Assembly: GCA_965203915.1 (NCBI GenBank) | Contig: OZ241918.1 | Span: 268,613-332,612, forward strand | Direction of reading: 5' to 3' | From: Alphaproteobacteria bacterium | Lineage (GTDB): Bacteria; Pseudomonadota; Alphaproteobacteria; JASGCL01 | DNA: 64,000 bases | Part shown: positions 1-64,000 of the stretch, piece after piece | Position numbering within the stretch: the first letter of the stretch is position 1 | Layout of the letters: each line of letters starts with the position of its first letter | Position numbers and translations under genes: made by a program | Notes under the pieces: generated by a model | The model's input: only the letters and a program-made list of their open reading frames with translations | Database searches by the model: none | What the model was told of the DNA's origin: nothing

Positions 1-2161
1 AACCCATTTGAACTTGGCGATTGCTGTTGGTAAAGGTTCCCGTTTTTTCGGGATAGGCCGACGATGGCAAAATAACATCGGCGAAGAAGCAAGTCTCGGT
101 CAGGAAAATTTCTTGGCATAATAAAAAATCAAGTTTGGCCAAGGCTTGGCGCGCATGCTCGGCATCGGGGTCGCTCATCGCGGGGTTTTCACCCATGATA
201 TACATGGCGCGAATTTCACCCTTTAATATTTCGCCCAAAATTTCAACCACGGTGAAACCGCGTTTGGGGTCAAGTTTGGCGTGCCAGAAATCTTCGTAAA
301 ATTTCCTCACCGCGGCATTTTCAACCAACTTGTAATCAGGAAAAAACATGGGGATGAGCCCCGCGTCCGAAGCCCCCTGGACATTGTTTTGACCGCGTAA
401 TGGGTGCAGACCCGTGCCAACCTTACCAATTTGCCCCGTGATACCCGCCAAAGCAATCAAGCAACGGGCGTTGTCGGTGCCATGCACATGTTGAGAAACC
501 CCCATGCCCCAAAAAATAATCGCCCGCGGCGCGGTGGCGTAGGCACGTGCCACCTCGCGAATTTCTTCGGCGGAAATACCACAAACCTTTGCCATTTTTT
601 CGGGCGTGAAGCCTTTGTTTCGTTCTTTGACCGATGGGAAATGCTCAACATTGTTTTTGATATAATCGTGATTAACCAAATCTTCTTCGATGATGCAATT
701 TATCATGGCGGAGAGTAACGCAACATCCGTCCCCGATTTAAATTGCAAATGTTTCCAAGCATGGCGCGACAAACCACTGCGGCGGGGATCCATAACGATT
801 AATTTTTTGCCAAGTTTGGCGGCTTGTTTAAAAAAGGTAGCAGCCACAGGATGATTTTCGGTTGGCCGCGCGCCGATAACGATAATAAGGTCGGCCGCCA
901 AAGCATCGGTGAAGGGTGCCGATACCGCGCCCGATGCTATCCCCTCCATCAAGGCGGCGACCGATGACGCATGGCACAAACGGGTGCAATGGTCGATGTT
1001 GTTGTTATGAAATCCCGTCCGCACCAATTTTTGCAAAAGATAAGCCTCTTCGTTGGAACCCTTGGCCGAGCCAAAGGCGGCAAAACCTTTCGGCCCTTGG
1101 GTTGCCATGACCTTGGCAAATTCTTTGCCGATGATACCAATGGCTTCATCCCAACTGCCGCGGCGAAAATATTGGTCAATATTTTTTTGGTTTATTTGGT
1201 CATCCCACCTCTTCGCTGGGGCGTCGGCACGGCGGATAAGCGGGTATTTCAAACGGTCGCCATGGCGGGCGTAATCCATGCCAAATCGGCCTTTGACGCA
1301 TAATCGGTTGTGGTTGGCTGGGCCATCGCGGCCATCAACCTTAACAATAAAATCCATGCCCGTTTTTTTATCTTCGCTGGTGCTGATGGTGGTTTGGCAA
1401 CCAACCCCGCAAAATGGGCAACCGCTCTTGGTCTCGGTTAATTCCATATGTTTAAAATCGCCAACCTCCAAATTTTTATATGCTGGCACCAATTTATCTT
1501 CGGCCTTGACGATTTGCGTTTGTGGCAACAACGCCCCCGTGGGGCACGCCGCCACGCATTCGCCACAGGCAACGCATGTCGAATCGCCCATGGGGTTATG
1601 TTGGTCAAAAATAATTTCGCTATCAAAACCGCGTTGCGCCATGCCAATCACATCGTTGACTTGAACTTCGCGGCATGCACGCACGCACAAATTACATTGT
1701 ATGCAAGCATCCAACTGCACCGCCATGGCGGGGTGCGATAAATCCTCGGCCATCTCGGCGCGCGCGGCATTTTTTGGGAATCGGCTTTCGGTTGGGAATT
1801 GGTGGGTTGCGACCATTTTGGCAAATTGCCCGTCGGGATTTTTGAATTCGTTGTCTTTATCTTTTGGTTGGTCGGCCAACAACATTTCAAACACCAATTC
1901 GCGCGATTTTTTTGCACGCGCGCTGTTGGTGGTGACAACCATGCCTGGTTGCGCCTTGCGCAGGCATGATGCCGCCAAAACCCGCTCGCCCTTAACCTCC
2001 ACCATGCAGGCGCGGCAATTACCGTCGGCGCGATAACCAGGCTTGGGCAGGTAGCATAGATGCGGGATCTCCACCCCGCAACGTTGGGCGACTTGCCAAA
2101 TTGTTTCGTCCTTTTCAAAAGGAACAGTCTGGTCGTTTAAAGTTAGGGTATTATTGCTCAT
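1..2161 (-). CDS. Molybdopterin oxidoreductase large subunit, 5' portion of the gene only (runs off the window start). The N-terminus is NuoG-like with 2Fe-2S and 4Fe-4S cysteine clusters. Most likely the alpha subunit of an NAD-linked formate dehydrogenase (FdsA type).
   Basis: Minus-strand translation from the ATG at 2159-2161 reads MSNNTLTLNDQTVPFEKDETIWQVAQRCGVEIPHLCYLP...CRACMVEV..., followed by C-x2-C-x2-C-x3-CP ferredoxin motifs. A TRLCHASSVAAL motif matches the Cys/Sec-His-x-x-S-V-A signature of formate dehydrogenases. The plus-strand ORFs in the track here are spurious. Confidence 0.6.
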   Translation of the reverse strand, partial: MSNNTLTLNDQTVPFEKDETIWQVAQRCGVEIPHLCYLPKPGYRADGNCRACMVEVKGERVLAASCLRKAQPGMVVTTNSARAKKSRELVFEMLLADQPKDKDNEFKNPDGQFAKMVATHQFPTESRFPKNAARAEMAEDLSHPAMAVQLDACIQCNLCVRACREVQVNDVIGMAQRGFDSEIIFDQHNPMGDSTCVACGECVAACPTGALLPQTQIVKAEDKLVPAYKNLEVGDFKHMELTETKSGCPFCGVGCQTTISTSEDKKTGMDFIVKVDGRDGPANHNRLCVKGRFGMDYARHGDRLKYPLIRRADAPAKRWDDQINQKNIDQYFRRGSWDEAIGIIGKEFAKVMATQGPKGFAAFGSAKGSNEEAYLLQKLVRTGFHNNNIDHCTRLCHASSVAALMEGIASGAVSAPFTDALAADLIIVIGARPTENHPVAATFFKQAAKLGKKLIVMDPRRSGLSRHAWKHLQFKSGTDVALLSAMINCIIEEDLVNHDYIKNNVEHFPSVKERNKGFTPEKMAKVCGISAEEIREVARAYATAPRAIIFWGMGVSQHVHGTDNARCLIALAGITGQIGKVGTGLHPLRGQNNVQGASDAGLIPMFFPDYKLVENAAVRKFYEDFWHAKLDPKRGFTVVEILGEILKGEIRAMYIMGENPAMSDPDAEHARQALAKLDFLLCQEIFLTETCFFADVILPSSAYPEKTGTFTNSNRQVQMG

Positions 2162-2340
2162 GATGGGTGCTCGTGCCGATGGAAATTATCATAGACTTTT
2201 TTATTACTAAAGGGAAGTGGGCGATAAAACAAGCATAATGAATCGAAGTAACCTTGACCGATATGCCTGGACAGCCATAACAGATGCGTAAGGATGCAGC
2301 GCGGGGCTAGCAGTTGTTTTTTTTCTTATAATGGTCTAGA

Positions 2341-4020
2341 ATGAAGGTGGAAGAAGCAAGCATGACAGACGATAAACTCCCCCCCGATTCTGATATTACC
2401 TCAAAAAAATCAGTCGAAAAGCCCGATGGGACAAAGACACCCGAAGGTTCATCGTCCAGCGACGCTCCCCAACATAGCGGTAAAAATGCAAAAGGCAAGG
2501 GTAAGCAGGCTGGCGACACGGTTGATAAAAAAACCACCGATGTTAAAAATGCCGACGACAAAGATTCCAAAACCGATGATAAGCATGGTAGCGAGGCTGG
2601 CGAGGAAGCAACCCATGAAGCTGGCGATGATGTTAAAAAGATAAAGGCTATTTTATCCTGCTCCTTTTGCAGTAAGAAGCAACAGGATGTTCAAAAATTG
2701 ATAGCGGGACCTGGGGTTTATATTTGCAACGAATGTGTCGCCCTGTGCAATGACATTGTTGCCGAACAAAAACCGCAATTGCGTTCGGTGGATGGCGCGG
2801 GTTTTTCTGACCTGGTGGCCCTCACCCCGCAAAAAATTGCTGATTTCCTCAACCAATATATCATTGGTCAGGGTAAGGCCAAAACCATTTTGGCGGTGGC
2901 GGTTTACAACCATTACAAACGCCTGAAACATTTGGAACAATTAATCAGCAGCGGGGCTAAAAATAATAAATCATCCACAACCCCCGAATTGCAAAAATCA
3001 AATATCTTGCTGTTGGGCCCGACGGGCAGTGGTAAAACCCTGCTGGCGCAAACCCTGGCCAAATTGCTCGACGTGCCCTTTACCATTGCCGATGCCACCA
3101 CCCTGACCGAGGCTGGCTACGTGGGCGAGGATGTAGAAAATATTCTGGTCAGGTTGCTGCAAGCCGCCGATTACGACATGGCGCGGGCGGAGAAGGGGAT
3201 AGTCTATATCGATGAAATAGATAAAATCAGTCGCAAATCGGAACATCCATCCATCACCCGCGATGTTTCGGGCGAGGGGGTGCAGCAGGCTCTGCTCAAA
3301 ATTATTGAAGGCACCGTGGCGTCGGTCCCACCCCAAGGTGGGCGTAAGCACCCACAGCAAGATTTTTTAAAAATGGACACCAGCAATATTTTGTTTATTT
3401 GCGGTGGTTCCTTCGCGGGTATAGAAAAAATTATTGAGGCTCGCTCCACCAAGACCAGCATAGGTTTTCACGCCCAGCCGTTGGTGCGCGACAAAGACAT
3501 TGCCGACAGACACAATGAATTTTTGCAAAAGGTCGAGGCAGGGGATTTGATAAAATATGGGTTGATTCCCGAATTTGTTGGGCGGTTGCCCGTGGTGGCG
3601 GTGTTGCATGATTTGGATAAAAAAGCCTTGATAGAAATCCTCACCAAACCCAAAAATGCCCTGTTGCGGCAGTATCAAACATTGTTTGATTGGGATGGCG
3701 CGACATTGACCATGACCGATGAGGCGTTGGAAAAAATTGCCGACCTTGCCCTGAAGAAAAAAACGGGGGCGCGGGGTTTGCGATCTATCTTAGAAAGATT
3801 ATTAACCGACACCATGTTTCATTTGCCCAATTGGCAGCAGGCCGTGGTCGACGGTGGCAAAAAAGTTACCGAAGTTATTTTCAATGGCGAAACGGTGGAA
3901 TCCTTAAGCAAAGACATCATCGATGACAGCAAGGATAGCGAACAAAAAAACAATGACGCCATGAACAAGGCTGCTCGCCCGCTTATTATTTATGATAAGG
4001 GCGAAAAGAAGCCAGCTTAA
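2341..4020 (+). CDS. clpX: ATP-dependent Clp protease ATP-binding subunit ClpX, carrying a low-complexity N-terminal extension of about 100 aa that is rich in K, D, S and G.
   Basis: Zinc-finger motif [34 protein letters not shown], Walker [19 protein letters not shown], an IGF-like loop and the ClpX C-terminal domain. A typical ClpX is about 420 aa; this ORF is 559 aa. Confidence 0.9.
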
Positions 4021-4268
4021 AAAAAGACCCAAAAAACAAACGGCGGAATAACAACAAAAAACATAGTATTTTTATTTTTTGATGAGGGTGGCTTTATACC
4101 CCTTGTAATTTTTATATAGGATAACTATCTTAGGGTTGTTAAGGATGTGATACGGTGCTTGTTTGAGGCTTCTTTGGGCATGGTATTTGCAAATTAACAA
4201 AATGATAACCAAGTTAAGACAAATTATATTATAAAAAAAACGGAATAAAAATAATCAGGTATAAATAG

Positions 4269-6995
4269 ATGACCGATAGTTTAAACAACCCCAAAACCGC
4301 CGATTCGAGCGACCCCTTGGATAAAGGGATGCTGGCGATGAAGCGGCTTATCCCCGTTTTGCCATTGCGAAACCTGGTGGTGTTCCCTTCGATGGTGGTG
4401 CCGCTTTTTGTTGGGCGTGAAAAATCTATCGGCGCATTGGAAGAAGTGATGCGTTCTGACCGCGAAATTTTGTTACTAACCCAAAAGGCCGAGGATATCG
4501 AAGACCCCAAACCAGAAGAATTGTATGAAGTGGGAACATTGGGCAATGTGTTGCAATTGTTGCGCTTGCCCGACGGCACGGTGAAGGTTTTGGTCGAAGG
4601 CGGCAAACGGGTTAAAGTTAAAAAATTTTACCAGGGCGAACAATTTATATCGGCCGAGGTAAGCGAATTAAAAGAAGAAGTAAAAAATCAAGCCGAGATA
4701 ACGCCGCTGATGAAGGCGTTGGTCGAACAGTTCCAAGAATTTTTTCAATTGGGCAAACAAATGCCAAGCGAATTGGCTTCGTCGGTCGAGAAAATAACCG
4801 ACCCAGGAAAATTGGCCGATACGATTGCACAAAATTTAACCATCAAATTGTCTGAAAAACAGGCCTTGCTTGAAATGTTGGTGGTTGACCAAAGGTTAGA
4901 AAAAATATTGGGCTATTTGGAAGGCGAAATTTCGATGGTGCAGGTTGAGAAAAAAATTCGCAACCGCGTCAAACGCCAAATGGAAAAAACGCAACGCGAA
5001 TATTACCTTAATGAACAGATGAAGGCCATTCAAAAAGAATTGGGCTCGGGGGAGGAAGGCTCGCCCAAAAATGAAATAGAAGAATTGAAAGCCAAGGCAA
5101 AAAAATTAAAATTGCCCAAGGAAGCGCAAGAAAAATTTAATGCCGAATTAAAAAAATTATCCTTGATGGGTGCCATGTCGTCCGAGGCTACGGTGGTGCG
5201 CAATTACCTTGATTGGATACTCTCACTGCCCTGGCAAAACCCCAGCAAATTATTGACCAACCTTGACCAGGCCGAAAAAATCCTGAACGAAGACCATTAC
5301 GGTTTAGAAAAGGTTAAAGAACGTATCTTAGAATATTTATCGGTTCTGCAACGGGTAAAAAAAATGAAGGGGCCTATCCTTTGCTTGGTTGGGCCACCAG
5401 GGGTCGGCAAGACGTCGCTTGGTCAATCCATCGCCCGTGCCACCAATCGCCAATTCGTCCGTATGAGTTTGGGCGGGGTGCGGGATGAGGCCGAGATTCG
5501 CGGTCATCGCCGCACTTACATCGGTTCCTTGCCTGGGCGTATTTTGCAATCGATGAAGAAGGCAGGCACCAGCAACCCATTATTTTTATTAGACGAAATT
5601 GATAAATTGGGTGCCGATTGGCGCGGCGATCCCTCTTCGGCATTGTTGGAGGTTCTCGACCCCGAACAAAACAACCACTTCCATGACCATTATTTGGAAT
5701 TGGATTACGATTTGTCGCAAGTTATGTTTATTGCCACGGCGAACAGCCTGCGCATTCCGCCCGCCCTGTTGGACAGGATGGAGATTATTCGTTTGCCAGG
5801 TTATACCGAAGATGAAAAGGTTACGATTGCTGAAAAACATTTGATACCCAAAATCGCCAAGGACTATGGTTTTTACAATGGTGATGGCGATGAAGCCACC
5901 GATGCAAAATCGGGCAAAGCAAAGAACAATGCCAAATTGAGCGATGATGGTGCAGCCAAATTGGCGGGCGAACTTAAACTTGAAGATAAGGGCGAAGGTG
6001 GCACGGCGGATGCCGAGCTCGACCTGCTTGATGCTGACAAGGTTGAAGATAACAAACAAGATAATGAAAAAGCGGCCACCGCCAAACCCAAAGGCGTGAA
6101 GGGGCAAGAAGAATGGGTGGTGAAGGAAGATGCCGTGCGTGATTTGATAAGATACTACACGCGTGAAGCGGGGGTGCGTAATTTGGAACGCGAATTACAA
6201 AAATTGGCACGCAAAGCCATGCGCAAGATTCAACAAAACAAATTATCCAACATCGTTATCGATTCGCAATCGCTTGAGGATTATGCGGGCGTAAAACAAT
6301 TCCGTTTTGGTCTGGCCGAACAAAAAAGTTTGGTGGGGGTGGTGTCGGGCTTGGCCTGGACCGAGGTTGGCGGCGATATTTTGGTGATAGAATCTATTCT
6401 AAAACCAGGTAGCGGCAAGGTTAGCAAGACGGGTAACGTGGGCAAGGTCATGCAAGAATCGGTCGAGGCGGCAGAAAATTATATCAAATCGCGCGCCGCG
6501 TCCTTTGGCATTGACAAAAAAACCATGAGCAAAAATGACGTCCATGTGCACGTGCCCGAAGGGGCAACGCCCAAGGAAGGGCCATCGGCGGGTATTGCCA
6601 TGTTGACGTCGCTGGTTTCCAGCCTGACGGGCATTCCTGTGCGGCGCGACGTGGCGATGACGGGGGAGATAACCCTGCGCGGGCGGGTGTTGCCCATCGG
6701 CGGCTTGAAAGAAAAATTGTTGGCGGCGTTGCGCGGTGGCATTAAAACGGTGCTGATACCCAAAGAAAATGAAAAAGATTTGATAGAATTGCCGCAAGTA
6801 ATTAAGGACAATTTAAAAATCATTCCCGTGGAAACCGCGGACCAAGTTTTGGCCGAGGCCTTGACACAAAAAGTAACCCCCGTGGTATGGGATGATAAAG
6901 ATGAAGAGGTTGATAATAAAAAATCAGCTGGGCAATCCATAACCAAGGCGGTGGAAGAGGATGAAGAAAAATCGAAAGATATTATTCATCAATAA
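4269..6995 (+). CDS. lon: ATP-dependent protease Lon (908 aa), with a low-complexity insertion of about 80 aa between the AAA+ and protease domains and an acidic C-terminal tail.
   Basis: Lon N-terminal domain, Walker A GPPGVGKTSLGQSIA, protease-domain PKEGPSAGIAM with the catalytic Ser, and MTGEITLRGRVLPIGGLKEK. The insertion NGDGDEATDAKSGKAK...KGVKGQEEWVVKED is not present in canonical Lon. Confidence 0.92.
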   Translation: MTDSLNNPKTADSSDPLDKGMLAMKRLIPVLPLRNLVVFPSMVVPLFVGREKSIGALEEVMRSDREILLLTQKAEDIEDPKPEELYEVGTLGNVLQLLRLPDGTVKVLVEGGKRVKVKKFYQGEQFISAEVSELKEEVKNQAEITPLMKALVEQFQEFFQLGKQMPSELASSVEKITDPGKLADTIAQNLTIKLSEKQALLEMLVVDQRLEKILGYLEGEISMVQVEKKIRNRVKRQMEKTQREYYLNEQMKAIQKELGSGEEGSPKNEIEELKAKAKKLKLPKEAQEKFNAELKKLSLMGAMSSEATVVRNYLDWILSLPWQNPSKLLTNLDQAEKILNEDHYGLEKVKERILEYLSVLQRVKKMKGPILCLVGPPGVGKTSLGQSIARATNRQFVRMSLGGVRDEAEIRGHRRTYIGSLPGRILQSMKKAGTSNPLFLLDEIDKLGADWRGDPSSALLEVLDPEQNNHFHDHYLELDYDLSQVMFIATANSLRIPPALLDRMEIIRLPGYTEDEKVTIAEKHLIPKIAKDYGFYNGDGDEATDAKSGKAKNNAKLSDDGAAKLAGELKLEDKGEGGTADAELDLLDADKVEDNKQDNEKAATAKPKGVKGQEEWVVKEDAVRDLIRYYTREAGVRNLERELQKLARKAMRKIQQNKLSNIVIDSQSLEDYAGVKQFRFGLAEQKSLVGVVSGLAWTEVGGDILVIESILKPGSGKVSKTGNVGKVMQESVEAAENYIKSRAASFGIDKKTMSKNDVHVHVPEGATPKEGPSAGIAMLTSLVSSLTGIPVRRDVAMTGEITLRGRVLPIGGLKEKLLAALRGGIKTVLIPKENEKDLIELPQVIKDNLKIIPVETADQVLAEALTQKVTPVVWDDKDEEVDNKKSAGQSITKAVEEDEEKSKDIIHQ

Positions 6996-7047
6996 TGCTT
7001 GCCAAAATAAATAAAATTTAATAATAAAATATTAAGGAGAACAGGTA

Positions 7048-7365
7048 ATGAGCGAAAAACTGACCGACCAAGATTTTAAGCAAAAGGTTTTGGGAAACCC
7101 CTTGCCTGTGTTGGTGGATTTTTGGGCCGAATGGTGTGGCCCATGCAAAGTTGTAGGCCCCATTTTGGAAGAAATTGCCAGCGAACAAAAAGATAAATTG
7201 GTGGTCGCAAAATTAAATATTGACGATTACCCCGATGTGGCCGCCGAATATAAAATTCGTTCCATCCCCACCATGCTGTTATTTAAAGGCGGCAAAATGG
7301 TTGATATGCGCATTGGCGCCATGGCCAAAGGCCAAATCGAAACCTGGCTGGCTAGCCAGATATAA
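7048..7365 (+). CDS. trxA: Thioredoxin.
   Basis: WAEWCGPCK active site; 105 aa. Confidence 0.93.
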   Translation: MSEKLTDQDFKQKVLGNPLPVLVDFWAEWCGPCKVVGPILEEIASEQKDKLVVAKLNIDDYPDVAAEYKIRSIPTMLLFKGGKMVDMRIGAMAKGQIETWLASQI

Positions 7366-7367
7366 TT

Positions 7368-8333
7368 TTATTCGATTGATTTAAGAAAGCGGTCAGCATC
7401 AAGTGCCGCGATGCAACCCATGCCCGCCGATGTGACGGCTTGGCGGTAAACGCTGTCGGCTACATCGCCCGCGGCAAACACCCCTTTGACATTGGTGTCG
7501 GTTTTGCCGGGCGTAACCGTGATATAACCCGTCTTATCCATGTCTATTTGTCCTTTGAAAATCTCGGTGGCGGGGCTGTGACCAATGGCGATAAAGATGC
7601 CCTGCACTGCCAGGGTGGTTTGTTTTTTGTCTTGTACATTCTCAATCACGGCTTGCTCCACCACCGCGGGCTCGCCCGAACCCTTTATATCAACCAATTG
7701 GCTATTCCAAATGATCTTTATCTTGGGATTATTTTTGACGCGGTCTTGCAATATTTGTTCGGCTTTGAATCCTTGACCACGGTGCACCACGGTAACGGTT
7801 TTGCATAAACCCGCGAGGTATAAGGCTTCCTCCATCGCGGTGTTGCCGCCGCCAACCACCACGACATCTTGGTCTTTATAAAAAAATCCATCGCATGTCG
7901 CACAGCCCGAAACGCCAAAGCCTTTAAATTTTTCCTCGGCGGCTATGCCCAACCATTTGGCAACCGCGCCCGTGGCAATAATAACCACGCGCCCGTGGTA
8001 TGTTTTGCCGCTGTCGCCCACCAAAGCAAAGGGTGCGCCGTCCTTGGGCTTAAAATCCACCTTGGTGATGGTGTCGTTGATAATGGTGGCCCCCGCATGG
8101 ATGGTTTGCTCGCGCATCTCCTCCATCAGCCATGGACCCTGGATGGCGGCGCGAAAGCCAGGATAATTTTCAACATCGGTGGTTATCATCAATTGGCCAC
8201 CTGGCTGCAACCCGCTTATCACCAATGGTTTGCGTCCTGCCCTTGCCGCGTAAATGGCGGCGGTATAGCCCGCGGGACCACTGCCAATGATGATCATATC
8301 ATGGATGGTGCTGTCATTCGTCGATGAATTCAT
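7368..8333 (-). CDS. trxB: Thioredoxin-disulfide reductase.
   Basis: GSGPAGYTAAIYAARAG FAD-binding motif, CATCDG redox centre, GGGNTAMEEALYL NADPH-binding motif. Convergent with trxA across a 2-bp gap. Confidence 0.92.
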   Translation of the reverse strand: MNSSTNDSTIHDMIIIGSGPAGYTAAIYAARAGRKPLVISGLQPGGQLMITTDVENYPGFRAAIQGPWLMEEMREQTIHAGATIINDTITKVDFKPKDGAPFALVGDSGKTYHGRVVIIATGAVAKWLGIAAEEKFKGFGVSGCATCDGFFYKDQDVVVVGGGNTAMEEALYLAGLCKTVTVVHRGQGFKAEQILQDRVKNNPKIKIIWNSQLVDIKGSGEPAVVEQAVIENVQDKKQTTLAVQGIFIAIGHSPATEIFKGQIDMDKTGYITVTPGKTDTNVKGVFAAGDVADSVYRQAVTSAGMGCIAALDADRFLKSIE

Positions 8334-8348
8334 AGCAAATTATTTATT

Positions 8349-8669
8349 CTACTTGATAACTTTGTTCGATGGCGTCTTTTCTTTTAGACTATTCCTGATA
8401 AATGTTCCAGCTTTAAACAACACAACACGCCGCGCGGGTATTATAACAATTTGCTTGGTTTTCGGATTGCGTCCAGGTCGCGCATTTTTATCGCGTAAAA
8501 TAAAACTGCCAAAACCTGCCAACTTCACACCGCGTCCTTGCGCCAATTCGGCCGCGATGATAACCATCATGTCGTCCAGAATTTTTTTGCAACGCAAAAC
8601 CGAAAGATTATTTTTGGCCGCGATAGCATTTGCCAAATCTTTTTTAATGATGATTTTTTTATTTGCCAT
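8349..8669 (-). CDS. ihfA: HU/IHF-family DNA-binding protein, most similar to integration host factor alpha.
   Basis: GFGSFILRDKNARPGRNPKTKQIVIIPARRVVLFKAG matches the IHF-alpha arm motif RDKNxRPGRNPKTG...ARRVV.F.PG. Confidence 0.65.
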   Translation of the reverse strand: MANKKIIIKKDLANAIAAKNNLSVLRCKKILDDMMVIIAAELAQGRGVKLAGFGSFILRDKNARPGRNPKTKQIVIIPARRVVLFKAGTFIRNSLKEKTPSNKVIK

Positions 8670-8758
8670 GATGTGTAGAATAGAGTAAGATTTTTTGCAG
8701 TTATAAAAAATAATTTAAGCAAAAGAAAACCAAAAGTAAAGAAAAAACACAATTCCAA

Positions 8759-9229
8759 GTGAATAAAAAAATAAAAAAATATCGCCAAGCGGTTGCGGAA
8801 ACGAATCCGATAGGGCGAAGCAACCGTTGGCAAAGCAACGGATTGGCGCGTTTTCGCGCGTCCATCACCCATTCGTTGAACGGCTTGCGTGCGGTCTTCA
8901 TTTCGGAGCAAGCCTTTCGCTGGGGAGTCTACCTTGGAATAATATTCTTTGGTGCATTATTTTTTATTACGCATATTACGCGTTTGACTCTACATACAAA
9001 CGATTGGTTGTTCCTTATAGCCGCCTATTTAATTTTGTTAGCCTTTGAACTTATTAATTCGGCGATTGAGGTTTTGTGCGACCTGGTGCACCCAACCTAT
9101 CACCGCTTGATTAAGGCCAGCAAAGACATGGCGTCGGCGGCGGTGTTTTTGTCTTACCTGTTTAATGGGCTGGTTTGGTTGGTGTTGGTCGTATGGCCGC
9201 TGTTCAATATTATTTTCAGAAGAAGTTAG
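8759..9229 (+). CDS. dgkA: Diacylglycerol kinase (DgkA-type). The true start is probably internal to the ORF.
   Basis: GLRAVFISEQAFRW...LINSAIEVLCDLVHPTYHRLIKASKDMASAAVFLS matches the E. coli DgkA core. Confidence 0.75.
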   Translation: MNKKIKKYRQAVAETNPIGRSNRWQSNGLARFRASITHSLNGLRAVFISEQAFRWGVYLGIIFFGALFFITHITRLTLHTNDWLFLIAAYLILLAFELINSAIEVLCDLVHPTYHRLIKASKDMASAAVFLSYLFNGLVWLVLVVWPLFNIIFRRS

Positions 9230-9234
9230 CTTTT

Positions 9235-9543
9235 TTATTTTTTATTTTTTTGTTCTAACGTGGCAATATCGGACCGCAAAGCGTGGATGGTTGCCTCCAG
9301 CGATTTGTTTTTCAATTCCAACGATGTGACGGCGATGCCTTGCCGCTTGCTAAATTCTTTTAAGGCTTCAATATCTTCGACCCTCATGCCAGCCAACACT
9401 CCATTTTCAGGCGCGGACTTTATTCCGACCGACGCCTTTAATTTATCAAATATCATGATCATGGGGCGATGGTTAGGATAGAAAGTTTTATAAGAAAATA
9501 TCAGCAAATCAAACAAACGAGCTTTTATTTTATCTTTTAGCAT
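9235..9543 (-). CDS. Hypothetical small protein (102 aa); paralog of the ORF at 9611-9847.
   Basis: The N-terminus MLKDKIKARLFD... is shared with the neighbouring ORF, and the two genes sit in about 300-bp tandem units (shared flank motif cgcgRtataat...tccctaRgtta). Confidence 0.35.
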   Translation of the reverse strand: MLKDKIKARLFDLLIFSYKTFYPNHRPMIMIFDKLKASVGIKSAPENGVLAGMRVEDIEALKEFSKRQGIAVTSLELKNKSLEATIHALRSDIATLEQKNKK

Positions 9544-9610
9544 TTTTTTTCGCGGTATAATATTGGGTGATAGAATTCCCTAGGTTAAAAATAATCGACG
9601 TTGTGCAACC

Positions 9611-9847
9611 TTACGCATCTTTATTATTTTTCTTTTTCTTATCAACCTCTTGCTTCGTTTGTGGTGCGGCACGTCCTTTGCCAGCAAACAGGCTATGCCA
9701 TTTGTTGACCACGCTATCCTTCATGGCAACAGTACGTTCTTTTACCTTATCACAAACCAAGCCCAGGGGGTTCCGCTTGGGAGGGAAAATTTTATAAAAA
9801 AACCTTCCCGCATCAAACAAACAAGCTTTTATTTTATCTTTAAACAT
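9611..9847 (-). CDS. Hypothetical small protein (78 aa); paralog of 9235-9543. Its C-terminal motif (FAGKG) is shared with the UbiB C-terminal tail.
   Basis: MFKDKIKACLFD... N-terminus; ...WHSLFAGKGRAAPQ resembles the UbiB tail ...WRNFFAGKGHDNPRAK. Confidence 0.35.
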   Translation of the reverse strand: MFKDKIKACLFDAGRFFYKIFPPKRNPLGLVCDKVKERTVAMKDSVVNKWHSLFAGKGRAAPQTKQEVDKKKKNNKDA

Positions 9848-9890
9848 TTTTTCCTCGCGATATAATCATGGGTACATATAAATCCCTAAG

Positions 9891-11555
9891 TTACATCATC
9901 GGCGGCGACGTGTCCTCTCCCTGCTTATTTTTATTGGCATCATCATCTCGCTTTGCGCGGGGGTTGTCGTGTCCCTTGCCAGCAAAAAAATTTCGCCACA
10001 GATCCTGTATATCGGTTATTATAGACAGATAAGAAATATTTTGCCATAGGCTATTATTAATATTTATCTTGCTTTGCAACCAATCCATGATTTGCTGCAT
10101 AATGTCTGTTAATATCCGTTTGCGTGATTGCTCGCTTTCCCTATGCCAATGTTGCAACAGATAAATTAATCGCGCCTGCGGTGTATAATTTTTTCTTAAC
10201 CAATTTTTCATGAATGGTTCTGACAATTGCCAAATATTCTTCTTGGTCGATAATTGGCGCGACAACCCTTCGGCCATCATGATTGTTTTATGCAAAAGCA
10301 AAAGGTGGGTGCGTGGCCGCATGCCAAATTGCCGAAGGATCTGAAACAAATGTGGCAAAAATTTTGCCAAGGATATTTCGCTGGTATTTTTTATCAACCA
10401 AATTTCACCAATACCGCGCAACGCCGAAACGAATTCTTGGTGGATGTGACTGTTGTTTTTGTCGTTCGGCAACAAACCTATCTTTTCATGGGCGCGCGCC
10501 ACCTTTTCATAATCTCTTTCTAAAAAACCTGACATGGCTTCGGCCAAAAAAAATTGATAATCACGGTTGATACGCCCCATGATGCCGAAATCTATCGGAA
10601 TAATCTGCCCCGTTTTGGTAAAAAACAAATTACCAGGGTGCAGGTCGGCATGAAAAAAACCATCGCGAAAAACCTGTAAGAAAAAAACGTCTGAGGCTAT
10701 GGCCAATAATTTTTCTTTATCCAAATTGTAACGTTTAAAACTTGCCTCATCATCCAAACGGAAACCATCAACCCATTCCAAGGTTAGAACATTTTCTGAT
10801 ACCCCTTGCCAAAAAATCTGTGGCACATAAAATTTTTCGTGAATATCATTGCTGGTATATTCTTTATAATTTTCTTGCGCTTGAAAATTATCGCGCAATT
10901 CGGCGGCCGACGATGCTTCGTTTCTTAGGTTTAATTCTTTGGCGGTTATATCTTCGAACGTTTTAACCATCGACGCAACATTTATCAATTTTGCGAAGGA
11001 AGAAAATTTTTCTATCCATTCTGCAAAATTTTTTAAACGTCTGACATCGCGCAAAAACAATTGCCTAATACGTGGGCGCAGTATTTTAACCGCCACCTTC
11101 CTGCCTAAAAACTCGGCACTATAAACCCCCGCGATGGAGGCCGCGGCTATCGGCTGGCTGTTAAAACTGGTGAACATGGTTTCGACGGGCATGCCAAAAT
11201 CTTGTTTGATAGTCCTTTTGACATGGGCGAAGGAGAAGGCAGGCAACCTATCTTGTAAACTAGCCAGGGCGAGGGCGACATCGTGCCCGACAACATCGGC
11301 GCGCAAAGAAAGCCCCTGGCCAAATTTGATAGCAATCGGCCCAAGGGCGAGCAGGGCGCGATTCAAATTTTCGCCGCGGTCATGGCGCAAGCGAAAAAAA
11401 ATCGATAGCGGAAAAAACACCACCACCAGCCCATGGTAAAGGATAGGTTTTAAAAAAGGGCGAAACACCCACAAGGAATCAAACAAGCCAAAGACAAAAA
11501 TAATTTTGCCCAGGAAACCAATGGCGTCGAGCAACGAAAAGAATTTTCTTATCAT
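9891..11555 (-). CDS. ubiB: Ubiquinone biosynthesis protein kinase UbiB (ABC1/ADCK family), with a K/D-rich C-terminal tail.
   Basis: N-terminus LALGPIAIKFGQGLSLRADVVGHDV, AASIAGVYSAEF, and the kinase-like HADLHPGNLFF with IPIDFGIMG. Confidence 0.88.
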   Translation of the reverse strand: MIRKFFSLLDAIGFLGKIIFVFGLFDSLWVFRPFLKPILYHGLVVVFFPLSIFFRLRHDRGENLNRALLALGPIAIKFGQGLSLRADVVGHDVALALASLQDRLPAFSFAHVKRTIKQDFGMPVETMFTSFNSQPIAAASIAGVYSAEFLGRKVAVKILRPRIRQLFLRDVRRLKNFAEWIEKFSSFAKLINVASMVKTFEDITAKELNLRNEASSAAELRDNFQAQENYKEYTSNDIHEKFYVPQIFWQGVSENVLTLEWVDGFRLDDEASFKRYNLDKEKLLAIASDVFFLQVFRDGFFHADLHPGNLFFTKTGQIIPIDFGIMGRINRDYQFFLAEAMSGFLERDYEKVARAHEKIGLLPNDKNNSHIHQEFVSALRGIGEIWLIKNTSEISLAKFLPHLFQILRQFGMRPRTHLLLLHKTIMMAEGLSRQLSTKKNIWQLSEPFMKNWLRKNYTPQARLIYLLQHWHRESEQSRKRILTDIMQQIMDWLQSKININNSLWQNISYLSIITDIQDLWRNFFAGKGHDNPRAKRDDDANKNKQGEDTSPPMM

Positions 11556-13009
11556 ATTTTTTTTATGGTTTGGGTGGTTAACAGCGGCGCCAGCAGGTCC
11601 CTAGCATAACAGCCGCGGTCGCGAAATATAAACCATGGCTTCAAATCAAGCAACGGCTGCAAAACAAAGGCGCGTTCAAAAGCCAAGGCATGGGGAATGG
11701 TAAGGTTATCGGACGCAAGGGTTTGTTCGCCATAGGCAATAATATCCAAATCTATCGGGCGGGGTTGGTTGCGGGCGGTGGTTTCCTCCCGACCCAAAGA
11801 TTTTTCTATGGTTTTTAATTCGGCGAGCAATTGATGGGGTTCTTGCGGCCCATGATATAGCAACGCGCCGTTTAAAAAATCCTGTTGGTCTTGGTTATAT
11901 TGCGGCGCGGTTTGATAAAGCGGTGATATTTTTTGCACCTTACCAATTTTATTCAAGGCGGCAACGGCGCGCCGAATATTTTTTTTCCTATCGCCCATGT
12001 TGCTACCCACCGCAATAATATAGTCAGGTTTTTTTGTAAATTGCAGTGCGCCGATGATGTTGGCCATGTCAAAGTTGGCGGCTATATCGTGAACGCGGAT
12101 GATGGCACCAATATTTTTTTGGAACAATCTTTTATGGGTTATATGTTGCAGGGCGGCGGTTTGCAACGCAACGCCGCCCATCACCCGCTCGCCAACTTTG
12201 CGCCCCAACAATTTGCCGATAAAACTCTTGCGGCTTAATCCCAATAACAACGGCACGCCAAATTTTTTATAATCGGCCATATGATTGATAAGGTAGAGCG
12301 AATCCTCGATTGATTTGCCAAAACCAAAACCAACATCCAAAACAATCTTGCTTTTGGGTAAGCCCGCCGCGGTAAATGTTTTTATCGCGTGGCGAAAAAA
12401 ATTATTAATATCCTGTAAATTTTTTGACCGTGGTTGCCCCTGGTAACTATGGCCCAACTGATTATTTTTTTCTACCAACATCTTGTCGGCGGCATTGTGC
12501 ATAACGATGTAGGCTAAAAGTTTTTCTTTATATTGCTTCAACACCGTCAACATTTCTTTGTCGCGTTCAAGGTTCCGCCCAAACCCAACATCATTAATAA
12601 TGGTGGCGCCCATCGCCAACATGGTGGCGGCGACCGCGGGTTTTTGCGTGTCAACACTGATGGGCAGGGATGGAAAATTTTTTGTGATAATTTTTACAAT
12701 GGGCATAAGCCGCGCTATTTCTTCTTCCATCGCCACGGGGGTTGCCCCTGGGCGCGTGCTTTCGGCCCCGACATCGATAATATCCATACCCTGACGCAAA
12801 TTATCGGTGATAATTTTTACCATCATGCCTTCATTCCACTGATGGCTGGTGGGTTTATTGATGATGGGCGACGTAATATTTTTTTCGGCGGGCATGGGTG
12901 TGGTTAGGTTCTTAACAACGCCATCGCCCGAAAAACTGTCGGGCGTAGCATTAAGGATAGCCATCACCAAAGGGCGTTGTTGGGTAGACAATAATTGTTG
13001 CAAGGTCAT
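11552..13009 (-). CDS. folP: Bifunctional dihydropteroate synthase (N-terminal) / 6-hydroxymethyl-7,8-dihydropterin pyrophosphokinase (C-terminal) fusion (FolP-FolK).
   Basis: The N-terminal half has ILNATPDSFSGDG, IIDVGAESTRPGA, ISVDTQKP, VLDVGFGFGKS and RVHDI (DHPS). The C-terminal half has IIAVGSNMGDR, PIDLDIIAYG and a FVLQPL-type HPPK signature. A 4-bp overlap with ubiB indicates one operon. Confidence 0.85.
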   Translation of the reverse strand: MTLQQLLSTQQRPLVMAILNATPDSFSGDGVVKNLTTPMPAEKNITSPIINKPTSHQWNEGMMVKIITDNLRQGMDIIDVGAESTRPGATPVAMEEEIARLMPIVKIITKNFPSLPISVDTQKPAVAATMLAMGATIINDVGFGRNLERDKEMLTVLKQYKEKLLAYIVMHNAADKMLVEKNNQLGHSYQGQPRSKNLQDINNFFRHAIKTFTAAGLPKSKIVLDVGFGFGKSIEDSLYLINHMADYKKFGVPLLLGLSRKSFIGKLLGRKVGERVMGGVALQTAALQHITHKRLFQKNIGAIIRVHDIAANFDMANIIGALQFTKKPDYIIAVGSNMGDRKKNIRRAVAALNKIGKVQKISPLYQTAPQYNQDQQDFLNGALLYHGPQEPHQLLAELKTIEKSLGREETTARNQPRPIDLDIIAYGEQTLASDNLTIPHALAFERAFVLQPLLDLKPWFIFRDRGCYARDLLAPLLTTQTIKKI

Positions 13010-13034
13010 TAAATCTATGGTTTATTTCTATAGC

Positions 13035-13382
13035 ATGGCAGATTATAAAATTCATTTGAAAAACATACGGCTGATGATGTCGTTGGGTATTAATCCCGAA
13101 GAAAAAACGCGCCCCCAAGCGGTGCTGATGGATGTTGCATTGCATTGCGACCGACCACGCCAATTTGTTATCGACCAAGTGGTGGATTATGATTCCTTGT
13201 TGCAATCGATTACAAATTGTTGTGGCGCGCGGCATTATGATCTGGTGGAAGAATTGGCGGATGTCATCGCCGACCATTGTCTAAGTCTGCACGGCGTTCA
13301 ATCGGTCAAAATAAATATTACCAAACCCGAAGCCTTGCAAGGCAAAGCCATGCCCATGATAACCTGGAAAAAATCGATATAA
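13035..13382 (+). CDS. folB: Dihydroneopterin aldolase.
   Basis: MADYKIHLKNIRLMMSLGINPEEKTRPQAVLMDVAL... FolB fold. Divergent from folPK across about 25 bp. Confidence 0.8.
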   Translation: MADYKIHLKNIRLMMSLGINPEEKTRPQAVLMDVALHCDRPRQFVIDQVVDYDSLLQSITNCCGARHYDLVEELADVIADHCLSLHGVQSVKINITKPEALQGKAMPMITWKKSI

Positions 13383-13443
13383 TTGATGGGTTTGGCGCGG
13401 TATGGCAGGGATTACCCCGCGCCATGCAAATAACGAAGTGGCG

Positions 13444-14085
13444 TTAAGAAAGTTTTTTGACAAAATCTATCAAGCCTATTTGGCGGTCTAATTTTTGGCG
13501 TTCGGCATGCAAGATGGATTGCACTTGATGGATAGAATTTTCTAAATTATCGTTGATGATGCAATATTCATATTCTTGAAAATGCGCCATTTCTGCCGCC
13601 GAATCCTTCATGCGGCGTTGCACCACGGCTTCATCATCCTGGGCGCGTTTTTTTAACCGCGACAACAATTCTTGGCGTGACGGCGGCAAAATAAATATCC
13701 TGACGACATCCTTGGTCATTTTTTCGTGCAATTGTTGGGTGCCCTGCCAATCGATGTCGAATAACAAATCGCGACCATTTTCCAATTCTTCTTCGACCAC
13801 TTTTTTGGGGGTGCCATAATAATTATCAAACACTTTGGCCCATTCTAACAATTCGCCTTTATCGCGCATTGCGATAAAATCGGCTTCGTTGATGAAACGG
13901 TAATCAACGCCATCAACCTCACCCGCGCGTGGTTTGCGTGTGGTGACCGAAACCGACAAGGTTAAGTTTTCCTCGCGCCCAATCAACGCACGGGTGATGG
14001 ATGTTTTGCCCGCGCCCGACGGCGATGACAACACCAATAACAAACCACGGTATTTTATAAAATCTTGGGGCAATCTTGCGGACAT
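13444..14085 (-). CDS. gmk: Guanylate kinase. Start set at the internal Met MSARLP to avoid overlap with mltG.
   Basis: P-loop SSPSGAGKTS, and the guanylate kinase core TTRKPRAGEVDGVDYRF. Confidence 0.88.
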   Translation of the reverse strand: MSARLPQDFIKYRGLLLVLSSPSGAGKTSITRALIGREENLTLSVSVTTRKPRAGEVDGVDYRFINEADFIAMRDKGELLEWAKVFDNYYGTPKKVVEEELENGRDLLFDIDWQGTQQLHEKMTKDVVRIFILPPSRQELLSRLKKRAQDDEAVVQRRMKDSAAEMAHFQEYEYCIINDNLENSIHQVQSILHAERQKLDRQIGLIDFVKKLS

Positions 14086-14110
14086 TATCAATTCTTTCAC
14101 GATATAACAA

Positions 14111-15085
14111 TTAGGGTTTACCAATAATATATTTATTAATATTTTTTTGATGGTCAGCAAAATTGGTGGCAAACTCATGCCCGCCTTTGCCATTGGCAAC
14201 AAAATACAAATAGCTGTTTCGTTCGGGCCTGGCTATGGCGCGTAAGGTTTCTTTGCTAGGGCAGGCAATGGGCGTAATGGGCAAGCCGTAATTGGTGTAG
14301 GTGTTCCAAGGACTTTTTTTCTTGAGGTCTTTGATGTAAAGTTTGCGATTCAATTCGCCCAAACCATTGCTTAAACCATAAATCACGGTGGGGTCGGTTT
14401 CTAACCTCATTCCTTTTTTTAAACGGTTGATAAAAACGCCAGCCACCCGTGCTTTTTCGCTTTTGATAGCCGTTTCGCGTTCGACCAAACTGGCAAGGGT
14501 CAGGAACTCTTTTTGATTTTTGATGTAGAGACTGATGCTAGGATCCCGCAACGCCCAATTATTTTCCAATTCATCGTTCATCGCCTTGGCCATTTTATCA
14601 ATCAGGTCTTGTTTTTTTGTGCCGCGGCGATAGGCATAACTATTGGGTAGGAGGCTTCCCTCGGCTGGCAACTTGGCTATATTGCCAGTTAAATAGCGGG
14701 TGCGCTGCATTTCTTGCACAACTTTTTTGACCGTCCAACCTTCTATCAACACAAATACTTCTTCGATGGTGCGCCCCGCAACGATATTATCAAGCACCCG
14801 ATAGGCTGATACTTGACCATAAAATCGGTAGTCGCCCGTTTTCAGAAGATTCTGGTCGCCCTGCATATAAGCTAGGATCTTAAAACCGAGATTCGACCTG
14901 ATGACGCCATTGTTTTTTAAAATAGTCGCAACATTATCAAGCGTGGCACCGTTGGGGATAGAAACCTCTTTATCAACCCTTACATTGCCAAAAAAATAGC
15001 AGAGCAAAAAAACAAGCAGCGCGATGCTGGTTTGCAAAACAACCAACTTCCTAGAAAATAATGAAATTTTTTGCTTCATTGCCAA
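14111..15085 (-). CDS. mltG: Endolytic murein transglycosylase MltG (YceG family).
   Basis: N-terminal TM helix, YceG-like core, YLYFVANGKGGHEFATNFADHQKNI. Confidence 0.85.
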   Translation of the reverse strand: MAMKQKISLFSRKLVVLQTSIALLVFLLCYFFGNVRVDKEVSIPNGATLDNVATILKNNGVIRSNLGFKILAYMQGDQNLLKTGDYRFYGQVSAYRVLDNIVAGRTIEEVFVLIEGWTVKKVVQEMQRTRYLTGNIAKLPAEGSLLPNSYAYRRGTKKQDLIDKMAKAMNDELENNWALRDPSISLYIKNQKEFLTLASLVERETAIKSEKARVAGVFINRLKKGMRLETDPTVIYGLSNGLGELNRKLYIKDLKKKSPWNTYTNYGLPITPIACPSKETLRAIARPERNSYLYFVANGKGGHEFATNFADHQKNINKYIIGKP

Positions 15086-15132
15086 GCCATAGCAAGGATT
15101 CTTAACCTAAGCAATTTTTGCTTAATCCGTTA

Positions 15133-16395
15133 TTATACCCGCCCAAATATGACCGAGGCATTGGTGCCGCCAAAACCAAAGCTGTTCGACATGGCAAAAT
15201 TGACCTGCCTATCTTGGGCGACCTTGGCAACCAAATTTAAATCACAACCTTCGGATGGGTTATCCAAATTGATGGTTGGTGGCAAGGTGCCAGTTTCGAT
15301 AGCTTTCAAAGTGAAGATGGCCTCAATCGCGCCCGCCCCACCCAACAAATGCCCGGTGGCCGATTTGGTGGAAGACATGGCCAATTTGTAGGCATGGTCA
15401 GCAAATAATGACTTAACCGCCTTAAGCTCAATTTCGTCGCCCAAGGGGGTTGAGGTGCCATGGGCGTTGATGTAATCAATTTTTTCTTTGGCAAGGTTGC
15501 CCATGCTGAGGGCTTGGCGCATGGCGCGGAAACCACCGTTGCCATCGGGCGGTGGCGCGGTTAAATGGTGGGCGTCGCCCGACAAACCATAAGAAACCAC
15601 TTCGCCATAGATTTTGGCACCGCGTTTTTTGGCATGTTCATATTCTTCTAACACCATCATGCCCGAACCTTCACCCATGACAAAACCATCCCTATCTTTA
15701 TCCCACGGGCGCGATGCCTTTTCTGGGGTTTCGTTGTATTTGGTGGAAAGGGCGCGCGCCGAACAAAACCCCGCAATACCGATAGGGCAGATGGCGGCCT
15801 CCGCCCCGCCCGCCAACATAATATCGGCATAACCGTCGCGAATAAACCTCATCGAATCGCCAATGGCGTGGGTGCTGCTGGCGCAGGCGGTGGCAACCGC
15901 ATGGTTAGGCCCTTGCCAACCATATTTTATCGAAATAAAACCAGCCACCAAATTGACCAAATTGGCGGGAATAAAAAATGGGCTCAAACGCCGTGGACCT
16001 TTTTCTTTTACCTCTATCGAACCGCTTTCGATGCCTGGCAAACCACCGATGCCCGAACCAATCATCACCCCCGCCCGTTCGCGGGTGGCGGCGGGCAAAT
16101 CGAGCAAGCCAGCATCCTCCACCGCCATGCTGGCGGCGGCAAACCCATATTGGATGAAGGGGTCCATTTTTTTCTGTTCTTTGAATTCTATCCATTCGTT
16201 GGGGTCAAATTTGTTGTCGGCCTTGCCGCCGCGGGGAACCTCCCCCGCGATACGCGACGCCATGGATGAGGCGTCAAAACGGGTGATTTTACCAATACCC
16301 GATACGCCCTTTAATAATTTTTCCCACACATGGTCAACGCCAACCCCAAGTGGACTGACTATTCCCATACCTGTTACCACGACGCGTCTTGACAT
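15133..16395 (-). CDS. fabF: 3-oxoacyl-ACP synthase II.
   Basis: VVVTGMGIVSPLG; the active-site Cys in AVATACASSTHAIG; His-containing NAHGTSTPLGD and KSATGHLLGGAG motifs. Confidence 0.93.
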   Translation of the reverse strand: MSRRVVVTGMGIVSPLGVGVDHVWEKLLKGVSGIGKITRFDASSMASRIAGEVPRGGKADNKFDPNEWIEFKEQKKMDPFIQYGFAAASMAVEDAGLLDLPAATRERAGVMIGSGIGGLPGIESGSIEVKEKGPRRLSPFFIPANLVNLVAGFISIKYGWQGPNHAVATACASSTHAIGDSMRFIRDGYADIMLAGGAEAAICPIGIAGFCSARALSTKYNETPEKASRPWDKDRDGFVMGEGSGMMVLEEYEHAKKRGAKIYGEVVSYGLSGDAHHLTAPPPDGNGGFRAMRQALSMGNLAKEKIDYINAHGTSTPLGDEIELKAVKSLFADHAYKLAMSSTKSATGHLLGGAGAIEAIFTLKAIETGTLPPTINLDNPSEGCDLNLVAKVAQDRQVNFAMSNSFGFGGTNASVIFGRV

Positions 16396-16518
16396 AATAT
16401 TCTCTCAATCAATCATTCATTACTGGATGGTTATATTGTTGTTTTTAAATTTTTCGAACTATAATCTAAAACATGGCGAAAATCAATATAGTGGGGCAAT
16501 GCCCCTGATATAAAAAAA

Positions 16519-16556
16519 AACAACAACGGCACAAAATGCCGTTATTGTTTTTTTTT
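16519..16556 (-). terminator. Hairpin (aacggca...tgccgtt) flanked by A/T runs between acpP and fabF; an intrinsic terminator or attenuator downstream of acpP.
   Basis: Inverted repeat of about 7 bp followed by a T-run on the minus strand (an A-run on plus precedes it). Confidence 0.5.
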
Positions 16557-16576
16557 GAAAAAAATGAATAGCAGAA

Positions 16577-16813
16577 CTATTTAGCTTTTTCAGACAGCAA
16601 TGTAATTGCATCGCCAACCGTGGCAATTTTTTGCGCGGCTTCGTCAGGAATTTCGCAATTAAATTCTTCTTCAAAAGCGAAAACCAACTCAACAGTGTCA
16701 AGCGAATCGGCACCCAAATCGTCAATAAAGCGCGCGGTGGGAATCACCTTCGCTTCTTCGACGCCCAAATGATCGATAATAACTTTCTTAACACGACTTT
16801 CAATGTCACTCAT
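16577..16813 (-). CDS. acpP: Acyl carrier protein.
   Basis: [19 protein letters not shown] phosphopantetheine-attachment motif; 78 aa. Confidence 0.95.
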
Positions 16814-17077
16814 GATACGATACCTCTTGTGAAATAATAGTAATATGTTGGTTTGGCATGATAATAATTATTATAACAATTTATGTCATAACGACTATCA
16901 GTGGCCATTCTAAAAAAGCAACCAGCGATAGATTAGACCGCTTGCGGTGATTTTTCATAGAACACCTATTTAATACCCACCTTTAGGGCAAAAAGCAAGA
17001 AAAAAAACCTTATGAATTTTTGACGGTAATAAAAAAATATAATAAAAAAAAATTTTTCTATATTTTAATATTTTTTA

Positions 17078-18184
17078 TTAAGCAGGCAAACGACCATAAA
17101 GGCGTAGGCGCGACACCCCACCGTCGGGGAATATTTTTAACCTGATGTGCGACACGACATCGATATTTTTTATATTTTTTTTATCAAACATATGAATATG
17201 GTCGGCCTGTAATTTTTGGGGTGGTAACAGCAATTGCCAATCCAGCTTATCATTTTTTAATAATTCTTCGTCGCTTATATTGTTATTTAATCTGACGCCT
17301 TCCAAGGTGCAACTGTCGGGGTAATTGCCTTTGTAATGGGCGGTATCAACCATTACTTTTTCAATAATCCCTTCATGCGCCAGGGCCAGTATCAACCAAT
17401 CATGGCTGGGCAAATTGCGTTGGCGACGCGTTTCCCACCCGTCACCCATGTTGATGGCGCGCCGTTCCGCCAACAATGACGAAACATTGCCGTAATGGGC
17501 GTCGTTATAACCAACCACGCGCCCGCCATATTTTAACGCCGAAAGTTCAATATCGTGATGCCCCTTTTTTGCTTCCCAGTCGCATTTTGGTTCGCCATAA
17601 ACCCGAAACCGCGCCACACCCCCGTCGGGGAATATGGACAGGCGCAAAATATTAAATTCATGGGGGTTATTGATGGTAAAGAAATGATACGAATCGCCCT
17701 GCAAACTAACCTTCGCCAGCAACGGTTGCCATTTGATATTGTCCAGGGTTTTTTGGCAATCTTTTTTATTGGCTAATTTTTTGTCGTCAACAATGGCGGC
17801 CTCCACCATGGCTTCGGGTGGAAAATTGCCCGTGAAGAAATGGGTATGGATTCCCAAACCGTGAATAACCCCGCGCGCGCCCAAACGCACAATCGCGTGG
17901 TCGTGCCCGCCGTGGCGGCGGCGGCGGGTTTCCCACCCGTCCATCCATTTGCCATGGTCGTCATATTTATCGGGGAAAAACAATGGTTCGTGGTCTTGAA
18001 TCATGCGCGCGCCGTTGGCAAAAAATTCGTCGCTGACCGCCATGACCGCGGCCCCCATGACGGGGCTGGCCAAATTGTGATGGCGCGTGGTGAATGACGG
18101 CGGATTTTTGGCGGGCGGCGGGGTTAGGGCGGGGCGTTGCGGCGCGGTTGATAATTCGGGTTGGTTATTTTTTTTATTGGTCAT
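17078..18184 (-). CDS. alc: Allantoicase-like protein (two allantoicase repeats), with a Pro-rich N-terminal extension.
   Basis: Internally duplicated motifs DGWETRRRRHGGHD / DGWETRRQRNLPSHD and IFPDGGVARFRVYG / IFPDGGVSRLRLYG, as in the two-repeat allantoicase family. Confidence 0.65.
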   Translation of the reverse strand: MTNKKNNQPELSTAPQRPALTPPPAKNPPSFTTRHHNLASPVMGAAVMAVSDEFFANGARMIQDHEPLFFPDKYDDHGKWMDGWETRRRRHGGHDHAIVRLGARGVIHGLGIHTHFFTGNFPPEAMVEAAIVDDKKLANKKDCQKTLDNIKWQPLLAKVSLQGDSYHFFTINNPHEFNILRLSIFPDGGVARFRVYGEPKCDWEAKKGHHDIELSALKYGGRVVGYNDAHYGNVSSLLAERRAINMGDGWETRRQRNLPSHDWLILALAHEGIIEKVMVDTAHYKGNYPDSCTLEGVRLNNNISDEELLKNDKLDWQLLLPPQKLQADHIHMFDKKNIKNIDVVSHIRLKIFPDGGVSRLRLYGRLPA

Positions 18185-18348
18185 GGGTGTTGTGTCGCCA
18201 GATGCTTTATAGCCAGTTTTGTTGATATTCCGTGGTTTGTAATATATTTATTTCATTCCCCTAACAAAAATTTACCTTGAAAGCAATCACCAGAAAAACT
18301 ATAAATCAAACCATAGATAAAACCTTAAGCTTAAAACAAGCAAAAACC

Positions 18349-19221
18349 ATGAGTAACAAATTAGCCGAAATTTTTGCCAGCAAAGAAAAGCAGGTGATGA
18401 ACGCCATGCAACAAACCCCCATGGCCACCATGATGGAGCAAGCCCATGCCCGCCCGCGTGCCGATGGCACGGCGCATGTTGATACCATGGCGCATGGCCC
18501 ACGAAAAATCGGTCGGAAATTTCATTCTTTGCACCATGCGTTGCGCGACGCCGCGGCGGCGCAAACCATGCCGTTGATAGCCGAATTAAAAAAATCATCG
18601 CCATCGCGCGGGGTGATAAGGCAGGATTTTTCGGTGATTAATTTGGCGCAAGATTATTTGTCGGCGGGGGCAACCGCCCTGAGCATTTTAACCGAAACCG
18701 AACAATTCCATGGGTCGATGCAATATTTGAAAGATGTTGCCAGCATGACCCAAAAACCCATTTTACAAAAAGATTTTATTTTTTGCGATTACCAAATTTA
18801 CCAGGCGGCGGCGCATGGCGCCGATGCTATTTTGCTTATCCTGTCGCACCTTGACGATAAAACCGCGCGCCAGTTAGAAAAAACCGCCCTGACCCTAGGG
18901 CTGGATGTTTTGTTGGAAACCCATTCGCCCGACGAAATTGCCCGCGCCAACGACATGGAATCAAGATTGGTTGGGGTGAATAATCGCAATTTAAAAGATT
19001 TGACGGTATCGCTAAACGATGGCGAAAAAATGTTGGCGATGATAGGCAAAGAAAAATTGCCGATAGCCGAAAGTGGTTTGTCATCCCCCGCCGATATAAA
19101 AAAAATGTGGGCGGCGGGGGCGCGCGGTTTTTTAATCGGCGAATATTTTATGAAACAGCCCGATGTGTTTGTTGCCTGTCACGCCATGATTCATTCGTCA
19201 AACCCATTGTTATTTACATAA
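18349..19221 (+). CDS. trpC: Indole-3-glycerol phosphate synthase. The annotated ORF starts at 18277; the start was set at the internal Met. The N-terminal region is about 30 aa longer than usual (GC-rich insert).
   Basis: IAELKKSSPSRGVIRQDF, the (beta/alpha)8 motifs FIFCDYQIYQA, ADAILLIL and LLETHS. Confidence 0.85.
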   Translation: MSNKLAEIFASKEKQVMNAMQQTPMATMMEQAHARPRADGTAHVDTMAHGPRKIGRKFHSLHHALRDAAAAQTMPLIAELKKSSPSRGVIRQDFSVINLAQDYLSAGATALSILTETEQFHGSMQYLKDVASMTQKPILQKDFIFCDYQIYQAAAHGADAILLILSHLDDKTARQLEKTALTLGLDVLLETHSPDEIARANDMESRLVGVNNRNLKDLTVSLNDGEKMLAMIGKEKLPIAESGLSSPADIKKMWAAGARGFLIGEYFMKQPDVFVACHAMIHSSNPLLFT

Positions 19222-19239
19222 AACCACGCGCCCAAAATC

Positions 19240-19758
19240 ATGACCGATAAAAAATTACCCGCCGAAGCATCACCACCATCATCGCCCCAGTTGTCGCATG
19301 TAACCCCAAGCGGGAAGGCGGCGATGGTCGACGTATCGCAAAAACCCGAAACCGCCCGCATGGCGCGCGCCATGGCACGGGTGGTGATGAAACCCGAAAC
19401 CATTATCGCCATCAAAAATAATAATATAAAAAAGGGCGATGTTTTAACCGTTGCCAAATTGGCGGGCATCAACGGTGCCAAAAAAACATTCGACCTTATT
19501 CCATTGTGCCACCCTTTGGCTTTATCCTACATCGATGTTGATGCAATAATTGACGGCGACCAAGCGGTGGTGATTACCGCCATAACCAAAACATTTGGCC
19601 GCACGGGGGTAGAGATGGAGGCCATGACCGCGGTTAGCGTGGCCGCCCTCACCCTTTACGACATGGTAAAAGCCATCGACAAAACCGCCACCATCACCGA
19701 CATAAAATTGTTGGAAAAATCGGGCGGCAAGTCGGGGCATTCATTATATGAGCCCTAA
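19240..19758 (+). CDS. moaC: Cyclic pyranopterin monophosphate synthase MoaC.
   Basis: LSHVTPSGKAAMVDVSQKPETAR...KGDVLTVAKLAGINGAKKTFDLIPLCHPL...GVEMEAMTAVSVAALTLYDM. Confidence 0.9.
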   Translation: MTDKKLPAEASPPSSPQLSHVTPSGKAAMVDVSQKPETARMARAMARVVMKPETIIAIKNNNIKKGDVLTVAKLAGINGAKKTFDLIPLCHPLALSYIDVDAIIDGDQAVVITAITKTFGRTGVEMEAMTAVSVAALTLYDMVKAIDKTATITDIKLLEKSGGKSGHSLYEP

Positions 19759-19885
19759 CGCTGACGCTACTTGAGGGCGGGTTCTGCCCTAACGCTTCGT
19801 TGCTTCAGGGCGCATTATATTAAGCCCTATCGCTGACGCTACTTGCTAGGCGTTGCCTAGAACCAAGCTTTTACCGCTTCTGGGC
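19750..19885. repeat. Mosaic palindromic repeat element (module A, gccctaacgctgacgctacttgagggc-like, x3, plus module B, ctaggcgttgcctagaaccaagcttttaccgcttctgggctt). The moaC stop codon lies inside the element.
   Basis: Shares modules with the copies at 22655-22810, 24885-24990, 41497-41665, 45362-45400 and 56402-56720. Confidence 0.8.
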
Positions 19886-19940
19886 TTCGGGGGTAATTAT
19901 TTTATTGCTATCCTAGGACGAATCTTTTTATGGTTGGGGA

Positions 19941-20624
19941 ATGACGGGACAAAAACCACAAGCGGAAACAAAACCACAAGGGGAAGTGCAAACCAAGGCG
20001 CAAGGGGCGGGGGCGACCATCATCACCAGCTTGGATGGTTATCTTAGCTGGCTAAAGAAAATTCGTAGTGAAACCCCTTGGACAAAATCTGCATATCGTG
20101 GGGTGGGGTGGGGGGAAGACACCATAGAAAAATTTAAAAACCTGCCAAAATGTTTGTGGAATGGCAAGGGATATGAAGAAAAATATAACTTGCTACAGAT
20201 GCAAAAAGATTTGTTGGCGGAATTTCGTATGGCGGGTCATAGCAAAGACAAAAAACCTGATTTAGAATTATTGGCGGATATTCAACATGTCGAACCCCGC
20301 ACCTGCTTTATTGATTATAGCTTAAATCCCTTGGTGGCGTTGTATTTTGCCTGCCTTGATGATAAAACCAATGGCTTGGTGATAGCTAATGATATTGATG
20401 CAGAATATTTTCGTAATGTGACTATAGATGATATTGATAAAAAAATAGATGATTTTTTTATTGAGAAAGCAAAAGTAGCAGACAATATCGTGTCGCCAGA
20501 ATATCAAAGCAATAAAAAATATTCTTTAGTGAAAGCTTTGCCATGGGTTTGGCAATTACCCACCGCCGACCACCCACCACCCACGCATGATAGCGCAACA
20601 GGCGATAGTGTTGTTTGGTCATAA
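19941..20624 (+). CDS. FRG-domain protein (hypothetical).
   Basis: LADIQHVEPRTCFIDYSLNPLVALYFAC resembles the FRG-domain core (QHyGlPTrLLDwT...AlyFA). The ORF starts just after the repeat element. Confidence 0.5.
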   Translation: MTGQKPQAETKPQGEVQTKAQGAGATIITSLDGYLSWLKKIRSETPWTKSAYRGVGWGEDTIEKFKNLPKCLWNGKGYEEKYNLLQMQKDLLAEFRMAGHSKDKKPDLELLADIQHVEPRTCFIDYSLNPLVALYFACLDDKTNGLVIANDIDAEYFRNVTIDDIDKKIDDFFIEKAKVADNIVSPEYQSNKKYSLVKALPWVWQLPTADHPPPTHDSATGDSVVWS

Positions 20625-21639
20625 CATACCAGATTATGATGAATATTGTTTTATTAACCAAGATAAGAAAAAAGTAATAAGCAATCAATTGGAAGAATTA
20701 TTTGCTATCGATGGCAATAGGCTATTTCCTGATTTTGATGGTCGTGCTAAATATATTGTTGTTATCAAAGACGCCAAATATTATTTTAAACAGGCTAATA
20801 AATTTCTTGAACAAATGGCTTATGAAGAAGCCATCAAGGATTATGATAGGGCGATAGAATTGAACCCGCAATCTGCCAATATCTATAGCAATCGTGGCGT
20901 GGCAAAGAGAAACCTTGGTCATTATGAAGAAGCCATCAAGGATTATGACAAGGCGATAGAATTGAACCCGCAATCTACCGCTGTCTATGTTGTTAATCGT
21001 GGTGATGCGAAGGGCAAACTTGGTCGTCACAAAGAAGCCATCAAGGATTTTGAAGAAGCAATAAGAATAGACCCGCAATATGCCGACGCTTATATTAATC
21101 GTGGCGTGGCGAAGGGCAACCTTGGTCATCACGCAGAAGCCATCAAGGATTATGATGAGGCGATAGAATTAAACCCGCAATATGCCGAAGTCTATGTTAA
21201 TCGTGGCAATATGAAGGACGAACTTGGTAGTTATGACCAAGCCATCAAAGATTATGATAGGGCGATAGAAATAAATCCGCAATATGCCGAAGCCTATATT
21301 AATCGTGCCACTGTGAAGGGTAAACTTGGTCATTATGAAGAAGTCCTCAAAGACTTGGATAAGGCAATAGAAATAAACCCGCAAGATGCCGAAGCTCATT
21401 ATAATCGTGGCTTGGCGAAGGTTGGTCTTAAGCTATATGAAGAAGCCATCAAAGATTATGATAGGGCGATAGAATCGAACCCGCAATTTGCCATGGCCTA
21501 TAATAATCGTGGCTTGCTAAAACAGGATTTGGCGAAGCAGGAAAGGGCGAAGGGTAATGAAGAGCGGGCGCAGGAATTAGGAATATCCGCCGAAGAGGAT
21601 CTTAAAAAACATCGCGAATTGCTCAATGAGCAAAGATAA
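20587..21639 (+). CDS. Tetratricopeptide-repeat protein. About 8 TPR units are encoded by near-identical 102-bp tandem repeats.
   Basis: Repeated AIKDYDRAIELNPQYAEAYINRGVAKGNLGHYEE units; the nucleotide-level repeats are almost identical. Confidence 0.8.
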   Translation: MIAQQAIVLFGHNIPDYDEYCFINQDKKKVISNQLEELFAIDGNRLFPDFDGRAKYIVVIKDAKYYFKQANKFLEQMAYEEAIKDYDRAIELNPQSANIYSNRGVAKRNLGHYEEAIKDYDKAIELNPQSTAVYVVNRGDAKGKLGRHKEAIKDFEEAIRIDPQYADAYINRGVAKGNLGHHAEAIKDYDEAIELNPQYAEVYVNRGNMKDELGSYDQAIKDYDRAIEINPQYAEAYINRATVKGKLGHYEEVLKDLDKAIEINPQDAEAHYNRGLAKVGLKLYEEAIKDYDRAIESNPQFAMAYNNRGLLKQDLAKQERAKGNEERAQELGISAEEDLKKHRELLNEQR

Positions 21640-21659
21640 AAATGCACCGCTTGCAAAAA

Positions 21660-22165
21660 AAACAAAACCAACTTCCCTTGTGTACAAGGGAGGAAGAAAA
21701 TTAACGACACGAAGTGGAGTATAATTTTCAGGTAGGTTAGCGGGGGTTGGCGATGTAAAATATGGCAGGTGAATTTATCAAACGCGTGTTGGCTTACGGC
21801 AAAAATATGGTTGGGTTTGTTCCATTTTTTCTTTTTGCGGGCGGGGAAGGAAGCTAAGCATACTTCCCTTGTGTTACAAGGGAGGAAGAAAATTAACGAC
21901 ACGAAGTGGAGTATAATTTTCAGGTAGGTTAGCGGGGGTTGGCGATGTTAAATATGGCAGGTGAATTTATCAAACGGGGGTTGGCTTACGGCAAAAATAT
22001 GGTTGGGTTTGTTTCACCAAACGGTGTCTAACCTACCCGAAAAATATGGTCGGCTTTGCCTCCCTATTTTTCTCCCTCCCTTGTATCACAAGGGAGGCTG
22101 GCTAGCCCCTCCCTGTTTTTCTTCTTCCCTTATGTCGCAAGGGAGGCTTGACATAAATCCACTCC
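21660..22165. repeat. Non-coding repeat block: a 194-bp direct tandem duplication (about 21664-21857 and 21858-22050) plus four copies of the hairpin motif TCCCTTGTnnnACAAGGGAGG.
   Basis: cttcccttgtgtacaagggaggaagaaaattaacgacacgaagtggagtataattttcaggtaggttagcgggggttggcgatgt... occurs twice. The palindrome also recurs at about 22072 and about 22122. It lies between the convergent TPR gene and mfd. Confidence 0.85.
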
Positions 22166-22196
22166 ATCGGATCATAAATTGGCAAACCTGCTGGCT

Positions 22197-25100
22197 CTAG
22201 CAGAAAGCCTTAAGCAGGGTTTTGCTGGTGGCGACCATTTGGTCGCGGTTGCGGTTGGCGAAATGAAAAATAATTTTTTCGGTGGTGGTTTTGCCGTTTG
22301 TTTCTTTTATCATGCGTGCCTTTTTTTCTTTTAACAATGTTAACAATTTATCGGGGTTTTTGACTTGGTTGTTGTAAAACATGACGCTGGTGCTGTGGGG
22401 CGATATTTTCAATTCGGTCACCCCCGCGGCGTAACATAATTGTTTTAATTCAATCACCGCCAACAGGTTTTTTGTTTCGGGTGGTATAACGCCAAAACGG
22501 TCGGTCAATGATTCCTCGATATTTTTTAAATTTTTTTCATCCACCGATTCCGACAATTCTTTGTATAATGCCAACCGCACCATGTCGTCGGGAATATAAT
22601 CTTCGGGTATGGCAACCGCCAAGGGCAAAACAATATGCGGCGACCAATCACGCAAGATGTTTGTCCTATCGCTGACGCTACTTGAGGGCAAAATATTGGC
22701 CCTATCGCTAACGCTGCTTGCTAGGCTTCGCCTAGAACCAGACTTTACAGCTTCTAGGCTTGAGGGGACATTATCATTCGCCCCACCTTTTTCCCCTACC
22801 GCTTCGCTGCTCGAGGGCGCGCGGGTGATTTCCAAATCTTTGGCGGATAATTTGGCAATTTCTGCCATCACCATTTTTTGGTATAGTTCAATGCCGACCT
22901 CCCTCACATGGCCCGATTGTTCTTCGCCCAACAAATTGCCCGCCCCCCGCATATCCAGGTCGTGGCTGGCAAGCAAAAACCCCGCCCCCAAGTGGCTTAA
23001 ATCATCCAACAATTCTAATCTTTTTTTGGCATTTTTTGTTATGACTTTATCTTTGGGGTAAGTGATAAAACAATAACCCTGGCGGTTGCCACGCCCCACC
23101 CGCCCGCGTAATTGATACAATTGCGCCAACCCAAATTGGTCGCCGTGAAAAATAATCATGGTGTTGACATTGGGCAAATCCAAACCGCTTTCAATGATAT
23201 TGGTCGACAACAACCCATGATATTTCCCGTCGGCAAAATCGGTCATGGCTTGGTCAATATCCTCGCTCGGCATTTGGCCATGGGCCATGGTGATATTCAT
23301 ATCGGGAATAAGTTCGTGCAATGTTTTGTGAATGGTCGCCAATTGGTTAACCCGCGGTGCCACCAAAAAAATTTGCCCGCCGCGCGCCATTTCGTTGGCG
23401 ATAACCCGTTTCAAATCAAACGGGTTTAAATGCGCCACCATGGTTTTAATCGGCAACCGCCCAGGCGGCGGCGTGGCGATAAGCGACAGATCCTTGATAC
23501 CATGCAACGACAATTGCAAACTGCGCGGTATGGGGGTGGCACTCATCGATAACAAATGAACATTTTTTGCCAATTCGCGGGCGCGTTCTTTTTGTTTAAC
23601 GCCGAAGTGATGTTCCTCATCCACCACCACCAGTCCCAAATTTTTTGGCGCGATGGAACGGTGCAACAAACCATGGGTGCCGATAACAATATCAACCCCC
23701 CCCCGCGACAATTCTTCTTTGGTTTTTTTAATATCGCTGGTGGTAACAAAACGCGACATTTGTTTAATACGCACCGCAAAATTTTTAAAACGTTTCACAA
23801 AATGTTGATAATGTTGCCGCGCCAACAATGTCGTGGGAGTGATAACCAAAACCTGTTTGCCCGCCATCACCGCGCAAAAACTGGCGCGCAACGCAACCTC
23901 GGTCTTGCCAAAACCAACATCGCCGCAAATCAATCGGTCCATCGGGCGTTCCTGCGCCAAATCATTTTTGACGATATTGATGGCTTGCTCCTGGTCGCGC
24001 GTTTCGGGGTATGGAAACAATGACGCAAATTCTAAATAATCGCTGTCTTTGGGTATTAAAGATTCCGCCTTAATCGTTTGGCGCAAAGCGGCGTTGCGCG
24101 CCAACTTGGCCGCCAATTCTTTTATCCGCGCGCGGGTTTTGGCCACGCGGGCTTGCCAATCGGCCGAACCCAATTTATCCAATATATTATCCAACGGCGG
24201 CGCGGGGTCGGGCAAATCGCCGTAACGCTGTAACCTATCCAAATTTTCTATCGGCAAATATAATTTGTCGCCACCGCGATAACTTAACGACACGCAATCG
24301 TGAATTTGCCCGCCCGCGGTAATGGGTTTTAACCCCAAAAATTGTCCAATGCCATAATCCAAATGGGTAATCAAATCGCCTTTTTTTAAAGTGGTAATAT
24401 CCTTGATTAATTTTTCGATGGTCGATTTGCTGTTTTTGCCAGTAAGGGGCGGCGCCCATTGAAATTCCACCTGAAAAATATCGTGGTCGGTAATAATATC
24501 AATATTATTATTTTCGCCGCGCCAACTTTCGCCATGTTGCAATGGCAACACCGCCAGCAAAATTTTTTTTACGCCATCTTCTATTACCTCATCTATATTT
24601 TTTTTGTTTTCTGGGGTCGACCTATTGGCTTCCAAAACAATCACGGGCGGCAATGTATCATCGGTCAATAATTTTTGCCAACGGTGCAGGCTGGCGATGT
24701 TATGCGCGGCTATCAAAATACTATGCGGTGATTTTTTTATCATCGCCAACAATTTTTCTTGGAATGTTTCGTCGGGCGCGTCGGCGTTATTTTTTGCACC
24801 CAACACGGCGTTGTTCACCGCCCGTCGCGCCTGAACCACGTGGGTGGTAATAAATTCTTGCCAATTGGGCATGTTATTTTCTCCCATCGCTTCGCCGCTT
24901 GCTAGGCTTCGCCTAGAACCAGACTTTACAGCTTCTAGGCTTGGGGGCATGTTATTTCCCCCCATCGCTTCACTGCTTAAGGGTGCGGTATGGGACGAGG
25001 CAAGGCGACCAGCGGGCAGGGGAACGACGGGCATTGAGGTAGCGGATGTAAGATGGGCAGCCTCATTCATTTTTTCATGGATGCAAAAAAAATCTTTTAT

Positions 25101-26237
25101 TTTTTGTTGCCAGGATTCGACCGACAAAGAAGATTTTTCAGGCGGCAACGGCGGATAAATAAAATGGTTGGGATTTTTTTTATGTTCTTGTTTTTTAATG
25201 GCAAATTCTTCTTGTCGCTCCTCATAATCCTTTTGCTTGATGGCAAATTGTTGGCTTATTTCGGTGGCGGCGCGCCCGTGAAAAAAGAACAAAAAGTCGT
25301 CATGCAAATAATCAAAAAAATAACAACATGAATCAAAAAACAAAGGATAATAATATTGCAGATCGTTTTGGGTTAATACATTGTTAGAAAAAATTTCGCC
25401 AGGCAAAGACAAAGAAAATTCTTCGCGCATGTTGTTTAAAAATTTTTTCTGGCTTGCGGTATCAAGCGGTATTTCCGATATAGGCAAAATATTAACCACC
25501 TCTATTTTTTCCAAATTTTTTAACCGCCGTTGGTCCAGCGGCGAAAAATAATTTATCTGTTCTATTTTATCGCCAAAGAAATCTATCCGAATGGGCATGG
25601 CTTGCCCTTGGTTGGACGATAAATTCATGATGGGGAAAATATCAATAATCCCGCCGTGGCGCACCATGTCGCCGAATGTTCGAACCTCCGCCGTGGTTTC
25701 ATAACCCATTGTTATTAAATTTTTTAACAATGCTGCCATGTTGTAATCCTCACCCGTTTTTATTGACAATATTTTTTGTGCAAAAAAGGAAGGCGGCGCA
25801 ATAGGGGCCAGCAACGCAGCGTAGCAAGTGACAACCGCGAAGTTAGCGTGGTTTTGTTGTAATGCGAATAAAGTCAGGGCGCGTTCGCGGATAATATCGG
25901 GGTTGTCGTCAAACGGCAGGAAAGAAAAAATTGTTAGATGCGGGCGATGAAACAACAACCATTGTTTTTGCATCAACATTTCCTGTTGGTCGCGACAAAC
26001 AATGACCAATTTTTTTTTATTTGTTTCGTTGCTGGCCAAACGCGCCAACAACCCCGCCATGGCCAACGGTGGGGGAGATGCCCCGCCAAGCGTTTGATTA
26101 TGAGCGTCCCCAAATTCCTCCACCAACCCCGAAACCAAAGTAATGTCATGCGAATTATCTTTGCCAATTTTTTTTCTAAAATCTTGGAAATGCTGGTCGA
26201 TGATATTTTCAGCCGTGAAAAAAATATTGCGGGTCAT
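22197..26237 (-). CDS. mfd: Transcription-repair coupling factor Mfd (1346 aa), carrying two in-frame insertions of the palindromic repeat element.
   Basis: UvrB-homology N-terminus, RecG-like helicase motifs (GDVGFGKTEVALRA, DEEHHFGV, SATPIPRSL), TRG motif and a C-terminal TRCF domain. The inserts encode ...PSLEAVKSGSRRSLASGEAMG... and ...SSLEAVKSGSRRSLASSVSDR.... Confidence 0.92.
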   Translation of the reverse strand: MTRNIFFTAENIIDQHFQDFRKKIGKDNSHDITLVSGLVEEFGDAHNQTLGGASPPPLAMAGLLARLASNETNKKKLVIVCRDQQEMLMQKQWLLFHRPHLTIFSFLPFDDNPDIIRERALTLFALQQNHANFAVVTCYAALLAPIAPPSFFAQKILSIKTGEDYNMAALLKNLITMGYETTAEVRTFGDMVRHGGIIDIFPIMNLSSNQGQAMPIRIDFFGDKIEQINYFSPLDQRRLKNLEKIEVVNILPISEIPLDTASQKKFLNNMREEFSLSLPGEIFSNNVLTQNDLQYYYPLFFDSCCYFFDYLHDDFLFFFHGRAATEISQQFAIKQKDYEERQEEFAIKKQEHKKNPNHFIYPPLPPEKSSLSVESWQQKIKDFFCIHEKMNEAAHLTSATSMPVVPLPAGRLASSHTAPLSSEAMGGNNMPPSLEAVKSGSRRSLASGEAMGENNMPNWQEFITTHVVQARRAVNNAVLGAKNNADAPDETFQEKLLAMIKKSPHSILIAAHNIASLHRWQKLLTDDTLPPVIVLEANRSTPENKKNIDEVIEDGVKKILLAVLPLQHGESWRGENNNIDIITDHDIFQVEFQWAPPLTGKNSKSTIEKLIKDITTLKKGDLITHLDYGIGQFLGLKPITAGGQIHDCVSLSYRGGDKLYLPIENLDRLQRYGDLPDPAPPLDNILDKLGSADWQARVAKTRARIKELAAKLARNAALRQTIKAESLIPKDSDYLEFASLFPYPETRDQEQAINIVKNDLAQERPMDRLICGDVGFGKTEVALRASFCAVMAGKQVLVITPTTLLARQHYQHFVKRFKNFAVRIKQMSRFVTTSDIKKTKEELSRGGVDIVIGTHGLLHRSIAPKNLGLVVVDEEHHFGVKQKERARELAKNVHLLSMSATPIPRSLQLSLHGIKDLSLIATPPPGRLPIKTMVAHLNPFDLKRVIANEMARGGQIFLVAPRVNQLATIHKTLHELIPDMNITMAHGQMPSEDIDQAMTDFADGKYHGLLSTNIIESGLDLPNVNTMIIFHGDQFGLAQLYQLRGRVGRGNRQGYCFITYPKDKVITKNAKKRLELLDDLSHLGAGFLLASHDLDMRGAGNLLGEEQSGHVREVGIELYQKMVMAEIAKLSAKDLEITRAPSSSEAVGEKGGANDNVPSSLEAVKSGSRRSLASSVSDRANILPSSSVSDRTNILRDWSPHIVLPLAVAIPEDYIPDDMVRLALYKELSESVDEKNLKNIEESLTDRFGVIPPETKNLLAVIELKQLCYAAGVTELKISPHSTSVMFYNNQVKNPDKLLTLLKEKKARMIKETNGKTTTEKIIFHFANRNRDQMVATSKTLLKAFC
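22655..22810. repeat. Palindromic repeat element copy (module A x2 + module B) inserted in-frame in the mfd CDS.
   Basis: cctatcgctgacgctacttgagggc...ccctatcgctaacgctgcttgctaggcttcgcctagaaccagactttacagcttctaggcttgagggg. The plus-strand ORF 22609-23061 is the opposite-strand reading of this element. Confidence 0.85.
24885..24990. repeat. Second palindromic repeat element copy (module B + partial module A) in-frame in the mfd CDS.
   Basis: ccgcttgctaggcttcgcctagaaccagactttacagcttctaggcttggggg...atcgcttcactgcttaagggtgc. Confidence 0.85.
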
Positions 26238-26494
26238 GTTTTGTATCGATGAAGCATGTTGCGCAATGTTTGCTTGGTGGGGGCGGCGATAAAAAAATCC
26301 AGCAAATCTTCTTCATCTTGTTTTAAAAAATTAATAAGCATGTGCAATTGGTCTTCTTGCCAACCATCAAAATTGGTTTCAATCTCTTCCGCAAAAAAAT
26401 TGGTTAATTGCATGGTTAATTCCTTGGTGCCGCGTTGTTTACAGCGCCAAACAATTTCTGCAACCAATTGACCATGCAATGGGGAAGGGGTCAT
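26234..26494 (-). CDS. sdhE: SdhE-family FAD assembly factor (DUF339 / succinate dehydrogenase flavinylation factor).
   Basis: 86 aa; WRCKQRGTKELTMQL contains the conserved RG-x-x-E motif. Classic alphaproteobacterial synteny directly upstream of mfd (4-bp overlap). Confidence 0.7.
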   Translation of the reverse strand: MTPSPLHGQLVAEIVWRCKQRGTKELTMQLTNFFAEEIETNFDGWQEDQLHMLINFLKQDEEDLLDFFIAAPTKQTLRNMLHRYKT

Positions 26495-26558
26495 GACATA
26501 ATGCCAAATGGTTTTTTATGAATAAACATGCCAGCTAGTCATTTTTTCAAAATAAAAA

Positions 26559-26634
26559 TGGTAGGCCTGGCAGGAATCGAACCTGCGACCAAACCGTTAT
26601 GAGCGGTCCGCTCTGACCCCTGAGCTACAGGCCT
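26559..26634 (-). tRNA. tRNA-Met (anticodon CAT). Elongator-type acceptor stem; tRNA-Ile2 (lysidine) cannot be excluded.
   Basis: Reverse complement AGGCCTGTAGCTCAGGGGTCAGAGCGGACCGCTCATAACGGTTTGGTCGCAGGTTCGATTCCTGCCAGGCCTACCA: 7-bp acceptor, D-arm GCTC/GAGC, anticodon loop CTCATAA, GTTCGATTC T-loop, encoded CCA. Confidence 0.85.
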
Positions 26635-26694
26635 ATCAAGAAAATGATTAGAGCATGCCGCTTAAAAATTCAAGCGGCAATACGATTGAAAGGA

Positions 26695-27000
26695 TTATTT
26701 TATAATATAAAATATTTCATCGAATTCTATCGGGTCGAAAAGCCCCAGGTAACGCCGACCATCTGTTTTGCCGCTGGCTAAATAACAATTGCCTGGGGTT
26801 AACTGCACGCGTTTTACATTGATACGATTGCTCAAAACATTAATAAGGTCGCGCATCGATTGACGTTCGGACGCCTTGCCCTTGCATAGGTAGGATAACA
26901 TTTTGCCTTCTTGGCCAGCCTCCAACTGTTCGCGAGCGGACAGGTTATGCCCGAGGGTGAGGGAAAGGATAAGGGCGAGGCAAATAAAATATTTTTTCAT
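26695..27000 (-). CDS. Small secreted hypothetical protein (101 aa, signal peptide, 3 Cys).
   Basis: MKKYFICLALILSLTLGHNLSA signal-peptide-like N-terminus; good SD context; adjacent to tRNA-Met and the peptide array. Confidence 0.5.
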   Translation of the reverse strand: MKKYFICLALILSLTLGHNLSAREQLEAGQEGKMLSYLCKGKASERQSMRDLINVLSNRINVKRVQLTPGNCYLASGKTDGRRYLGLFDPIEFDEIFYIIK

Positions 27001-27244
27001 GGGTGATTAAGGTTAAGCTAGTCGATAGGTTTTTTTGAGTGGTAAGCCATGATAATGGCATGGGTAAATTGCCTTACGGCATATTGTCAAACCCTGTTAT
27101 TTATAATTTTTATATTATCAAAAATAGCCGCGCGAGTCAAAAGAAAAATCCCTGGCTGCGTAGGATGAAAGGTAATAAAAAAGGCACCTGTTTAAACAAC
27201 AGATGCCTACAAAAAATAAATTTTTTGTTAATGAAAAAAATGAA

Positions 27245-27421
27245 TTACATTTTCATCATTTTTTCGCATTTTTTCATCATTTTTTGGTCAGCGGCACTCA
27301 TGGATGCTTTATCCATTTTCATCATTTTGTCGCAATTTGCTTTGTTGACTTCGCCTTCGCTCGCCATAACAGCCGAGGTAAGAAGCAAGCCAGTGATCAT
27401 GGCGAAAGATAATTTTTTCAT
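27245..27421 (-). CDS. Small secreted Met/Lys-rich two-cysteine peptide, array copy 1 (58 aa: signal peptide + about 38-aa mature peptide).
   Basis: MKKLSFAMITGLLLTSAVMA|SEGEVNKANCDKMMKMDKASMSAADQKMMKKCEKMMKM; AAGGA SD 7 nt upstream; own hairpin terminator downstream. Confidence 0.65.
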   Translation of the reverse strand: MKKLSFAMITGLLLTSAVMASEGEVNKANCDKMMKMDKASMSAADQKMMKKCEKMMKM

Positions 27422-27630
27422 GATTGTTTCCTTTTCTATATATAAATTAGGATGTTGCGATAGGCGAAATTGCCAATCAATCCCCCTATAGGCTAATTTT
27501 AATTTTTTTGCAATATAATTTTGAATCGTTTGCTTGTTTTCCTATAGTATATTTTTGGTTCATAGTATTGGCGAATCTTGCGGTGGTTTGTTCGGGGCAA
27601 GGTTGGTCGGCGCGCCAAAAAATGGAGCAA

Positions 27631-27664
27631 TAAAAAAGGCATCTGTTTAGAAAAACAGATGCCT
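27631..27664 (-). terminator. Rho-independent terminator of peptide-gene copy 2 (perfect 12-bp stem aggcatctgttt/aaacagatgcct followed by a T-run on the minus strand).
   Basis: Identical copies at about 28088-28121 and 28545-28578. Variants at about 27176-27208 (copy 1), 28911-28947 and 29378-29413. Confidence 0.75.
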
Positions 27665-27701
27665 TCAAAAAATAAACTTTTTTGTTAATCAAAAAAACGA
27701 A

Positions 27702-27878
27702 TTACATTTTCATCATTTTTTCGCATTTTTTCATCATTTTTTGGTCAGCGGCACTCATGGATGCTTTATCCATTTTCATCATTTTGTCGCAATTTGCTTT
27801 GTTGACTTCGCCTTCGCTCGCCATAACAGCCGAGGTAAGAAGCAAGCCAGTGATCATGGCGAAAGATAATTTTTTCAT
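27702..27878 (-). CDS. Small secreted Met/Lys-rich two-cysteine peptide, array copy 2 (identical to copy 1; the 457-bp unit is repeated).
   Basis: Identical 457-bp unit (ORF-track duplicates 27682-27948 and 27943-28149 match copies 1 and 3). Confidence 0.65.
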   Translation of the reverse strand: MKKLSFAMITGLLLTSAVMASEGEVNKANCDKMMKMDKASMSAADQKMMKKCEKMMKM

Positions 27879-28158
27879 GATTGTTTCCTTTTCTATATAT
27901 AAATTAGGATGTTGCGATAGGCGAAATTGCCAATCAATCCCCCTATAGGCTAATTTTAATTTTTTTGCAATATAATTTTGAATCGTTTGCTTGTTTTCCT
28001 ATAGTATATTTTTGGTTCATAGTATTGGCGAATCTTGCGGTGGTTTGTTCGGGGCAAGGTTGGTCGGCGCGCCAAAAAATGGAGCAATAAAAAAGGCATC
28101 TGTTTAGAAAAACAGATGCCTTCAAAAAATAAACTTTTTTGTTAATCAAAAAAACGAA

Positions 28159-28335
28159 TTACATTTTCATCATTTTTTCGCATTTTTTCATCATTTTTTG
28201 GTCAGCGGCACTCATGGATGCTTTATCCATTTTCATCATTTTGTCGCAATTTGCTTTGTTGACTTCGCCTTCGCTCGCCATAACAGCCGAGGTAAGAAGC
28301 AAGCCAGTGATCATGGCGAAAGATAATTTTTTCAT
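28159..28335 (-). CDS. Small secreted Met/Lys-rich two-cysteine peptide, array copy 3 (identical).
   Basis: Identical 457-bp unit. Confidence 0.65.
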   Translation of the reverse strand: MKKLSFAMITGLLLTSAVMASEGEVNKANCDKMMKMDKASMSAADQKMMKKCEKMMKM

Positions 28336-28615
28336 GATTGTTTCCTTTTCTATATATAAATTAGGATGTTGCGATAGGCGAAATTGCCAATCAATCCCCC
28401 TATAGGCTAATTTTAATTTTTTTGCAATATAATTTTGAATCGTTTGCTTGTTTTCCTATAGTATATTTTTGGTTCATAGTATTGGCGAATCTTGCGGTGG
28501 TTTGTTCGGGGCAAGGTTGGTCGGCGCGCCAAAAAATGGAGCAATAAAAAAGGCATCTGTTTAGAAAAACAGATGCCTTCAAAAAATAAACTTTTTTGTT
28601 AATCAAAAAAACGAA

Positions 28616-28774
28616 TTACATTTTTTGGCATTTTGCCATTGTTTTTTGTTGCGCAGGAGTCAATGAGGCTTTGTCCATTTTCATCAACTTATCGCATTTG
28701 GCGTTCATGTTGCCAGCAGAAGCGCTAGCGGCAAGAACCAAAGCAATAGCGATCATGAGAGATATTTTTTTCAT
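28616..28774 (-). CDS. Small secreted two-cysteine peptide, diverged array copy 4 (52 aa).
   Basis: MKKISLMIAIALVLAASASA|GNMNAKCDKLMKMDKASLTPAQQKTMAKCQKM; own terminator hairpin at about 28911-28947 downstream of copy 5. Confidence 0.6.
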   Translation of the reverse strand: MKKISLMIAIALVLAASASAGNMNAKCDKLMKMDKASLTPAQQKTMAKCQKM

Positions 28775-29007
28775 GAGGTATACTCCTTAGTTTTGTTAAG
28801 ATTGTTACGACCGACGGGATTGCCAGGCGTAGGAATGATGTAAAGCAATTGTTGAGGCGTAGCAACTTGTATTATCGCTAACTTGCTACCAATTATAAAA
28901 AATGGCTAAATAAAAAAGACATCTGTTTTAATAAAAAACAGATGTCTTTAAAAATAAATTTTTTTTATTGTGCGGGCGTCAATAGTGTCTTACCCATTTG
29001 TGTCAGT

Positions 29008-29238
29008 CTATTGCATGTGATGTCGATGTCGATGTTGGTGTCGCCAGCGGCAAGAATCATGGCAACAACAATCACGGTCAATCATTTCTTCGCATTTTTC
29101 TATTGTTTTTTGTTGTGCGGGCGTTAATAAATCTTCGTCCATTTTCATTAACCTATCGCATTGGGCTTTCATGTTGTCAGCCGAAGCATTGGCGACAAGA
29201 ACCAAAGCAATAGCTGGCATGAGAGATAATTTTTTCAT
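29008..29238 (-). CDS. Small secreted two-cysteine peptide, diverged copy 5. The C-terminus reads through into a degenerate remnant of another copy (Cys/His-rich tail).
   Basis: MKKLSLMPAIALVLVANASA|DNMKAQCDRLMKMDEDLLTPAQQKTIEKCEEM followed by IDRDCCCHDSCRWRHQHRHRHHMQ; the 28960-29100 region is a decayed copy. Confidence 0.5.
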   Translation of the reverse strand: MKKLSLMPAIALVLVANASADNMKAQCDRLMKMDEDLLTPAQQKTIEKCEEMIDRDCCCHDSCRWRHQHRHRHHMQ

Positions 29239-29445
29239 GAGGTATATTTCTTATAGTTTTGCTAAGATTATGACGAATGACAAGTTTATCATTCGGATAA
29301 GTTATGCAAGTTAATTTTTGAAGCACAGCAAGTTATGCTATCACTGATTTACTAACCATTATAAAATATTGGAAAATAAAAAAGGCATCTGTTTTAAGAA
29401 AAAACAGATGCCTTCAAAAATAAACTTTTTGCTAGAAGTTAAATA

Positions 29446-29631
29446 TTATAGTTTTGCTTTTTTGCAATCTTCTAAATATTTTTTATCTTCTGGAGTCATG
29501 GTGGTTGTGCCAGCAGTATCCAATAGTTTCAATTGGTCGCACTTGGCTTTGTCAACCTTGGCAGCTTGGGCAGCAACCGCGGATGAAGTGATAATAAAGG
29601 TCAGAGCTAAAAGAGCAAAGATTTTTTTCAT
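29446..29631 (-). CDS. Small secreted two-cysteine peptide, diverged copy 6 (61 aa).
   Basis: MKKIFALLALTFIITSSAVA|AQAAKVDKAKCDQLKLLDTAGTTTMTPEDKKYLEDCKKAKL; same C-D-K/Q-L-x-x-x-D ... K/D-C-K/E-K architecture. Confidence 0.55.
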   Translation of the reverse strand: MKKIFALLALTFIITSSAVAAQAAKVDKAKCDQLKLLDTAGTTTMTPEDKKYLEDCKKAKL

Positions 29632-30065
29632 GTTCGTTTCTCCTTTCATGAGTAAAAACGATTGTAAATAAAAAATGTTCCAAACATTATTGTCTGGAAC
29701 ATTTTCGAATATAAACTCTTTTCTTTTTAAGGTCAAGCAAAGTAGGAAATTTTTTTTATTAAATCGAAATTTTAAAAAAATTTTGCATTTTTAGACAAAA
29801 AATAGATATTTATTCTTGAATTTCCTCGATTCGCTACTTTCTATTTACTTAATTACTATTTGCGCTGTATTTTGCATTTTATTTCTGTTTTTGCTAGGTT
29901 TTTTATCGGTTTTTTATTGGTGATATTACGCGTTTGGATTACGCTTATGGGTGGCGCGCGAAGACAAATTTATGTAGCGAATGGCAAAATGGTGCGGGTT
30001 GGCAACCATGAAAGGGTGGGCGTTGGAAAAAGCCACGCACACAATATTTTTATAGTGTAAAAAAA

Positions 30066-30776
30066 TTAGCCCTTGGTGCGGGGATAGGCGTAAGAATTTA
30101 TTTTGCTGGTGCTAAGCCCAGCGCCGATGATGGCTTCGCACATCTTCACCGCGGTTGCCACACCGTCGATGACGGGCAAGCCGCAGGCCTTGCTCAAATC
30201 CTTGGTCAGGTCGGCCATGCCCGCGCAACCCAATATAATGGCTTCGCAATTATCTTCGCGCACCGCGCGCATGATTTCATCTTTAATTTTTTGTCGGGCT
30301 TCGTCGCCCTTGCGTCCTTCTTCTTCTAATTGTAACACGGGAATATCGGCGGCGCGCACCTTGCGGCAAAAATGCGCCATGCCGTATTTGTGTGCCAATT
30401 CTTCGATAATCGGCACCGACCGTTGCAAAGTTGTCACCACCGAAAAAGACGTTGCCAACATGGAAGCAGCGTGCATCGCCGCTTCGCAAATGCCCAGCAC
30501 GGGCCCCGCAACAATTTCGCGGCAAGCACCAAGCCCAGGATCATCGAAACAGGCCAAGACAAAACCGTTCGCCCCCGCGGCTTCGGCTTTTTTCATTTCG
30601 CGTAACAGGGATGGCAGGCTCATGGCCTCGTCATAATGCCCCTCGATAGAGGCAGGGGTGTCGGTGGGGTTGCTGGCAATAATTTCGGTGCCAGGGTTTT
30701 TTATTTTTTCTGCCACCAAGCGACATTTTTCTGTCATGCTGGCGGTTGAATTGGGGTTGATAATGGCGATTTTCAT
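30066..30776 (-). CDS. Asp/Glu/hydantoin racemase family protein (hydantoin/allantoin racemase-like).
   Basis: MKIAIINPNSTASMTE...GFVLACFDDPGLGACREIVAGPVLGICEAAMH...AIILGCAGMADL closely parallels HyuE-type hydantoin racemases, including the two catalytic-Cys regions. Confidence 0.7.
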   Translation of the reverse strand: MKIAIINPNSTASMTEKCRLVAEKIKNPGTEIIASNPTDTPASIEGHYDEAMSLPSLLREMKKAEAAGANGFVLACFDDPGLGACREIVAGPVLGICEAAMHAASMLATSFSVVTTLQRSVPIIEELAHKYGMAHFCRKVRAADIPVLQLEEEGRKGDEARQKIKDEIMRAVREDNCEAIILGCAGMADLTKDLSKACGLPVIDGVATAVKMCEAIIGAGLSTSKINSYAYPRTKG

Positions 30777-30785
30777 TGTTGAATG

Positions 30786-31505
30786 CTATCCGCCCAAATA
30801 CATTTTTTTGATTTGCGGGTTGTTGCGTAATTTTTTTGATTCGCCGCTCATGGCTATTTCGCCCGTGCTGATAAGGTAAGTGTAGTGGGAAATACTCATG
30901 GCCAATTGCGAATTTTGTTCGACCAACACCACCGACACATTGTCATCGCGATTAATGCTGATGATGGAGCGTGCGATGTCTTGCACCAATTTCGGGGCAA
31001 TGCCCAGTGATGGTTCGTCCAGCAACAATAGTTTGGGACGCGCCATCAGGGCACGGCCAATCACCAACATCTGTTGTTCGCCACCGCTCATGGTCGAGGC
31101 CTGCTGGTTAAAACGTTCTTTGAGGCGCGGAAACTTCACCAACATTTTTTCCAAATCATCGGCAATTCCTTTTTTATCATGCCTTGTGAAAGCGCCCATC
31201 AACAAATTGTCCTTCACCGACATGAATGGAAAAACATGGCGACCCTCGGGCACCATGACGATGCCTTTTTTAACCAAAGTTTCCGCCGCCAGGCCGTTTA
31301 TTTTTTCACCTTGAAAATAAATTTCACCGCTGGCAATGGGGCGAAGCCCCGTGATGGCGCGTAAGGTGGATGATTTCCCCGCGCCGTTTGTTCCTATCAA
31401 GGCGACGGTTTCGCCCGCCTTCACCTCCAGCGATACGCTTTTCAAAGCCCTCACCTTGCCATAATTAAGGATGATATTTTTGATTTCTAAAATATTTTTT
31501 GTCAT
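30786..31505 (-). CDS. ABC transporter ATP-binding protein, LivF-like.
   Basis: Walker A GTNGAGKSST, signature MSGGEQQML, Walker B LLLLDEPS. Confidence 0.85.
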   Translation of the reverse strand: MTKNILEIKNIILNYGKVRALKSVSLEVKAGETVALIGTNGAGKSSTLRAITGLRPIASGEIYFQGEKINGLAAETLVKKGIVMVPEGRHVFPFMSVKDNLLMGAFTRHDKKGIADDLEKMLVKFPRLKERFNQQASTMSGGEQQMLVIGRALMARPKLLLLDEPSLGIAPKLVQDIARSIISINRDDNVSVVLVEQNSQLAMSISHYTYLISTGEIAMSGESKKLRNNPQIKKMYLGG

Positions 31506-31522
31506 GTCTTTGTATTCCTTTT

Positions 31523-32305
31523 TTATATGCCGATGCTATCGTCCTTGACGCCCAGGTAAGCCTCAACAACCCTCTCATTATTTTGAATATCGCGCGGCGA
31601 ACCTTCGGCGATTTTTTCACCAAAGTTTAAAACCACAATACGGTCAGAAATTTGCATCACCGCGTGCATGTCATGCTCGACCAACAAAACCGTGATGCCT
31701 TTTTTTCTAATGGCATAAACCATTTTGACGGCGGCGGCGGTTTCTTCCATATTCATGCCAGCAAATGGTTCATCCAACAGCAAAACTTTTGGCGCGGCCG
31801 ATAACCCAATGGCAATACCCAGGGCGCGTAAATAACCATGGGGCAGGTTAAGGGCAAATTCGTTCGCGACCTTTTCTAACCCGACCAGTTTTAATATCTC
31901 CATCGCCGAATCTTGGAATCGTTTGTTATCCAACCTGGCATTTTTTGAATTGATAAAAAATCCAAACAAATTGGCTTTGGCTTGCAAATGGTGCGCGGTG
32001 ATAACATTATCCAACACCGACATGTTGCGGAATATGGTGGTTTCTTGGAAAGTTCTAATCACGCCGCGCCGCGCCGCCAAATGGGGTGCCAGGCCCGATA
32101 TGCGTTTGCCTTCAAAAATAACCTGGCCCGAGGTTGGCAATAAAAATGAAGAAATAAGTTTAAACAATGTCGATTTCCCCGCCCCGTTGGGACCAATCAC
32201 CGACAGGATTTCGTTCTTTTTCACATCGAACGAAATTTTATTGACCGCGGTCAAACCACCAAATTTTTTGGTAATTTCTTTAACGCTAAAAAATTCGCCG
32301 CTCAT
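31523..32305 (-). CDS. ABC transporter ATP-binding protein, LivG-like.
   Basis: GPNGAGKSTLF, LLLDEPFAGMN, C-terminal LivG-type extension. Confidence 0.85.
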   Translation of the reverse strand: MSGEFFSVKEITKKFGGLTAVNKISFDVKKNEILSVIGPNGAGKSTLFKLISSFLLPTSGQVIFEGKRISGLAPHLAARRGVIRTFQETTIFRNMSVLDNVITAHHLQAKANLFGFFINSKNARLDNKRFQDSAMEILKLVGLEKVANEFALNLPHGYLRALGIAIGLSAAPKVLLLDEPFAGMNMEETAAAVKMVYAIRKKGITVLLVEHDMHAVMQISDRIVVLNFGEKIAEGSPRDIQNNERVVEAYLGVKDDSIGI

Positions 32306-33415
32306 TTATTTTTTCCCCCTTGTCGATGTTGTCGATGTTTTTTTGGATTTTTTATTCTTACTCTTCGCGCCCGACAGCCCTGTATTACTTTGCATCATCT
32401 CGGTGCTTTCTTTACGTTCGCGGCGCGCGTTTAATAATTCAGACCAACTAATTGACAACAAGCCATTGGGTAAAAATAACATCAGCGATATCATCATGGT
32501 GGCGTAGATAAACAATTGATAATCACCCATGACCGACAACCAATCCCATGCAAAATAAAGCGCGCTGGCCCCGATGATGGGACCAAACACATTGCCCAAA
32601 CCACCCACGAAGCAATAGAGCATGAAATCAACCGAATCCTTCACCACGAAGGCGGAGGGAGAAATGGATTGCAAATGAGCAATGAATATCGCCCCGCCAA
32701 CCCCGCCAAGGAATGACGAAATAGCATAAGAAATAAGGCGGAGGCGCGCCACATCAACCCCGATGGAACTTGCCAATTCTTCGTTTTGCTGTAACGACCG
32801 CGACAAAATGCCTTGGCGCGAATGCACCAAGCGATACATCAATAAAATAGCAATAAGCAGCACGATAACCGCCAAATAATAAAACCCAACCTTAACATCG
32901 GGCAGGGTGGCAAAATCAGGAAACAATGTCACACCAAAAATGGTAAGGGCACTGGGGGTGGGCAAACCCGTGATGCCTTGCGATGAACCGGTAAAACGCT
33001 GCATGGTTTGCGATAAAGCCAACAGGGTGGTGACCTGGGTCAGGGTGAGGGACACCATGGCAAAATAAACCCCGCGCAAACGCAAAATGGGAAAGCCAAT
33101 CAGCAGGCTGATAAAACTGGCGCCCAAACCCGCAAGGGGTAGCGATGCCCAAAAGGAAAAACCCATTTTCGAAACACAATAGGCCGAAATGTAACCGCCC
33201 ATCAAGGCAAATGCCCCTTGGCCAATATTGATACGCCCCATGTAAAAAGTCAACCACACGCCCAGGCTGATAAAACTAAGCAAGGCAATATCTATCAAAT
33301 TGCCCATGACATACCAATTTTTGTCGGCAATCAAAATACTGGGAACGACGAACAAAAACAAAACCACCGTCACAAGGAAGGTAATAAATTTTACATTAAA
33401 AAATATTTTTTTCAT
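32306..33415 (-). CDS. Branched-chain amino acid-type ABC permease, LivM-like, with a K/S/T-rich C-terminal tail.
   Basis: Multi-TM permease; the tail reads KESTEMMQSNTGLSGAKSKNKKSKKTSTTSTRGKK. Confidence 0.8.
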   Translation of the reverse strand: MKKIFFNVKFITFLVTVVLFLFVVPSILIADKNWYVMGNLIDIALLSFISLGVWLTFYMGRINIGQGAFALMGGYISAYCVSKMGFSFWASLPLAGLGASFISLLIGFPILRLRGVYFAMVSLTLTQVTTLLALSQTMQRFTGSSQGITGLPTPSALTIFGVTLFPDFATLPDVKVGFYYLAVIVLLIAILLMYRLVHSRQGILSRSLQQNEELASSIGVDVARLRLISYAISSFLGGVGGAIFIAHLQSISPSAFVVKDSVDFMLYCFVGGLGNVFGPIIGASALYFAWDWLSVMGDYQLFIYATMMISLMLFLPNGLLSISWSELLNARRERKESTEMMQSNTGLSGAKSKNKKSKKTSTTSTRGKK

Positions 33416-33480
33416 GATGATGCTTTGTTGTTAGATAATAATGAATAGATGATGGTGTGGTTGCGTTCAACCCCCCTAGT

Positions 33481-34422
33481 TTAACCCCATGGTTTGCCCA
33501 TCAAACCCTGGGGCCTGATGGATAAAAACACCATCAGGGAAGCAAAAATAATAAAATGGGTTAGGTCGCCAAGCCCAATCAGCGGCAACAATGATAACAA
33601 AACCGATTCCAACATTCCCAAAATAAACCCGCCCCAAATCGCGCCCGATACCACGCCCGCGCCACCAAGCATAACCATGGTGAAGGCCTTGATAGATGTT
33701 GGGTCGCCCAAGCCAGAATTGATACCCGTTACCAAAAACAATAACCCCCCGACCACACCCGCCAAGGCGGCACCAAAGGCAAAACCCAGCATGGTATAAT
33801 GGTCGACATTAACGCCCATTAAGGTGGCGGCCATTTTGTCTTGGGCCAAGGCGCGCATGGCGCGGCCCGTCTTGCTCCATTGCATATACAAAATAAAAGT
33901 AACAATCATTAATATAGAAATACCAGCTATCAACAACCTGTCATAGGCGATGCTAACATTATGGAAATGGAAAATGCCTTCTATCAGGTTTTTGCCGTCG
34001 GGCATCCCCTTTTGCTGTTGGCCAAACATAATCAAAATGACGCTATCAAGCAAAAACGCGGTGCCCGCCGCTAACAACATGGTGCTTTCGTCGCGTTTGG
34101 AACGTTTCATCACGGTGCGGAATAATAATCTTTCGAACAGTGCCCCCACCACCATAAGGACAACAACCGCGCTGAGCAGACCCACCGCAAAAGCCACGGC
34201 AAGCGGCAATTGAAAGGCGGCAAACAAATTTTTCGTTACGGTGTAGGTTACAAAGCCACCCAACACAAACATTTGCCCGTGGGCAAAGTTAAGCACATTC
34301 ATCAAACCAAAGATAAGGGTCAGCCCCAGGGCGATGAGCGCGTATTGCGCCCCCAAATAAAAACCATTGACGATAATTAATTCCATCGCTCGCTGTCTCC
34401 CTCCCTTAATATAGCCCCACAC
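33481..34422 (-). CDS. Branched-chain amino acid-type ABC permease, LivH-like.
   Basis: Hydrophobic 313-aa protein with LivH-like N-terminus MELIIVNGFYLGAQYALIALGLTLIFGLMNVLNFAHG. Confidence 0.8.
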   Translation of the reverse strand: MWGYIKGGRQRAMELIIVNGFYLGAQYALIALGLTLIFGLMNVLNFAHGQMFVLGGFVTYTVTKNLFAAFQLPLAVAFAVGLLSAVVVLMVVGALFERLLFRTVMKRSKRDESTMLLAAGTAFLLDSVILIMFGQQQKGMPDGKNLIEGIFHFHNVSIAYDRLLIAGISILMIVTFILYMQWSKTGRAMRALAQDKMAATLMGVNVDHYTMLGFAFGAALAGVVGGLLFLVTGINSGLGDPTSIKAFTMVMLGGAGVVSGAIWGGFILGMLESVLLSLLPLIGLGDLTHFIIFASLMVFLSIRPQGLMGKPWG

Positions 34423-34582
34423 GTCAAAAATTATTTTGCCTATTCGTGTAAAGCGGCGCGATTGTGCTATATTTTTTTTGATTTGTAAACAATTTTATTT
34501 ATTTTACATAAAATATCCCCCACCATTTCTAAACAAAGTGGTGGGGGATACACATCTTCAAATAAATGTAAGATGATTTTGA

Positions 34583-35782
34583 TTAGTCAACTTTACCAAT
34601 GAAGAGGGTTTTGAAAGACCCGTTTTCATATTGGTTAACCACCATGGGAACAAAAATTTGTTGTTTTTTCCCAAAATACGCTTTGCCGACAAAGGTCATG
34701 GGCGCATTGGTTTTGACAAAGGGATTTTTAACGCTAAATGTTTGAGCAGTTTTTTTGAACTCTGCAACATCGTCAACCGCTTTAGGATTGGCTTTTAAGA
34801 CTTCAACGATATATTCCAAAGCATAGACTTTGGTATTTGATTCGTCGTCATACACGCCAAATTTCTTTTTGTAACGGACAGCAAATTCCTTCATGGTGTC
34901 TGATGCCAATTCGGGGGTGGAAGCACCGCCCAAAGAAATAAAGCCATTCGCCGCTGCGCCCGCGCTTTTTAATTCGTCGGCGTTTTGTGCGGTTTCGGTG
35001 GATAACAATCCTTTGTAGCCCAATTCACGTGCTGATTTGATCAACAATGGGGCGGCCGCGGGGGCAACACCAGAAAGAACAATCAAGTCAGGTTTTTTTT
35101 GCAAGACAGGGCTGATGATAGGATTGAAGTCCGTGGTGCCCGATTTATAAGTCGTTGAACCATCAACCACTTCTAAGCCGAGGCTTTTTGCTGCCGCAAC
35201 ACCACTATCACGTTGTGAAATGGGGTCAGAATCGTTGGCAGCAACAAAAGCGACTTTTTTGACGCCTTTGTTTTTGCTTAACCATTTGTAAATGGTTGGG
35301 CCAGATTCATAATTAGCTATCATAGCTAAATATGCGTTGGAGTCACCCTTGGTGTAAAGTTGTTTGGCAAAAGCGTATGGAAAATACACAATACCGCGTT
35401 TTACAGCCACATCGTAAGCGGGGATAGCACCTTCGTCGGTGTTAGGACCCACAACATAGCGAACGCCTTGGCTCGCCATTTTTTCAAAACCAGCAACAGC
35501 CAATTTTGGATCTTTTTTGTCGTCAAAGGTAACGATGTTGATTTTGTAAGTATCGGCACCAATTTTGACGCCGCCTTTTTCATTTAACCAATCAGCGCGG
35601 GTTTGCATCGAACGAACGTTCGACGTGCCCCATGCCGCGGCAGGACCCGACGTAACGCCGACAAAGCCAATTTTTAGGACTTTATCTGCGGCGGCGGCCA
35701 CCGAGGTCATTGATAAAAGACCGAAAGACAGGGCAAAAGCACTGACCCCCAAACCTTTTACAAAGTTTTTTCTATTTAGCAT
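34583..35782 (-). CDS. Periplasmic substrate-binding protein of the Liv/amide/urea-binding family (Peripla_BP_6).
   Basis: Signal peptide MLNRKNFVKGLGVSAFALSFGLLSMTSVAAA, then KIGFVGVTSGPAAAWG and the type-I PBP fold. It is the first gene of a minus-strand operon: SBP-permease-permease-ATPase-ATPase-racemase. Confidence 0.8.
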   Translation of the reverse strand: MLNRKNFVKGLGVSAFALSFGLLSMTSVAAAADKVLKIGFVGVTSGPAAAWGTSNVRSMQTRADWLNEKGGVKIGADTYKINIVTFDDKKDPKLAVAGFEKMASQGVRYVVGPNTDEGAIPAYDVAVKRGIVYFPYAFAKQLYTKGDSNAYLAMIANYESGPTIYKWLSKNKGVKKVAFVAANDSDPISQRDSGVAAAKSLGLEVVDGSTTYKSGTTDFNPIISPVLQKKPDLIVLSGVAPAAAPLLIKSARELGYKGLLSTETAQNADELKSAGAAANGFISLGGASTPELASDTMKEFAVRYKKKFGVYDDESNTKVYALEYIVEVLKANPKAVDDVAEFKKTAQTFSVKNPFVKTNAPMTFVGKAYFGKKQQIFVPMVVNQYENGSFKTLFIGKVD

Positions 35783-36431
35783 TTTTTTTCTCCTTATATT
35801 GTGAAAGATAATTGCTATTTGTTATCATCGAGAAATTCGAAGTGCCATGTCTTGTAACATTTTTCTCATTTTCTATGTTGTTGCTAGCATGGTGGTTTAT
35901 GCCGCTAATATTTCTATTAGTTTTTCGGAATGACCTACAAATACTATTATAACACGGACTAAGGAAAAGTTTTAGAAAAAGCCTCCCACAACTCTCAATT
36001 TTACTATATCTTAGACTGGATAATATTTTCTTGTCAATATTATTTATTATTATCTAGGGGGGTAAATTTTTGCACATTTTAGTTGCGCAGGCTGTTTTTA
36101 GGCTGTTGCCACTGTTTATAGAAGGTTGATATATATTACAAATCAGCAATAAATAGATAAAATATAGATGATAGGTATCAAGGACAGCATCAACAATCCA
36201 TCACCAAGATAGAATGATGGATAAGATGCCTAGAAACAACATCTACCAACCCTGGATTCTGGCTTGATAGTTTGACTTTTATATGGCTAACTTTTATAGA
36301 CAGGACTGTTGATATTTTATCAGGAGTGTTTATTCTTGCCTTATTTTTTGCCCTTTTCCTCTTCATCCTCCGCTGCTGCGCCAGCCGATGCCTTATCTTC
36401 GACGGGCGTTGAGGCAAATAAAACACAAAAA

Positions 36432-39014
36432 ATGGGTAGTCGCCGCGCCCGTTTGTTGGGGTTATCTTTGTTGCATAGTTTGATAAACCCGCAAGGCGGA
36501 TGGCATGTTGTTAATGGTTTGTTTATAGGTGCCGCAAGCGTGGCGGCGGTGGCGGGCATGATGGCGAGCGAGGCCCATGCCCAAATTGGTGCGCCCGCTG
36601 TGCAAAAACCAGCCATTGACTCCATTCAACCTAATGCGCAACCCAAAAAAGACGATAAAGGCCAGGGTGCGCCGTCAACCCTTCCCATGGGGACGCAAAA
36701 TGTTGCCCCGCCAAGTTTTGGTAACGATGGCGCGCGTAATAATCAAAACACCACGGGCAATATCATCAAAACCGTTCGCGTTCTTGGGGCGCAAAAAATA
36801 GAACCCGCAACCGTGCTGGCTTATTTACCATTTAAAATCGGCGACCGTTGGTCGGATACGCTTGGCAATGATGCGTTGCGTATCCTTAATAACACAGGGT
36901 TGTTTGCTTTGATAACCTTGGAAGAAAACAATGGCGTGGTGACGGTAAAAATTATGGAAAGCCCCGTGATTGACGAAGTTGCCTTCGAAGGTAACAGCGA
37001 AGTGGAAGATAAAGATTTTTTGATGGTGTTGGCGCAGAACAGCAACATCAAACGCCGCGCCATTTATTCGCGCGCCGCGGTGAAAAAGGCGGTTAATATT
37101 ATCCAGCAAGTTTATTTGCAACGCGGTTTTTTCCAAGCCAATGTGTCGCCCAAATTAATAGATATTGGCAACAACCGCGTGCAATTGGTTTTTGAAATCA
37201 ATGAAGGCAGGGCACCAAGGGTTGGCGCGTTTGAATTTTATGGCAACAATAGTTTTTCTGATGGAGCATTGCGCAACAATTTGCTTTCAAGCGTTTATAA
37301 CCCCTTGCGTTTTTTCAGCACCACCGACCGTTATGACCCCAACCGTATCAAGACTGACCAAGATAACTTGCTACGTTTTTATCGCGAAAATGGCTTTGTT
37401 GATGCCGCGGTGACATCCGCCACCACGCAATTAAATAAATCGCGCGAAGATTTCACCATCACCTATTCTATCAAAGAAGGGCCACGTTATCGGGTGGATA
37501 AGATAAACCTAACCAGCAACATCAAACGCATACCGATTGATAAAATGAAAAGTTATATCGCGGTGCGCAAGGGAAATTATTATAAAATATCTTCGGTCGA
37601 AAAAACCGAACGCGATATTGTTCAGGCGTTGCGCGATGATTATAATTACCCATTCATGAGGGTGGTAACCAAAACCGTCACCCACCCCGACACCCAAACG
37701 GTCGATGTATCGTTTGAAGTAGTCCAGGGGCAAAGGCAATATATCAACCGCATTGTTATTCAGGGTAATGGTCGAACGTTGGATAGTATTATTAGGCGCA
37801 AATTATCATTCGCGGAGGGCGACCCGTTGGATGAAGATGCCGTGCGCCGCGGTTTCCAAGCCATTCAAAATACTGGATATTTTAGCAGTGTTGAGCCAAA
37901 ATTGGTCCCCGTGCCTGGCCGCCCCGATAGGGTTGATGTTATCTTGAAGGTGCAGGAAACCTCCACGGGTGCGCTTAATTTCAGCGCGGGTTATTCGACA
38001 AAGGATGGGATTATTTTCGGCGTGACCTTTGGTGAAAATAATTTGCTGGGCACGGCGCGGATATTAAATATCTCGGGACAATTTGCCATTCCTATTACCT
38101 CGGGACAGGGTAAAACCTTTGGACAATCTTACACCATTGCCTACACCGAACCATTTTTGGCGGATAAAGACCTGGCGATGACGACCAGCCTTTATCGCAC
38201 CGTTAACACCAACACCGCCAACTTACTTACGCAAACCCGCACGGGGGGTTCGGTTGGTTTCCGCTTCAATTATAATCGCTACTTCTCGCAATATTTTTAT
38301 TATAATATTTATTATAATCAATTAAGGAACGCGGCGGGCGGTTCGAATGCTGAAGGCAATTTTTTAAACTCTATATTTGGTCAACAGATATCTTATGATA
38401 CGCGCGACAACCCCAACAACCCGCGGTCGGGGTTGTATGCTACCTTTGGCAATGACTTGGCGGGGCTTGGCGGCGACATTTATTACCTGCGCACTTCGGC
38501 CACGGCGGCGGGTTACATGCCTATTGCTATCGGTTTGACCAACGACCCTGTTTTGGCGGTTGGTATCGATGCGGGTTATATTTTCCCCTTTAATAGCAAA
38601 ACAGTTTCGGTTGCCGACCGTTTTTACCTTGGCGGGCAAAACCTACGCGGGTTCCAAGACAATGCCGCAGGCCCCAGCTACACGGGCTTTAATGCCGCGG
38701 GCAATACCGCCCGGGTTTTCGTTGGTGGACGGCAATATTTCACACAAAGCACCGAATTGCGCATCCCGATAGATTTCCTATCCGACCTTGGTGCTAAATT
38801 TATTGTTTTTAATGACATTGGTATTTTGTCCTTGCCCGATGAAAAGGGTTTGGCTGGTATTGCCGACGACGGTGGGTTGCGGGCTTCTTGGGGTCTTGGC
38901 GGCAGTTTTATCACCCCCATTGGTCCTATCGTTATTTCTTGGGCATTTCCTTATAAAAAAGGTCCGAGCGACGTTGTGCAAAATTTCCGTATAGATTTCA
39001 AAAGTAAATTCTAA
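36432..39014 (+). CDS. bamA: Outer membrane protein assembly factor BamA (Omp85). Start set at the internal Met; the N-terminus carries a Gly/Asn/Gln-rich low-complexity segment.
   Basis: POTRA repeats (IIKTVRVLGAQKIEPATVLAYLPFKIGDRW, INRIVIQGNGRTLDSIIRRKL) and a C-terminal 16-strand barrel ending ...RIDFKSKF. Confidence 0.85.
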   Translation: MGSRRARLLGLSLLHSLINPQGGWHVVNGLFIGAASVAAVAGMMASEAHAQIGAPAVQKPAIDSIQPNAQPKKDDKGQGAPSTLPMGTQNVAPPSFGNDGARNNQNTTGNIIKTVRVLGAQKIEPATVLAYLPFKIGDRWSDTLGNDALRILNNTGLFALITLEENNGVVTVKIMESPVIDEVAFEGNSEVEDKDFLMVLAQNSNIKRRAIYSRAAVKKAVNIIQQVYLQRGFFQANVSPKLIDIGNNRVQLVFEINEGRAPRVGAFEFYGNNSFSDGALRNNLLSSVYNPLRFFSTTDRYDPNRIKTDQDNLLRFYRENGFVDAAVTSATTQLNKSREDFTITYSIKEGPRYRVDKINLTSNIKRIPIDKMKSYIAVRKGNYYKISSVEKTERDIVQALRDDYNYPFMRVVTKTVTHPDTQTVDVSFEVVQGQRQYINRIVIQGNGRTLDSIIRRKLSFAEGDPLDEDAVRRGFQAIQNTGYFSSVEPKLVPVPGRPDRVDVILKVQETSTGALNFSAGYSTKDGIIFGVTFGENNLLGTARILNISGQFAIPITSGQGKTFGQSYTIAYTEPFLADKDLAMTTSLYRTVNTNTANLLTQTRTGGSVGFRFNYNRYFSQYFYYNIYYNQLRNAAGGSNAEGNFLNSIFGQQISYDTRDNPNNPRSGLYATFGNDLAGLGGDIYYLRTSATAAGYMPIAIGLTNDPVLAVGIDAGYIFPFNSKTVSVADRFYLGGQNLRGFQDNAAGPSYTGFNAAGNTARVFVGGRQYFTQSTELRIPIDFLSDLGAKFIVFNDIGILSLPDEKGLAGIADDGGLRASWGLGGSFITPIGPIVISWAFPYKKGPSDVVQNFRIDFKSKF

Positions 39015-39087
39015 GTCATTTTATTTTTTATAATTTATCAAAAATAAAAAATTGCATCGGCAAAAAAAATATATTACATAATAACTT

Positions 39088-41505
39088 ATGAGCGCCGATA
39101 AAAAATCACCCGATAAAAAAATGCGCGACGCCAGCGGTCATAACCCCGCTCACAATCCTGCTTATAACCATGGGCGCGGGCAAGCGGTGGAGGGCGACAT
39201 GGACGCGCCCAAAAATGCCACCGAACAATTACGGATGGAGGCCATAGCCTATCACAAGCAAAAACCAGCGGGAAAATTGCGGGTGGTGGCGTCGAAACCA
39301 TTGAACAGCCAGCGCGATCTGTCCTTGGCCTATTCGCCAGGGGTCGCCGCCGCTTGCGAGGAAATTGTGAAAGATCCCCTGAATGTTTCTGACATGACGG
39401 CGCGTGGTAATTTGGTGGCGGTTATATCGAACGGCACGGCGGTGTTGGGTTTGGGCGATATTGGCCCCCTGGCCAGCAAACCCGTGATGGAGGGGAAGGC
39501 GGTGTTGTTTAAAAAATTTGCCGACCTTGATGTTTTTGATATTGAGATAGAAGAGAAAGACCCAGAAAAATTAATCACAATTATCAAAAGCCTAGAGCCA
39601 ACATTTGGCGGCATCAACCTGGAGGATATCAAGGCCCCCGAATGTTTTGTTATCGAACAACGGTTAAAAAAGGAAATGAAAATTCCGGTGTTCCATGACG
39701 ACCAACATGGCACCGCCATCATCGCGGGGGCGGCGATAAAAAATGGTCTGGAAGTAATGAAGAAAGATATAGGGTCGGTGAAAATTGTGGCGTCGGGCGC
39801 GGGGGCGGCGGCGTTATCTTGTTTGCATTTTTTGATAAGCCTGGGGGCGAAGAAAGAAAATATTTGGGTATGCGATAAAGAAGGTTTGGTTTGGGCGGGG
39901 CGTAACAAGGGGATGGATGAGTTCAAACAACAATTTGCCCGCGCCGATGTGAAGGAAGATAGAAACTTGGCATCGGTTATCAAGGACGCCGATATTTTCT
40001 TGGGGTTGTCTTCAGGCAAGGTGGTAACGGGCGATATGGTGAAATCGATGGCGAAAAACCCGATGATATTGGCGTTGGCCAATCCCGAACCCGAAATTCG
40101 CCCCGAAGAAATAGAAAAAGTTCGCCAAGACGCCATTATCTGCACGGGGCGGTCGGATTATCCCAACCAGGTCAATAATGTTCTCTGTTTTCCATTTTTG
40201 TTTCGCGGCGCGTTGGATGTTGGGGCGACAGAAATTAACGAACCCATGAAGCAAGCCGCGTCGATGGCCATTGCCGAATTGGCCAAGCAAGCGGTCGAAG
40301 AAAAAACATTACGCGCCTATGGCTTGACCGAATTATCTTTCGGTAAAAATTATATCATTCCCAAACCGTTGGATGAGAGGTTGATTGTTGCGGTTTCGTC
40401 GGCAGTGGCGGAGGCGGCCATGAAGACGGGCGTTGCGACCCGCCCCATCGCCGACATAAAACAATATCGCGAACAATTGGCGGGCATGACCACCCGCACC
40501 CACCAAATTATGCGCCCCATCAATGTTGCGGCACGCCAGTCGGACAAGCGGATAGTTTACGCCGAGGGGGAAAACCCACGGATATTATCCGCCCTGCCGA
40601 TTATTATTCAAGAAAATTTTGCGCGCCCGATATTGGTGGGCCGCCCCAAGGTGATAGAAGATCGGATCAAAAAATTAAATTTGAATTTAACCTTGGGCAA
40701 AGACGTAGAGATTTGCGACCCCGAGCAAGACGATAGGTTCCATGCCTATTGGACGGAATATCATCAGCATTTGGGGCGGTCAGGCGTGTCGCCCGAATAT
40801 GCCAAAACGATGGTGCGGACGTCGAACACCGTTATTGGGTCGTTGATGGTTAAACGCGGCGAAGCCGATGGTTTGATATGCGGCACCATTGGGGTTTTTC
40901 ATCGCCATTTAAAACATGTTCGCAATATTTTGGGGGTGAATGAAAAATACAAAGACATGCACAGTCTTTATATGTTGGTGCTGGAAACATTTGGTCAACC
41001 CACCCTGCCGCTGTTTTTTACCGACACCCATGTTTCGCACAACCCATGCGAAGAGGAATTGGAAGAAATGACATTGATGGCGACCGATGTGATGAAATTG
41101 TTTGGCATAACGCCAAAGGTTGCGTTGCTTTCCCATTCTAACTTTGGTTCGTCTGAATCGGATTCGGCGAAAAAAATGCGCCGTGCGGTGGCGCGTTTGA
41201 AAAAATCTTGCCAATTTGAGGTCGAGGGCGAAATGCACCCCGACACCGCGCTTGATGAAACCATTCGCGCCAATTTTTTGATGGATAATCGATTAAAGGG
41301 CGCGGCGAATTTGATGGTTTTCCCCAACCTGGATGCTGCCAATATTTGCTACAACATGGTGAAGATGGTGGCGGCCGAGGGGATTTCGACAGGACCAATT
41401 TTGATGGGTTGTAACCATGTGGCGCATATCATGACGCCCGCCGCCACCACCCGCGGCATCATCAACATGACGGCCTTCACCGCCGCCGAAGCGGCCAACC
41501 GCTAG
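39088..41505 (+). CDS. maeB: NADP-dependent malic enzyme (malic enzyme + phosphotransacetylase-like domain; MaeB type). The stop codon lies inside a palindromic repeat element.
   Basis: Malic enzyme motifs (VISNGTAVLGLGDIGPLASKPVMEGK, VASGAGAAALSC) followed by the PTA-like C-terminal half; 805 aa. Confidence 0.88.
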   Translation: MSADKKSPDKKMRDASGHNPAHNPAYNHGRGQAVEGDMDAPKNATEQLRMEAIAYHKQKPAGKLRVVASKPLNSQRDLSLAYSPGVAAACEEIVKDPLNVSDMTARGNLVAVISNGTAVLGLGDIGPLASKPVMEGKAVLFKKFADLDVFDIEIEEKDPEKLITIIKSLEPTFGGINLEDIKAPECFVIEQRLKKEMKIPVFHDDQHGTAIIAGAAIKNGLEVMKKDIGSVKIVASGAGAAALSCLHFLISLGAKKENIWVCDKEGLVWAGRNKGMDEFKQQFARADVKEDRNLASVIKDADIFLGLSSGKVVTGDMVKSMAKNPMILALANPEPEIRPEEIEKVRQDAIICTGRSDYPNQVNNVLCFPFLFRGALDVGATEINEPMKQAASMAIAELAKQAVEEKTLRAYGLTELSFGKNYIIPKPLDERLIVAVSSAVAEAAMKTGVATRPIADIKQYREQLAGMTTRTHQIMRPINVAARQSDKRIVYAEGENPRILSALPIIIQENFARPILVGRPKVIEDRIKKLNLNLTLGKDVEICDPEQDDRFHAYWTEYHQHLGRSGVSPEYAKTMVRTSNTVIGSLMVKRGEADGLICGTIGVFHRHLKHVRNILGVNEKYKDMHSLYMLVLETFGQPTLPLFFTDTHVSHNPCEEELEEMTLMATDVMKLFGITPKVALLSHSNFGSSESDSAKKMRRAVARLKKSCQFEVEGEMHPDTALDETIRANFLMDNRLKGAANLMVFPNLDAANICYNMVKMVAAEGISTGPILMGCNHVAHIMTPAATTRGIINMTAFTAAEAANR

Positions 41506-41665
41506 GCTTCGCCTAGGTGCTGCGCACCGCAACTTTCTAGGCTGCGCCTAGAACCAAGCTTGTTATTTTGGAGTCGAGGGCGAAATGCACCCCGACACCG
41601 TGCTTGATGAAAGGCTTTTTCTCTCTCCATCGCCAAACAGTTCGGTTCTAGGGCTTGCCCTAGCT
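41497..41665. repeat. Repeat cluster at the maeB 3' end. Forward module B (ctaggcttcgcctag...ctaggctgcgcctagaaccaagcttg) and an inverted module copy (ggttctagggcttgccctag) flank a duplicated 45-bp fragment of maeB.
   Basis: 41568-41612 (ggagtcgagggcgaaatgcaccccgacaccgtgcttgatgaaa) is near-identical to maeB 41216-41260. Confidence 0.8.
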
Positions 41666-42326
41666 AGCGTGTGCCAAAAACGCCCGTGCCGATGCGCACC
41701 ATGGTGGCGCCAAGTTCGATGGCTTGGGGGTAATCGTGGGTCATGCCCATTGATGCTTGGGGCAATTGATATTTTTCTGTTAGTTGTTTTAACAAAACGA
41801 AAAAGGGGCTGGGCGGTAAGTCGAGCGGCAAAATCGCCATCAAGCCAACAATGGGTAGCGCAAGTTGGTCGCGGCAGTAATAAAAAAATTTTTCAAGGTC
41901 TTCGGGCATCACGCCGCTTTTTTGTGGTTCCTTACCCACGTTAACTTCGATAAGCAATTGGGGAAAGGGTTTGGCTTCTTGCCAATTTTCTTTTTCCTTG
42001 GCAAGGGCTTCGGCAACCGATGGTCGGTCGACACTGTGGATGACATCAAAAAACCTGACAATTTTTTTGACCTTGTTGCTTTGCATATGACCGATAAAAT
42101 GCAAAGTTATTTTTTGGCGCAAATCGGCGTCGGTAAATTTATCCATCGCTTCTTGCAATTTGTTTTCGCCAAAATGCACCAAGCCCTGTTGGTGGGCGAT
42201 GCGTACTTTATCCAACCCATGGTTTTTGCTGACCGCGATGAAGGTTATATCCTGCGCGGTGCGCCCCGACGCTGTTGCGGCCTGGGCTATGTTTTTTTTT
42301 ATCTGGGTTATGTTTTCTTCTATCAC
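41664..42326 (-). CDS. yggS: YggS-family pyridoxal-phosphate homeostasis protein.
   Basis: IAVSKNHG...HFGENKLQEA...HFIGHMQSNK...IHSVDR...IEVNVGKEPQKSG... alanine-racemase-N-like fold. Confidence 0.85.
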   Translation of the reverse strand: MIEENITQIKKNIAQAATASGRTAQDITFIAVSKNHGLDKVRIAHQQGLVHFGENKLQEAMDKFTDADLRQKITLHFIGHMQSNKVKKIVRFFDVIHSVDRPSVAEALAKEKENWQEAKPFPQLLIEVNVGKEPQKSGVMPEDLEKFFYYCRDQLALPIVGLMAILPLDLPPSPFFVLLKQLTEKYQLPQASMGMTHDYPQAIELGATMVRIGTGVFGTR

Positions 42327-42557
42327 GTTTTCTATGCTTTAAAAAAATCTGATGCCTGTGGTTGGTTGTGGTAATGGATGGTGCGTGGCGCGCCCTAATA
42401 TTTTTTCTATGAGGTTTATCTTAATATCATCTTAACATGAAGGCAAGATGATGAAGGCGCATGAAGCCCCATGCTACATCATTGGCTACATCATTTACAA
42501 TCAGGGTTTTGGCAATTATTTTTGGCGCGCCCCATGAATGGCACGATGATTTTTTTT

Positions 42558-43040
42558 CTAGAATGGAATATCGTCATCCATATCGGGTTTGCCCTTGGCG
42601 CCGCCGCTGTCCATACCGCCGCCCATGCCACCACCTGATGATCCCCCGCCACCGTTGTCGCGGCCACCCTCGGCCATGCCGCCCGCACTGCCACGGCCGT
42701 CAAGCAAATGTAATTGCCCGTTGAAGGCACTTACCACAACCTCGGTAATGAATTTATCTTGGCCAGATGTTTGGTCTTGCCATTTGCGGTGGCGCAATTG
42801 GCCTTCTATCATGACGCGGCTACCTTTGTTTAGAAAACGTTCGGCGATGTTGGCGGCCTTGCCAAATATAACAATATTGTGCCATTCGGTGCGTTCTTGC
42901 ACATTGCCTTCTTGGTCTTTCCATCGGTCGGATGTGGCGATGCGGAAACTGGCAACTTTTTCACCCTTTTGCGTGTTGCGGATAACGGGGTCGGCACCCA
43001 AATTACCCAATAAAAATACTTTATTTAATGCGGTCGTCAT
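42558..43040 (-). CDS. ssb: Single-stranded DNA-binding protein.
   Basis: OB-fold N-terminus NKVFLLGNLGADPVIRNTQKGEKVASFRIATSDRW, Gly-rich linker, acidic tip DDDIPF. Confidence 0.92.
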   Translation of the reverse strand: MTTALNKVFLLGNLGADPVIRNTQKGEKVASFRIATSDRWKDQEGNVQERTEWHNIVIFGKAANIAERFLNKGSRVMIEGQLRHRKWQDQTSGQDKFITEVVVSAFNGQLHLLDGRGSAGGMAEGGRDNGGGGSSGGGMGGGMDSGGAKGKPDMDDDIPF

Positions 43041-43184
43041 TGCTATTTCTCCTATAATAATAATTTTATATAAAATCAGTAAATATAACCAATAGGCTTA
43101 TTCTGTCTTAAACCATTGTTATAAAATAGCAAGCAATAAAGTATAGATTTTTTGATAAATGCAAAAACCGTTTGCGGGGTGATT

Positions 43185-43427
43185 TTAGCGCGGGGTGTGA
43201 ACAAAACCTGGCTTTTCGCGAAATACAATACGCCCTTTGGTCAAGTCATAGGGGGTCATTTCCACCGTAACCTTATCCCCCACCAAAATACGAATACGGT
43301 GTTTGCGCATTTTGCCCGCGGTATGGCCAATGATTAAATGACCATTTTCCAAGGTGACGCGAAACATTGCGTTGGGTAATTTTTCGGTTACCGTGCCTTT
43401 AAATTCTATCAATTCTTCTTTGGACAT
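43185..43427 (-). CDS. infA: Translation initiation factor IF-1.
   Basis: [70 protein letters not shown]. Confidence 0.9.
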
Positions 43428-43507
43428 AAGTTTTTTTTCCTTCATTCTTCTATAACAAGTAAACAGCGGGCTTGACAAGCGAAAGATTCTATCTTCTATC
43501 TATTTTT

Positions 43508-44617
43508 ATGAGTTTTCATTGCGGTATAGTCGGTTTGCCCAACGTGGGTAAATCGACCCTTTTTAACGCCCTTACCCAAACCCAATCGGCGGAGGCTGCC
43601 AATTACCCATTCTGCACCATCGAACCCAATGTTGGGCGGGTGGCGGTGCCCGATGATAGGCTGACCGCCCTGGCGCAACTTTACCCATCGCAAAAAACCA
43701 TCCCCGCCCAGATGGAATTTGTTGATATTGCGGGGTTGGTGAAGGGTGCTTCGAAAGGCGAAGGACTTGGCAATCAATTTTTGGGTCATATTCGCGCGGT
43801 CGATGCCATTGCCCAGGTGGTGCGGTGCTTCACCGACGGTAACATAACCCATGTCGCGGGTAAGATAGATCCCTTAAGCGATTTTGAAACCATTCGCATC
43901 GAATTGCTTTTGTCGGATTTGGAAGCCTTGCTCAAACGCAAAGACAACATGGAAAAAAAAGCCAGGGCGCAGGATAAGGATACCCTGGCGCAAATGCCCT
44001 TGCTACATAAATTGTTGGCGTTGGCCGAGGCGGGGGATGATATGTTGAAGGGGGTCAAGGCCATGAACCTTTCGCCCGAGCAGATGGCGGTGTTGCAAAC
44101 TTGGCAATTGCTGTCGTTAAAACCCACCATGTTGATATGCAACGTGGCCGAGGATGAAGTGACGCAAGGCAACGCATTAAGCAAGCAAGTGCAAGATTAT
44201 GGCAAGCAACATAACATACCCGTTGCTATCATATCGGCTAAAATTGAATCAGAAATTGCCATGTTGCCCACCGCCGACCGTATAGAATTTTTGCAAACCC
44301 TGGGTTTAGAAGAAACAGGCCTTAGCCAAATTATCCGCCTTGGTTATCAATTGTTGGATCGCTTGTCTTTCTTCACCGTTGGGCCAAAGGAAGCCCGTGG
44401 GTGGAGCATTCAAAAAGGTTCAACGGCGCAAGAAGCGGCGGGCACCATCCATACCGATTTTGCCCGTGGTTTCATTGCCGCCGAAACCATCAATTATCGT
44501 GAATTGCTTGATTTGGGTTCCGAAGCCGTGGCCAAGGAGCAAGGAAAAATAAGGTTAGAAGGAAAAAATTATTTGGTTCAAGATGGTGATGTCTTTCATT
44601 TCCGATTTGCTGTATAA
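43508..44617 (+). CDS. ychF: Redox-regulated ribosome-binding ATPase YchF.
   Basis: [18 protein letters not shown], NxxD, TGS C-terminal domain ...[19 protein letters not shown]. Confidence 0.9.
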
Positions 44618-44664
44618 TCAACATGAAGATACATCATGTTGAGGGAGCGGGAAAAAAAATAATC

Positions 44665-45366
44665 ATGACGCAAAAATTAATCATTGCCAATTGGAAAATG
44701 AATTTGCCAATCGGTGGCATAGCGGCGTTTGCAGAAAAAATAACCAAGCCGCGGCCTAGCAACCTTATCATTGCGCCGCCTTACCCTTTTTTATCGCAAG
44801 TACGTGGCCAGGGTTTTCGCATCGCCGCCCAAGATGTTTCGGCCAACGATAACAAAAATGGCAAGGGGGCATTCACGGGGGAAGTTGCCGCCGACATGTT
44901 GATGCAACTTGGCGTTCAGCATTGCATCGTGGGGCATTCGGAACGGCGGCAATATTATCATGAAGACCATGAATTGTTGGCAAAAAAAATAATTCAATTG
45001 CTTAATCACCACATCATTCCCGTTTTTTGTGTGGGCGAACAACGCGCCGATTATAAAGACAAAAAAACCAACGAAGTTTTATCGGCGCAGTTAAAAGCCC
45101 TCAACGGGTTTAAAGGAAAAGAAATTATCATTGCTTATGAACCCGTGTGGGCGATTGGCACGGGGGCGGTGGCGACCACCGACGATATGGTGCGGGTGCA
45201 TGATTATATAAAGGGGCGTTTGGGCGGCGAGGTAAAGGTTTTGTATGGCGGGTCGGTTAATGCCAGCAACGCCGCGGCAATTTTATCGTTACGCGAGGTT
45301 GATGGATTATTAATCGGCGGCGCCAGTTTAAAGGCGGATGAGATGATGAAGATATTGGCGGGATAG
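44665..45366 (+). CDS. tpiA: Triosephosphate isomerase. The stop codon TAG falls within a partial repeat module.
   Basis: IANWKMN, GHSERR, IAYEPVWAIGTG, GGASLK. Confidence 0.9.
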   Translation: MTQKLIIANWKMNLPIGGIAAFAEKITKPRPSNLIIAPPYPFLSQVRGQGFRIAAQDVSANDNKNGKGAFTGEVAADMLMQLGVQHCIVGHSERRQYYHEDHELLAKKIIQLLNHHIIPVFCVGEQRADYKDKKTNEVLSAQLKALNGFKGKEIIIAYEPVWAIGTGAVATTDDMVRVHDYIKGRLGGEVKVLYGGSVNASNAAAILSLREVDGLLIGGASLKADEMMKILAG

Positions 45367-45400
45367 AAAACCTGACTTTACCTCTTCTAGGCTTGTGCCT
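45362..45400. repeat. Partial module-B repeat (atagaaaacctgactttacctcttctaggcttg) overlapping the tpiA stop codon.
   Basis: Aligns to cctagaaccagactttacagcttctaggcttg from the mfd copies. Confidence 0.6.
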
Positions 45401-45524
45401 TTTTTATAAAAAATAGGCATGGCAATTTTAGAGATTTAAATAAAAGAATTGACAAATAACTAAGAATTGGATAGGGTTAAGAGGATATACCCATCCCTGC
45501 GGTTTAGAGCAATCTAAACGAGGG

Positions 45525-46472
45525 GTGGGGTTTTTTATATGGTGGCTGTATTTTATCATGGGACAAGGTTATAACAACTCTTCAAAACTAGATTACACCA
45601 AACCTTTTTTATCAGTTGATGGCCAGCTCGCGCTTATAAAATCAAGGGGACTTGTGGTAGGTGATGACAATGAAGCAAAACATTATCTTAAAACTATAGG
45701 TTATTATCGTTTAAGCGGTTATTGGTATCCTTTCCGTAAAGAAGCTAGCGAATATTTTATAAATGGCACAAAATTTTCTGATATTGTTGAATTGTATGCT
45801 TTTGATAAAAAATTAAGGCTGATTGTTTTAGATGCGATTGAAAGAATAGAGGTTGCTGTTAGGGTAGCTATGGTTTTGTCTTTAGGCAAAGATAATCCTT
45901 TTATACATTTAAGTAGTAATATATTTTTTAATGAAAATAATTACAAAGAATGGAAAGAACATTTTGATAAAAAATATAAATCTTCTAAGCAACCATGGTT
46001 TATGACCGCAAATAAAAAATATAAAGAATTGCCAATTTGGATGGTGATAGAAACATGGGATTTTGGGTTGTTATCTTATTTCTTTTCGGGTTTAAATTCT
46101 AAATATAAAGATATTATAAGTGGCAATTATGGTGTGGATCCTACTGTATTAAAAAATTGGTTAGCAAGTATCAATGAGATAAGAAACATATGCGCTCATC
46201 ATCAACGATTATGGAATTTTTCATTAAACAACGTAGTAAAAACACCAAAAAACTTACCTGATATGGATAATATTAGAACCAATCAAGCGGCAAGAGTCAA
46301 AATATACGCTACATTAATCATCATACAATTTTTATTAAAAAAAATTAATCCCACCACAAAATGGCATCAAAGATTAAAAGAACATATGAATCAATTTCCT
46401 AATAATCCTAACATTCATATTCAGCAAGCTGGCTTTCCTCAAGCTTGGCATAAAGAAAAAATTTGGCAATAA
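45525..46472 (+). CDS. Abortive-infection phage-resistance protein, AbiD/AbiF family (Abi_2).
   Basis: YRLSGYWYPFR and IRNICAHHQRLWN hallmark motifs. The gene is markedly AT-rich with Asn/Lys/Ile-rich codon usage, unlike its flanking genes. Confidence 0.8.
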   Translation: MGFFIWWLYFIMGQGYNNSSKLDYTKPFLSVDGQLALIKSRGLVVGDDNEAKHYLKTIGYYRLSGYWYPFRKEASEYFINGTKFSDIVELYAFDKKLRLIVLDAIERIEVAVRVAMVLSLGKDNPFIHLSSNIFFNENNYKEWKEHFDKKYKSSKQPWFMTANKKYKELPIWMVIETWDFGLLSYFFSGLNSKYKDIISGNYGVDPTVLKNWLASINEIRNICAHHQRLWNFSLNNVVKTPKNLPDMDNIRTNQAARVKIYATLIIIQFLLKKINPTTKWHQRLKEHMNQFPNNPNIHIQQAGFPQAWHKEKIWQ

Positions 46473-46528
46473 ATAAGCAAATTAATTTTTTCTTGCCGCG
46501 TCATGGATAGATTTTATCATGATGAAAT

Positions 46529-46984
46529 CTATCTTTTCCCCGCAAAAAAATCCTTCATCAATTGTTCGCAATCGTGGCGCAAAATACCGTCTATAACCTC
46601 TGGCCTGTGGTGGCAATGGGGGTTGGCAAAAACCCGGGCGCCCGATAATACCCCGCCCGATTTTTCGTCATAACCGCCAAATACCAATGTTTTTATCCGC
46701 ACGGTCGATATCGCCGCCGCGCATAGGGCGCAAGGTTCAAGCGTCACCAACAATGTATGGTCCGATAAAAACTTCTCACCGCATTGCTTGATGGCTTTAT
46801 CAATAACCAACATTTCGGCATGGGCCAGGGCATTGCTTGTTTCTTCAACACGGTTATGGTCAACCGCCACCACCGCGCCATTTTTATCAATCATCATGGC
46901 GGCCACGGGCACCTCGCCGCGCTCCGCCGCGGATTGGGCGTGGGGCAACAATTGGCGCATCAAATGGATGTAATCAATAACCAT
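46529..46984 (-). CDS. tadA: tRNA-specific adenosine deaminase.
   Basis: HAEMLVIDKA and LVTLEPCALCAAAI CMP/dCMP-deaminase zinc motifs. Confidence 0.88.
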   Translation of the reverse strand: MVIDYIHLMRQLLPHAQSAAERGEVPVAAMMIDKNGAVVAVDHNRVEETSNALAHAEMLVIDKAIKQCGEKFLSDHTLLVTLEPCALCAAAISTVRIKTLVFGGYDEKSGGVLSGARVFANPHCHHRPEVIDGILRHDCEQLMKDFFAGKR

Positions 46985-47012
46985 GGTGTGATGGCGTTAC
47001 TGTTTTTTATCG

Positions 47013-47726
47013 CTACATATTAACAATACTGGCGAGGAACGGGGTAATGTCGTCGATAACCGCATCGATATAATCGGGGGTGGAAGTAGCCAGGTGAGGC
47101 AAGGATGGCGGGTTGTTGGGGTGGCTGTCAACCCGCAACCAAATTGTTTGCATGGCGAAGGATTTGGCGGTTTTTAAATTATCGGCAATATCGTCTATCA
47201 ACACCGATCTTTCCTTGATTATTTTGGGGCATTGCGCAAAAAAACTTTCGTAGGCTACATGCTGCGGCTTGGGTATGTAATTGGTATCTTTGATAGAAAC
47301 TATCTTGGTAAAAATATTGTTGGCAATGCCAAGTTGGTTCAGCGTTTGGTGGGCATGGTCGGTATCGCCGTTGGTAAAAATATATTTGTCGCCCGGCAAT
47401 TTTTGTAAATGCTGAGCCAATATTTCATTACGCGGCAAAACAGTATAATCAATATCATGCACATTGCGTAAAAATTCGGTGGGGTCAATATCATGGTTTT
47501 CCATCAAACCGCGCAATGTTGTGCCGTAATGAAAAAAATAATTTTTTTGTAAGGTTCGGGCGTCATCAAACGGCAAAGACAATTTTTCCATAACAAATTT
47601 TGTCATTAATTTATCAACCTGGGAAAACAAATTGAATGAATGGTGATACAATGTATTGTCCAGATCAAAAACCCAATTGTCGATGGTTTGATGGTTGATG
47701 CGGTTGGGATTTATGCTGTTGCTCAT
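47013..47726 (-). CDS. HAD-superfamily hydrolase (pyrimidine 5'-nucleotidase-like, subfamily IA).
   Basis: WVFDLDNTLY motif I, conserved K, DD motif (VLIDDIADN). 4-bp overlap with mutS. Confidence 0.7.
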   Translation of the reverse strand: MSNSINPNRINHQTIDNWVFDLDNTLYHHSFNLFSQVDKLMTKFVMEKLSLPFDDARTLQKNYFFHYGTTLRGLMENHDIDPTEFLRNVHDIDYTVLPRNEILAQHLQKLPGDKYIFTNGDTDHAHQTLNQLGIANNIFTKIVSIKDTNYIPKPQHVAYESFFAQCPKIIKERSVLIDDIADNLKTAKSFAMQTIWLRVDSHPNNPPSLPHLATSTPDYIDAVIDDITPFLASIVNM

Positions 47727-50398
47727 GTTTTCTTTTCTAATTCCTCTAGCACATTTTTGGCGCGCGCCACCACCGTGGCGGGCACGCCCGCCATGGCGGC
47801 AACTTGAATACCATAAGAATGGTTGGCTTGGCCTGCTATCAATTCATGAAAAAATACCAATTTTTTATCCCATTCTTCAACCTTCATCGTGAAGCAATCC
47901 ATCGCGGATAGGCTCGCCGCCAATTTGGTCAATTCGTGATAATGGGTTGCGAACAGGGTGCGGGCCGCAATTTGATTATGCAAATATTCGGTGATGGCGA
48001 TGGCCAAAGACAACCCGTCAAAGGTGGCGGTGCCACGACCAATTTCATCCATAATGATTAACGATTCCGCGGTGGCATTTTGTAAAATATTGGCGGTTTC
48101 CAACATCTCAATCATGAATGTCGATTGCCCCCGCGCCAAATCATCGGCCGCGCCAACCCGTGAAAAAATTTTATCCACCACCGATATAACGGCCTCATCG
48201 GCGGGAACATAAAAACCCGATTGCGCCATGATAACAACAATCGCCACCATACGTAAAAAAGTACTCTTACCCGCCATGTTGGGGGCGGTTAGCAACATAA
48301 AAAATTTGTCACTATCCAAAGAAACATCATTGGCGGTAAAATGCTCGGCCGATGCCGACAATGCTTGCTCGACCACGGGGTGGCGCGCACGTCGCAATAA
48401 TAATTTTTTGTCGCCCGCCGCAGTGATGGTTGGCCTGACAAAATGTTGTTCGCGCGCAATACGCCCCATGGTTTGGTTAAGGTCAATCACCGCCAACAAA
48501 TCAGACAACAACAACAACGGCGCATGTTGCGCCATCACGCTGGCGACCAATTCATCAAAAATTTGCACCTCCACCGCTACGGCATGGTTCGCGCCCCGTT
48601 CAATATCACCGCCCAGGGTGATTAATGCCGCGCTGTTATAACGCACCAAGGCTGATAAGGTTTGGCGATGTTGAAAAATACTATGGGCGGTCATTTTATC
48701 GGCATGGCGCGCAGAAACCTCGATATAAAAACCCCAAATATTATTTTGTTTTATTTTCAAATTATCAATATGGGTCAATTGCCGATATGTATGTTCCAGC
48801 AAATTCAATTGCCGCCATTTTTCTTTTTGCCCCGTGGTAATATCATCAAGGTCAGCCCGAAAGCCAGGACGGATAAAACCCCCATGCCGCGCCAAAAGGG
48901 GCAGGTTGTCATGAAGCAAAGCATTGCCAAGCAGTTGGCTTAAAGGGGCAACATCGAGAAATTTGTCAACCAGCATGACGATAGGATGTTGCGGGTTGGC
49001 GGCTGACCCGTCGGGCAAAAATTTTCGCAATGTTTTTTTGATGGCAGGGATTTTTTCCAAAACCTGGGCAATGGCCGCCAAATCGCGTGGCCCGCCCTTC
49101 TTTGCCGACAGGCGCGATAAAGCCCGCGACAGGTCAGGCATGGCGGTAAGCAAGCCGCGCAATTCTTCGCTTATAGTTTTGTTGTCGACAAAAAATTGCA
49201 ACCCATCAAGCCGCCCATTGATTTTGGTAATATTTTTTAATGGCTGTTGCAAACGACTGCGCAATAACCGTGCCCCCGCCGCCGTTTCGGTTTGGTCCAA
49301 CAGGGCAAGCAAGCACCCTTCGCGCCCGCCGCGGTGGCTGTTGCTTAAAATATCCAGCGATTGGAAACTCGCCCTATCGATACTCATGTTATCAGATTGG
49401 TCTATTTTTTTGGGTGGTAATAATTTGGGCAAGGCATTGATTTGCGTGCGCTTGAGGTAAGATAAAAGCCCGCCCAAGGCCGACAATTCATCAGACGAAA
49501 AATCACCAAAGCCTTCCAAACTTTTTACCTGGAATTGCTCCTGCAATATTTGCACGCCGCGTTGTTTGTTAAATACCGTGATGGATTCGGGGGTAATTTT
49601 TTCGTAAAAATCGCGCAATTCGCTGGCGACCGTTTCATCTTTTAACAAAACATCGGGGGTTAGAATTTCGGCGGGTGATATTCTGCCGATAAAATTGCTC
49701 AACGCGCTTAGGGGCATAACCTCCACCGCAAGGAATCCCGTCGACACATCGGCGATGGCAACCGCCAATTTTTTCTCATTGTTGTTTTTTATGGCGGGGT
49801 TGTTGCTTGCAGGGCTCGAACTTGCGAAGGTCAGGGCAGGAGAGAGGGCTAATAAAAAATTATGTTGTTTTTCGGGCAACAAATTTTGTTCAACCACCGT
49901 GCCGCGGGTGATGATACGCACCACCTGGCGCGTCATCAAATTTTTGCCTGGTGCCTTGGCGGGGGTTTGCTGCATATCGCCCACTTGTTCGCTTGCTTGT
50001 TCGCTCACCTGCTCGGCCAGGGCAATTTTTTTGCCCATGGTGATAAGTTTGGCAATGTAATTATCGGCGGCATGGTGCGGCACACCGCACATCGGAATAT
50101 CTTTATCGCCCTGTTTACCGCGCCGCGTCAGGGTAAGGTTTAACAATTGCGCGGCCTCCACCGCGTCTTCAAAAAACAATTCATAAAAATCGCCGAGGCG
50201 AAAAAATAATAGGCTGTCAGGATGTTGGTCCTTCAATGACCGATATTGCGCCATCAGCGGGGTAAGGGTCGCATCGCTCAAGTTGCCAACCTTGCCATCA
50301 ACCTGCCCATCGCTTGGGCCAGGGGCTTGATTGTCAGAATGCACGTTCGCACCATCAAGCTCAGACAAAAGGTCGGGTGGGGTAGGCTTTGAATTCAT
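47723..50398 (-). CDS. mutS: DNA mismatch repair protein MutS.
   Basis: TPLMAQYRSLK N-terminus, mismatch-binding domain, Walker A LTAPNMAGKSTFLR, DEIGRGTATFDG, HTH C-terminus. Confidence 0.93.
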   Translation of the reverse strand: MNSKPTPPDLLSELDGANVHSDNQAPGPSDGQVDGKVGNLSDATLTPLMAQYRSLKDQHPDSLLFFRLGDFYELFFEDAVEAAQLLNLTLTRRGKQGDKDIPMCGVPHHAADNYIAKLITMGKKIALAEQVSEQASEQVGDMQQTPAKAPGKNLMTRQVVRIITRGTVVEQNLLPEKQHNFLLALSPALTFASSSPASNNPAIKNNNEKKLAVAIADVSTGFLAVEVMPLSALSNFIGRISPAEILTPDVLLKDETVASELRDFYEKITPESITVFNKQRGVQILQEQFQVKSLEGFGDFSSDELSALGGLLSYLKRTQINALPKLLPPKKIDQSDNMSIDRASFQSLDILSNSHRGGREGCLLALLDQTETAAGARLLRSRLQQPLKNITKINGRLDGLQFFVDNKTISEELRGLLTAMPDLSRALSRLSAKKGGPRDLAAIAQVLEKIPAIKKTLRKFLPDGSAANPQHPIVMLVDKFLDVAPLSQLLGNALLHDNLPLLARHGGFIRPGFRADLDDITTGQKEKWRQLNLLEHTYRQLTHIDNLKIKQNNIWGFYIEVSARHADKMTAHSIFQHRQTLSALVRYNSAALITLGGDIERGANHAVAVEVQIFDELVASVMAQHAPLLLLSDLLAVIDLNQTMGRIAREQHFVRPTITAAGDKKLLLRRARHPVVEQALSASAEHFTANDVSLDSDKFFMLLTAPNMAGKSTFLRMVAIVVIMAQSGFYVPADEAVISVVDKIFSRVGAADDLARGQSTFMIEMLETANILQNATAESLIIMDEIGRGTATFDGLSLAIAITEYLHNQIAARTLFATHYHELTKLAASLSAMDCFTMKVEEWDKKLVFFHELIAGQANHSYGIQVAAMAGVPATVVARAKNVLEELEKKT

Positions 50399-50616
50399 AT
50401 AGTTTTGTATGATGTTTTTTATGATGTTTAAGCAAAACTAGCAAGGCTCCACAAGCCCATATTTTGACGCTATATTTTGGTTTTTTTTATAATTAAGGGA
50501 AGGAATGATGATGTCAGGGGCAAGGCGTATCATGAGAAAAATCTTGCCTTTTGTAAAAAAAAATGACAAAAGGGAAAATAACCATTTATCAATATAGAAT
50601 AATAACAAAAATAATG

Positions 50617-50700
50617 GCGGGCGTGGCGAAATGGCAGACGCGCCAGATTTAGGTTCTGGTGAGGTAACTCGTGGGGGTTCAAGTCCCTCCGCCCGCACCA
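50617..50700 (+). tRNA. tRNA-Leu (anticodon TAG), class II with long variable arm.
   Basis: GCGGGCGTGGCGAAATGGCAGACGCGCCAGATTTAGGTTCTGGTGAGGTAACTCGTGGGGGTTCAAGTCCCTCCGCCCGCACCA: anticodon loop TTTAGGT, long variable arm, GTTCAAGTC T-loop, encoded CCA. Confidence 0.85.
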
Positions 50701-50797
50701 AGCATAAATCAAGAAACAAGAAATAAAACAGTAACAATGAATTACTTCAAGTTTTTTACAACATTTCATTTTTATAACATCTTAAGGAAAAAACATC

Positions 50798-52171
50798 ATG
50801 ATTAATATTAAAGAAATCAGCAAAGAAAAATTGGCGCGTCAATATCAAATCCATGTCAAAAAATCTGACATGGCAAAAAAATTGGATGCCGAATTGGCGT
50901 TGGCGCAACCCACCGCGCAAATGCCTGGCTTCCGCGCGGGTAAGGTGCCGCTTGATATTTTGAAAAAAAATTATAGCGATAAGATTATGGCCGATGTTAT
51001 CCAAAAATTATTGCAAGAGGCCTTAGAAAAAATTCAATCAGATTTTTCAATCAAAATTGCCGACAGGCCCGATATTGTCAAAATTAATCACGAGGAAGCC
51101 ATCAAATTGACCCAAGATTTGGAAGCCGTGGTCGCGCTTAATTTGTTGCCGCCTATCCCCAATTTGCCCATCGATAAAATTTCCGTCACCCGTTATCGCC
51201 TGGTGATGGACGACAAACAAAAGAAAGAAAAAATTAAAACCAACCTGGAAGAAATTGCCAAGGGGCATCGCGAAACCAAAAAGGTCGAAGGCCGCAACCA
51301 AACCAAAAAAGGTGATGTGGTCGTGATGGATTTTGAAGGATTCGTCGACGATAAAGCCTTCAGCGGTGGCAAGGGCGAGGATTTTGAATTGGAATTGGGT
51401 TCGGGGCAATTTATTGCTGGGTTCGAAGATCAATTGATAGGCAAAAACCTGAACGAAGAATTGTCGGTCAAGGTGACATTCCCCAAACATTATCATGAAG
51501 AATCGCTGTCAGAAAAACCAGCGGTGTTTAAAACAACCATGAAGGCCATCAAAGAATATGTGCCCGTGACAATCGACGATGATTTTGCAAAAAAACTTGG
51601 TTTAAAAAGCCTGCAAGAATTGGAAGAGATGATGGGCAAACAGCTTGATAATTCTTCTGACCAACAAAGCAACGACCTGTTAAAACGTCAATTGCTCGAC
51701 CAATTGCATCAATTGATGCAATTTGAATTGCCCGAACAAATGGTGGAAAATGATTTTCAATCGGTGTTCCATGATGTCAAACATGCCTTCGAACATGAAC
51801 ATTTGGACGAAGAAGACAAGGGCAAGGATTTAAAAACCTTGGAAAAGGAATATCGTGCCATTGCCGCGCGCCGTGTGAAGTTGGGCTTAATCCTGAATGA
51901 TGTGGGCGAGAAAGCCGCCGTCAAGGTTTCAGAAAATGAAATGCGCCAGGTGATTATGAATCGCGCCATGCAATACCCACCCAAAGAACGCGAACAATTT
52001 TTGAAAGCCATCGGGCAGAATCAAAACCTGCAGGTGCAATTATCCCTGCCGATTTTTGAACAAAAGGTGGTGGAACATTTGCTTACCCAAGTGACCATCA
52101 AGGACAAAGATTTGTCGCCCGAAGAATTTGTTAAAAAATCAGAATCAATCCATAATGCGGCAAGTTTTTAA
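50798..52171 (+). CDS. tig: Trigger factor.
   Basis: N-terminal ribosome-binding GFRAGKVP motif, FKBP-type PPIase domain ([41 protein letters not shown]), C-terminal arm domain. Confidence 0.92.
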
Positions 52172-52206
52172 TAAAACGCGCTAAGAAAGATACAACGATT
52201 GGCAAC

Positions 52207-52830
52207 ATGACAGATAGAGCCGAAGCTATTTACAACAACCTTATCCCGATGGTGATAGAACAATCGGGGCGCGGTGAACGGGCTTATGATATTTATTCGC
52301 GTTTGTTGCGCGAACGGGTTATTTTTATCACGGGCGGGGTGGAAGATAACATGGCGTCGGTGGTGATAGCACAATTGTTATTTTTGGAAGCCGAAAATCC
52401 GAAAAAAGATATTTTCCTTTATATCAATTCGCCAGGCGGTTCGGTGACGGCGGGGCTTTCCATCTACGACACCATGCAATTTATTCAGCCCGAGGTTTCG
52501 ACCATTTGCGTGGGCCAGGCGGCTTCGATGGGGGCGATGTTGTTAACCGCGGGGGCGAAGGGGAAGCGATTCGCCCTGCCCAATGCGCGTATCATGGTGC
52601 ATCAACCATCGGGCGGCACGCGCGGGGTGGCGGCCGATATTGCCATTCACGCCCAAGAAATTTTGCGCATTCGCGAAATTTTGAATCAGTTGATGGTGAA
52701 GCACACGGGTAATGATTTGGCGACGATTGAAAAAGCCGTCGACCGCGATAATTTTATGTCAGCAACGGAAGCAAAAAAATTTGGCTTGATAGATGACATC
52801 ATGCCCAAACGCCTCACCCCCAAGGAATAA
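52207..52830 (+). CDS. clpP: ATP-dependent Clp protease proteolytic subunit.
   Basis: [12 protein letters not shown], catalytic Ser in [11 protein letters not shown], His in MVHQPSGG. Confidence 0.95.
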
Positions 52831-52848
52831 TTTCAAGAAAAAAAAATC

Positions 52849-54752
52849 ATGTTGCACGCCGTTCGCGCCCTTGCCCGCAATCGCCCCTTTCAAATTGTGT
52901 TGGGCATATTGTTGGGCGTTGGTTTTATTTCCTTTGGTGCCAGCAATTTTTCGCCAGGCGGCAAACCATTGGTTAAGATGGCGGGCCAGGATATATCGGC
53001 AAGGCAATTCCAAGTTTATTACCAAAACAAATTGGCTGAAAACAATTTACAAAATCTTAGCCCCGCCGACCAAAAAAATTTGCAACTGCCCCAAAAATTT
53101 TTGCAAAGCCTAGTCTTGGAAACATTATTATTAAAAATGGCGCAAGATATGAATTTGCAAATCGCCGATTCGGTGGTGGCGCGCGCTATCAAGGATAACC
53201 CAATATTCAAAGACCCAACAACAGGGCAATTTTCAAAAGATCGTTATTTGGCGACCATCAAACAAAATGGTATCAGCGAAGGAGTCATTATCGAGCAGGT
53301 GAAAAAAAACCTAACCTTGGCTTGGTTAAAAAATTATTTTGCGGGCTTATCGTTCGATGTTCCCGCCCTACAACCCATGTGGCAGGGCGACAAGGCCCAA
53401 GTGCTGTTGGATTATCTAACCCTTGATGTTGCTCATGTCGGGGGTAAGGTTGCCGCGCCGAGCGAGGACGACCTTAAAAAATATTATGGCGCGCATGTGG
53501 CGCAATATCAATTGCCCAATTATCGGCGATTCCAGGTGCTGACCTTATCGGGCGATATGTTGAAAACCATGGCGAGCAAAAAAGCCAGCGTCAGCGACAA
53601 AGAAATAAAGGAAGCCTACGAAGCGCGCCGCGATGAATTTCAAACCCAGCCAGGGTATCAATTTGAACAATTGTTATTTGCCGACAAAAAATCGGCCGAT
53701 GATTTTTATGCCCGCCAAGCTAGCGCATCAACCGCCGCGTGGGACAAACAAAAACCAGCGGGGGCAAAATATAACCTTATCAATTTAAACCAAAGCGATT
53801 TGGCGGCCTATGGTTTTGAAGCCAACGATGCGGTGGGCAAGCAATCAAATGTGGTGGAAACGCCGTTTGGTTTTGCCATGGTGCGGTTGGTAAAAAAAAT
53901 GGGTGGCGGGGTCAGGCCATTGGCCGATGTTGCCCCAACCCTGCGCGCGCAATTGTTGGGGCAAAAAACCAACCAAATTTTTAACGATACCTATCGCGCG
54001 GTCAGCGACCAATTGGCAAGCGGCAAAAATTTTAACACCGTGCTAAAAGAAAATAATTTGAATGGCGCGATTGTGACCACCAATTTTATGGATAATCAGG
54101 GGCGTGATAAAAATGGCCAAAAAATAAAAGGCCAATTATATTTGGATAAAATGTTGGAGCAAGGTTTTGCCGAAAATATTAAACATAGCCCCCTATTGTT
54201 GACCGACAATAACAATGGACAGTCCAATATTGTCGCGATTGGCATGATAGCCGACGAAGCCACGGTGTTGCCGCCATTTGATAAGATAAAAAACAAAGTA
54301 GCCCAAGATTGGCGACAAGGCGAAGAAGAAAAAATATTGTCGGCGGAAAAACAAAAGATAGACGAACAAATTACCAATGGTAAATTCGATTTTGCAGCCT
54401 ATCAAGCAAGCAAGCAATTGCCCGTCGCCCGCAGCATATTTTTACAAAAACAAATTCTGGCCGAACAGCCATATTTAAACAAATTGATAACAGCAACCTG
54501 TTGCAGGTTTTATTTACCCCCGCCGTGACGGTGTTGACCAACGAAGCAGGCGAGAAAAAATTGTTGGTGATAAAACACAGTGCGCCACCCAGCAAGCAAA
54601 CCAAATTATCAGCCAAGGTATCAGTCAAGGACGCCGCCGATTTTACCAAACAATTTCAAACCGCGATGGGTGAAGGTTGGTTGCTAGACCTTTATCGGAC
54701 CAATCGCGTCGATATCAATTGGTCGCAGTTGGATGTTATCTTTAGCCAATAA
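52849..54752 (+). pseudogene. ppiD: PpiD-like membrane-anchored periplasmic chaperone (SurA-N / peptidylprolyl isomerase family) interrupted by a single-base frameshift near 54480-54500 (ORFs 52849-54528 and 54501-54752).
   Basis: N-terminal TM anchor plus SurA-N-like region. The frame-1 tail ...LITATCCRFYLPPP* is nonsensical, while the overlapping frame continues ...QIDNSNLLQVLFTPAVTVLTNEAGEKK... to 54752. Conserved position between clpP and trpE. Confidence 0.6.
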
Positions 54753-54847
54753 TGTTTTACAGGCAATTTTTTATAGGAAATTTTTTTATAGGGGATGAAG
54801 CATAAAAAATGGCATGACTTGCCCCAGTTTTTTGCTATAAAAAAATA

Positions 54848-56401
54848 ATGTTACATACCATTACCAATCAAGAAGAATTTTTGAACCATTACAACAATGG
54901 GCAAGATGCCTTGTTGTGTTGTCAATTATCTATCGACACCATCACCCCCGTGGCGGCGGTGATGAAATTGCAACATGCTTCGCGCCATTTGTTTTTGCTG
55001 GAATCGGTTGAACAGGGCAAAACCCGCGCCCGTTATTCTTTTTTGGGATGGCAACCGATATTGTTGTGGGAAGCCCGCGGCGGCGAAGTGTTTCATCGCG
55101 ATGGTGACGAAGCCCCATGGCAAAAAATGGCAAGCAAAGAAAAAACCAACCCGCTGGATGACCTGCATGATATTCTCAATCGTCATGCTATCCATTTTCC
55201 TGCGGGGTTGCCCGCGGCGGCCTCGGGGTTTTTTGGTTTTTTAAGTTACGACGCGGTGCAGATGATTGAAAAAATCCCACCGCATCGCGAAGACCCACAT
55301 CATTTGCCCGATGGTCGGTATTTTTTGCCCAAGCAAATATTGATATTTGATAATGCCACGGACAAGGCTTCCTTGGTCGTGCGTTGCCAATATAAAAAAG
55401 ACACCACGGCGCAGGATGCTTTGCTTGCCACCCAAAAAACCATCAATGACACGCTGGAAACCTTGCGCCAATCATTGCCCGCCAACACGGCGCGCGCCCA
55501 CGCGGCGGTTGCCGCTCCGCAACAACCCAAACACCTAACGCCTGAGGGCGACTACCTAACCGCCGTGAAAAAAACCATCGACTATATCAAGGCGGGGGAT
55601 ATTTTCCAAGCAGTCATCAGCCAAGTTTTTGAATATGATAACCCGCATGGTTCGCCCCTTAATTTTTATCGCGCCTTACGCGCCACCAACCCCGCGCCCT
55701 ACATGTTTTTCTTTCAATGGGAAGATTTTGCCTTCGCGGGGGCCAGCCCCGAAACCCTGGTCAAGGTTGAAGATAAAAAAATGTCAGTCTACCCCATTGC
55801 GGGCACGCGCCGCCGTGGCACCACCGAGGATGAAGATAAAAAATTGGCAGAAGAATTGTTGGCCGACCCGAAAGAACGCGCCGAACATTTGATGTTGCTC
55901 GACCTGGGGCGGAATGATGTCGGCAGGGTAGCCGAAATAGGAACGGTCAAGGTTGTTCAAGAATTTCAAGTCGAGCGTTATGCGTTTGTTATGCATTTGG
56001 TGTCGGAAGTCATGGGGCAATTGGCAAAAGATAAAAGCAGTTTGCAAGCATTATGCGCGGGCATGCCCGCGGGCACCGTGTCGGGCGCGCCAAAAATTCG
56101 CGCCATGGAAATTATTGCCGAATTGGAAAAAACCCGCCGCGGATTATACGCGGGGGCGGTGGGATATTTTTCCAGCAAATTAAACAGCGACAAAACAAAA
56201 GAAGATTTTGTCAACCAAGCCGACATGGACCATTGCATTGCCTTGCGCTGCGCCTTGCTCAAAGCCGACAAAGTCACCATTCAAACGGGGGCGGGTATTG
56301 TTTACGATTCGGTGCCCGAAAAAGAACAGGAAGAATGTTTGAACAAAGCGCGTGCATTATTCAAAGCCTTCGACCGTGCTCACGAATTCTCAGGCAATTA
56401 A
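54848..56401 (+). CDS. trpE: Anthranilate synthase component I.
   Basis: LLESVEQGKTRARYSFLG, chorismate-binding core GAVGYFS..., ...IQTGAGIVYDSVPEKEQEECLNKA. Confidence 0.92.
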   Translation: MLHTITNQEEFLNHYNNGQDALLCCQLSIDTITPVAAVMKLQHASRHLFLLESVEQGKTRARYSFLGWQPILLWEARGGEVFHRDGDEAPWQKMASKEKTNPLDDLHDILNRHAIHFPAGLPAAASGFFGFLSYDAVQMIEKIPPHREDPHHLPDGRYFLPKQILIFDNATDKASLVVRCQYKKDTTAQDALLATQKTINDTLETLRQSLPANTARAHAAVAAPQQPKHLTPEGDYLTAVKKTIDYIKAGDIFQAVISQVFEYDNPHGSPLNFYRALRATNPAPYMFFFQWEDFAFAGASPETLVKVEDKKMSVYPIAGTRRRGTTEDEDKKLAEELLADPKERAEHLMLLDLGRNDVGRVAEIGTVKVVQEFQVERYAFVMHLVSEVMGQLAKDKSSLQALCAGMPAGTVSGAPKIRAMEIIAELEKTRRGLYAGAVGYFSSKLNSDKTKEDFVNQADMDHCIALRCALLKADKVTIQTGAGIVYDSVPEKEQEECLNKARALFKAFDRAHEFSGN

Positions 56402-56720
56402 TTCGCCCTACCGCTGACGCTACTTGAGGGCAACTAGGGCAAGCCCTAGAACCAGGCTTGTTGCCACCAGTGGTAAAAAAGTATATTTTAACTTATTAAG
56501 AATTTTTTTGGTAATTCATTTGCCCATTTTTATTGCGCTATCACTTCGTTGCTTGAGGGCGATAGGTTTCGCCCTAGAAACGAGATTTTCAGCTTTGAGA
56601 ATAAAGCCCTGAAGAAATTGTAAGTTGCGGTGCGCAGCACCCAGGATTTTCCGCTTTGAGAATAAAGCCCTGAAGAAATTGTAAGTTGCGGTGCGCAGCA
56701 CCTAGGCAAAGCCTAGTTGC
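56402..56720. repeat. Repeat cluster immediately after the trpE stop. Module A + ctagggcaagccctagaacc (56405-56462); a second composite copy (56536-56720) containing a 61-bp tandem duplication (56584-56644 / 56645-56705) and the ctaggcaaagcctag palindrome followed by a T-run.
   Basis: gttgcggtgcgcagcacc is the reverse complement of ggtgctgcgcaccgcaac in the maeB-end copy. ctagggcaagccctagaacc is the reverse complement of 41643-41662. Confidence 0.8.
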
Positions 56721-56771
56721 TTTTTTGTTTTTTTTAGGATAGATAGGCACAATTATTTTATAAATAAAAAA

Positions 56772-58151
56772 ATGCCTCAAAGTAATTCAGCCAAAGAACG
56801 GGATATTGCTAATATTTTGCATCCCTACACCAACCTTGCGGTGCATGAAACGCGAGGCCCCACCATCATCGAACAGGGTAAGGGCGTTTATGTCAAGGAT
56901 AGCGAAGGCAAAGAATATATCGAAGGATTATCAGGATTATGGTGCGCCTCGCTCGGCTATGGCCAAGAACGATTGATAAAGGCCGCCGAAAAACAATTAC
57001 GCATTTTGCCCTATGGTCATTTGTTTGCCCACAAAAGTCACGACCCCGCCATTGATTTGGCTGAAAAATTGGTCAACCTTGCCCCCAAAACACCCAACCG
57101 CATGGCGAAGGTTTTTTTTGCTTCCTCGGGTTCGGAAGCCGTCGACAGCGCCATCAAAATAGTTTGGTATTATCACAATGCTATCGGCAAACCAAAGAAG
57201 AAACTTATTTTGTCGCGTCATCATGGTTACCACGGGGTGACGGTGGCGGGGGCTTCGCTGACGGGTTTACCCGCCCTGCATAAGGGTTTTGACCTGCCGA
57301 TTATTCCCGTGAAGCACCTCACCGTGCCGCATTTCCCACGTTTGGGCAAGGACGGCGAAACCGAAGAACAATTCACCGACCGATTGATGGATGAGGTCAA
57401 GGCGGTGATTAAAGAAGTTGGCGCGGAAAATATCGGCGCGATGATAGCCGAACCGTTGCAAGGCGCGGGCGGGGTGATATTGCCACCCAAAGATTATTTC
57501 AAAAAGCTGCAGCCTATCTTGCAAGAAAATGATATTTTGTTGATAGCCGATGAAGTCATCACGGGTTTTTGTCGCACCGGCAATTTTTGGGGGTCGGAAA
57601 CCTACGGCATTAACCCCGACATCATGACCATGGCGAAGGCCTTGTCGGCGGCTTACCTACCCATTTCGGCGGTGATGATAAATGAAAAATTGGCGGCGCC
57701 GATTATTAAATTGGCGGGCGAATTGGCAACCTTTGGCACGGGCTTTACTTACGGTGGGCATCCCGTGGCTTGCGCTGTCGCCTTGGAAACATTAAAAATT
57801 TATGAAGAAGAAAAGGTGTTAGACCATGTAAGGAAGCTAGCCCCACGGGTGCAACAACATTTGGCAACATTGCGCGACCACCCGTTGGTTGGCAACACGC
57901 GCGGCGTTGGTTTAATCGGCGCGGTAGAATTATGGCAAGATAAAACATCCAGGAAATTTTTTGCCCCCGAGCTAGCGGCGGCGGCGAAGGTTGCTGCCTT
58001 GGGTGAAAAACATGGGGTGATATTGCGCCCCTTGGTGTTTGATTCGGTGGCTTTCTGCCCGCCGTTAATTATTTCTGAAAAAGACCTCGACGAATTATTT
58101 AAACGTTTCACCGCGGCGTTGGACGAAGCCGTTTCTGTCCTTAAACCTTAA
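56772..58151 (+). CDS. Class III PLP-dependent aminotransferase (omega-transaminase family).
   Basis: ILHPYTNL...GLWCASLGYG..., SGSEAVDSAIK, ADEVITGFCRTG and the PLP-Lys region MTMAKALSAAY. It does not fit HemL or BioA signatures. Confidence 0.7.
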   Translation: MPQSNSAKERDIANILHPYTNLAVHETRGPTIIEQGKGVYVKDSEGKEYIEGLSGLWCASLGYGQERLIKAAEKQLRILPYGHLFAHKSHDPAIDLAEKLVNLAPKTPNRMAKVFFASSGSEAVDSAIKIVWYYHNAIGKPKKKLILSRHHGYHGVTVAGASLTGLPALHKGFDLPIIPVKHLTVPHFPRLGKDGETEEQFTDRLMDEVKAVIKEVGAENIGAMIAEPLQGAGGVILPPKDYFKKLQPILQENDILLIADEVITGFCRTGNFWGSETYGINPDIMTMAKALSAAYLPISAVMINEKLAAPIIKLAGELATFGTGFTYGGHPVACAVALETLKIYEEEKVLDHVRKLAPRVQQHLATLRDHPLVGNTRGVGLIGAVELWQDKTSRKFFAPELAAAAKVAALGEKHGVILRPLVFDSVAFCPPLIISEKDLDELFKRFTAALDEAVSVLKP

Positions 58152-58157
58152 ACCAAC

Positions 58158-59384
58158 ATGAGCATTGATTTCTTCGAGAATTCAATAAAAGAAACCCTCG
58201 TTAAAATAAAGAACGAGGGGCGTTATCGCGTGTTCGCCGATCTGCAACGCATCCCCAGCAAATTCCCGAAGGCCCTTTATCATAACAAACAGGGCGTGGA
58301 ACGCGAAATAACAATATGGTGTTCCAACGATTATTTGGGCTTGGGGCAGGACCCGCGGGTTATCGAAACCATGAAAGAGGCATTAGAAAAATATGGCACC
58401 GGGGCGGGCGGCACGCGCAACATCGCGGGTTCGCACCAATTGCATCAGGCTTTGGAAGAAAAATTGGCGCAGCATCATCACAAGCAACAGGCGTTGCTTT
58501 TTACCTCGGGCTATGTTGCCAACTTAACCGCCCTGTCGGCCTTATCGGCCTTGAATCCTATTATTTATTCTGACGCCTTAAACCATAATTCGATGATAGC
58601 TGGCATGCGCTATGGCAAGGCAACCAAAAAAATATTTCCCCATAATGACATGGTGGCGTTGGAAAAATTTTTGGCGGCCGACCATAAGGCCAACCCCGAC
58701 CGCCCCAAAATCATCGCCTTTGAATCGGTTTATTCGATGGAGGCAACCTTTGGCAAAATAAAAGAGATAGTTGCCCTGGCAAAAAAATATTCGGCGATAA
58801 CGTACCTTGATGAAGTTCATGCCGTTGGGTTGTATGGCGAAACGGGCGGTGGTTTGGCCGAACAATTGGGGGTGATGGATGAAATAGATATTATCCAAGG
58901 CACGCTGGGCAAGGCCTTGGGGCAAATTGGTGGTTATGTTGCGGGCAAGAAAGAAGTGATAGATTACATTCGGTCGATAGGTCATGGGTTTATTTTTACC
59001 ACGTCCTTACCGCCGCATGTTGTGGCGGGGGCGATGGTGGCACTTGATATTATTCGCACCACGCCATTGTTGCGCCAACAATTATCAACCCAAGCCAAAT
59101 ATTTACAAAATACTTTGGAAAAATTTAAAATCCCCAGCATGCCATCGCAATGCCATATTGTGCCCGTGGTGATAGGTTCGGCAAATCAATGCAAGGTCAT
59201 AACCGACAGAATGTTGACACGCCACGATATTTACATTCAACCCATTAATTTCCCCACCGTGCCACGCGGGTCCGAACGTTTACGCTTAACCGCCAGTCCG
59301 TTGCATCATGATTCATTGATAGACGACATGGTTGTTGCCTTGGACAAAGAATGGCAAGATTTCCAATTGCCGCGCTTGGCATAG
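58158..59384 (+). CDS. hemA: 5-aminolevulinate synthase (alpha-proteobacterial type).
   Basis: [78 protein letters not shown]-Lys in [31 protein letters not shown]. It matches ALAS far better than BioF/KBL. Confidence 0.88.
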
Positions 59385-59478
59385 CAACCCCAATGTGATA
59401 ATGTGGTGGGTGTTGGCACGATAAGATAACGGCCACATAGCAAACCCGCCTGTCGCCTTTTGTTTTTCGGGCAAAACC

Positions 59479-60744
59479 TTGATAAAAAAAACCATGGTAA
59501 AAAATATTGATGTTATTATTTCGGGCGGCGGCTTGGCGGGGCAAACCCTGGCCTTGGCTTTGGCACAACATCATTTATCGGTTGCCTTGATAGAACGGGG
59601 CAAGATAGAAAAAACCTTGCAACCAAATTTTGACGGGCGGGCATCGGCACTGTCGTTGGCGCCATTACAATTTTTGGCGCAATTGGGTTTGTGGCAAGAA
59701 TTAAAAAATCACGCCACGCCCATCCATGATATTCGCATTGTCGACGGCGATGTGTTGCGCGGCGCGTCGTCGCTGACCGCCCATTTTAACCACCGCGACA
59801 TTGGTGCGGGGGCGGGGGGGAACGGTACCCCTAGCTTTCAACTTTACCCCGATGCCGCCCAACAACCATTTGGCGCGTTGGTGGAAAATCGTTTTTTGCG
59901 CCACGCGCTGATGGCTGGCATCAAGCAACAGCAAAATAACATCGCCCTGTATGAAGAGGATTCGATGGTGCGCAAAACAATCAACCCCGATAAGGTCGAG
60001 GTTGAATTAGCATCGGGTGAGGTATTGACCGCCAAATTGTTGGTGATAGCCGAAGGAAAATTTTCGGCGGAGGCAAAAAACATCACCACTTTTTATGAAA
60101 ACCAATATATGCAAACCGCCGTGGTGTTGTCGGTCAAGGCCGAGCGTCATCATCACGGGGTGGCGGTAGAATTTTTTTATCCCGCGGGGCCATTTGCCAT
60201 GTTGCCATTGCAAGACAACAAAATGAATGTGGTGTGGACCGAACACCCGCGGATGGCCGAAAAATTATTAAAATTATCACCCCAAGATTTTCATTCCCAA
60301 TTGCAACAACGTTTTACCGATTGGCTGGGCAAGATAGAAATAGCGAGCGATATTTTTTCCTACCCCCTTACCGTGCGGCACGCCCGCCAGTATGGCAAAG
60401 ACCGCCAATTGTTGGTGGCCGATTCGGCCCACACCATTCACCCCATCGCGGGCCAGGGTTTTAATTTGGGAATAAAAGATATCATGGCATTAACCGAAAT
60501 ATTGGCGCAGGCCAAACGCGCGGGACAAGATTGGGGCAGCGACAGCGTTATCAAAAATTATGAACGGGCAAGGTTTTATGACAACCAAAAAATGTTGATG
60601 GCGACCGACGCCCTGAACAAATTATTTGCCACCAGCCATGACATGGTGACCGCGGTGCGGCGTTTGGGGTTATTTGGTTTTGACCAATTGGATTTTTTAA
60701 AAAAACAAACCGTGCGTTATGCCATGGGGTTGAATAAACCTTAA
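59479..60744 (+). CDS. ubiH: FAD-dependent ubiquinone biosynthesis hydroxylase (UbiH/UbiF/Coq6 family).
   Basis: DVIISGGGLAGQTLALALAQ (GxGxxG), ADSAHTIHPIAGQGFNLGIKD, with a Gly-rich insertion DIGAGAGGNGTPSF. Confidence 0.8.
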   Translation: MIKKTMVKNIDVIISGGGLAGQTLALALAQHHLSVALIERGKIEKTLQPNFDGRASALSLAPLQFLAQLGLWQELKNHATPIHDIRIVDGDVLRGASSLTAHFNHRDIGAGAGGNGTPSFQLYPDAAQQPFGALVENRFLRHALMAGIKQQQNNIALYEEDSMVRKTINPDKVEVELASGEVLTAKLLVIAEGKFSAEAKNITTFYENQYMQTAVVLSVKAERHHHGVAVEFFYPAGPFAMLPLQDNKMNVVWTEHPRMAEKLLKLSPQDFHSQLQQRFTDWLGKIEIASDIFSYPLTVRHARQYGKDRQLLVADSAHTIHPIAGQGFNLGIKDIMALTEILAQAKRAGQDWGSDSVIKNYERARFYDNQKMLMATDALNKLFATSHDMVTAVRRLGLFGFDQLDFLKKQTVRYAMGLNKP

Positions 60745-60763
60745 GGCAACGCCAACAACAAAC

Positions 60764-61459
60764 ATGCCTGTTACTTCGCCTCGCCGCAAATTTATTAATT
60801 TGCCCACGCCCGTGACGGCATGGGCCATGGTGCAGGTTGCTATCTTCATTGTCTTATATTTTGTGCACCATATTTATCAAGAAAAAATAATCCAGCAATT
60901 TATTTTTGTGCCGTTGCGCGACATGGGGTTTTTATATGGCGCGCCCATCAACCTGCCATGGCTATTATCATGGGATGGTTTGTTGCACGGCGGTGTGCCC
61001 TATCAACTTATTACCTATGGTTTTTTGCATCATGACATGAATCATTTGGCATTTAATGTGGTGATAGGTTTGGTATTTTCAAAAATGATATATCCGCAAT
61101 TGGGCGGTGCACGGTGGTTTGCCGTTTTTATTATCGGCCTGTTGGGCGGCGCGGCGTTGCATATCATGACTATTGGTGCCGCGGGGGGGGGGGTTGGTCT
61201 GATGGGTGCCTCGGGCGGGGTGGCGGCGTGGTTGGGCGCGGCCCTTTGGTTGGTGTTATTTAACAAATCCTTGCCGCCGCCATTCCAACAACGACGTTAT
61301 GCTTTATTTTTTATTATATTTTTTATTGCCGTCAATTTTTTGGGGGCATTGCTTGAAAATAATTTTGGCAACCAGGTTATTTCCAACGCGGGGCACCTTG
61401 GCGGTTTGTTATTTGGTTTTATTGGCACATGGTTGCTGATGTTAAAAAAATTTAGATAA
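60764..61459 (+). CDS. Rhomboid-family intramembrane serine protease.
   Basis: Polytopic membrane protein with GLMGASGGVAAW (catalytic Ser in GxSG) and AGHLGGLLFG (catalytic His). Confidence 0.75.
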   Translation: MPVTSPRRKFINLPTPVTAWAMVQVAIFIVLYFVHHIYQEKIIQQFIFVPLRDMGFLYGAPINLPWLLSWDGLLHGGVPYQLITYGFLHHDMNHLAFNVVIGLVFSKMIYPQLGGARWFAVFIIGLLGGAALHIMTIGAAGGGVGLMGASGGVAAWLGAALWLVLFNKSLPPPFQQRRYALFFIIFFIAVNFLGALLENNFGNQVISNAGHLGGLLFGFIGTWLLMLKKFR

Positions 61460-61744
61460 CTATCGCGCAGGGCGGGTGCCATCGCCCCTGTTGCTATCTT
61501 TGGCAATGGAAGACAGATTCAAAAAATTTATATATTGAATAGGCGTTTGGCAACACCACTATCGAGGCGCGAATCAGCGTTGGCTATATATTCTAAATTT
61601 TTTTATCGCCATCAATTTTTTTAAGCTCGCGGCTGACATTTTTTGGCTTGGTTGTTGTGCATCATTGCCCGCGCGTGTTATGATGCTGTATAATTTTATG
61701 ACAATACTCAGAGAAAAAAGCAAAATATCTGAGGCAATTTCTTT

Positions 61745-62689
61745 TTGCGGGGGTTTAGCATGCAAAACACTTTAGGCTTGCTCTTTTCGTTCCTCGTGTC
61801 AACCATGCCGAATGATGTTCCAATTAGCTATTATAAACAAAATATTTCATTCATATTGGGTTATTATAATTATAGCCAGGTTGGAAAGGATGATGGTTAT
61901 TTTACATCGATGGGTGCCGTCACCCCAGGGATCAATTACACGGGGCAATATCATTTTGGTTTGAGCAATGTGGGATCTTTTTTTATAGGGCCAGATCTTA
62001 GTATTTATGGTGGCGCATTACGCTATAGTTCAAAAGTTGCGGGTGGTAATGATGGTGGCGTCTTTGTGGCGGATATAAGAATTTTGGGTGGTTATGGTTT
62101 TAAGCTTGCCGAAGGGCATCGTCTTGATATAATGACTGGTGGTGCTTACCGATTTGCAAGCCACAGCAGCGAAGATAAAATAACCGACACGGGACATCGT
62201 GGTTTGAATCATGCTAATCATTTGGGCTATATTCCATTGGGGATTGGCTATACATATAATAATGGAGAAGTTATGTTTGGGTTGTTTGGTGAATATGATA
62301 TTTTTTTACGCGCGTTGCAGTTGCAATATCGTCGCACCACGGGCGTGGTCTATGGTAGCGTGGATGGCAGTTTCAGTCGTGTTAGCCATTACGAACCTAA
62401 TAATCCTAAAAAATATAATCAGACAAAGGGTTATGGATTCAGAACGCGCATGATAGCGGTTTATAAAAATTGGTTGGTGGAACCATTTTTCAATTATTGG
62501 GATATTGCGGCCAGCGACGCGGTTGAAAACGCCGTGGCCTGTTACACAGCTAACCCGACCGAACGGACGCCCTGTATCGGCAACCTATTGGTGGGTGATG
62601 GCAGCCTTGAGCAAAAACAAAATATTTCTGAAATAGAACCTGCTAACAAAACTATCGAGACAGGGGTTAGGATTGGTTATGTCTTCTAA
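61745..62689 (+). CDS. Hypothetical outer-membrane beta-barrel protein (Tyr/Gly-rich, C-terminal ...GYVF).
   Basis: N-terminal hydrophobic leader, alternating amphipathic strands rich in Y/G, terminal aromatic residue typical of OMPs. Confidence 0.45.
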   Translation: MRGFSMQNTLGLLFSFLVSTMPNDVPISYYKQNISFILGYYNYSQVGKDDGYFTSMGAVTPGINYTGQYHFGLSNVGSFFIGPDLSIYGGALRYSSKVAGGNDGGVFVADIRILGGYGFKLAEGHRLDIMTGGAYRFASHSSEDKITDTGHRGLNHANHLGYIPLGIGYTYNNGEVMFGLFGEYDIFLRALQLQYRRTTGVVYGSVDGSFSRVSHYEPNNPKKYNQTKGYGFRTRMIAVYKNWLVEPFFNYWDIAASDAVENAVACYTANPTERTPCIGNLLVGDGSLEQKQNISEIEPANKTIETGVRIGYVF

Positions 62690-62783
62690 TTTTTTTACCA
62701 ACATCACCAGCAATCGTAAAGATTTCATTGGCCGCCTGCCCACCGCGCCAGGCTTGGGCGCGCGGCCCAGGGTGGGGCGCGTT

Positions 62784-63236
62784 ATGGCACTTGACCTTGG
62801 GCTTAAACGCACGGGCGTTGCCTTGTCCGACCCATCGTGCAAAATTGCCAGTCAATTTGGTATTTTGCAAAAATTTATTCCCGCCAATCAAAAAAATAAT
62901 TTTTCTCACCAGGCTGATATTATTTTGGCCTTAATAAAAAAAGAAGGGATCGTTGGGTTGGTGGTCGGCTTGCCATTAAACATGGATGGTGGCGAAAACA
63001 AACAAACCCAACGGGCGCGGCAATATGCTCAAAATTTGGTGAAACATGGCGTGACCATACCATTGTTGATGATGGACGAGCGTTTGACCAGCCAAGCCGT
63101 GGATAAATTATTGGCCGATGAAAAAAGAAAAGACGATGCAAAAATATCAACGCGCCAAAAAAACAAAGTTCGCGACCAGATGGCAGCAAGTTTTTTATTA
63201 CAGGGATTGTTAGATGAAATAAATAATTTTATTTAA
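62784..63236 (+). CDS. ruvX: Putative pre-16S rRNA nuclease / Holliday-junction resolvase-like protein YqgF (RuvX). Start set at the internal Met MALDLG.
   Basis: MALDLGLKRTGVALSD, GLVVGLPLNMDGGENKQTQRARQYAQNL. Confidence 0.85.
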   Translation: MALDLGLKRTGVALSDPSCKIASQFGILQKFIPANQKNNFSHQADIILALIKKEGIVGLVVGLPLNMDGGENKQTQRARQYAQNLVKHGVTIPLLMMDERLTSQAVDKLLADEKRKDDAKISTRQKNKVRDQMAASFLLQGLLDEINNFI

Positions 63237-64000
63237 TGACCAACATATCAACAATATTTTTTCTTTTGATAATGGGTTGGTTGCTTCAGCCTGGCGCGGG
63301 TGCGGCGCAACAATTGGTGCCCGATCTCCCGCTGGTGGGCGATGGGGTGATATCGCATCTGCAACCACTTTATCCTGTCTCGCCAGCAGGCATAGCAAAA
63401 CATACCGAAATTATTTTGCCAAAGAAAATTGCCAAAAATAGTTTTAAAAAAATAAAAGACAGCATGTATGCCGCCGATAAAAAAAATGGCAAGATCCCTT
63501 TCGTTATTATTTTGGAAAGCAGCGGCGGCGGCGACAATGCCTTGAATAAGCAAGGCAAGTATGACAGGAATACGGATAGCTTCACCCCCTGGTCGGAATG
63601 GTTTTTGGAAAATGGGGTCGCGGTGATTCAGGTGCATAGCGCCAAGGCGCGTGGTTTCACCAATTGGGAAGGGGATGAGGACGTGGGTTGCGATGCTTAT
63701 CGCCAAGATGCTGCCATGGCTTATCAATTTGCTATCAAGAAAGAACAGAAATTAGACCCCGATAGATTTGCCCTGGTTGGTTTTTCAATGGGGGGAAGGC
63801 AGGCCCTTAATAGTTATCCATTTTTTAAAGACAAAAAACCAAGCGCGATATTTTCTTTTTATAATGCTTGCGTGCGTTTTCAACCCGAGGAAGACCAAAA
63901 GATGGTGGATTGGTGTCCCATCACTTACCCGCCAAGGAGCACAATGCAAATTCATATATTATATGGCGATGAGGACGCGTTTGGTAAGGTTGCCAATGGG
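63236..64000 (+). CDS. Secreted alpha/beta-hydrolase-fold protein (dienelactone-hydrolase-like), 5' portion only (runs off the window end).
   Basis: Signal-like MTNISTIFFLLIMGWLLQPGAGAA; nucleophile elbow GFSMGG; the ORF is not in the track because it is open at the window end. Confidence 0.55.
   Translation, partial: MTNISTIFFLLIMGWLLQPGAGAAQQLVPDLPLVGDGVISHLQPLYPVSPAGIAKHTEIILPKKIAKNSFKKIKDSMYAADKKNGKIPFVIILESSGGGDNALNKQGKYDRNTDSFTPWSEWFLENGVAVIQVHSAKARGFTNWEGDEDVGCDAYRQDAAMAYQFAIKKEQKLDPDRFALVGFSMGGRQALNSYPFFKDKKPSAIFSFYNACVRFQPEEDQKMVDWCPITYPPRSTMQIHILYGDEDAFGKVANG

Follow-up and report, generated by a model that had tools for sequence, protein, structure and literature searches.

Long, charged low-complexity segments in conserved proteins raise the question of whether they represent new function or are simply tolerated. 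The question is posed here by a 64 kb stretch of alphaproteobacterial DNA (the window), in which clpX and lon form one operon and both encoded AAA+ proteases carry such segments. These are considered here to be, more likely than not, low-complexity expansions confined to this lineage, which evolve near-neutrally at permissive sites on the protein surface, rather than new function. The features discussed below are collected in Table 1.

Table 1. Coding sequences and low-complexity or variable segments in the 64 kb window (ClpX residues are numbered from the longest ORF)
Feature	Position	Strand	Remarks
clpX CDS	2362..4020	+	Probable start at ORF residue M8, to stop; 552 aa
ClpX disordered N-terminal tail, residues 8-103	2362..2649	+	K/D/S/G/T-rich polyampholyte
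ClpX C4 zinc-binding domain, residues 104-143	2650..2769	+	Pfam PF06689 at residues 106-142
ClpX variable loop, AAA+ large subdomain, residues 198-216	2932..2988	+	From alignment of relatives
ClpX polar insertion near C-terminus, residues 520-546	3898..3978	+	Adjoins conserved C-terminal end, upstream
lon CDS (LonA), 908 aa	4269..6995	+	NCBIfam NF008053, 1040 bits, cutoff 891
Lon polar N-terminal extension, residues 1-23	4269..4337	+	Upstream of conserved MKRLIPVLPLR
Lon charged disordered insertion, residues 536-614	5874..6110	+	K/D/A/G/E-rich; 79 residues
Lon acidic C-terminal tail, residues 875-908	6891..6992	+	Low pLDDT
FolP insertion, 26 aa, residues 33-58 of FolP-FolK fusion	12836..12913	-	Hypervariable
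LivM K/S/T-rich C-terminal tail, residues 329-369 (41 aa)	32309..32431	-	Polar-segment detection
BamA polar linker, ORF residues 92-151	36582..36761	+	Between signal region and POTRA1
MaeB disputed 37-codon N-terminal extension	39088..39198	+	Probably upstream of real start, ATG 39199
MutS polar N-terminal extension, residues 1-43	50270..50398	-	MutS has two further hypervariable patches

The ClpX tail and the Lon insertion

The longest clpX ORF spans 2341-4020, and its product matches the NCBIfam ClpX equivalog NF003745 (613 bits, cutoff 359) and the Pfam domains zf-C4_ClpX, AAA_2 and ClpB_D2-small. The likely start is ATG 2362 (residue M8), which is preceded 11 nt 5' by a AAGGTGGA motif and corresponds to the Met at which ClpX of a 96%-identical relative begins. 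The first seven codons of the ORF (MKVEEAS) are probably not translated. Aligned to NF003745, the protein has 92 extra residues at its N-terminus, about 21 internally and about 21 at its C-terminus. The zinc-finger domain begins at ORF residue 104-106, compared with residue 12-13 in E. coli, and its Cys107, 110, 129 and 132 are invariant in the 54 sequences compared. The tail ahead of it had been predicted at about 100 aa and measures 96 (18 K+R, 22 D+E), against leaders of 9-20 aa (median 14) before the first Cys in ClpX from 80 other proteobacterial loci. An ORF scan of the 102 codons between clpX codons 8 and 110 found no in-frame ATG, GTG or TTG. A downstream start would therefore delete the zinc finger, so the tail must be translated. 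AlphaFold2 gives residues 1-100 a pLDDT of about 30 and no secondary structure.

Among the 150 best ClpX representatives, nearly all whose alignment begins with the zinc finger carry this domain at residues 3-20, and in many of 500-900 aa the match begins only at the AAA+ module, deep within the protein. The latter, we presume, may include mitochondrial CLPX, which like the window ClpX has N-terminal additions; its extensions include targeting peptides. Elsewhere in the window ClpX, the loop at residues 198-216 is about 8 aa longer than its E. coli counterpart, and alignment places about 30 extra residues there in P0005 and about 65 in P0006. The insertion near the C-terminus is found in five of the six clade members (not in P0006) and in none of the three aligned outgroups.

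In Lon, which contains the Pfam domains LON_substr_bdg, AAA, Lon_lid and Lon_C, the predicted insertion of about 80 aa was located in the small AAA+ subdomain (lid), in the loop that joins the first lid helix to the beta-strand after it. In alignment with E. coli Lon, residues 531 and 615 pair with its residues 512 and 520, leaving 536-614 (13 K+R, 20 D+E) with no E. coli counterpart. The insertion is absent from the roughly 65 other proteobacterial Lon loci compared, as well as from P0246 (80% identity) and P0247 (71% identity). In the AlphaFold2 model, residues 539-611 have a pLDDT of 27-31 and no secondary structure, between a helix at 514-532 and a strand at 616-618. Since the segment is internal to an intact ORF, it must be translated.

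The ends of Lon are less distinctive. Its N-terminal extension, with the pattern M[ST]D..NP..., is common to P0243 and P0244, shorter in P0246 and absent in outgroups; the window version has a pLDDT below 50 and five differences from L081 at residues 4-18. Judging from the sequence, translation may start instead at M21 or M24. The acidic C-terminal tail, which the original prediction had listed beside the insertion, is only about 8 aa longer than similar tails of other alphaproteobacterial Lon.

Turnover and constraint among relatives

In a small clade of uncultured relatives, the segments occupy the same sites, differ in length and are hardly similar in sequence; sister lineages have shorter versions or none. 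They had been taken as unusual, and against this they are lineage-typical within the clade. In the six clade members, the ClpX tail measures 77-97 aa; its sequence is poorly conserved and cannot be aligned beyond composition. The Lon insertion is 45-82 aa long and unalignable where it is carried (0-82 aa when lineages without it are counted). None of the six ClpX and five Lon orthologues of the clade has lost the reading frame, although synonymous sites are saturated (dS >1). Between the window and the 96%-identical relative, amino-acid differences cluster in low-complexity segments (binomial p 2e-3 to 2e-14). Each of the five indels preserves the frame and falls inside such a segment: GD and A in the Lon insertion, and ITG, PA and VSNIQ.

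The composition of the segments is more stable than their sequence. Hydrophobic residues make up 9-19% of tails versus 31-34% of cores, about half the content expected from the segments' own base composition. Reduced hydrophobicity and the maintained polyampholyte make-up imply at least compositional selection, which could reflect function. Could the segments then be functional disordered modules retained by selection? This may be envisaged in several ways. The ClpX tail adjoins the zinc finger that docks adaptors and substrates and could gate or tether either; the lid insertion of Lon could alter DNA or polyphosphate binding or the recruitment of partners at the side of the ring; and either segment could be a solubility-enhancing entropic bristle. 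Such roles are possible but are considered clearly less likely than near-neutral expansion.

The evidence that bears on this choice is mixed. Retention at fixed sites, in every ClpX clade member sampled and in the Lon sub-clade, despite saturated synonymous sites, weakens the near-neutral reading and agrees with function, as does the hydrophobic-poor polyampholyte composition that outlasts the sequence. Frame retention, however, is accounted for by the essential domains downstream, lengths differ by 20-80 aa, and the Lon with 80% identity manages without the insertion. The dN/dS of the Lon insertion is 0.17, well below 1 and thus in favor of function, although it rests on six substitutions only; that of the Lon core is 0.05. 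In the ClpX tail, by contrast, dN/dS is 0.67 and indistinguishable from 1 (p 0.33), versus 0.016 in the core (tail-core difference, p 1e-9). In five clade members out of six, the first ~10 tail residues (M-[ST]-D-D-x-x-P-[PS]-D) are conserved, which also weakens the near-neutral reading, but these residues resemble the ancestral ClpX leader and need not be a new motif.

A parallel case is P0443, a ClpX of 512 aa and 46% identity. As in the window ClpX, a long low-complexity tail (about 105 aa, K/S/T/A/D-rich) precedes its zinc finger, but the two tails have no sequence in common. Because the lineage is distant as well, the tail was gained independently. This hints at a recurrent advantage, in line with a functional module, or simply at recurrent tolerance.

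Other proteins and dispersed repeats

The original prediction described charged low-complexity segments as pervasive in housekeeping proteins and unusual for a compact chromosome. Such segments are present and hypervariable in ClpX and Lon and, as smaller segments of the same kind, in FolP, BamA, MutS and LivM, but the data support neither pervasiveness nor an unusual state for a compact chromosome: most of 30 window proteins match NCBIfam profiles end to end. A crude census counted ORFs with a polar segment, poor in hydrophobic residues, of 30 aa or more; there were 5 among 36 window ORFs and 103 among 903 control ORFs from 80 other proteobacterial loci (Fisher p about 0.55-0.6). The window does not show the whole genome to be unusually expanded. 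Polar tails are common among control ORFs, for example in putative trigger-factor orthologues.

The smaller segments are also sites of rapid change. The FolP insertion is found in the window and L081 but not in L084 or L088, and about 20 of the 50 FolP-FolK differences from L081 fall at residues 34-63. In LivM, where the Pfam domain BPD_transp_2 ends at residue 310 of 369, the predicted polar C-terminal tail is present, and 6 of 13 differences from L089 lie at residues 323-359. MutS aligns to NF003810 position 1 at residue 45, and its differences from L089 concentrate in three stretches, residues 4-37, 137-144 (where there is also a 5-aa indel) and 188-197. The Gly-rich insert described for UbiH was recovered as an internal segment of about 20 aa. 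At the BamA N-terminus, a polar linker of about 60 aa does follow a long signal region (residue 111, with M42 as residue 1, matches position 2 of TIGR03303), but the first 41 ORF codons precede M42, the probable start. L087 has a shorter linker, and the first 118 residues hold 18 of 34 differences from L089, plus a 3-aa indel.

BamA is one of several proteins in which a proposed extension reflects, wholly or in part, the choice of the longest ORF. In TrpC, the extension comes from the longest TTG ORF and profile position 1 aligns to M25, although about 20 aa are inserted internally relative to the profile. The MaeB extension is probably an artefact of the same kind: codon 38 is preceded, at a distance of 5 nt, by a GGAGG Shine-Dalgarno motif, relatives of 81-87% identity begin at the codon corresponding to M38, and residue 45 is matched by profile position 4. 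The case is nevertheless ambiguous, because the 96% relative has CTG at the codon 38 equivalent and an ORF open from M1. Real starts, as judged from sequence, also lie downstream of the longest-ORF starts in Gmk, YchF, TpiA and LivH. The C-terminal extension claimed for UbiB brings no net gain (57 residues after the NF003404 match, 56 in the profile), and in allantoicase 33 residues overhang the profile as a candidate N-terminal extension. Taken with the probably untranslated codons 1-7 of clpX, these cases might suggest that the extensions in general are annotation artefacts lying outside the proteins. As an account of the main segments this is extremely improbable, and for ClpX and Lon it is refuted by the ORF sequence itself: a later clpX start costs the zinc finger, the Lon, FolP and UbiH segments are internal, and relatives whose synonymous sites are saturated share the frame and the start motif.

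The window also contains a dispersed mosaic family of DNA repeats, with two copies in-frame in mfd and others intergenic. The mfd repeats had been grouped with the ClpX and Lon segments but are a different phenomenon, with no sequence common to both. Palindromic elements of Rickettsia, reportedly described by Ogata and colleagues in 2000, are said to be inserted in-frame in protein-coding genes. They resemble the present segments as extra surface-tolerated peptides in conserved essential proteins of a small-genome alphaproteobacterium. However, they are copies of a repeated palindromic DNA family, and the ClpX and Lon segments have no repeated counterpart in the window; the mfd repeats are the closer analogue. 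The presence of the mosaic family, twice within mfd, makes it conceivable that the ClpX and Lon segments are likewise insertions of a mobile or dispersed element, but hardly any weight can be given to this. In the 64 kb, the ClpX tail and the Lon insertion share no direct or inverted repeat of 25 nt or longer with each other or with any other part, the G+C of the segments (0.47-0.49) is that of their host genes, and the orthologous segments are unalignable and variable in length, unlike element copies.

Origin and known parallels

Near-neutral expansion would have taken place at structurally permissive sites within one small clade of uncultured alphaproteobacteria, where both the ClpX tail and the Lon insertion appear to have arisen. 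In ClpX, the site would be the polar leader found before the zinc finger of all ClpX. Both the M-S/T-D-D N-terminus and the KK.K..L.CSFC junction of the tail are like those of ordinary leaders, such as MSDDNFSRG...LLYCSFC, and this resemblance suggests expansion of a pre-existing short leader. In Lon, it would be a surface loop of the AAA+ lid, and we infer that both sites face outward in the hexamers. The segments most likely originated by replication slippage or by short duplications of codons rich in purines; their coding strand is 61-64% purine, and a degenerate (cryptic) 12-nt repeat of 2.9 copies is found in the ClpX tail at 2596-2630.

Slippage-driven low-complexity regions have been reported as widespread and transient in prokaryotic proteins, ancestral housekeeping proteins included (Persi, Wolf, Karamycheva, Makarova and Koonin, PNAS 2023, PMC10120016). 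These regions expand and contract by short repeats and evolve fast, which matches the in-frame indels and hypervariability found here. That study is statistical and genome-wide, its outline and abstract describing neither ClpX, Lon nor this clade. Unlike in the regions that it summarizes, present-day repeat structure is weak here, with the single degenerate 12-nt array.

A closer structural parallel is the yeast mitochondrial Lon PIM1, in which about 50 extra residues form a charged insertion (~840-898; Yang et al., J Biol Chem 2022, PMC8913295; PDB 7SXO). This insertion and that of the window Lon are both lineage-specific, low-complexity and highly charged; each has 50-80 residues and lies in the lid region of the AAA+ module of a LonA, between conserved secondary-structure elements. 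That of PIM1 differs in coming after the last lid helix (...RKAALQVVKKL), some 45 residues C-terminal to the window site, and in being S/K/E/N-rich rather than K/D/A/G/E-rich. Its disorder is seen as missing cryo-EM density, whereas that of the window insertion is predicted (pLDDT ~30), and the two, mitochondrial and bacterial, have independent origins. Its authors speculate that it recruits partners or affects DNA binding, which would favor a functional role in the window Lon too, but in vitro PIM1 can do without it in the ATP-dependent degradation of casein (PMC8913295).

The segments of the window may be regarded as analogous to the dispensable charged insertion of PIM1. Their presence in both AAA+ proteases of one operon could, as a point against near-neutral expansion, be more than coincidence. 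Under near-neutral expansion, sequence and length would have evolved almost neutrally after their origin, and selection would mainly keep the segments hydrophilic and the frame open, the latter obligatory because essential domains lie downstream. The segments would then probably make little or no contribution to catalysis by ClpX or Lon.

The ClpX tail and the Lon insertion

The observation on ClpX and Lon holds, well beyond chance. ClpX matches the NCBIfam equivalog NF003745 over its full length (613 bits, cutoff 359) as well as TIGR00382 (597 bits, cutoff 371). The Walker A and Walker B motifs, the GYVG pore-1 loop, the RKH loop and the ClpP-docking IGF loop (TSIGFHAQ) are all found in the translation and can be aligned to E. 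coli ClpX. The C4 zinc-binding domain (PF06689) lies on residues 106-142, and C107, C110, C129 and C132 are unchanged across 54 sequences. Its onset falls at ORF residue 104-106, compared with 12-13 in E. coli. M8 (MTDDKLPPD) is the start used by the 96%-identical relative and a AAGGTGGA motif sits 5' of its ATG; therefore 2362 was taken as the clpX start. The stretch from there to the zinc finger is 96 residues long and K/D/S/G/T-rich (18 K+R, 22 D+E), and the leader from M8 to the first Cys is 99 aa. Eighty other proteobacterial clpX loci served as controls; their leaders reach the first Cys after 9-20 aa (median 14) and are themselves polar (for example, MSKVSGSDSKNTLY). The tail of about 100 aa described in the original prediction is thus borne out. 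An exhaustive HMMER search with ClpX covered 1.84 billion representatives; among the best 150 matches, it is located at residues 3-20 in nearly all of those whose alignment begins at the zinc finger. The window ClpX departs from the typical architecture, in which no more than about 20 residues precede the zinc finger, an arrangement that is usual and not a functional requirement.

The idea that a downstream start could remove the tail was ruled out. No in-frame ATG, GTG or TTG occurs between codons 8 and 110, so a ClpX bearing the zinc finger could not be made without the tail, which, on the reading frame, must be real and necessarily translated. Start-codon migration was rejected as the source of the tail because the extreme N-terminus still resembles an ordinary ClpX leader. 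In an AlphaFold2 model from a 54-sequence alignment, the zinc finger and AAA+ module fold, and residues 1-100 lack secondary structure, with a pLDDT of about 30. Hydrophobic residues make up 9% of the tail versus 33% of the ClpX core, and a degenerate 12-nt repeat is present within the tail. Extra length is also found at two other points: one internal loop, far longer still in two relatives, and a polar segment some 27 aa long ahead of the conserved C-terminal end.

Lon matches the endopeptidase La equivalog NF008053 over its full length (1040 bits, cutoff 891), with the Pfam domains LON_substr_bdg, AAA, Lon_lid and Lon_C, that is, an N-domain, an AAA+ module and an S16 protease domain. Its Walker A and B motifs (GPPGVGKTS, LFLLDEIDK) and Ser-Lys dyad (PKEGPSAGIAM, GGLKEKLLAA) align to E. 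coli Lon. That alignment covers query residues 28-531 and 615-867 and breaks at E. coli residues 512/520; residues 536-614 (YNGDGDEATDAKSGK...KPKGVKGQE; 13 K+R, 20 D+E) therefore have no counterpart. When the insert was sought by tblastn in about 65 clpX-adjacent Lon genes of diverse Proteobacteria, all broke at the same place and the alignments agreed, which upholds the claim of an insertion of about 80 aa. In the AlphaFold2 model, the insert lies between helix 514-532 and strand 616-618 with a pLDDT of 27-31, and 13% of its residues are hydrophobic. By analogy with known Lon structures, the loop would face outward in the hexamer. The ClpX tail and Lon insert jointly have pLDDT values of 27-37, with no helices or strands predicted. 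Given their biased composition, low hydrophobicity and lack of predicted structure, both are predicted to be low-complexity, disordered segments. On this sequence evidence, annotation artefacts are excluded for these two proteins. The nearest relatives share a polar N-terminal extension of Lon of about 22 aa. The acidic C-terminal tail of Lon, also named in the original prediction, is not unusual and has nearly the same length in other alphaproteobacterial Lon proteins.

The closest described case to the Lon insert is the charged insertion of PIM1, the yeast mitochondrial Lon. This insertion of about 50 residues is not visible by cryo-EM, and its deletion or replacement by Gly-Ser leaves proteolysis intact in vitro (PMC8913295). 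The PIM1 site was located with a PIM1 fragment that matches PDB 7sxo at 100% identity, and the possibility that the two sites coincide was rejected after this match. The PIM1 insertion follows the last lid helix and precedes the strand to the protease domain, whereas the window Lon site lies about 45 residues upstream, at the position equivalent to PIM1 ...SAKKSAGLENSHVDM.... On this placement, the two insertions occupy adjacent loops of one subdomain and are analogues, not homologues.

Coordinates of the features in the window
Feature	Position	Strand	Remarks
clpX	ORF 2341-4020	+	559 codons; 552 aa from start 2362
ClpX tail	2362-2649	+	ORF residues 8-103
lon	4269-6995	+	908 codons
Lon insert	5874-6110	+	residues 536-614
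clpX and lon together	2341-6995
clpX-lon part of split cluster	2362-6995
tig-clpP part of split cluster	50798-54528		tig and clpP at 50798-52830
Inverted-repeat arms in clpX/lon	2822-2861, 3357-3381, 3790-3816, 4554-4586, 4682-4707, 5572-5622, 6712-6737
Mosaic repeat copies	19737-19900, 22640-22790, 24880-24960, 41502-41590, 45369-45395, 56390-56433, 56683-56716
mfd	22197-26237	-	two mosaic repeat copies in-frame
457-bp repeat array	27174-28624		degenerate copies on to about 29430
61-bp tandem duplication	56584-56706		partner arm of overlapping inverted repeat 41502-41535
folP-folK fusion	11552-13009	-	485-aa ORF
FRG-domain and TPR ORFs	19941-21639
Abi_2 gene	45525-46472
MaeB M38 codon	39199-39201		ATG

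Clade distribution and evolution of the segments

Protein searches recovered a small clade sharing the segments, represented by uncultured material throughout. It includes the 96% relative on a 525-kb contig (stretches L081 and L089), the NCBI MAGs GCA_051010635.1 and GCA_030054115.1 (the Hydrotalea label of the latter is suspected to be a mislabel), and ENA and Logan contigs. The tail is present in all six clade ClpX proteins (77-97 aa), and five clade Lon proteins carry the insert at the identical site (45-82 aa). The tails and inserts of clade members are unalignable and alike in composition only. The insert is absent from two Lon proteins, P0246 (811 aa, 80% identity) and P0247 (from a 1.7-Mb relative, 71% identity), and therefore arose inside a sub-clade. 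No close relatives were among the matches listed in the ClpX scan of genome contigs that supplied the control loci, and an exact-sequence look-up of the window ClpX gave no match. The segments are thus lineage-typical, a possibility that had been raised against their being unusual, but for a very narrow lineage only. Ahead of its zinc finger, an unrelated ClpX of 512 aa (P0443; 46% identity) carries an independent tail of about 105 aa that is K/S/T/A/D-rich, and P0398 has a tail of about 30 aa; ClpX tails are therefore rare but recurrent. In P0404 and P0459, two further ClpX proteins, the extensions measure 75-100 aa and are not of low complexity. In the literature on ClpX N-terminal extensions, no relevant description of bacterial ClpX tails was found.

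Substitutions were compared between the window and the 96% relative, at a dS of about 0.2. The dN/dS values were 0.67 for the ClpX tail versus 0.016 for the ClpX core, and 0.17 for the Lon insert versus 0.05 for the Lon core. The value for the ClpX tail did not differ from 1 (p 0.33) but differed from the core (p 1e-9). Across 22 orthologous pairs, amino-acid differences cluster in low-complexity patches (binomial p 2e-3 to 2e-14). These hold 15 of the 21 differences in ClpX (the tail), 18 of 34 in BamA (the first 118 residues) and about 20 of 50 in FolP (a stretch of about 30 aa), with three patches in MutS and the C-terminal tail in LivM. All five indels are in-frame and inside low-complexity patches (GD and A in the Lon insert, ITG in BamA, PA in MaeB and VSNIQ in MutS). 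The window and L081 share the FolP insertion, which two more distant relatives lack. The segments have a slightly lower GC3 than their genes and a coding strand of 61-64% purine; their G+C is the same as in the host genes, which led to the rejection of a foreign origin.

The hydrophobic content of the segments (9-19%) is about half of that expected from their own base composition, so composition is constrained and sequence is not. The main rival explanation, that the segments regulate or bind partners, is conceivable but rather unlikely. We consider it probable that the segments are near-neutral, slippage-driven disordered expansions at permissive sites in a narrow clade. Slippage would expand disordered segments at such sites in ClpX and Lon, and the expanded segments would then evolve near-neutrally. 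Persi et al. describe slippage-driven low-complexity regions as widespread and transient in prokaryotic proteins, old ones included (PMC10120016), a process that fits the pattern of the window segments.

Downstream of clpX and lon come trxA, trxB and a gene of the HU family, and the order clpX-lon-trxA is kept in relatives wherever the contig runs past clpX. The usual bacterial cluster order is tig-clpP-clpX-lon. Here the cluster is split, with tig and clpP 48 kb from clpX-lon and a ppiD-like gene (SurA_N and rotamase domain) instead of clpX 3' of tig-clpP. The clpX-lon pair sits downstream of a divergent gene whose product in relatives is a molybdopterin/4Fe-4S oxidoreductase of about 950 aa, taken to be formate-dehydrogenase-like. 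The clpX-lon context is kept across the clade. The segments on both AAA+ proteases of this operon could also be read jointly as a selected adaptation of the clade, which we regard as improbable. If so, ClpX would use its tail as a flexible arm to change the set of substrates or adaptors that arrive at the zinc-finger domain, the insertion in the Lon lid would modify how Lon associates with the nucleoid or polyphosphate, and tails in unrelated lineages (as in P0443) would represent a recurrent, undescribed tuning of bacterial proteolysis.

Repeats and other proteins of the window

In the 64-kb window, no repeat of at least 25 nt touches the ClpX tail or Lon insert. The inverted-repeat arms inside clpX and lon (70-84% matches) all lie outside the two segments and look like chance matches. 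Recurrence of segment DNA at other loci, as for Rickettsia-palindromic-element-like sequences, was not found within the 64 kb. A dispersed mosaic repeat family of two modules, CCCTAnCGCTGACGCTACTTGAGGGC and CTTGCTAGGCTTCGCCTAGAACCAGACTTTACAGCTTCTAGGCTTG, has two copies in-frame in mfd, encoding ...SLEAVKSGSRRSLAS..., and its remaining copies are intergenic. Within the window, it shares no sequence with the ClpX tail or Lon insert. One mfd copy folded as ssDNA was no more stable than shuffled sequence (z = -0.05), and the family is thus not called palindromic. Mobile DNA as the source of the segments appears excluded for ClpX and Lon, since no repeat within the 64-kb window connects to either. 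Two other repeats were observed. A 457-bp unit is present 3.2 times at 99% identity in an AT-rich part of the window (G+C 35-39%), and each unit has a perfect hairpin, AAGGCATCTGTTT-AGAAA-AACAGATGCCTT, that is terminator-like in appearance. The intergenic region that separates trpE from an aminotransferase gene contains a 61-bp tandem duplication (96% identity), which overlaps with an arm of a 34-nt inverted repeat.

Most of the 30 window proteins scored against NCBIfam profiles gave end-to-end matches. Genuine additions of 30 aa or more were found in ClpX, Lon, Mfd (repeat elements), BamA, MutS, FolP, LivM (the C-terminal tail, as proposed) and possibly allantoicase. UbiB, also named in the original prediction, has no net extension relative to its profile. 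The N-terminal extension of TrpC is a longest-ORF artefact, with profile position 1 on M25, and such artefacts were also found in Gmk, YchF, TpiA and LivH. For BamA, the first 41 codons are an artefact of this kind, and what remains of the extension is a long signal region and a polar linker of about 60 aa. The MaeB extension is ambiguous. Relatives at 81-87% identity start at the M38 equivalent, GGAGG lies five bases 5' of M38 and the profile starts there too. In the 96% relative, however, this ATG is CTG (L089 about 10106-10108), and the ORF from M1 is open in both, with an in-frame 6-nt indel in the relative. An upstream-migrating start codon, a rare start at CTG or an error in assembly may account for the difference.

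Segments that are polar, poor in hydrophobic residues and 30 aa or longer were counted in bins of G+C. By this crude criterion, and with controls biased toward clpX-neighbouring genes, they occur in 5 of the 36 ORFs of the window (1.9% of residues) versus 8-12% of ORFs (1.0-1.4% of residues) from the 80 control loci (Fisher p 0.55-0.6). A census of hydrophobic-poor segments only was dropped as G+C-confounded, with high-GC controls higher, partly via spurious ORFs. Polar tails are common in the control loci, for example on ORFs of 460-480 aa upstream of clpX that are taken to be trigger factor. Window proteins are about 3% longer than those of a sister MAG (12 orthologues), which indicates a mild lineage trend. 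The genome-wide expansion is thus only partly supported: the trend stands, but the data do not show the expansion to be pervasive or unusual.

Several other features of the window were observed. The folP and folK genes are fused (455-485 aa in relatives), with folB divergent and upstream of the fusion in relatives. An FRG-domain ORF overlaps a TPR protein made of a 102-nt unit repeated 6.8 times, and an Abi_2 (abortive-infection-like) gene, also in the 96% relative, is flanked by tpiA and a pyrimidine 5'-nucleotidase gene; these are likely accessory genes among housekeeping genes. In the 96% relative, lon is split by a frameshift (L081 14383-14400) into ORFs of 828 aa and 88 aa, and livK in L089 is split too. 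Given a long-read assembly at about 7x, these splits are probably sequencing errors and not pseudogenes.

Implications for bacterial proteases

If the segments are neutral, as we favour, their wider significance is small. For annotation, the lesson is that longest-ORF calling creates false N-terminal extensions (TrpC, BamA, Gmk and probably MaeB) beside real ones. The clade also offers a natural length series for the question of neutral versus regulatory segments, with Lon inserts of 0, 45, 62-69 and 79-82 aa and ClpX tails of 77-97 aa. The permissive sites mapped here are usable for tagging or engineering. Few bacterial machines are as conserved or as well studied as ClpX and Lon, whose architecture is mostly regarded as fixed. 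As this clade shows, the leader of ClpX and a single lid loop of Lon are each able to take 80-100 disordered residues in a bacterial genome that is free-standing.

Follow-up and report, generated by a model that had tools for sequence, protein, structure and literature searches.

Short hairpin repeats at the stop codons of housekeeping genes in an alphaproteobacterial genome

Do the short repeats that lie at the 3′ ends of genes in this alphaproteobacterial genome determine where the encoded proteins end, and why are they found there? A first-pass annotation of a 64-kb stretch of the genome (64,000 nt, hereafter the window) had placed copies of one repeat family at the ends of moaC, maeB, tpiA and trpE, and had proposed that the present C-termini are element-defined. 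These four copies are real and the codon strings quoted for the gene ends match the sequence exactly: the moaC stop does lie inside a module A repeat and the maeB stop inside a module B palindrome, and the tpiA TAG and the copy 3 nt past the trpE stop are where they had been placed. Our data covered the 64 kb of the source genome and about 58 kb of a close relative, the loci of which were reached via members of 90% identity protein clusters; in element-free syntenic relatives (L121 and L124, together 19 kb) the tails are native and the spacers short. We consider it likely, with a probability of roughly 0.7, that the family is a mosaic of short non-coding hairpin repeats that behave like REP/BIME and RPE elements.

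Anatomy and wider relatives of the repeats

Module A consists of an A+T-rich leader of ~10–13 nt and a 5–7-bp stem (GCCCT/AGGGC) around a conserved loop of 16–17 nt, and its hairpin measures 26–27 nt. Module B is a perfect palindrome, CTAGG(G)C-N2–3-G(C)CCTAG, and modules C and D are two more short segments. Module A units are arranged head-to-tail with a period of 34–38 nt (~36 nt) in the window, in the close relative and in other genomes. The 64 kb hold ~10 loop cores and ~8 module B palindromes; the sequence CGCTGACGCTACTTG, with up to three mismatches, is observed 7 times against an expected 0.57 in the window, and CTAGGC-N2–6-GCCTAG 6 times against an expected 0.00.

Module A is homologous to a hairpin family spread across the Alphaproteobacteria, the features of which are a T-rich leader, a GNCCT/AGGNC stem and the nearly invariant 16-nt loop AYCGCTTCGCTRCTTG. 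When trained on 69 other genomes alone, a covariance model matches the window with E values of 1.3e-8, 7e-8, 1.9e-7, 1.1e-6, 2e-4 and 7e-3, all on the + strand. The stem covaries: among the matches listed, the variable outer pair is Watson–Crick in 101 of 105 hairpin instances, while the alignment of 69 sequences has 98.8% of its stem cells paired, the common pairs at the variable outer position are GC, UA and CG, and the observed score is reached by none of 500 shuffles. GC skew is weakly positive across the window, too small a signal to tie the shared + orientation of the module A copies to replication. Scanning contigs gave at least 120 loci, with a pattern to which a widespread alphaproteobacterial hairpin conforms as well, and a metagenome scan gave only four high-GC contigs, from other lineages. 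Rfam holds no match for module A even at E values up to 1, and open-access text searches for the module DNA and peptide strings returned nothing relevant. We regard it as possible, though doubtful, that module A is this lineage's form of a hairpin family, as yet undescribed, that extends across the Alphaproteobacteria and into some Actinomycetota and has its own way of spreading; such a family would settle at gene boundaries and in protein linkers, repeatedly rewriting C-termini and linker peptides. With its covarying stem and invariant loop and without an Rfam entry, the wider family may be worth a census.

Stop codons and reading frames at the repeats

The gene moaC (172 aa; 19240–19758, + strand), recognized by NCBIfam and by Pfam MoaC, has its last codons and its TAA stop inside a repeat. 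The TAA (19756–19758) falls at the junction of 5′ arm and loop in GCCCTAACGCTGACGCTACTTGAGGGC, which is module A hairpin 1, GCCCT-AACGCTGACGCTACTTG-AGGGC (19752–19778, + strand), identified from the sequence and by a covariance-model match at 19742–19780 (E = 1.9e-7); a back-up TGA lies two codons further on in the same hairpin. Module A hairpin 2 follows (19786–19811, + strand; covariance-model match 19782–19813, E = 0.0067), and then a third module A loop fused to the module B palindrome CTAGGCGTTGCCTAG (19846–19860) and a D-like segment (19824–19900 in all, + strand). The close relative (locus L132) encodes a MoaC of the same 90% identity cluster with the same hairpin array after GGKSGHS, and there a 1-nt indel shifts moaC into the open frame, so that hairpin 1 is read through (ALSLTLLEG...) and a TAG in hairpin 2 serves as the stop. 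The predicted MoaC tail (...HSLYEP here) is element-encoded, and its protein measures 172 aa here but 192 aa in the relative solely because one hairpin array is read in different frames.

For maeB (805 aa; 39088–41505, + strand; NCBIfam and Pfam), the TAG stop (41503–41505) forms bases 2–4 of the perfect palindrome CTAGGCTTCGCCTAG (41502–41516). This module B copy opens an array (41502–41565, + strand) that continues with module C (GGTGCTGCGCACCGCAAC), a second module B (CTAGGCTGCGCCTAG) and a D-like segment, and the B+C unit recurs inverted at 56685–56716. MaeB ends ...EAANR* here, at the first TAG of the palindrome, and ...EAASKGKA* in the relative, at the second TAG of a diverged palindrome copy; in element-free relatives it ends ...DATTRLEKTK* or ...QCNWSAKS*, with ~5 more native residues. 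As with MoaC, the tail read from the open reading frame is element-encoded.

The claim of element-defined C-termini holds for MoaC and MaeB and fails for TpiA, as judged from syntenic loci of the close relative. The TAG of tpiA (247 aa; 44623–45366, + strand; NCBIfam and Pfam) lies at a repeat junction (45364–45366), directly before AAAACCTGACTTTACCTCTTCTAGGCTTG; the copies at 22736 and 24917 match this segment at 89% identity (family D17). The tpiA copy had been taken for a partial module B; it is instead the segment that follows module B, outside the palindrome, and is present as a 24-nt module D fragment, AAAACCTGACTTTACCTCTTCTAG (45367–45390, + strand), with TAG on both sides. The end of the relative's tpiA reads GGC-TAG-GCTTGTGCC and lacks the 24-nt piece, so the tpiA TAG is at its native position and the protein end is unchanged; the predicted TpiA C-terminus is native, with the element only abutting it. 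Compared with this empty site, the TAG (possibly CTAG) that flanks the piece may be a target duplication, in a single case, and the difference could be a deletion in the relative instead of an insertion here. The hairpin AGGC-TTGT-GCCT with its T run (45389–45405, + strand), common to the relative, is weak-terminator-like.

A fifth gene end, beyond the four first noticed, is that of a yggS-like gene (220 aa; 41664–42326, − strand), orthologues of which carry PF01168. The module B palindrome CTAGGGCAAGCCCTAG (41648–41663, − strand) adjoins its stop (41664–41666) with a gap of 0 nt, and the same junction is found in the relative (locus L131). YggS is 220 aa long in all three genomes compared, and its C-terminus is native, the element again only abutting it.

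TrpE also keeps a native C-terminus beside an abutting element. The EFSGN* end of trpE (517 aa; 54848–56401, + strand; NCBIfam and Pfam) is kept in four element-independent relatives at 71–73% identity, which rules out that the A+T-rich leader is always element-derived, a reading under which the trpE stop would be element-supplied. Beyond the 3-nt gap lie a module A hairpin (56405–56431) and module B CTAGGGCAAGCCCTAG (56434–56449), together spanning 56405–56449 (+ strand; covariance-model match 56395–56433, E = 7e-8); a degenerate module A loop and then the hairpin GAGGGCGATAGGTTTCGCCCT (56525–56577, + strand; covariance-model match E = 2e-4); and two ~60-nt direct repeats with module C inverted (56596–56716, + strand), which end in the terminator-like CTAGGCAAAGCCTAG (56702–56716) and a T run. 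At the same place the relative has CTAGGACTGCGTCCTAG and a T run, and the unit number after trpE is 1 here versus 5–6 in the relative.

Two further arrays are read in frame within mfd (1346 aa; 22197–26237, − strand; Pfam), both translated without stops. At site a, the composite array A-A-B-D-A (22662–22820, + strand) has the minus-strand translation APSSSEAVGEKGGANDNVPSSLEAVKSGSRRSLASSVSDRANILPSSSVSDRT; L122 and L132 also carry an array at this site, and L121 has it empty. Site b holds a composite array (24868–24990, + strand) with a B-D core identical to that of site a (families D6 and D17), and 24881–24958 (78 nt, 26 codons) is missing from the close relative. In an alignment to E. coli Mfd, both array sites appear as extra residues with aligned sequence on either side. 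The arrays turn over rapidly, and filled and empty sites can be paired at tpiA (24 nt, TAG-flanked) and at mfd site b (78 nt).

These reading frames bear on why insertions near gene ends are tolerated. It had been suggested that module A carries TAA, TAG and TGA, giving stops in all frames. In the + orientation, TGA is present, TAA occurs in the A variant only and TAG is absent, and one frame per orientation stays open across whole arrays; the suggestion is therefore wrong, and translation runs through arrays in mfd and in the relative's moaC.

Placement of the arrays and its possible causes

In the 64-kb window, five gene ends in four spacers (those of moaC, maeB, tpiA, trpE and yggS) are abutted or overlapped, and each intergenic array starts at a stop codon or within 3 nt of one. 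All four element-holding spacers lie between convergent or co-directional genes, with the arrays just downstream of the ORFs. A preference for inserting into terminator-like hairpins at gene ends had also been proposed, and element-free relatives do show small hairpins in the matching convergent spacers. The 0–3-nt closeness of every array is more extreme than one would obviously expect from selection alone.

We infer that these are selfish or neutral repeats and not selected ones. Purifying selection would put them at stop codons, perhaps together with a preference for TAG/CTAG or GGC-plus-A+T-rich junctions, and arrays would persist where harm is small, that is, directly after stop codons and in the flexible Mfd linker. 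The hairpin arms offer TAA or TAG (CCTAA, CTAGG) and TGA (GCTGACG, CTTGAGG) in two of the three frames; an array that reaches the last, unconserved codons ends the ORF at the element's first in-frame stop, and one entered in the third frame is read through. Indels, altered numbers of units and fresh insertions change the arrays fast, and the MoaC and MaeB tails differ between close relatives as a consequence. The arrays may also affect mRNA ends. No mobilising enzyme was identified in the analysis, which scanned some of the ORFs of the 64-kb window and covered about 58 kb of the relative.

Placement could instead come from mechanism rather than selection, with the elements inserting specifically at stop-like targets. 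Modules B and D would then enter at TAG or CTAG, and module A at (A/G)GGC with an A+T-rich stretch behind it. Several junctions speak for this. At tpiA the empty site GGC-TAG-GCTTG compares with the filled GGA-TAG-(21 nt)-TAG-GCTTG, the native TAG of yggS is followed immediately by CTAGGGC, the maeB junction reads CGC-TAG-GC, and the D core in canonical copies is also bounded by TAG...TAG; the left junctions of module A are GGGGC (moaC), AGGC (trpE) and GGGC (mfd site b), with A+T-rich sequence after each. These are, however, only a handful of junctions, and target duplications are indistinguishable from element ends because the palindromes begin and end in CTAG. The mfd sites lie away from stop codons, and in the wider family, among the matches listed, a well-supported ORF stop falls within the hairpin, just past it or no more than 3 nt away in only 18 of 105 cases. 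We regard targeted insertion as a tentative second choice.

Somewhat less probable still is that the arrays are selected 3′-UTR elements, acting as terminators, as 3′ mRNA stabilisers or as ribosome-stalling hairpins near the stop. The intergenic arrays do all follow genes on the sense strand, and ribosomes stall at E. coli REPs that lie no more than 15 nt from a stop, as the summary in PMC12306157 has it. A T run follows the last palindrome in the trpE spacer, and the relative keeps the palindrome with compensatory stem changes (CTAGGAC...GTCCTAG); at tpiA the relative likewise shares hairpin and T run. Most copies, however, are without a T run, and terminator-like sites number 35 against an expected 30.2, which is no enrichment. 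RNA folding z-scores are weak (−0.9 to −2.4), so no structural RNA role is demonstrated. Moreover, the arrays differ greatly between close relatives and are missing from the next relatives, and the same units are translated inside mfd.

It is very improbable that genome compactness by itself accounts for arrays lying so near to stops, with spacers of 20–40 nt forcing proximity and stop overlap being chance: spacers in element-free relatives are indeed very short (24 nt between maeB and yggS; moaC and mfd overlapping or 44 nt apart), but a gap of 0–3 nt or an overlap is found at 5 of 5 first-in-array junctions in the window and 4 of 4 in the relative, whereas merely ~1.8% of non-element intergenic positions lie 0–3 nt after a stop, and at trpE and tpiA the spacers would measure ~55–120 nt without elements and yet the arrays begin at the stop.

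Relation to known repeat systems

MITEs such as Correia/NEMIS, ERIC and RUP are small non-autonomous repeats that lie beside genes, fold in mRNA and have terminal inverted repeats of 15–30 bp. The present repeats are likewise small and next to genes, and the tpiA junction may carry a short target duplication; unlike MITEs, however, the modules are hairpins of 15–27 nt without 15–30-bp terminal inverted repeats, the units are far smaller and they form tandem arrays. A CRISPR is ruled out by spacers of just 8–13 nt. As for intrinsic terminators, 56702–56716 is the only site to pass the scan, the tpiA hairpin being marginal and the other copies lacking a T run.

Published REPs mostly follow an ORF at a distance of <20 bp, in spacers where the genes converge or point the same way; a REP terminus may provide a TAG stop, and replication and repair genes contain some of the copies (Di Nocera et al. 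2013, PMC3733652). Like REP/BIME, which are multi-copy imperfect palindromes of 20–40 nt, the present family comprises short multi-copy palindromic repeats downstream of ORFs in mosaic, multi-module clusters. Tagged REPs have an unpaired GTAG or CGTC end tag, an 8–9-bp stem and a 4–5-nt loop (PMC3733652), whereas the family described here has no such terminal tag and combines a 5–7-bp stem with a conserved loop of 16–17 nt; its module A runs head-to-tail at a 34–38-nt period instead of forming inverted (head-head or tail-tail) dimers, and its PSSSEAVG peptides are missing from the PMC3733652 list of intragenic REPs. Identity with GTAG-type or CGTC-type REPs is ruled out by structure and encoded peptides together. 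No gene of the RAYT (Y1 transposase) Pfam family was found among the called genes in the ~50 kb of the relative that carries Pfam labels.

For E. coli, stalling of ribosomes by REPs near stop codons is attributed to Liang, Rudd and Deutscher in the summary given by PMC12306157. The arrangement is similar here, with a hairpin within 15 nt of the upstream gene's termination codon; going by that summary, a translation effect was measured in E. coli, whereas our repeats are known from sequence and the hairpin extends over the stop codon in two of the genes.

Rickettsia palindromic elements (RPE; Ogata et al., references 13 and 14 of PMC3733652) are alphaproteobacterial palindromic repeats that lie in frame in intact protein genes, their peptides being extra, surface-tolerated translated segments. 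The two mfd arrays resemble them as in-frame insertions in a protein gene left intact, and differ in that RPE-1 consists of single units of ~100–150 bp while the arrays are made from ~36-nt units. The RPE-4 and RPE-6 peptides (SFLRKQES and WIPWSNHGMT; PMC3733652) differ from PSSSEAVG.

What the window offers is a clean sequence-level case of housekeeping proteins whose ends are rewritten by small, apparently selfish repeats. Annotators working on this lineage should treat such C-terminal tails, and the differences in protein length that come with them, as repeat-derived and not as functional divergence. The repeat family is new, yet its behaviour matches that of published REP and RPE repeats, and palindromic repeats that supply gene ends are already known in other bacteria.

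Hairpin repeats at five gene ends

The repeat family in the window is a mosaic of four modules. In module A, an A+T-rich leader of ~10-13 nt precedes a hairpin whose GCCCT/AGGGC stem encloses a conserved loop of 16-17 nt. Module B is the palindrome CTAGG(G)C-N2-3-G(C)CCTAG, and modules C and D are the segments GGTGCTGCGCACCGCAAC and AACCAGACTTTACAGCTTCTAGGCTTG, respectively. These repeats are above chance in the window, with seven matches to the module A loop (0.57 expected) and six to the module B palindrome (0.00 expected). All module A units lie on the plus strand. Modules B, C, and D are found in either orientation; module C is inverted, relative to the copy after maeB, in two ~60-nt direct repeats (GATTTTC(A/C)GCTTTGAGAATAAAGCCCTGAAGAAATTGTAAGTTGCGGTGCGCAGCACC) at 56596-56716. 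The intergenic copies are confined to four spacers, and every intergenic array starts at a stop codon or within 3 nt of one, a proximity shared by ~1.8% of non-element intergenic positions. The window holds only 57 CTAG sites in 64 kb, a large share of them within the repeat palindromes.

Four of the genes concerned, moaC (19240-19758), maeB (39088-41505), tpiA (44623-45366), and trpE (54848-56401), had been named in the first-pass annotation; NCBIfam and Pfam bear out these names, each protein extends to the end of its family profile, and the codon strings quoted there match the sequence exactly. The hairpin GCCCT-AACGCTGACGCTACTTG-AGGGC holds the TAA stop of moaC (19756-19758) in its 5' arm, the perfect palindrome CTAGGCTTCGCCTAG supplies the TAG of maeB (41503-41505) from its second to fourth bases, and the TAG of tpiA (45364-45366) has a copy of module D directly 3' of it. 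The hairpin after trpE starts 3 nt past the stop, as had been described. A fifth gene end had been missed: the minus-strand yggS-like gene (41664-42326) ends in CGC TAG, and the palindrome CTAGGGCAAGCCCTAG directly abuts this stop (stop and palindrome together, 41648-41666). Contrary to the earlier proposal, the element does not have stops in every frame: six-frame translation leaves one frame per orientation open across whole arrays, the other two being soon closed.

Native and element-derived C-termini

The 1.63-Mb source genome was compared with two sets of relatives. A close relative, reached via 90% identity clusters, supplied loci L131, L132, and L133 from a 525,336-bp contig, from which locus L008, on a contig of identical length, probably also comes; YggS and TpiA of the close relative are 99% and 90% identical to those of the source genome. 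The more distant syntenic loci are L121 and L124 (one MAG, MaeB 85% identical), L122, L125, and L126, and no element was found in 19 kb of syntenic sequence from L121 and L124.

MoaC orthologues carry tails of 3-8 variable residues beyond an invariant GGKSG. The moaC array is also present in the close relative, where the leader is longer by one base (CATTCATGTATAT vs CATTCATTATAT) and hairpin 1 is consequently read in the open frame, giving a longer MoaC: the predicted protein of 192 aa ends in GHSCILALSLTLLEGRLCPNASLP at a TAG in hairpin 2, whereas that of the source genome (172 aa, predicted) ends in GHSLYEP at the TAA in hairpin 1. In element-free relatives moaC ends in HFIGVMAD or VFKLPTT and runs directly into convergent mfd. 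MaeB ends in EAANR in the source genome; in the close relative, the copy of this stretch has diverged (CCAACCGCTAGGCTTCG vs CCAAGGGCAAGGCTTAG) and MaeB stops at its second TAG, ending in EAASKGKA. The tails differ from those of element-free relatives (DATTRLEKTK and QCNWSAKS), which implies replacement of about five native codons. The 3' flank of tpiA reads GGC TAG GCTTGTGCCTTTTTT in the close relative and GGA TAG AAAACCTGACTTTACCTCTTC TAG GCTTGTGCC in the source genome, a difference of 24 nt flanked by TAG (an insertion here or a deletion in the close relative) that leaves the protein end unaffected (ILAG vs ILGG). The claim that C-termini are element-defined holds for MoaC and MaeB, whose tails differ from those of relatives, but not for TpiA, whose end is unaffected by the 24-nt piece.

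YggS (220 aa) has an identical end in all three genomes compared, and its native TAG is adjoined by the palindrome in both the source genome and the close relative. The trpE stop is likewise native, because four relatives (71-73% identity) share the end EFSGN; trpE is followed by five to six tandem hairpins in the close relative vs one in the source genome. Possible targets of the elements are TAG or CTAG and, alternatively, GGC with A+T-rich sequence 3' of it; the filled/empty site pair at tpiA, the TAG-CTAG junction at yggS, and left junctions GGGGC, AGGC, and GGGC all count for such targeting.

Several other features were observed nearby. MoaC has a lineage-specific 12-residue N-terminal insert, LPAEASPPSSPQ (19255-19290), MaeB a lineage-specific N-terminal extension of ~40 residues (39088-39210), and BamA (36309-39014) lineage-specific extra segments (901 aa vs 794-839 aa in relatives). 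Both genomes have short tandem units of the AATTTTTTACAGG type immediately before trpE (54750-54800; L133:2880-2945), possibly as part of a leader or with a regulatory role. Tandem repeats of 457-bp period (27174-29430; 3.2 copies at 99% identity, then diverged copies) each contain a hairpin, AAAAAAGGCATCTGTTT...AAACAGATGCCTT, and their ORFs have no Pfam match. The array-bearing spacers are also places of accessory-gene difference between the close relatives, and the arrays could be markers of hot spots for recombination or integration: FRG and TPR proteins follow moaC here (19941-21639) vs methylase and GmrSD/HNH genes in the relative (L132:10696-13438), a methyltransferase after trpE (L133:5032-6273) and a ~690-nt A+T-rich insert after maeB (L131:12422-13080) occur only in the relative, and an Abi_2 gene follows tpiA in both (45525-46472).

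Arrays within coding sequences and the wider hairpin family

The minus-strand mfd gene (22197-26237, 1346 aa) contains two composite in-frame arrays that the first-pass annotation did not mention, site a (22662-22820) and site b (24868-24990), which are translated as APSSSEAVGEKGGANDNVPSSLEAVKSGSRRSLASSVSDRANILPSSSVSDRT and APLSSEAMGGNNMPPSLEAVKSGSRRSLASGEAMGENNMP; alignment to E. coli Mfd places extra residues at both. Site a is filled in the source genome, in L132, and in L122, where four tandem units encode PSSSEAIGQSIS; L121 has an ordinary 24-residue linker. Site b is 78 nt longer in the source genome than in L132, and its B-D core is identical to that of site a, which points to a recent copying event. 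A predicted secreted protein of the close relative (L008:5431-6555) contains three to four hairpin units read as (L/S)PSS(S/N)(A/V)AIGQ(N/T).

Among the matches listed from a pattern scan of genomes, the hairpin occurs in many Alphaproteobacteria (Erythrobacteraceae, Rhodobacterales, Caulobacterales, Rhizomicrobium) and a few Actinomycetota, often in tandem with a period of 34-38 nt. At loci L001-L120 and L127-L130, a T-rich leader is joined to a GNCCT/AGGNC stem that covaries and encloses the loop AYCGCTTCGCTRCTTG; the hairpin often lies beside stop or start codons or within genes. AGG, which the pattern does not demand, follows in 105 of the 138 matches listed; these 105 instances have a T-rich leader 5' of the stem, and 101 of them have a Watson-Crick pair at the next outer position (GC 40, CG 32, TA 25, AT 4). 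By a rough tally, 18 of the 105 hairpins contain a well-supported ORF stop or have one immediately past them or no more than 3 nt away, and about a third (34) of the pattern matches at the high-GC loci listed are inside opposite-strand genes. In an alignment from 69 genomes, 98.8% of stem cells are paired and the observed covariation score was reached by none of 500 shuffles. The covariance model drawn from these genomes, none of the window's lineage, matches the window's module A copies with E from 1.3e-8 to 7e-3; it has no match in the element-free relatives. Rfam searches were negative with E values allowed up to 1, and a literature search found neither the sequence nor the peptide strings in open-access text.

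Persistence of the repeats and comparison with REPs

The repeats are best read as a REP/RPE-like family that persists where it is tolerated. ORF termination by the element would be incidental, because two of the three frames hold stops, and fast array turnover would produce the unlike protein tails of close relatives. No mobilising enzyme was found among genes with Pfam labels in ~50 kb of the close relative. The arrays could possibly be selected terminators or mRNA stabilisers, given one palindrome with a T run that is kept in the close relative with compensatory stem changes, but terminator-like sites overall are not enriched in the window and RNA folding z-scores are weak.

The behaviour envisaged for such a tolerated family has precedents. 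REPs usually lie <20 bp after ORFs, and the TAG stop of flanking ORFs is often supplied by GTAG REP termini (Di Nocera et al., PMC3733652); the same paper places REPs within replication and repair genes, with Rickettsia RPEs as one instance, and in E. coli ribosome stalling has been reported for REPs ≤15 nt from the stop (PMC12306157). The window-family peptides are absent from the list of intragenic REP peptides in PMC3733652. A REP in the strict sense was rejected, as the repeats fall outside the structural definition of tagged REPs: they are untagged, their stem is short, their conserved loop is large, and their arrays are direct. Gene-end, stop-supplying, and intragenic behaviour is nevertheless common to both, and we therefore file the repeats as a new family, REP-like in a behaviour already known from REPs.

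Follow-up and report, generated by a model that had tools for sequence, protein, structure and literature searches.

REP sequences are imperfect GC-rich palindromes of 20–40 nt with a conserved GTAG head, and the ToxI antitoxin of type III toxin–antitoxin systems consists of tandem 36-nt RNA repeats. Among small intragenic repeats, in-frame fusions have been documented for RPE, ERIC, BOX and QMITE1 (PMC10969869; PMC1779305), the Rickettsia palindromic element (RPE) being an interspersed unit of 100–150 bp (PMC1779305). Here we describe a new example of this known phenomenon, hairpin repeats lying in frame inside a protein gene. The gene is mfd, and the stretch of DNA analyzed (hereafter the window, 64 kb) belongs to a deep-branching alphaproteobacterium that has not been cultured and has a genome consisting of one contig of 1.63 Mb with ~45% GC. 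The repeats are built from short modules, A, A', B, and C. They probably constitute a hairpin-forming interspersed repeat family that assembles into unstable mosaics, the two arrays within mfd being tolerated as passenger linker peptides.

The original prediction likened these repeats to RPEs, selfish DNA tolerated inside proteins, and the comparison holds in part. As with RPEs, the repeats are short and non-autonomous, occur in multiple copies both between genes and in frame within conserved housekeeping proteins, occupy positions that the fold tolerates, show lineage-specific proliferation with no known transposase, and include a 78-nt unit present in one genome and absent from another. However, RPEs are single units that encode a conserved peptide and affect dozens of genes, whereas the modules here measure 26–46 nt and form direct or tandem mosaics with a 36-nt period. 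As a whole, these mosaics are not unusually stable in their fold, and they are biased toward gene 3' ends; in the DNA examined they affect only mfd, the one gene hit internally, and the tail of MoaC in a close relative, and their host lies outside the Rickettsiales.

Like REPs and BIMEs, the repeats join short hairpins to other motifs in mosaics that sit at gene 3' ends; their copy number varies between strains, and in the window they face uniformly on the leading strand, as expected for mobilization of single-stranded DNA. But REPs have long GC-rich stems and the GTAG head, whereas module A has a 17-nt loop on a stem of 5–6 bp; REPs, by definition extragenic, alternate in orientation within BIMEs, whereas the units here are direct and two arrays are intragenic; and REPs are mobilized by RAYT, for which no gene was found in the <10% of the genome searched. 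MITEs and similar repeats (ERIC, BOX, Correia, QMITE1 of Coxiella, and the Anabaena MITEs) are likewise small and non-autonomous, with occasional open in-frame fusions (PMC10969869), but the modules here have neither terminal inverted repeats nor a known parent IS, and their sole candidate for a target duplication is the CTTG around module B. Finally, the resemblance to type III toxin–antitoxin systems lies in tandem arrays between genes, with as many as five units of 36 nt, which in the relative adjoin variable islands of defense genes. No ToxN/AbiQ-type toxin gene follows these arrays, however, their neighbors being moaC, trpE, and a methyltransferase gene with a T5orf172 domain; moreover, the arrays come after housekeeping genes, single units as well as mosaics occur commonly, and there is no sequence similarity.

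Two repeat arrays within an intact mfd gene

The mfd gene, encoding the transcription-repair coupling factor, occupies positions 22197–26237 on the reverse strand. As predicted, it is an intact ORF of 1346 amino acids that remains open through two repeat arrays. The protein aligns with Escherichia coli Mfd (6x26/2eyq) at E = 1e-170 with conserved helicase motifs; the Pfam set of Mfd homologs comprises UvrB_inter, CarD_TRCF_RID, DEAD/ResIII, Helicase_C, and TRCF (PF17757, PF02559, PF00270, PF00271, and PF03461). All catalytic motifs are intact in the alignments both to E. coli Mfd and to the close relative, and comparison with the latter reveals purifying selection (dN/dS 0.18). Of the ~200 residues by which the protein exceeds the typical length, only ~100 are repeat-derived.

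The repeat modules lie on the forward strand, antisense to mfd. Modules A and A' are 26–27 nt long and pair GCCCT with AGGGC around the conserved loop, A' having the sequence CCCCATCGCTTCACTGCTTAAGGG. Module B, of ~42 nt, consists of CTAGGC-NNN-GCCTAG (6-bp stem, 3-nt loop) followed by AACCARRCTT, and C is the third module type found in the mosaics. In its 46-nt form, module B is present in the window in exactly two identical copies (22717–22762 and 24898–24943), a repeat that arose in none of 100 shuffles; no third copy was found in the window at up to three mismatches. Module B does contain the nested perfect palindromes attributed to it (CTAGGC-TTC-GCCTAG and GCCTAGAA-N14-TTCTAGGC). The idea of a single palindromic element inserted twice has to be given up: the arrays are mosaics of separable 26–46-nt modules in direct repeat, and whole composites fold no more stably than shuffled sequences (z = -0.2 to -1.0), with only local hairpins of 5–8 bp. 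Composites span 104–156 nt and differ in make-up at each locus. Their modules are in direct orientation, frequently with a 36-nt period, and arrays expand and contract in 36-nt units; within an array, all A/A' units are direct repeats on one strand. Terminal inverted repeats were not found, the ends of the arrays being A or A' in the same orientation. In three copies, B lies within A bounded by CTTG...CTTG (or CTTC), which could represent a target-site duplication or, equally, microhomology at a recombination junction.

The C-terminal array (22663–22818, forward strand, antisense to mfd) comprises A (22663–22689), a 9-nt spacer, the left part of A (22699–22720), B (22717–22762), the right part of A, a spacer, and A' (22793–22818), and encodes Mfd residues about 1139–1195 (RAPSSSEAVGEKGGANDNVPSSLEAVKSGSRRSLASSVSDRANILPSSSVSDRTNIL). 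The N-terminal array (24881–24984, forward strand, antisense to mfd) comprises the left part of A' (24881–24901), B (24898–24943), the right part of A' (GGGGC), a spacer, and a further A' (24959–24984), and encodes about PLSSEAMGGNNMPPSLEAVKSGSRRSLASGEAMGENNMP. Module A as originally quoted matches the C-terminal site alone, with one mismatch (22663–22689), whereas the N-terminal site has A'. Two of the six frames across the repeat composite are open, and mfd reads the only antisense one; this sole stop-free antisense frame, together with unit lengths of 36, 42, and 78 nt, keeps the mfd ORF open. Conceptual translation bears out the claim that both copies are read in one frame and specify the same peptide twice: the copies of module B yield PSSLEAVKSGSRRSLASS and PPSLEAVKSGSRRSLASG, and both arrays encode ...SLEAVKSGSRRSLAS....

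Both arrays occupy positions at which other Mfd proteins have nothing. The C-terminal array stands, in the alignment, in place of residues 987–1002 of E. coli Mfd, within the D6–D7 linker, and none of 38 Mfd homologs has residues there; the N-terminal array is located in the region before D3, where the same 38 homologs have none at 415–462. In the AlphaFold2 model of full-length Mfd, the two insert regions (residues 1134–1193 for the C-terminal array and 388–490 for the N-terminal array) appear as coil with pLDDT <50, flanked by confidently modeled domains. The ortholog alignment that had been proposed as a check thus agrees with insertion at fold-tolerant sites, and alignment and model support the view that the arrays would be read as floppy linker peptides in insertion-tolerant positions. 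Protein-level constraint on the insert codons is relaxed, with dN/dS of 0.57 versus 0.15 in the remainder of mfd, the value for the inserts resting on small counts (7 synonymous and 14 nonsynonymous changes). We infer that the inserts are translated as passenger linker peptides, tolerated rather than useful to the protein.

Other housekeeping proteins of this genome tolerate long disordered insertions too: Lon has one of ~95 amino acids, and ClpX is extended at its N terminus by ~100 amino acids. These are rich in K, D, and E and unrelated to the repeat modules.

Copies at the 3' ends of other genes

The same element had been reported at five other places in the window. At four other loci we find mosaics assembled from A, A', C, and B-like modules, but no further copy of the 46-nt B at up to three mismatches. 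Downstream from moaC, an array (19752–19890, forward strand) comprises A, A', and then an A interrupted by a B-like module, and the moaC TAA stop codon (19756–19758) falls within module A. Downstream from maeB, a mosaic (41502–41663, forward strand) comprises a B-type hairpin that overlaps the maeB TAG stop, a module C in inverse orientation, another B core (41537–41561), and the hairpin CTAGGGCTTGCCCTAG (41648–41663). A fragment 89% identical to the right-hand part of B (45369–45395, forward strand) lies 3 nt past the stop of the triosephosphate isomerase gene. The mosaic downstream from trpE (56405–56716, forward strand) is composed of A (56405–56431), the hairpin CTAGGGCAAGCCCTAG, A' (56535–56560), and a 58-nt tandem duplication with module C. 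The copies outside mfd are found at gene 3' ends, sense to the upstream gene, whose stop codon is supplied by three of them; intergenic copies lie 0–32 nt from the upstream stop or stand behind an array that overlaps it. With the mfd arrays counted, A/A' copies are spread over six loci in the window. In the ~170 kb of this lineage available (~45 window genes plus ~110 kb of the relative), internal insertions are seen only in mfd.

At eight loci, A or B modules are sense-oriented and overlap the upstream stop or lie just past it (0–32 nt beyond the stop, or terminating an array that overlaps it). Such placement would suit functional nucleic-acid hairpins selected at gene ends, either 3'-UTR stability or processing signals or protein-binding sites, with the mfd copies as by-products or regulatory antisense features. 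The conservation of the hairpins fits this explanation as well. The stem of A has a covariation score of 0.212 versus 0.094 in shuffles, a value reached by none of 500 shuffles, with compensatory changes from CG to GC in three sequences and from GC to UA in one; its 17-nt loop is near-invariant across genomes of 45–72% GC; and a copy of B downstream from groEL has a compensatory change at the stem end (ATAGGC...GCCTAT). We nevertheless consider selected hairpins an unlikely explanation. In relatives with 58%–71% identical proteins the corresponding gene ends are free of modules, which these genes can therefore do without, and between two genomes that are ~94% identical each locus varies in the number and layout of its copies. 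Furthermore, no Rfam family matches, fold stability is no better than for shuffled sequence, and canonical terminators adjoin the modules as separate structures. Module B was itself considered as an intrinsic terminator and rejected, as it has no U-tract.

Repeat differences between two closely related genomes

The close relative has ~94% nucleotide identity to the window and an Mfd that is 93% identical. At the N-terminal site of mfd, both DNA and protein alignments show that it is without a 78-nt unit (24882–24959, forward strand; 26 codons) consisting of an A' interrupted by B, plus spacer, the exact placement of which can shift by a few bases owing to the repetitive flanks. Direct repeats of 27 nt flank this difference, which may reflect either gain in the window or loss in the relative. 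The C-terminal array is present in frame in the relative, with indels of 15, 9, and 3 nt. Downstream from moaC, the relative has the arrangement A-A'-A-A'-B, unlike the window, and its MoaC carries a tail of 20 amino acids (20 codons) for which A/A' is read in the second open frame. After trpE, one 36-nt A unit in the window corresponds to five in tandem in the relative; 24 nt that follow the triosephosphate isomerase gene in the window have no counterpart in the relative; and the B modules after maeB in the window are absent in the relative. Since all six window loci differ between the two genomes, the repeats are dynamic. We regard this as a clean natural case, outside Rickettsia, of repeat DNA incorporated into an essential-type protein, accompanied by an empty-site comparison with a close relative and by structural evidence for a disordered-linker location; it illustrates how protein length can grow via noncoding repeats.

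Assemblers may be led astray by repeats, and the contig analyzed is metagenome-derived; an assembly or sequencing artifact, or else an mfd pseudogene, might be suspected on these grounds. We find this scarcely credible. The independent assembly of the relative keeps the C-terminal array in frame, which makes a sequencing artifact very improbable and bears out the predicted frame on independent sequence, and the intact catalytic motifs and the dN/dS of 0.18 speak against a pseudogene. A further explanation dispenses with mobility: the mfd inserts would be ordinary low-complexity linker growth by local tandem duplication, resembling the intergenic repeats through gene conversion or chance. Against this, the identity with the mfd inserts is at the DNA level and extends to noncoding loci dispersed as far as 34 kb away, as well as to other genomes; in addition, the relative reads the same modules in a different frame in its MoaC. 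The tandem units with their 36-nt period are compatible with local growth, the 27-nt direct repeats around the 78-nt difference would permit slippage, and the Lon and ClpX insertions show that disordered segments are tolerated in the same genome, although their different composition sets them apart from the modules. Altogether, we regard growth without mobility as distinctly improbable.

The account that we favor, of interspersed hairpin repeats, is as follows. The A/A', B, and C modules build direct-oriented mosaics, mostly at or just past the stop codons of housekeeping genes, and these gain and lose units of 34–38 nt, slippage or unequal recombination among the repeats being the likeliest cause. 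Modules may fuse at short shared sequences, as suggested by B inside A between two CTTG repeats. New copies would most likely derive from other genomic copies, either through a trans-acting enzyme that recognizes the hairpins or through gene conversion. The repeats would be selfish DNA. As for points that sit less comfortably with a mobile element, only one gene has internal insertions, and the evidence for target-site duplications is equivocal. The sense placement at 3' ends, the compensated stem of A, and its near-invariant loop are also what a functional RNA or DNA hairpin would present.

Distribution and catalog searches

Among 185,579 species genomes (GTDB species representatives), the B motif turned up in the relative alone, and it is absent from JGI metagenomes. 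Three single 16-nt matches in viral contigs have no similarity beyond the pattern and were treated as chance. No copy was found in ~52 kb of syntenic DNA from relatives whose Mfd or MutS is 58%–71% identical; this and the single species genome with the B motif argue for a recent, lineage-specific expansion. As far as these genome collections indicate, module B does not extend beyond this species-level lineage. True homology with RPE-1 to RPE-10, by inheritance or transfer from Rickettsiales, would account for in-frame linker copies alongside intergenic ones in an alphaproteobacterial host (PMC1779305). It is nonetheless very improbable: RPE units of 100–150 bp (PMC1779305) stand against 26–46-nt modules in direct mosaics, no other species representative has the B motif although the set is expected to include Rickettsia, and the nearest named MutS homologs (at most 45% identity) belong to Rhodospirillales and Sneathiella, not Rickettsiales.

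Searches of Rfam with the window and the high-GC loci, run with gathering and with E-value thresholds, returned no relevant family; the sole match overlapping an array, RAGATH-33, scored 27.7 bits (gathering score 120.4) and was rejected. No plasmid or phage matched the arrays in BLAST, and a full-text literature search with the module sequences found nothing. As to the suggestion of a potentially new RPE-like family, module A is not lineage-specific, its 27-mer occurring in unrelated high-GC contigs.

At the protein level, a HMMER search with the 57-residue insert peptide against 1.84 billion representative proteins gave a single weak match to an unrelated repeat protein (P0109), in a set of 50%-identity representatives where insert-bearing members may be hidden. 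The two open-frame peptides, concatenated and searched against a 5.8-billion-protein index, had 0 matches, a search that also missed its positive control (P0001, local E = 1e-13). Neither the 64-kb window nor the ~47 kb of annotated sequence available for the relative (<10% of the genome) yielded a transposase, RAYT, or IS-like gene. The ANDN in the insert peptide led us to consider a tmRNA origin, and a tRNA-like origin was considered for module A; both were dropped, as ARAGORN and Rfam found nothing.

Module A has a wider distribution, occurring almost unchanged in unrelated contigs of 61%–72% GC and in a viral contig. Among metagenomes the A pattern has 14 matches, eight of which we attribute to chance, in Leu-rich coding sequence that probably specifies signal peptides. 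A tentative and admittedly doubtful interpretation is that module A is an undescribed, horizontally mobile structured motif (loop A-Y-CGCTGACGCTACTTG), common to the 45% GC alphaproteobacterium, several unrelated bacteria of 61%–72% GC, and a viral contig; it would be recognized in trans by an enzyme acting on single-stranded DNA or RNA, multiply in units of ~36 nt, and be absorbable into proteins. Its conservation across phyla marks a small structured motif that is absent from the catalogs searched, and identifying its recognizer could reveal a new mobilization system or a regulatory hairpin. All repeat copies in the window face one way, on the strand that is leading as judged by GC skew.

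Repeat arrays within the mfd coding sequence

The mfd gene (22197..26237, minus strand) encodes 1346 aa and is the single long ORF of its region. ORF analysis and translation confirm that it stays open through two repeat copies, as stated in the original prediction. Homologs of this Mfd carry UvrB_inter, CarD_TRCF_RID, DEAD, Helicase_C and TRCF domains; the alignment to E. coli Mfd structures has E = 1e-170, and all helicase motifs are intact. The repeats are mosaics of separable modules: A (GCCCTAnCGCTGACGCTACTTGAGGGC, 27 nt), its 26-nt variant A' (GCCCTAACGCTTCGTTGCTTCAGGGC), B (CTAGGC-NNN-GCCTAG, then AACCARRCTT...) and C (AAGTTGCGGTGCGCAGCACC). A and A' share the stem GCCCT/AGGGC, enclosing a loop of ~17 nt, and the nested perfect palindromes described for B are present in the sequence. 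Whole arrays fold with no extra stability relative to shuffled sequence (z from -0.2 to -1.0), and thus the term "palindromic" holds only for local hairpins of 5-8 bp. The tetranucleotide CTAG is ~4-fold underrepresented across the whole window given its base composition (57 observed, 245 expected), with 21 of the 57 occurrences falling inside the repeat loci, which total 991 bp.

Module B (46 nt) has exactly two copies, at 22717-22762 and 24898-24943, and both are read in one mfd frame, giving PSSLEAVKSGSRRSLASS and PPSLEAVKSGSRRSLASG. The proposal that the same element recurs elsewhere in the window holds for related mosaics, at four loci, but not for B itself, of which there is no further copy with up to three mismatches (0 expected by chance). 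The C-terminal array (22663-22818) consists of A, a spacer, A interrupted by B, a spacer and A'; the N-terminal array (24881-24984) consists of A' interrupted by B, a spacer and A'. In three copies, a B lying inside A has CTTG at either side. Unit lengths within mfd are 36, 42 and 78 nt, each a multiple of three. Relative to mfd the repeats are antisense, on the + strand; two of the six frames across the composite are free of stops, and mfd reads the sole open antisense one. Repeats account for ~100 of the roughly 200 extra Mfd residues, the remainder being other expansions.

In a 40-sequence alignment, with the close relative set aside, residues 415-462 and 1141-1191 have no residue opposite in any of 38 homologs. 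An AlphaFold2 model of residues 147-1346 (mean pLDDT 72.5) falls below 50 in two long segments, 388-490 and 1134-1193 in full-length numbering, which hold the arrays and are flanked by confidently modeled domains. The C-terminal array takes the place of E. coli Mfd residues 987-1002, which form the flexible D6-D7 linker. Elsewhere in the window, lon (4269-6995) has a ~95-aa low-complexity insertion rich in K/D/E/A/G, and clpX (2341-4020) a low-complexity N-terminal extension of ~100 aa. The genome thus tolerates, in housekeeping proteins, disordered additions that have no relation to the repeat modules.

Probable turnover of the repeats at gene ends

The closest Mfd (P0001, 1324 aa, 93% identical) is that of CBDHFT01, a MAG labeled "Alphaproteobacteria bacterium" that matches the window at ~94% DNA identity. 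There the C-terminal array is present and in frame, with indels of 15, 9 and 3 nt, and the N-terminal site is shorter by exactly 78 nt (26 codons), keeping a lone A'. The initial finding is real, far exceeds chance, and is unlikely to be an artefact. Between the two genomes, dN/dS of mfd is 0.18 overall, 0.57 for insert codons (small counts) and 0.15 for the rest.

Every repeat locus outside mfd differs as well. After moaC (19752-19890), whose TAA stop lies inside module A, the window reads A-A'-A(B), B interrupting the last A, versus A-A'-A-A'-B in the relative; MoaC terminates within A in the window and extends 20 codons into A/A' in the relative, in the other open frame (...ALSLTLLEGRLCPNASLP). 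After maeB (41502-41663), whose TAG stop lies inside a B hairpin, B modules are found in the window only. The related mosaic at 45369-45395 starts 3 nt past the stop of the triosephosphate isomerase gene, and downstream of this gene the window is longer by 24 nt. The trpE mosaic (56405-56716, 4 nt past the stop) has one A unit in the window versus five tandem 36-nt units in the relative. Between genes, the array period is 34, 36 or 38 nt; given the related mosaics at separate loci, purely local tandem duplication is an unlikely origin. No transposase-like gene was found in the window. All of its A cores lie on the + strand. Cumulative GC skew climbs throughout, suggesting that the + strand is the leading one.

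We favor, as the best-supported and probable reading, that short hairpin repeats at gene ends form a dynamic family, which has twice settled in Mfd linkers as translated passenger sequence. Such repeats would colonize gene ends, would twice have ended up in tolerant, disordered Mfd linkers in the sole stop-free antisense frame, and would stay there as passengers, while recombination or slippage between them would add and remove units.

A 58-nt tandem duplication containing module C (98% identical copies) lies at 56584-56702, and the module C region has an inverted copy after maeB, 15 kb distant, at 41502-41535 (34 nt, 97% complementary). A 40-nt stretch of maeB coding sequence (41221-41260) recurs with 97.5% identity at 41573-41612, past the B modules in which the gene now stops; this duplication hints at a rearrangement of the maeB 3' end. 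Gene content variable between window and relative adjoins repeat arrays: FRG-domain and TPR proteins (window 19941-21639) versus GmrSD/HNH and an EcoRI-like methylase (L001 of the relative, 14109-16851); a T5orf172-containing N6_N4 methyltransferase (L024, 2110-3977), without counterpart at window 56402-56771; and an AT-rich insert with a 112-aa ORF (L024, 18742-19430) versus window 41506-41663. The arrays may mark hotspots of island integration. The 102-nt tandem repeats at 20784-21500 proved to be ordinary 34-aa TPR repeats (ORF 20587..21639; Pfam TPR_1, E = 1.6e-67).

Distribution of the modules and comparison with known families

The genome to which the window belongs is a contig of 1,632,298 bp. 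Among 185,579 species-representative genomes, the B motif (CTAGGCNNNGCCTAGAACCARRCTT) matched a single one, CBDHFT01, at six sites, and it had no match in JGI metagenomes. In ~52 kb of syntenic DNA from remoter relatives (Mfd 58% or MutS 66-71% identical) there are zero copies of A, A', B or C, so the expansion appears recent and restricted to this one species-level lineage. At the non-mfd B sites of the relative and the intergenic loci of the window, the modules are always in sense orientation and overlap the stop of the upstream gene, lie 0-32 nt past it, or end a stop-overlapping array; groEL, tldD and a gene for an acyl-CoA dehydrogenase are among the genes concerned.

A metagenome scan with the module A core gave 14 loci, eight of them apparently chance matches in Leu-rich coding sequence. 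The other six are in genomes of 61-72% GC, where the module is frequently repeated in tandem with a unit of 34-38 nt: L009 (4381-4467; L010 is identical in sequence), L016 (1170-1231), L017 (561-587), L020 (5158-5215) and L021 (551-648), the last with two copies identical in 27/27 nt to window 56405-56431. A viral contig (L023) has module A at 4252-4272 and ~4590-4610, within the 5' parts of small ORFs. Module A, found in such unrelated contigs, is thus not lineage-specific. In 16 distinct copies the 17-nt loop of A hardly varies, and its stem changes are compensatory: at one pair, 11 sequences have CG and 3 have GC; at another, 13 have GC and 1 has UA. The covariation score (0.212) compares with 0.094 for shuffles, none of 500 being as high. 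The covarying stem and conserved loop of A, and the invariably sense orientation of the modules at stop codons, speak for the main rival, that the hairpins are functional 3'-end signals in RNA or DNA, which we consider possible but rather doubtful. No consistent gene partner of module A was found across loci. The module is missing from the window's close phylogenetic relatives, which makes horizontal spread its simplest explanation, with a conserved function as the alternative. Its cross-phylum occurrence is the most interesting loose end of this analysis.

The repeats had no match in Rfam or in plasmid or phage records, and full-text literature searches did not find the module sequences. By definition, RPEs are repeats of 100-150 bp that are dispersed through Rickettsia DNA and numerous in coding as well as intergenic regions (PMC1779305). 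The proposed RPE-like character is partly right as an analogy of behavior rather than as proof of family membership. Compared by description, the repeats differ in size, modularity, direct/tandem arrangement, host and number of genes hit; true homology is unlikely. In the features tested they also depart from REP/BIME elements, MITEs and type III antitoxin arrays. Small in-frame repeats within genes are themselves a known phenomenon, with fusions described for ERIC, BOX, QMITE1 and Anabaena MITEs (PMC10969869).

Further repeats

In the stretch 27211-29430, three tandem copies of a 457-nt unit (98% identity) precede others that have diverged further; every copy contains the hairpin AAGGCATCTGTTTAGAAAAACAGATGCCTT and small ORFs without Pfam match, and the region is partly common to the relative (L001, 8621-9051). 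Immediately past the end of mfd (21683-22100) lies a second repeat family, unrelated to the modules, with a 142-nt direct repeat (97% identity) and inverted arms of 58-68 nt around CCTCCCTTG...CAAGGGAGG hairpins. In the relative this family is found downstream of two groEL copies (L005, 5593-6170; L006, 3105-3182).
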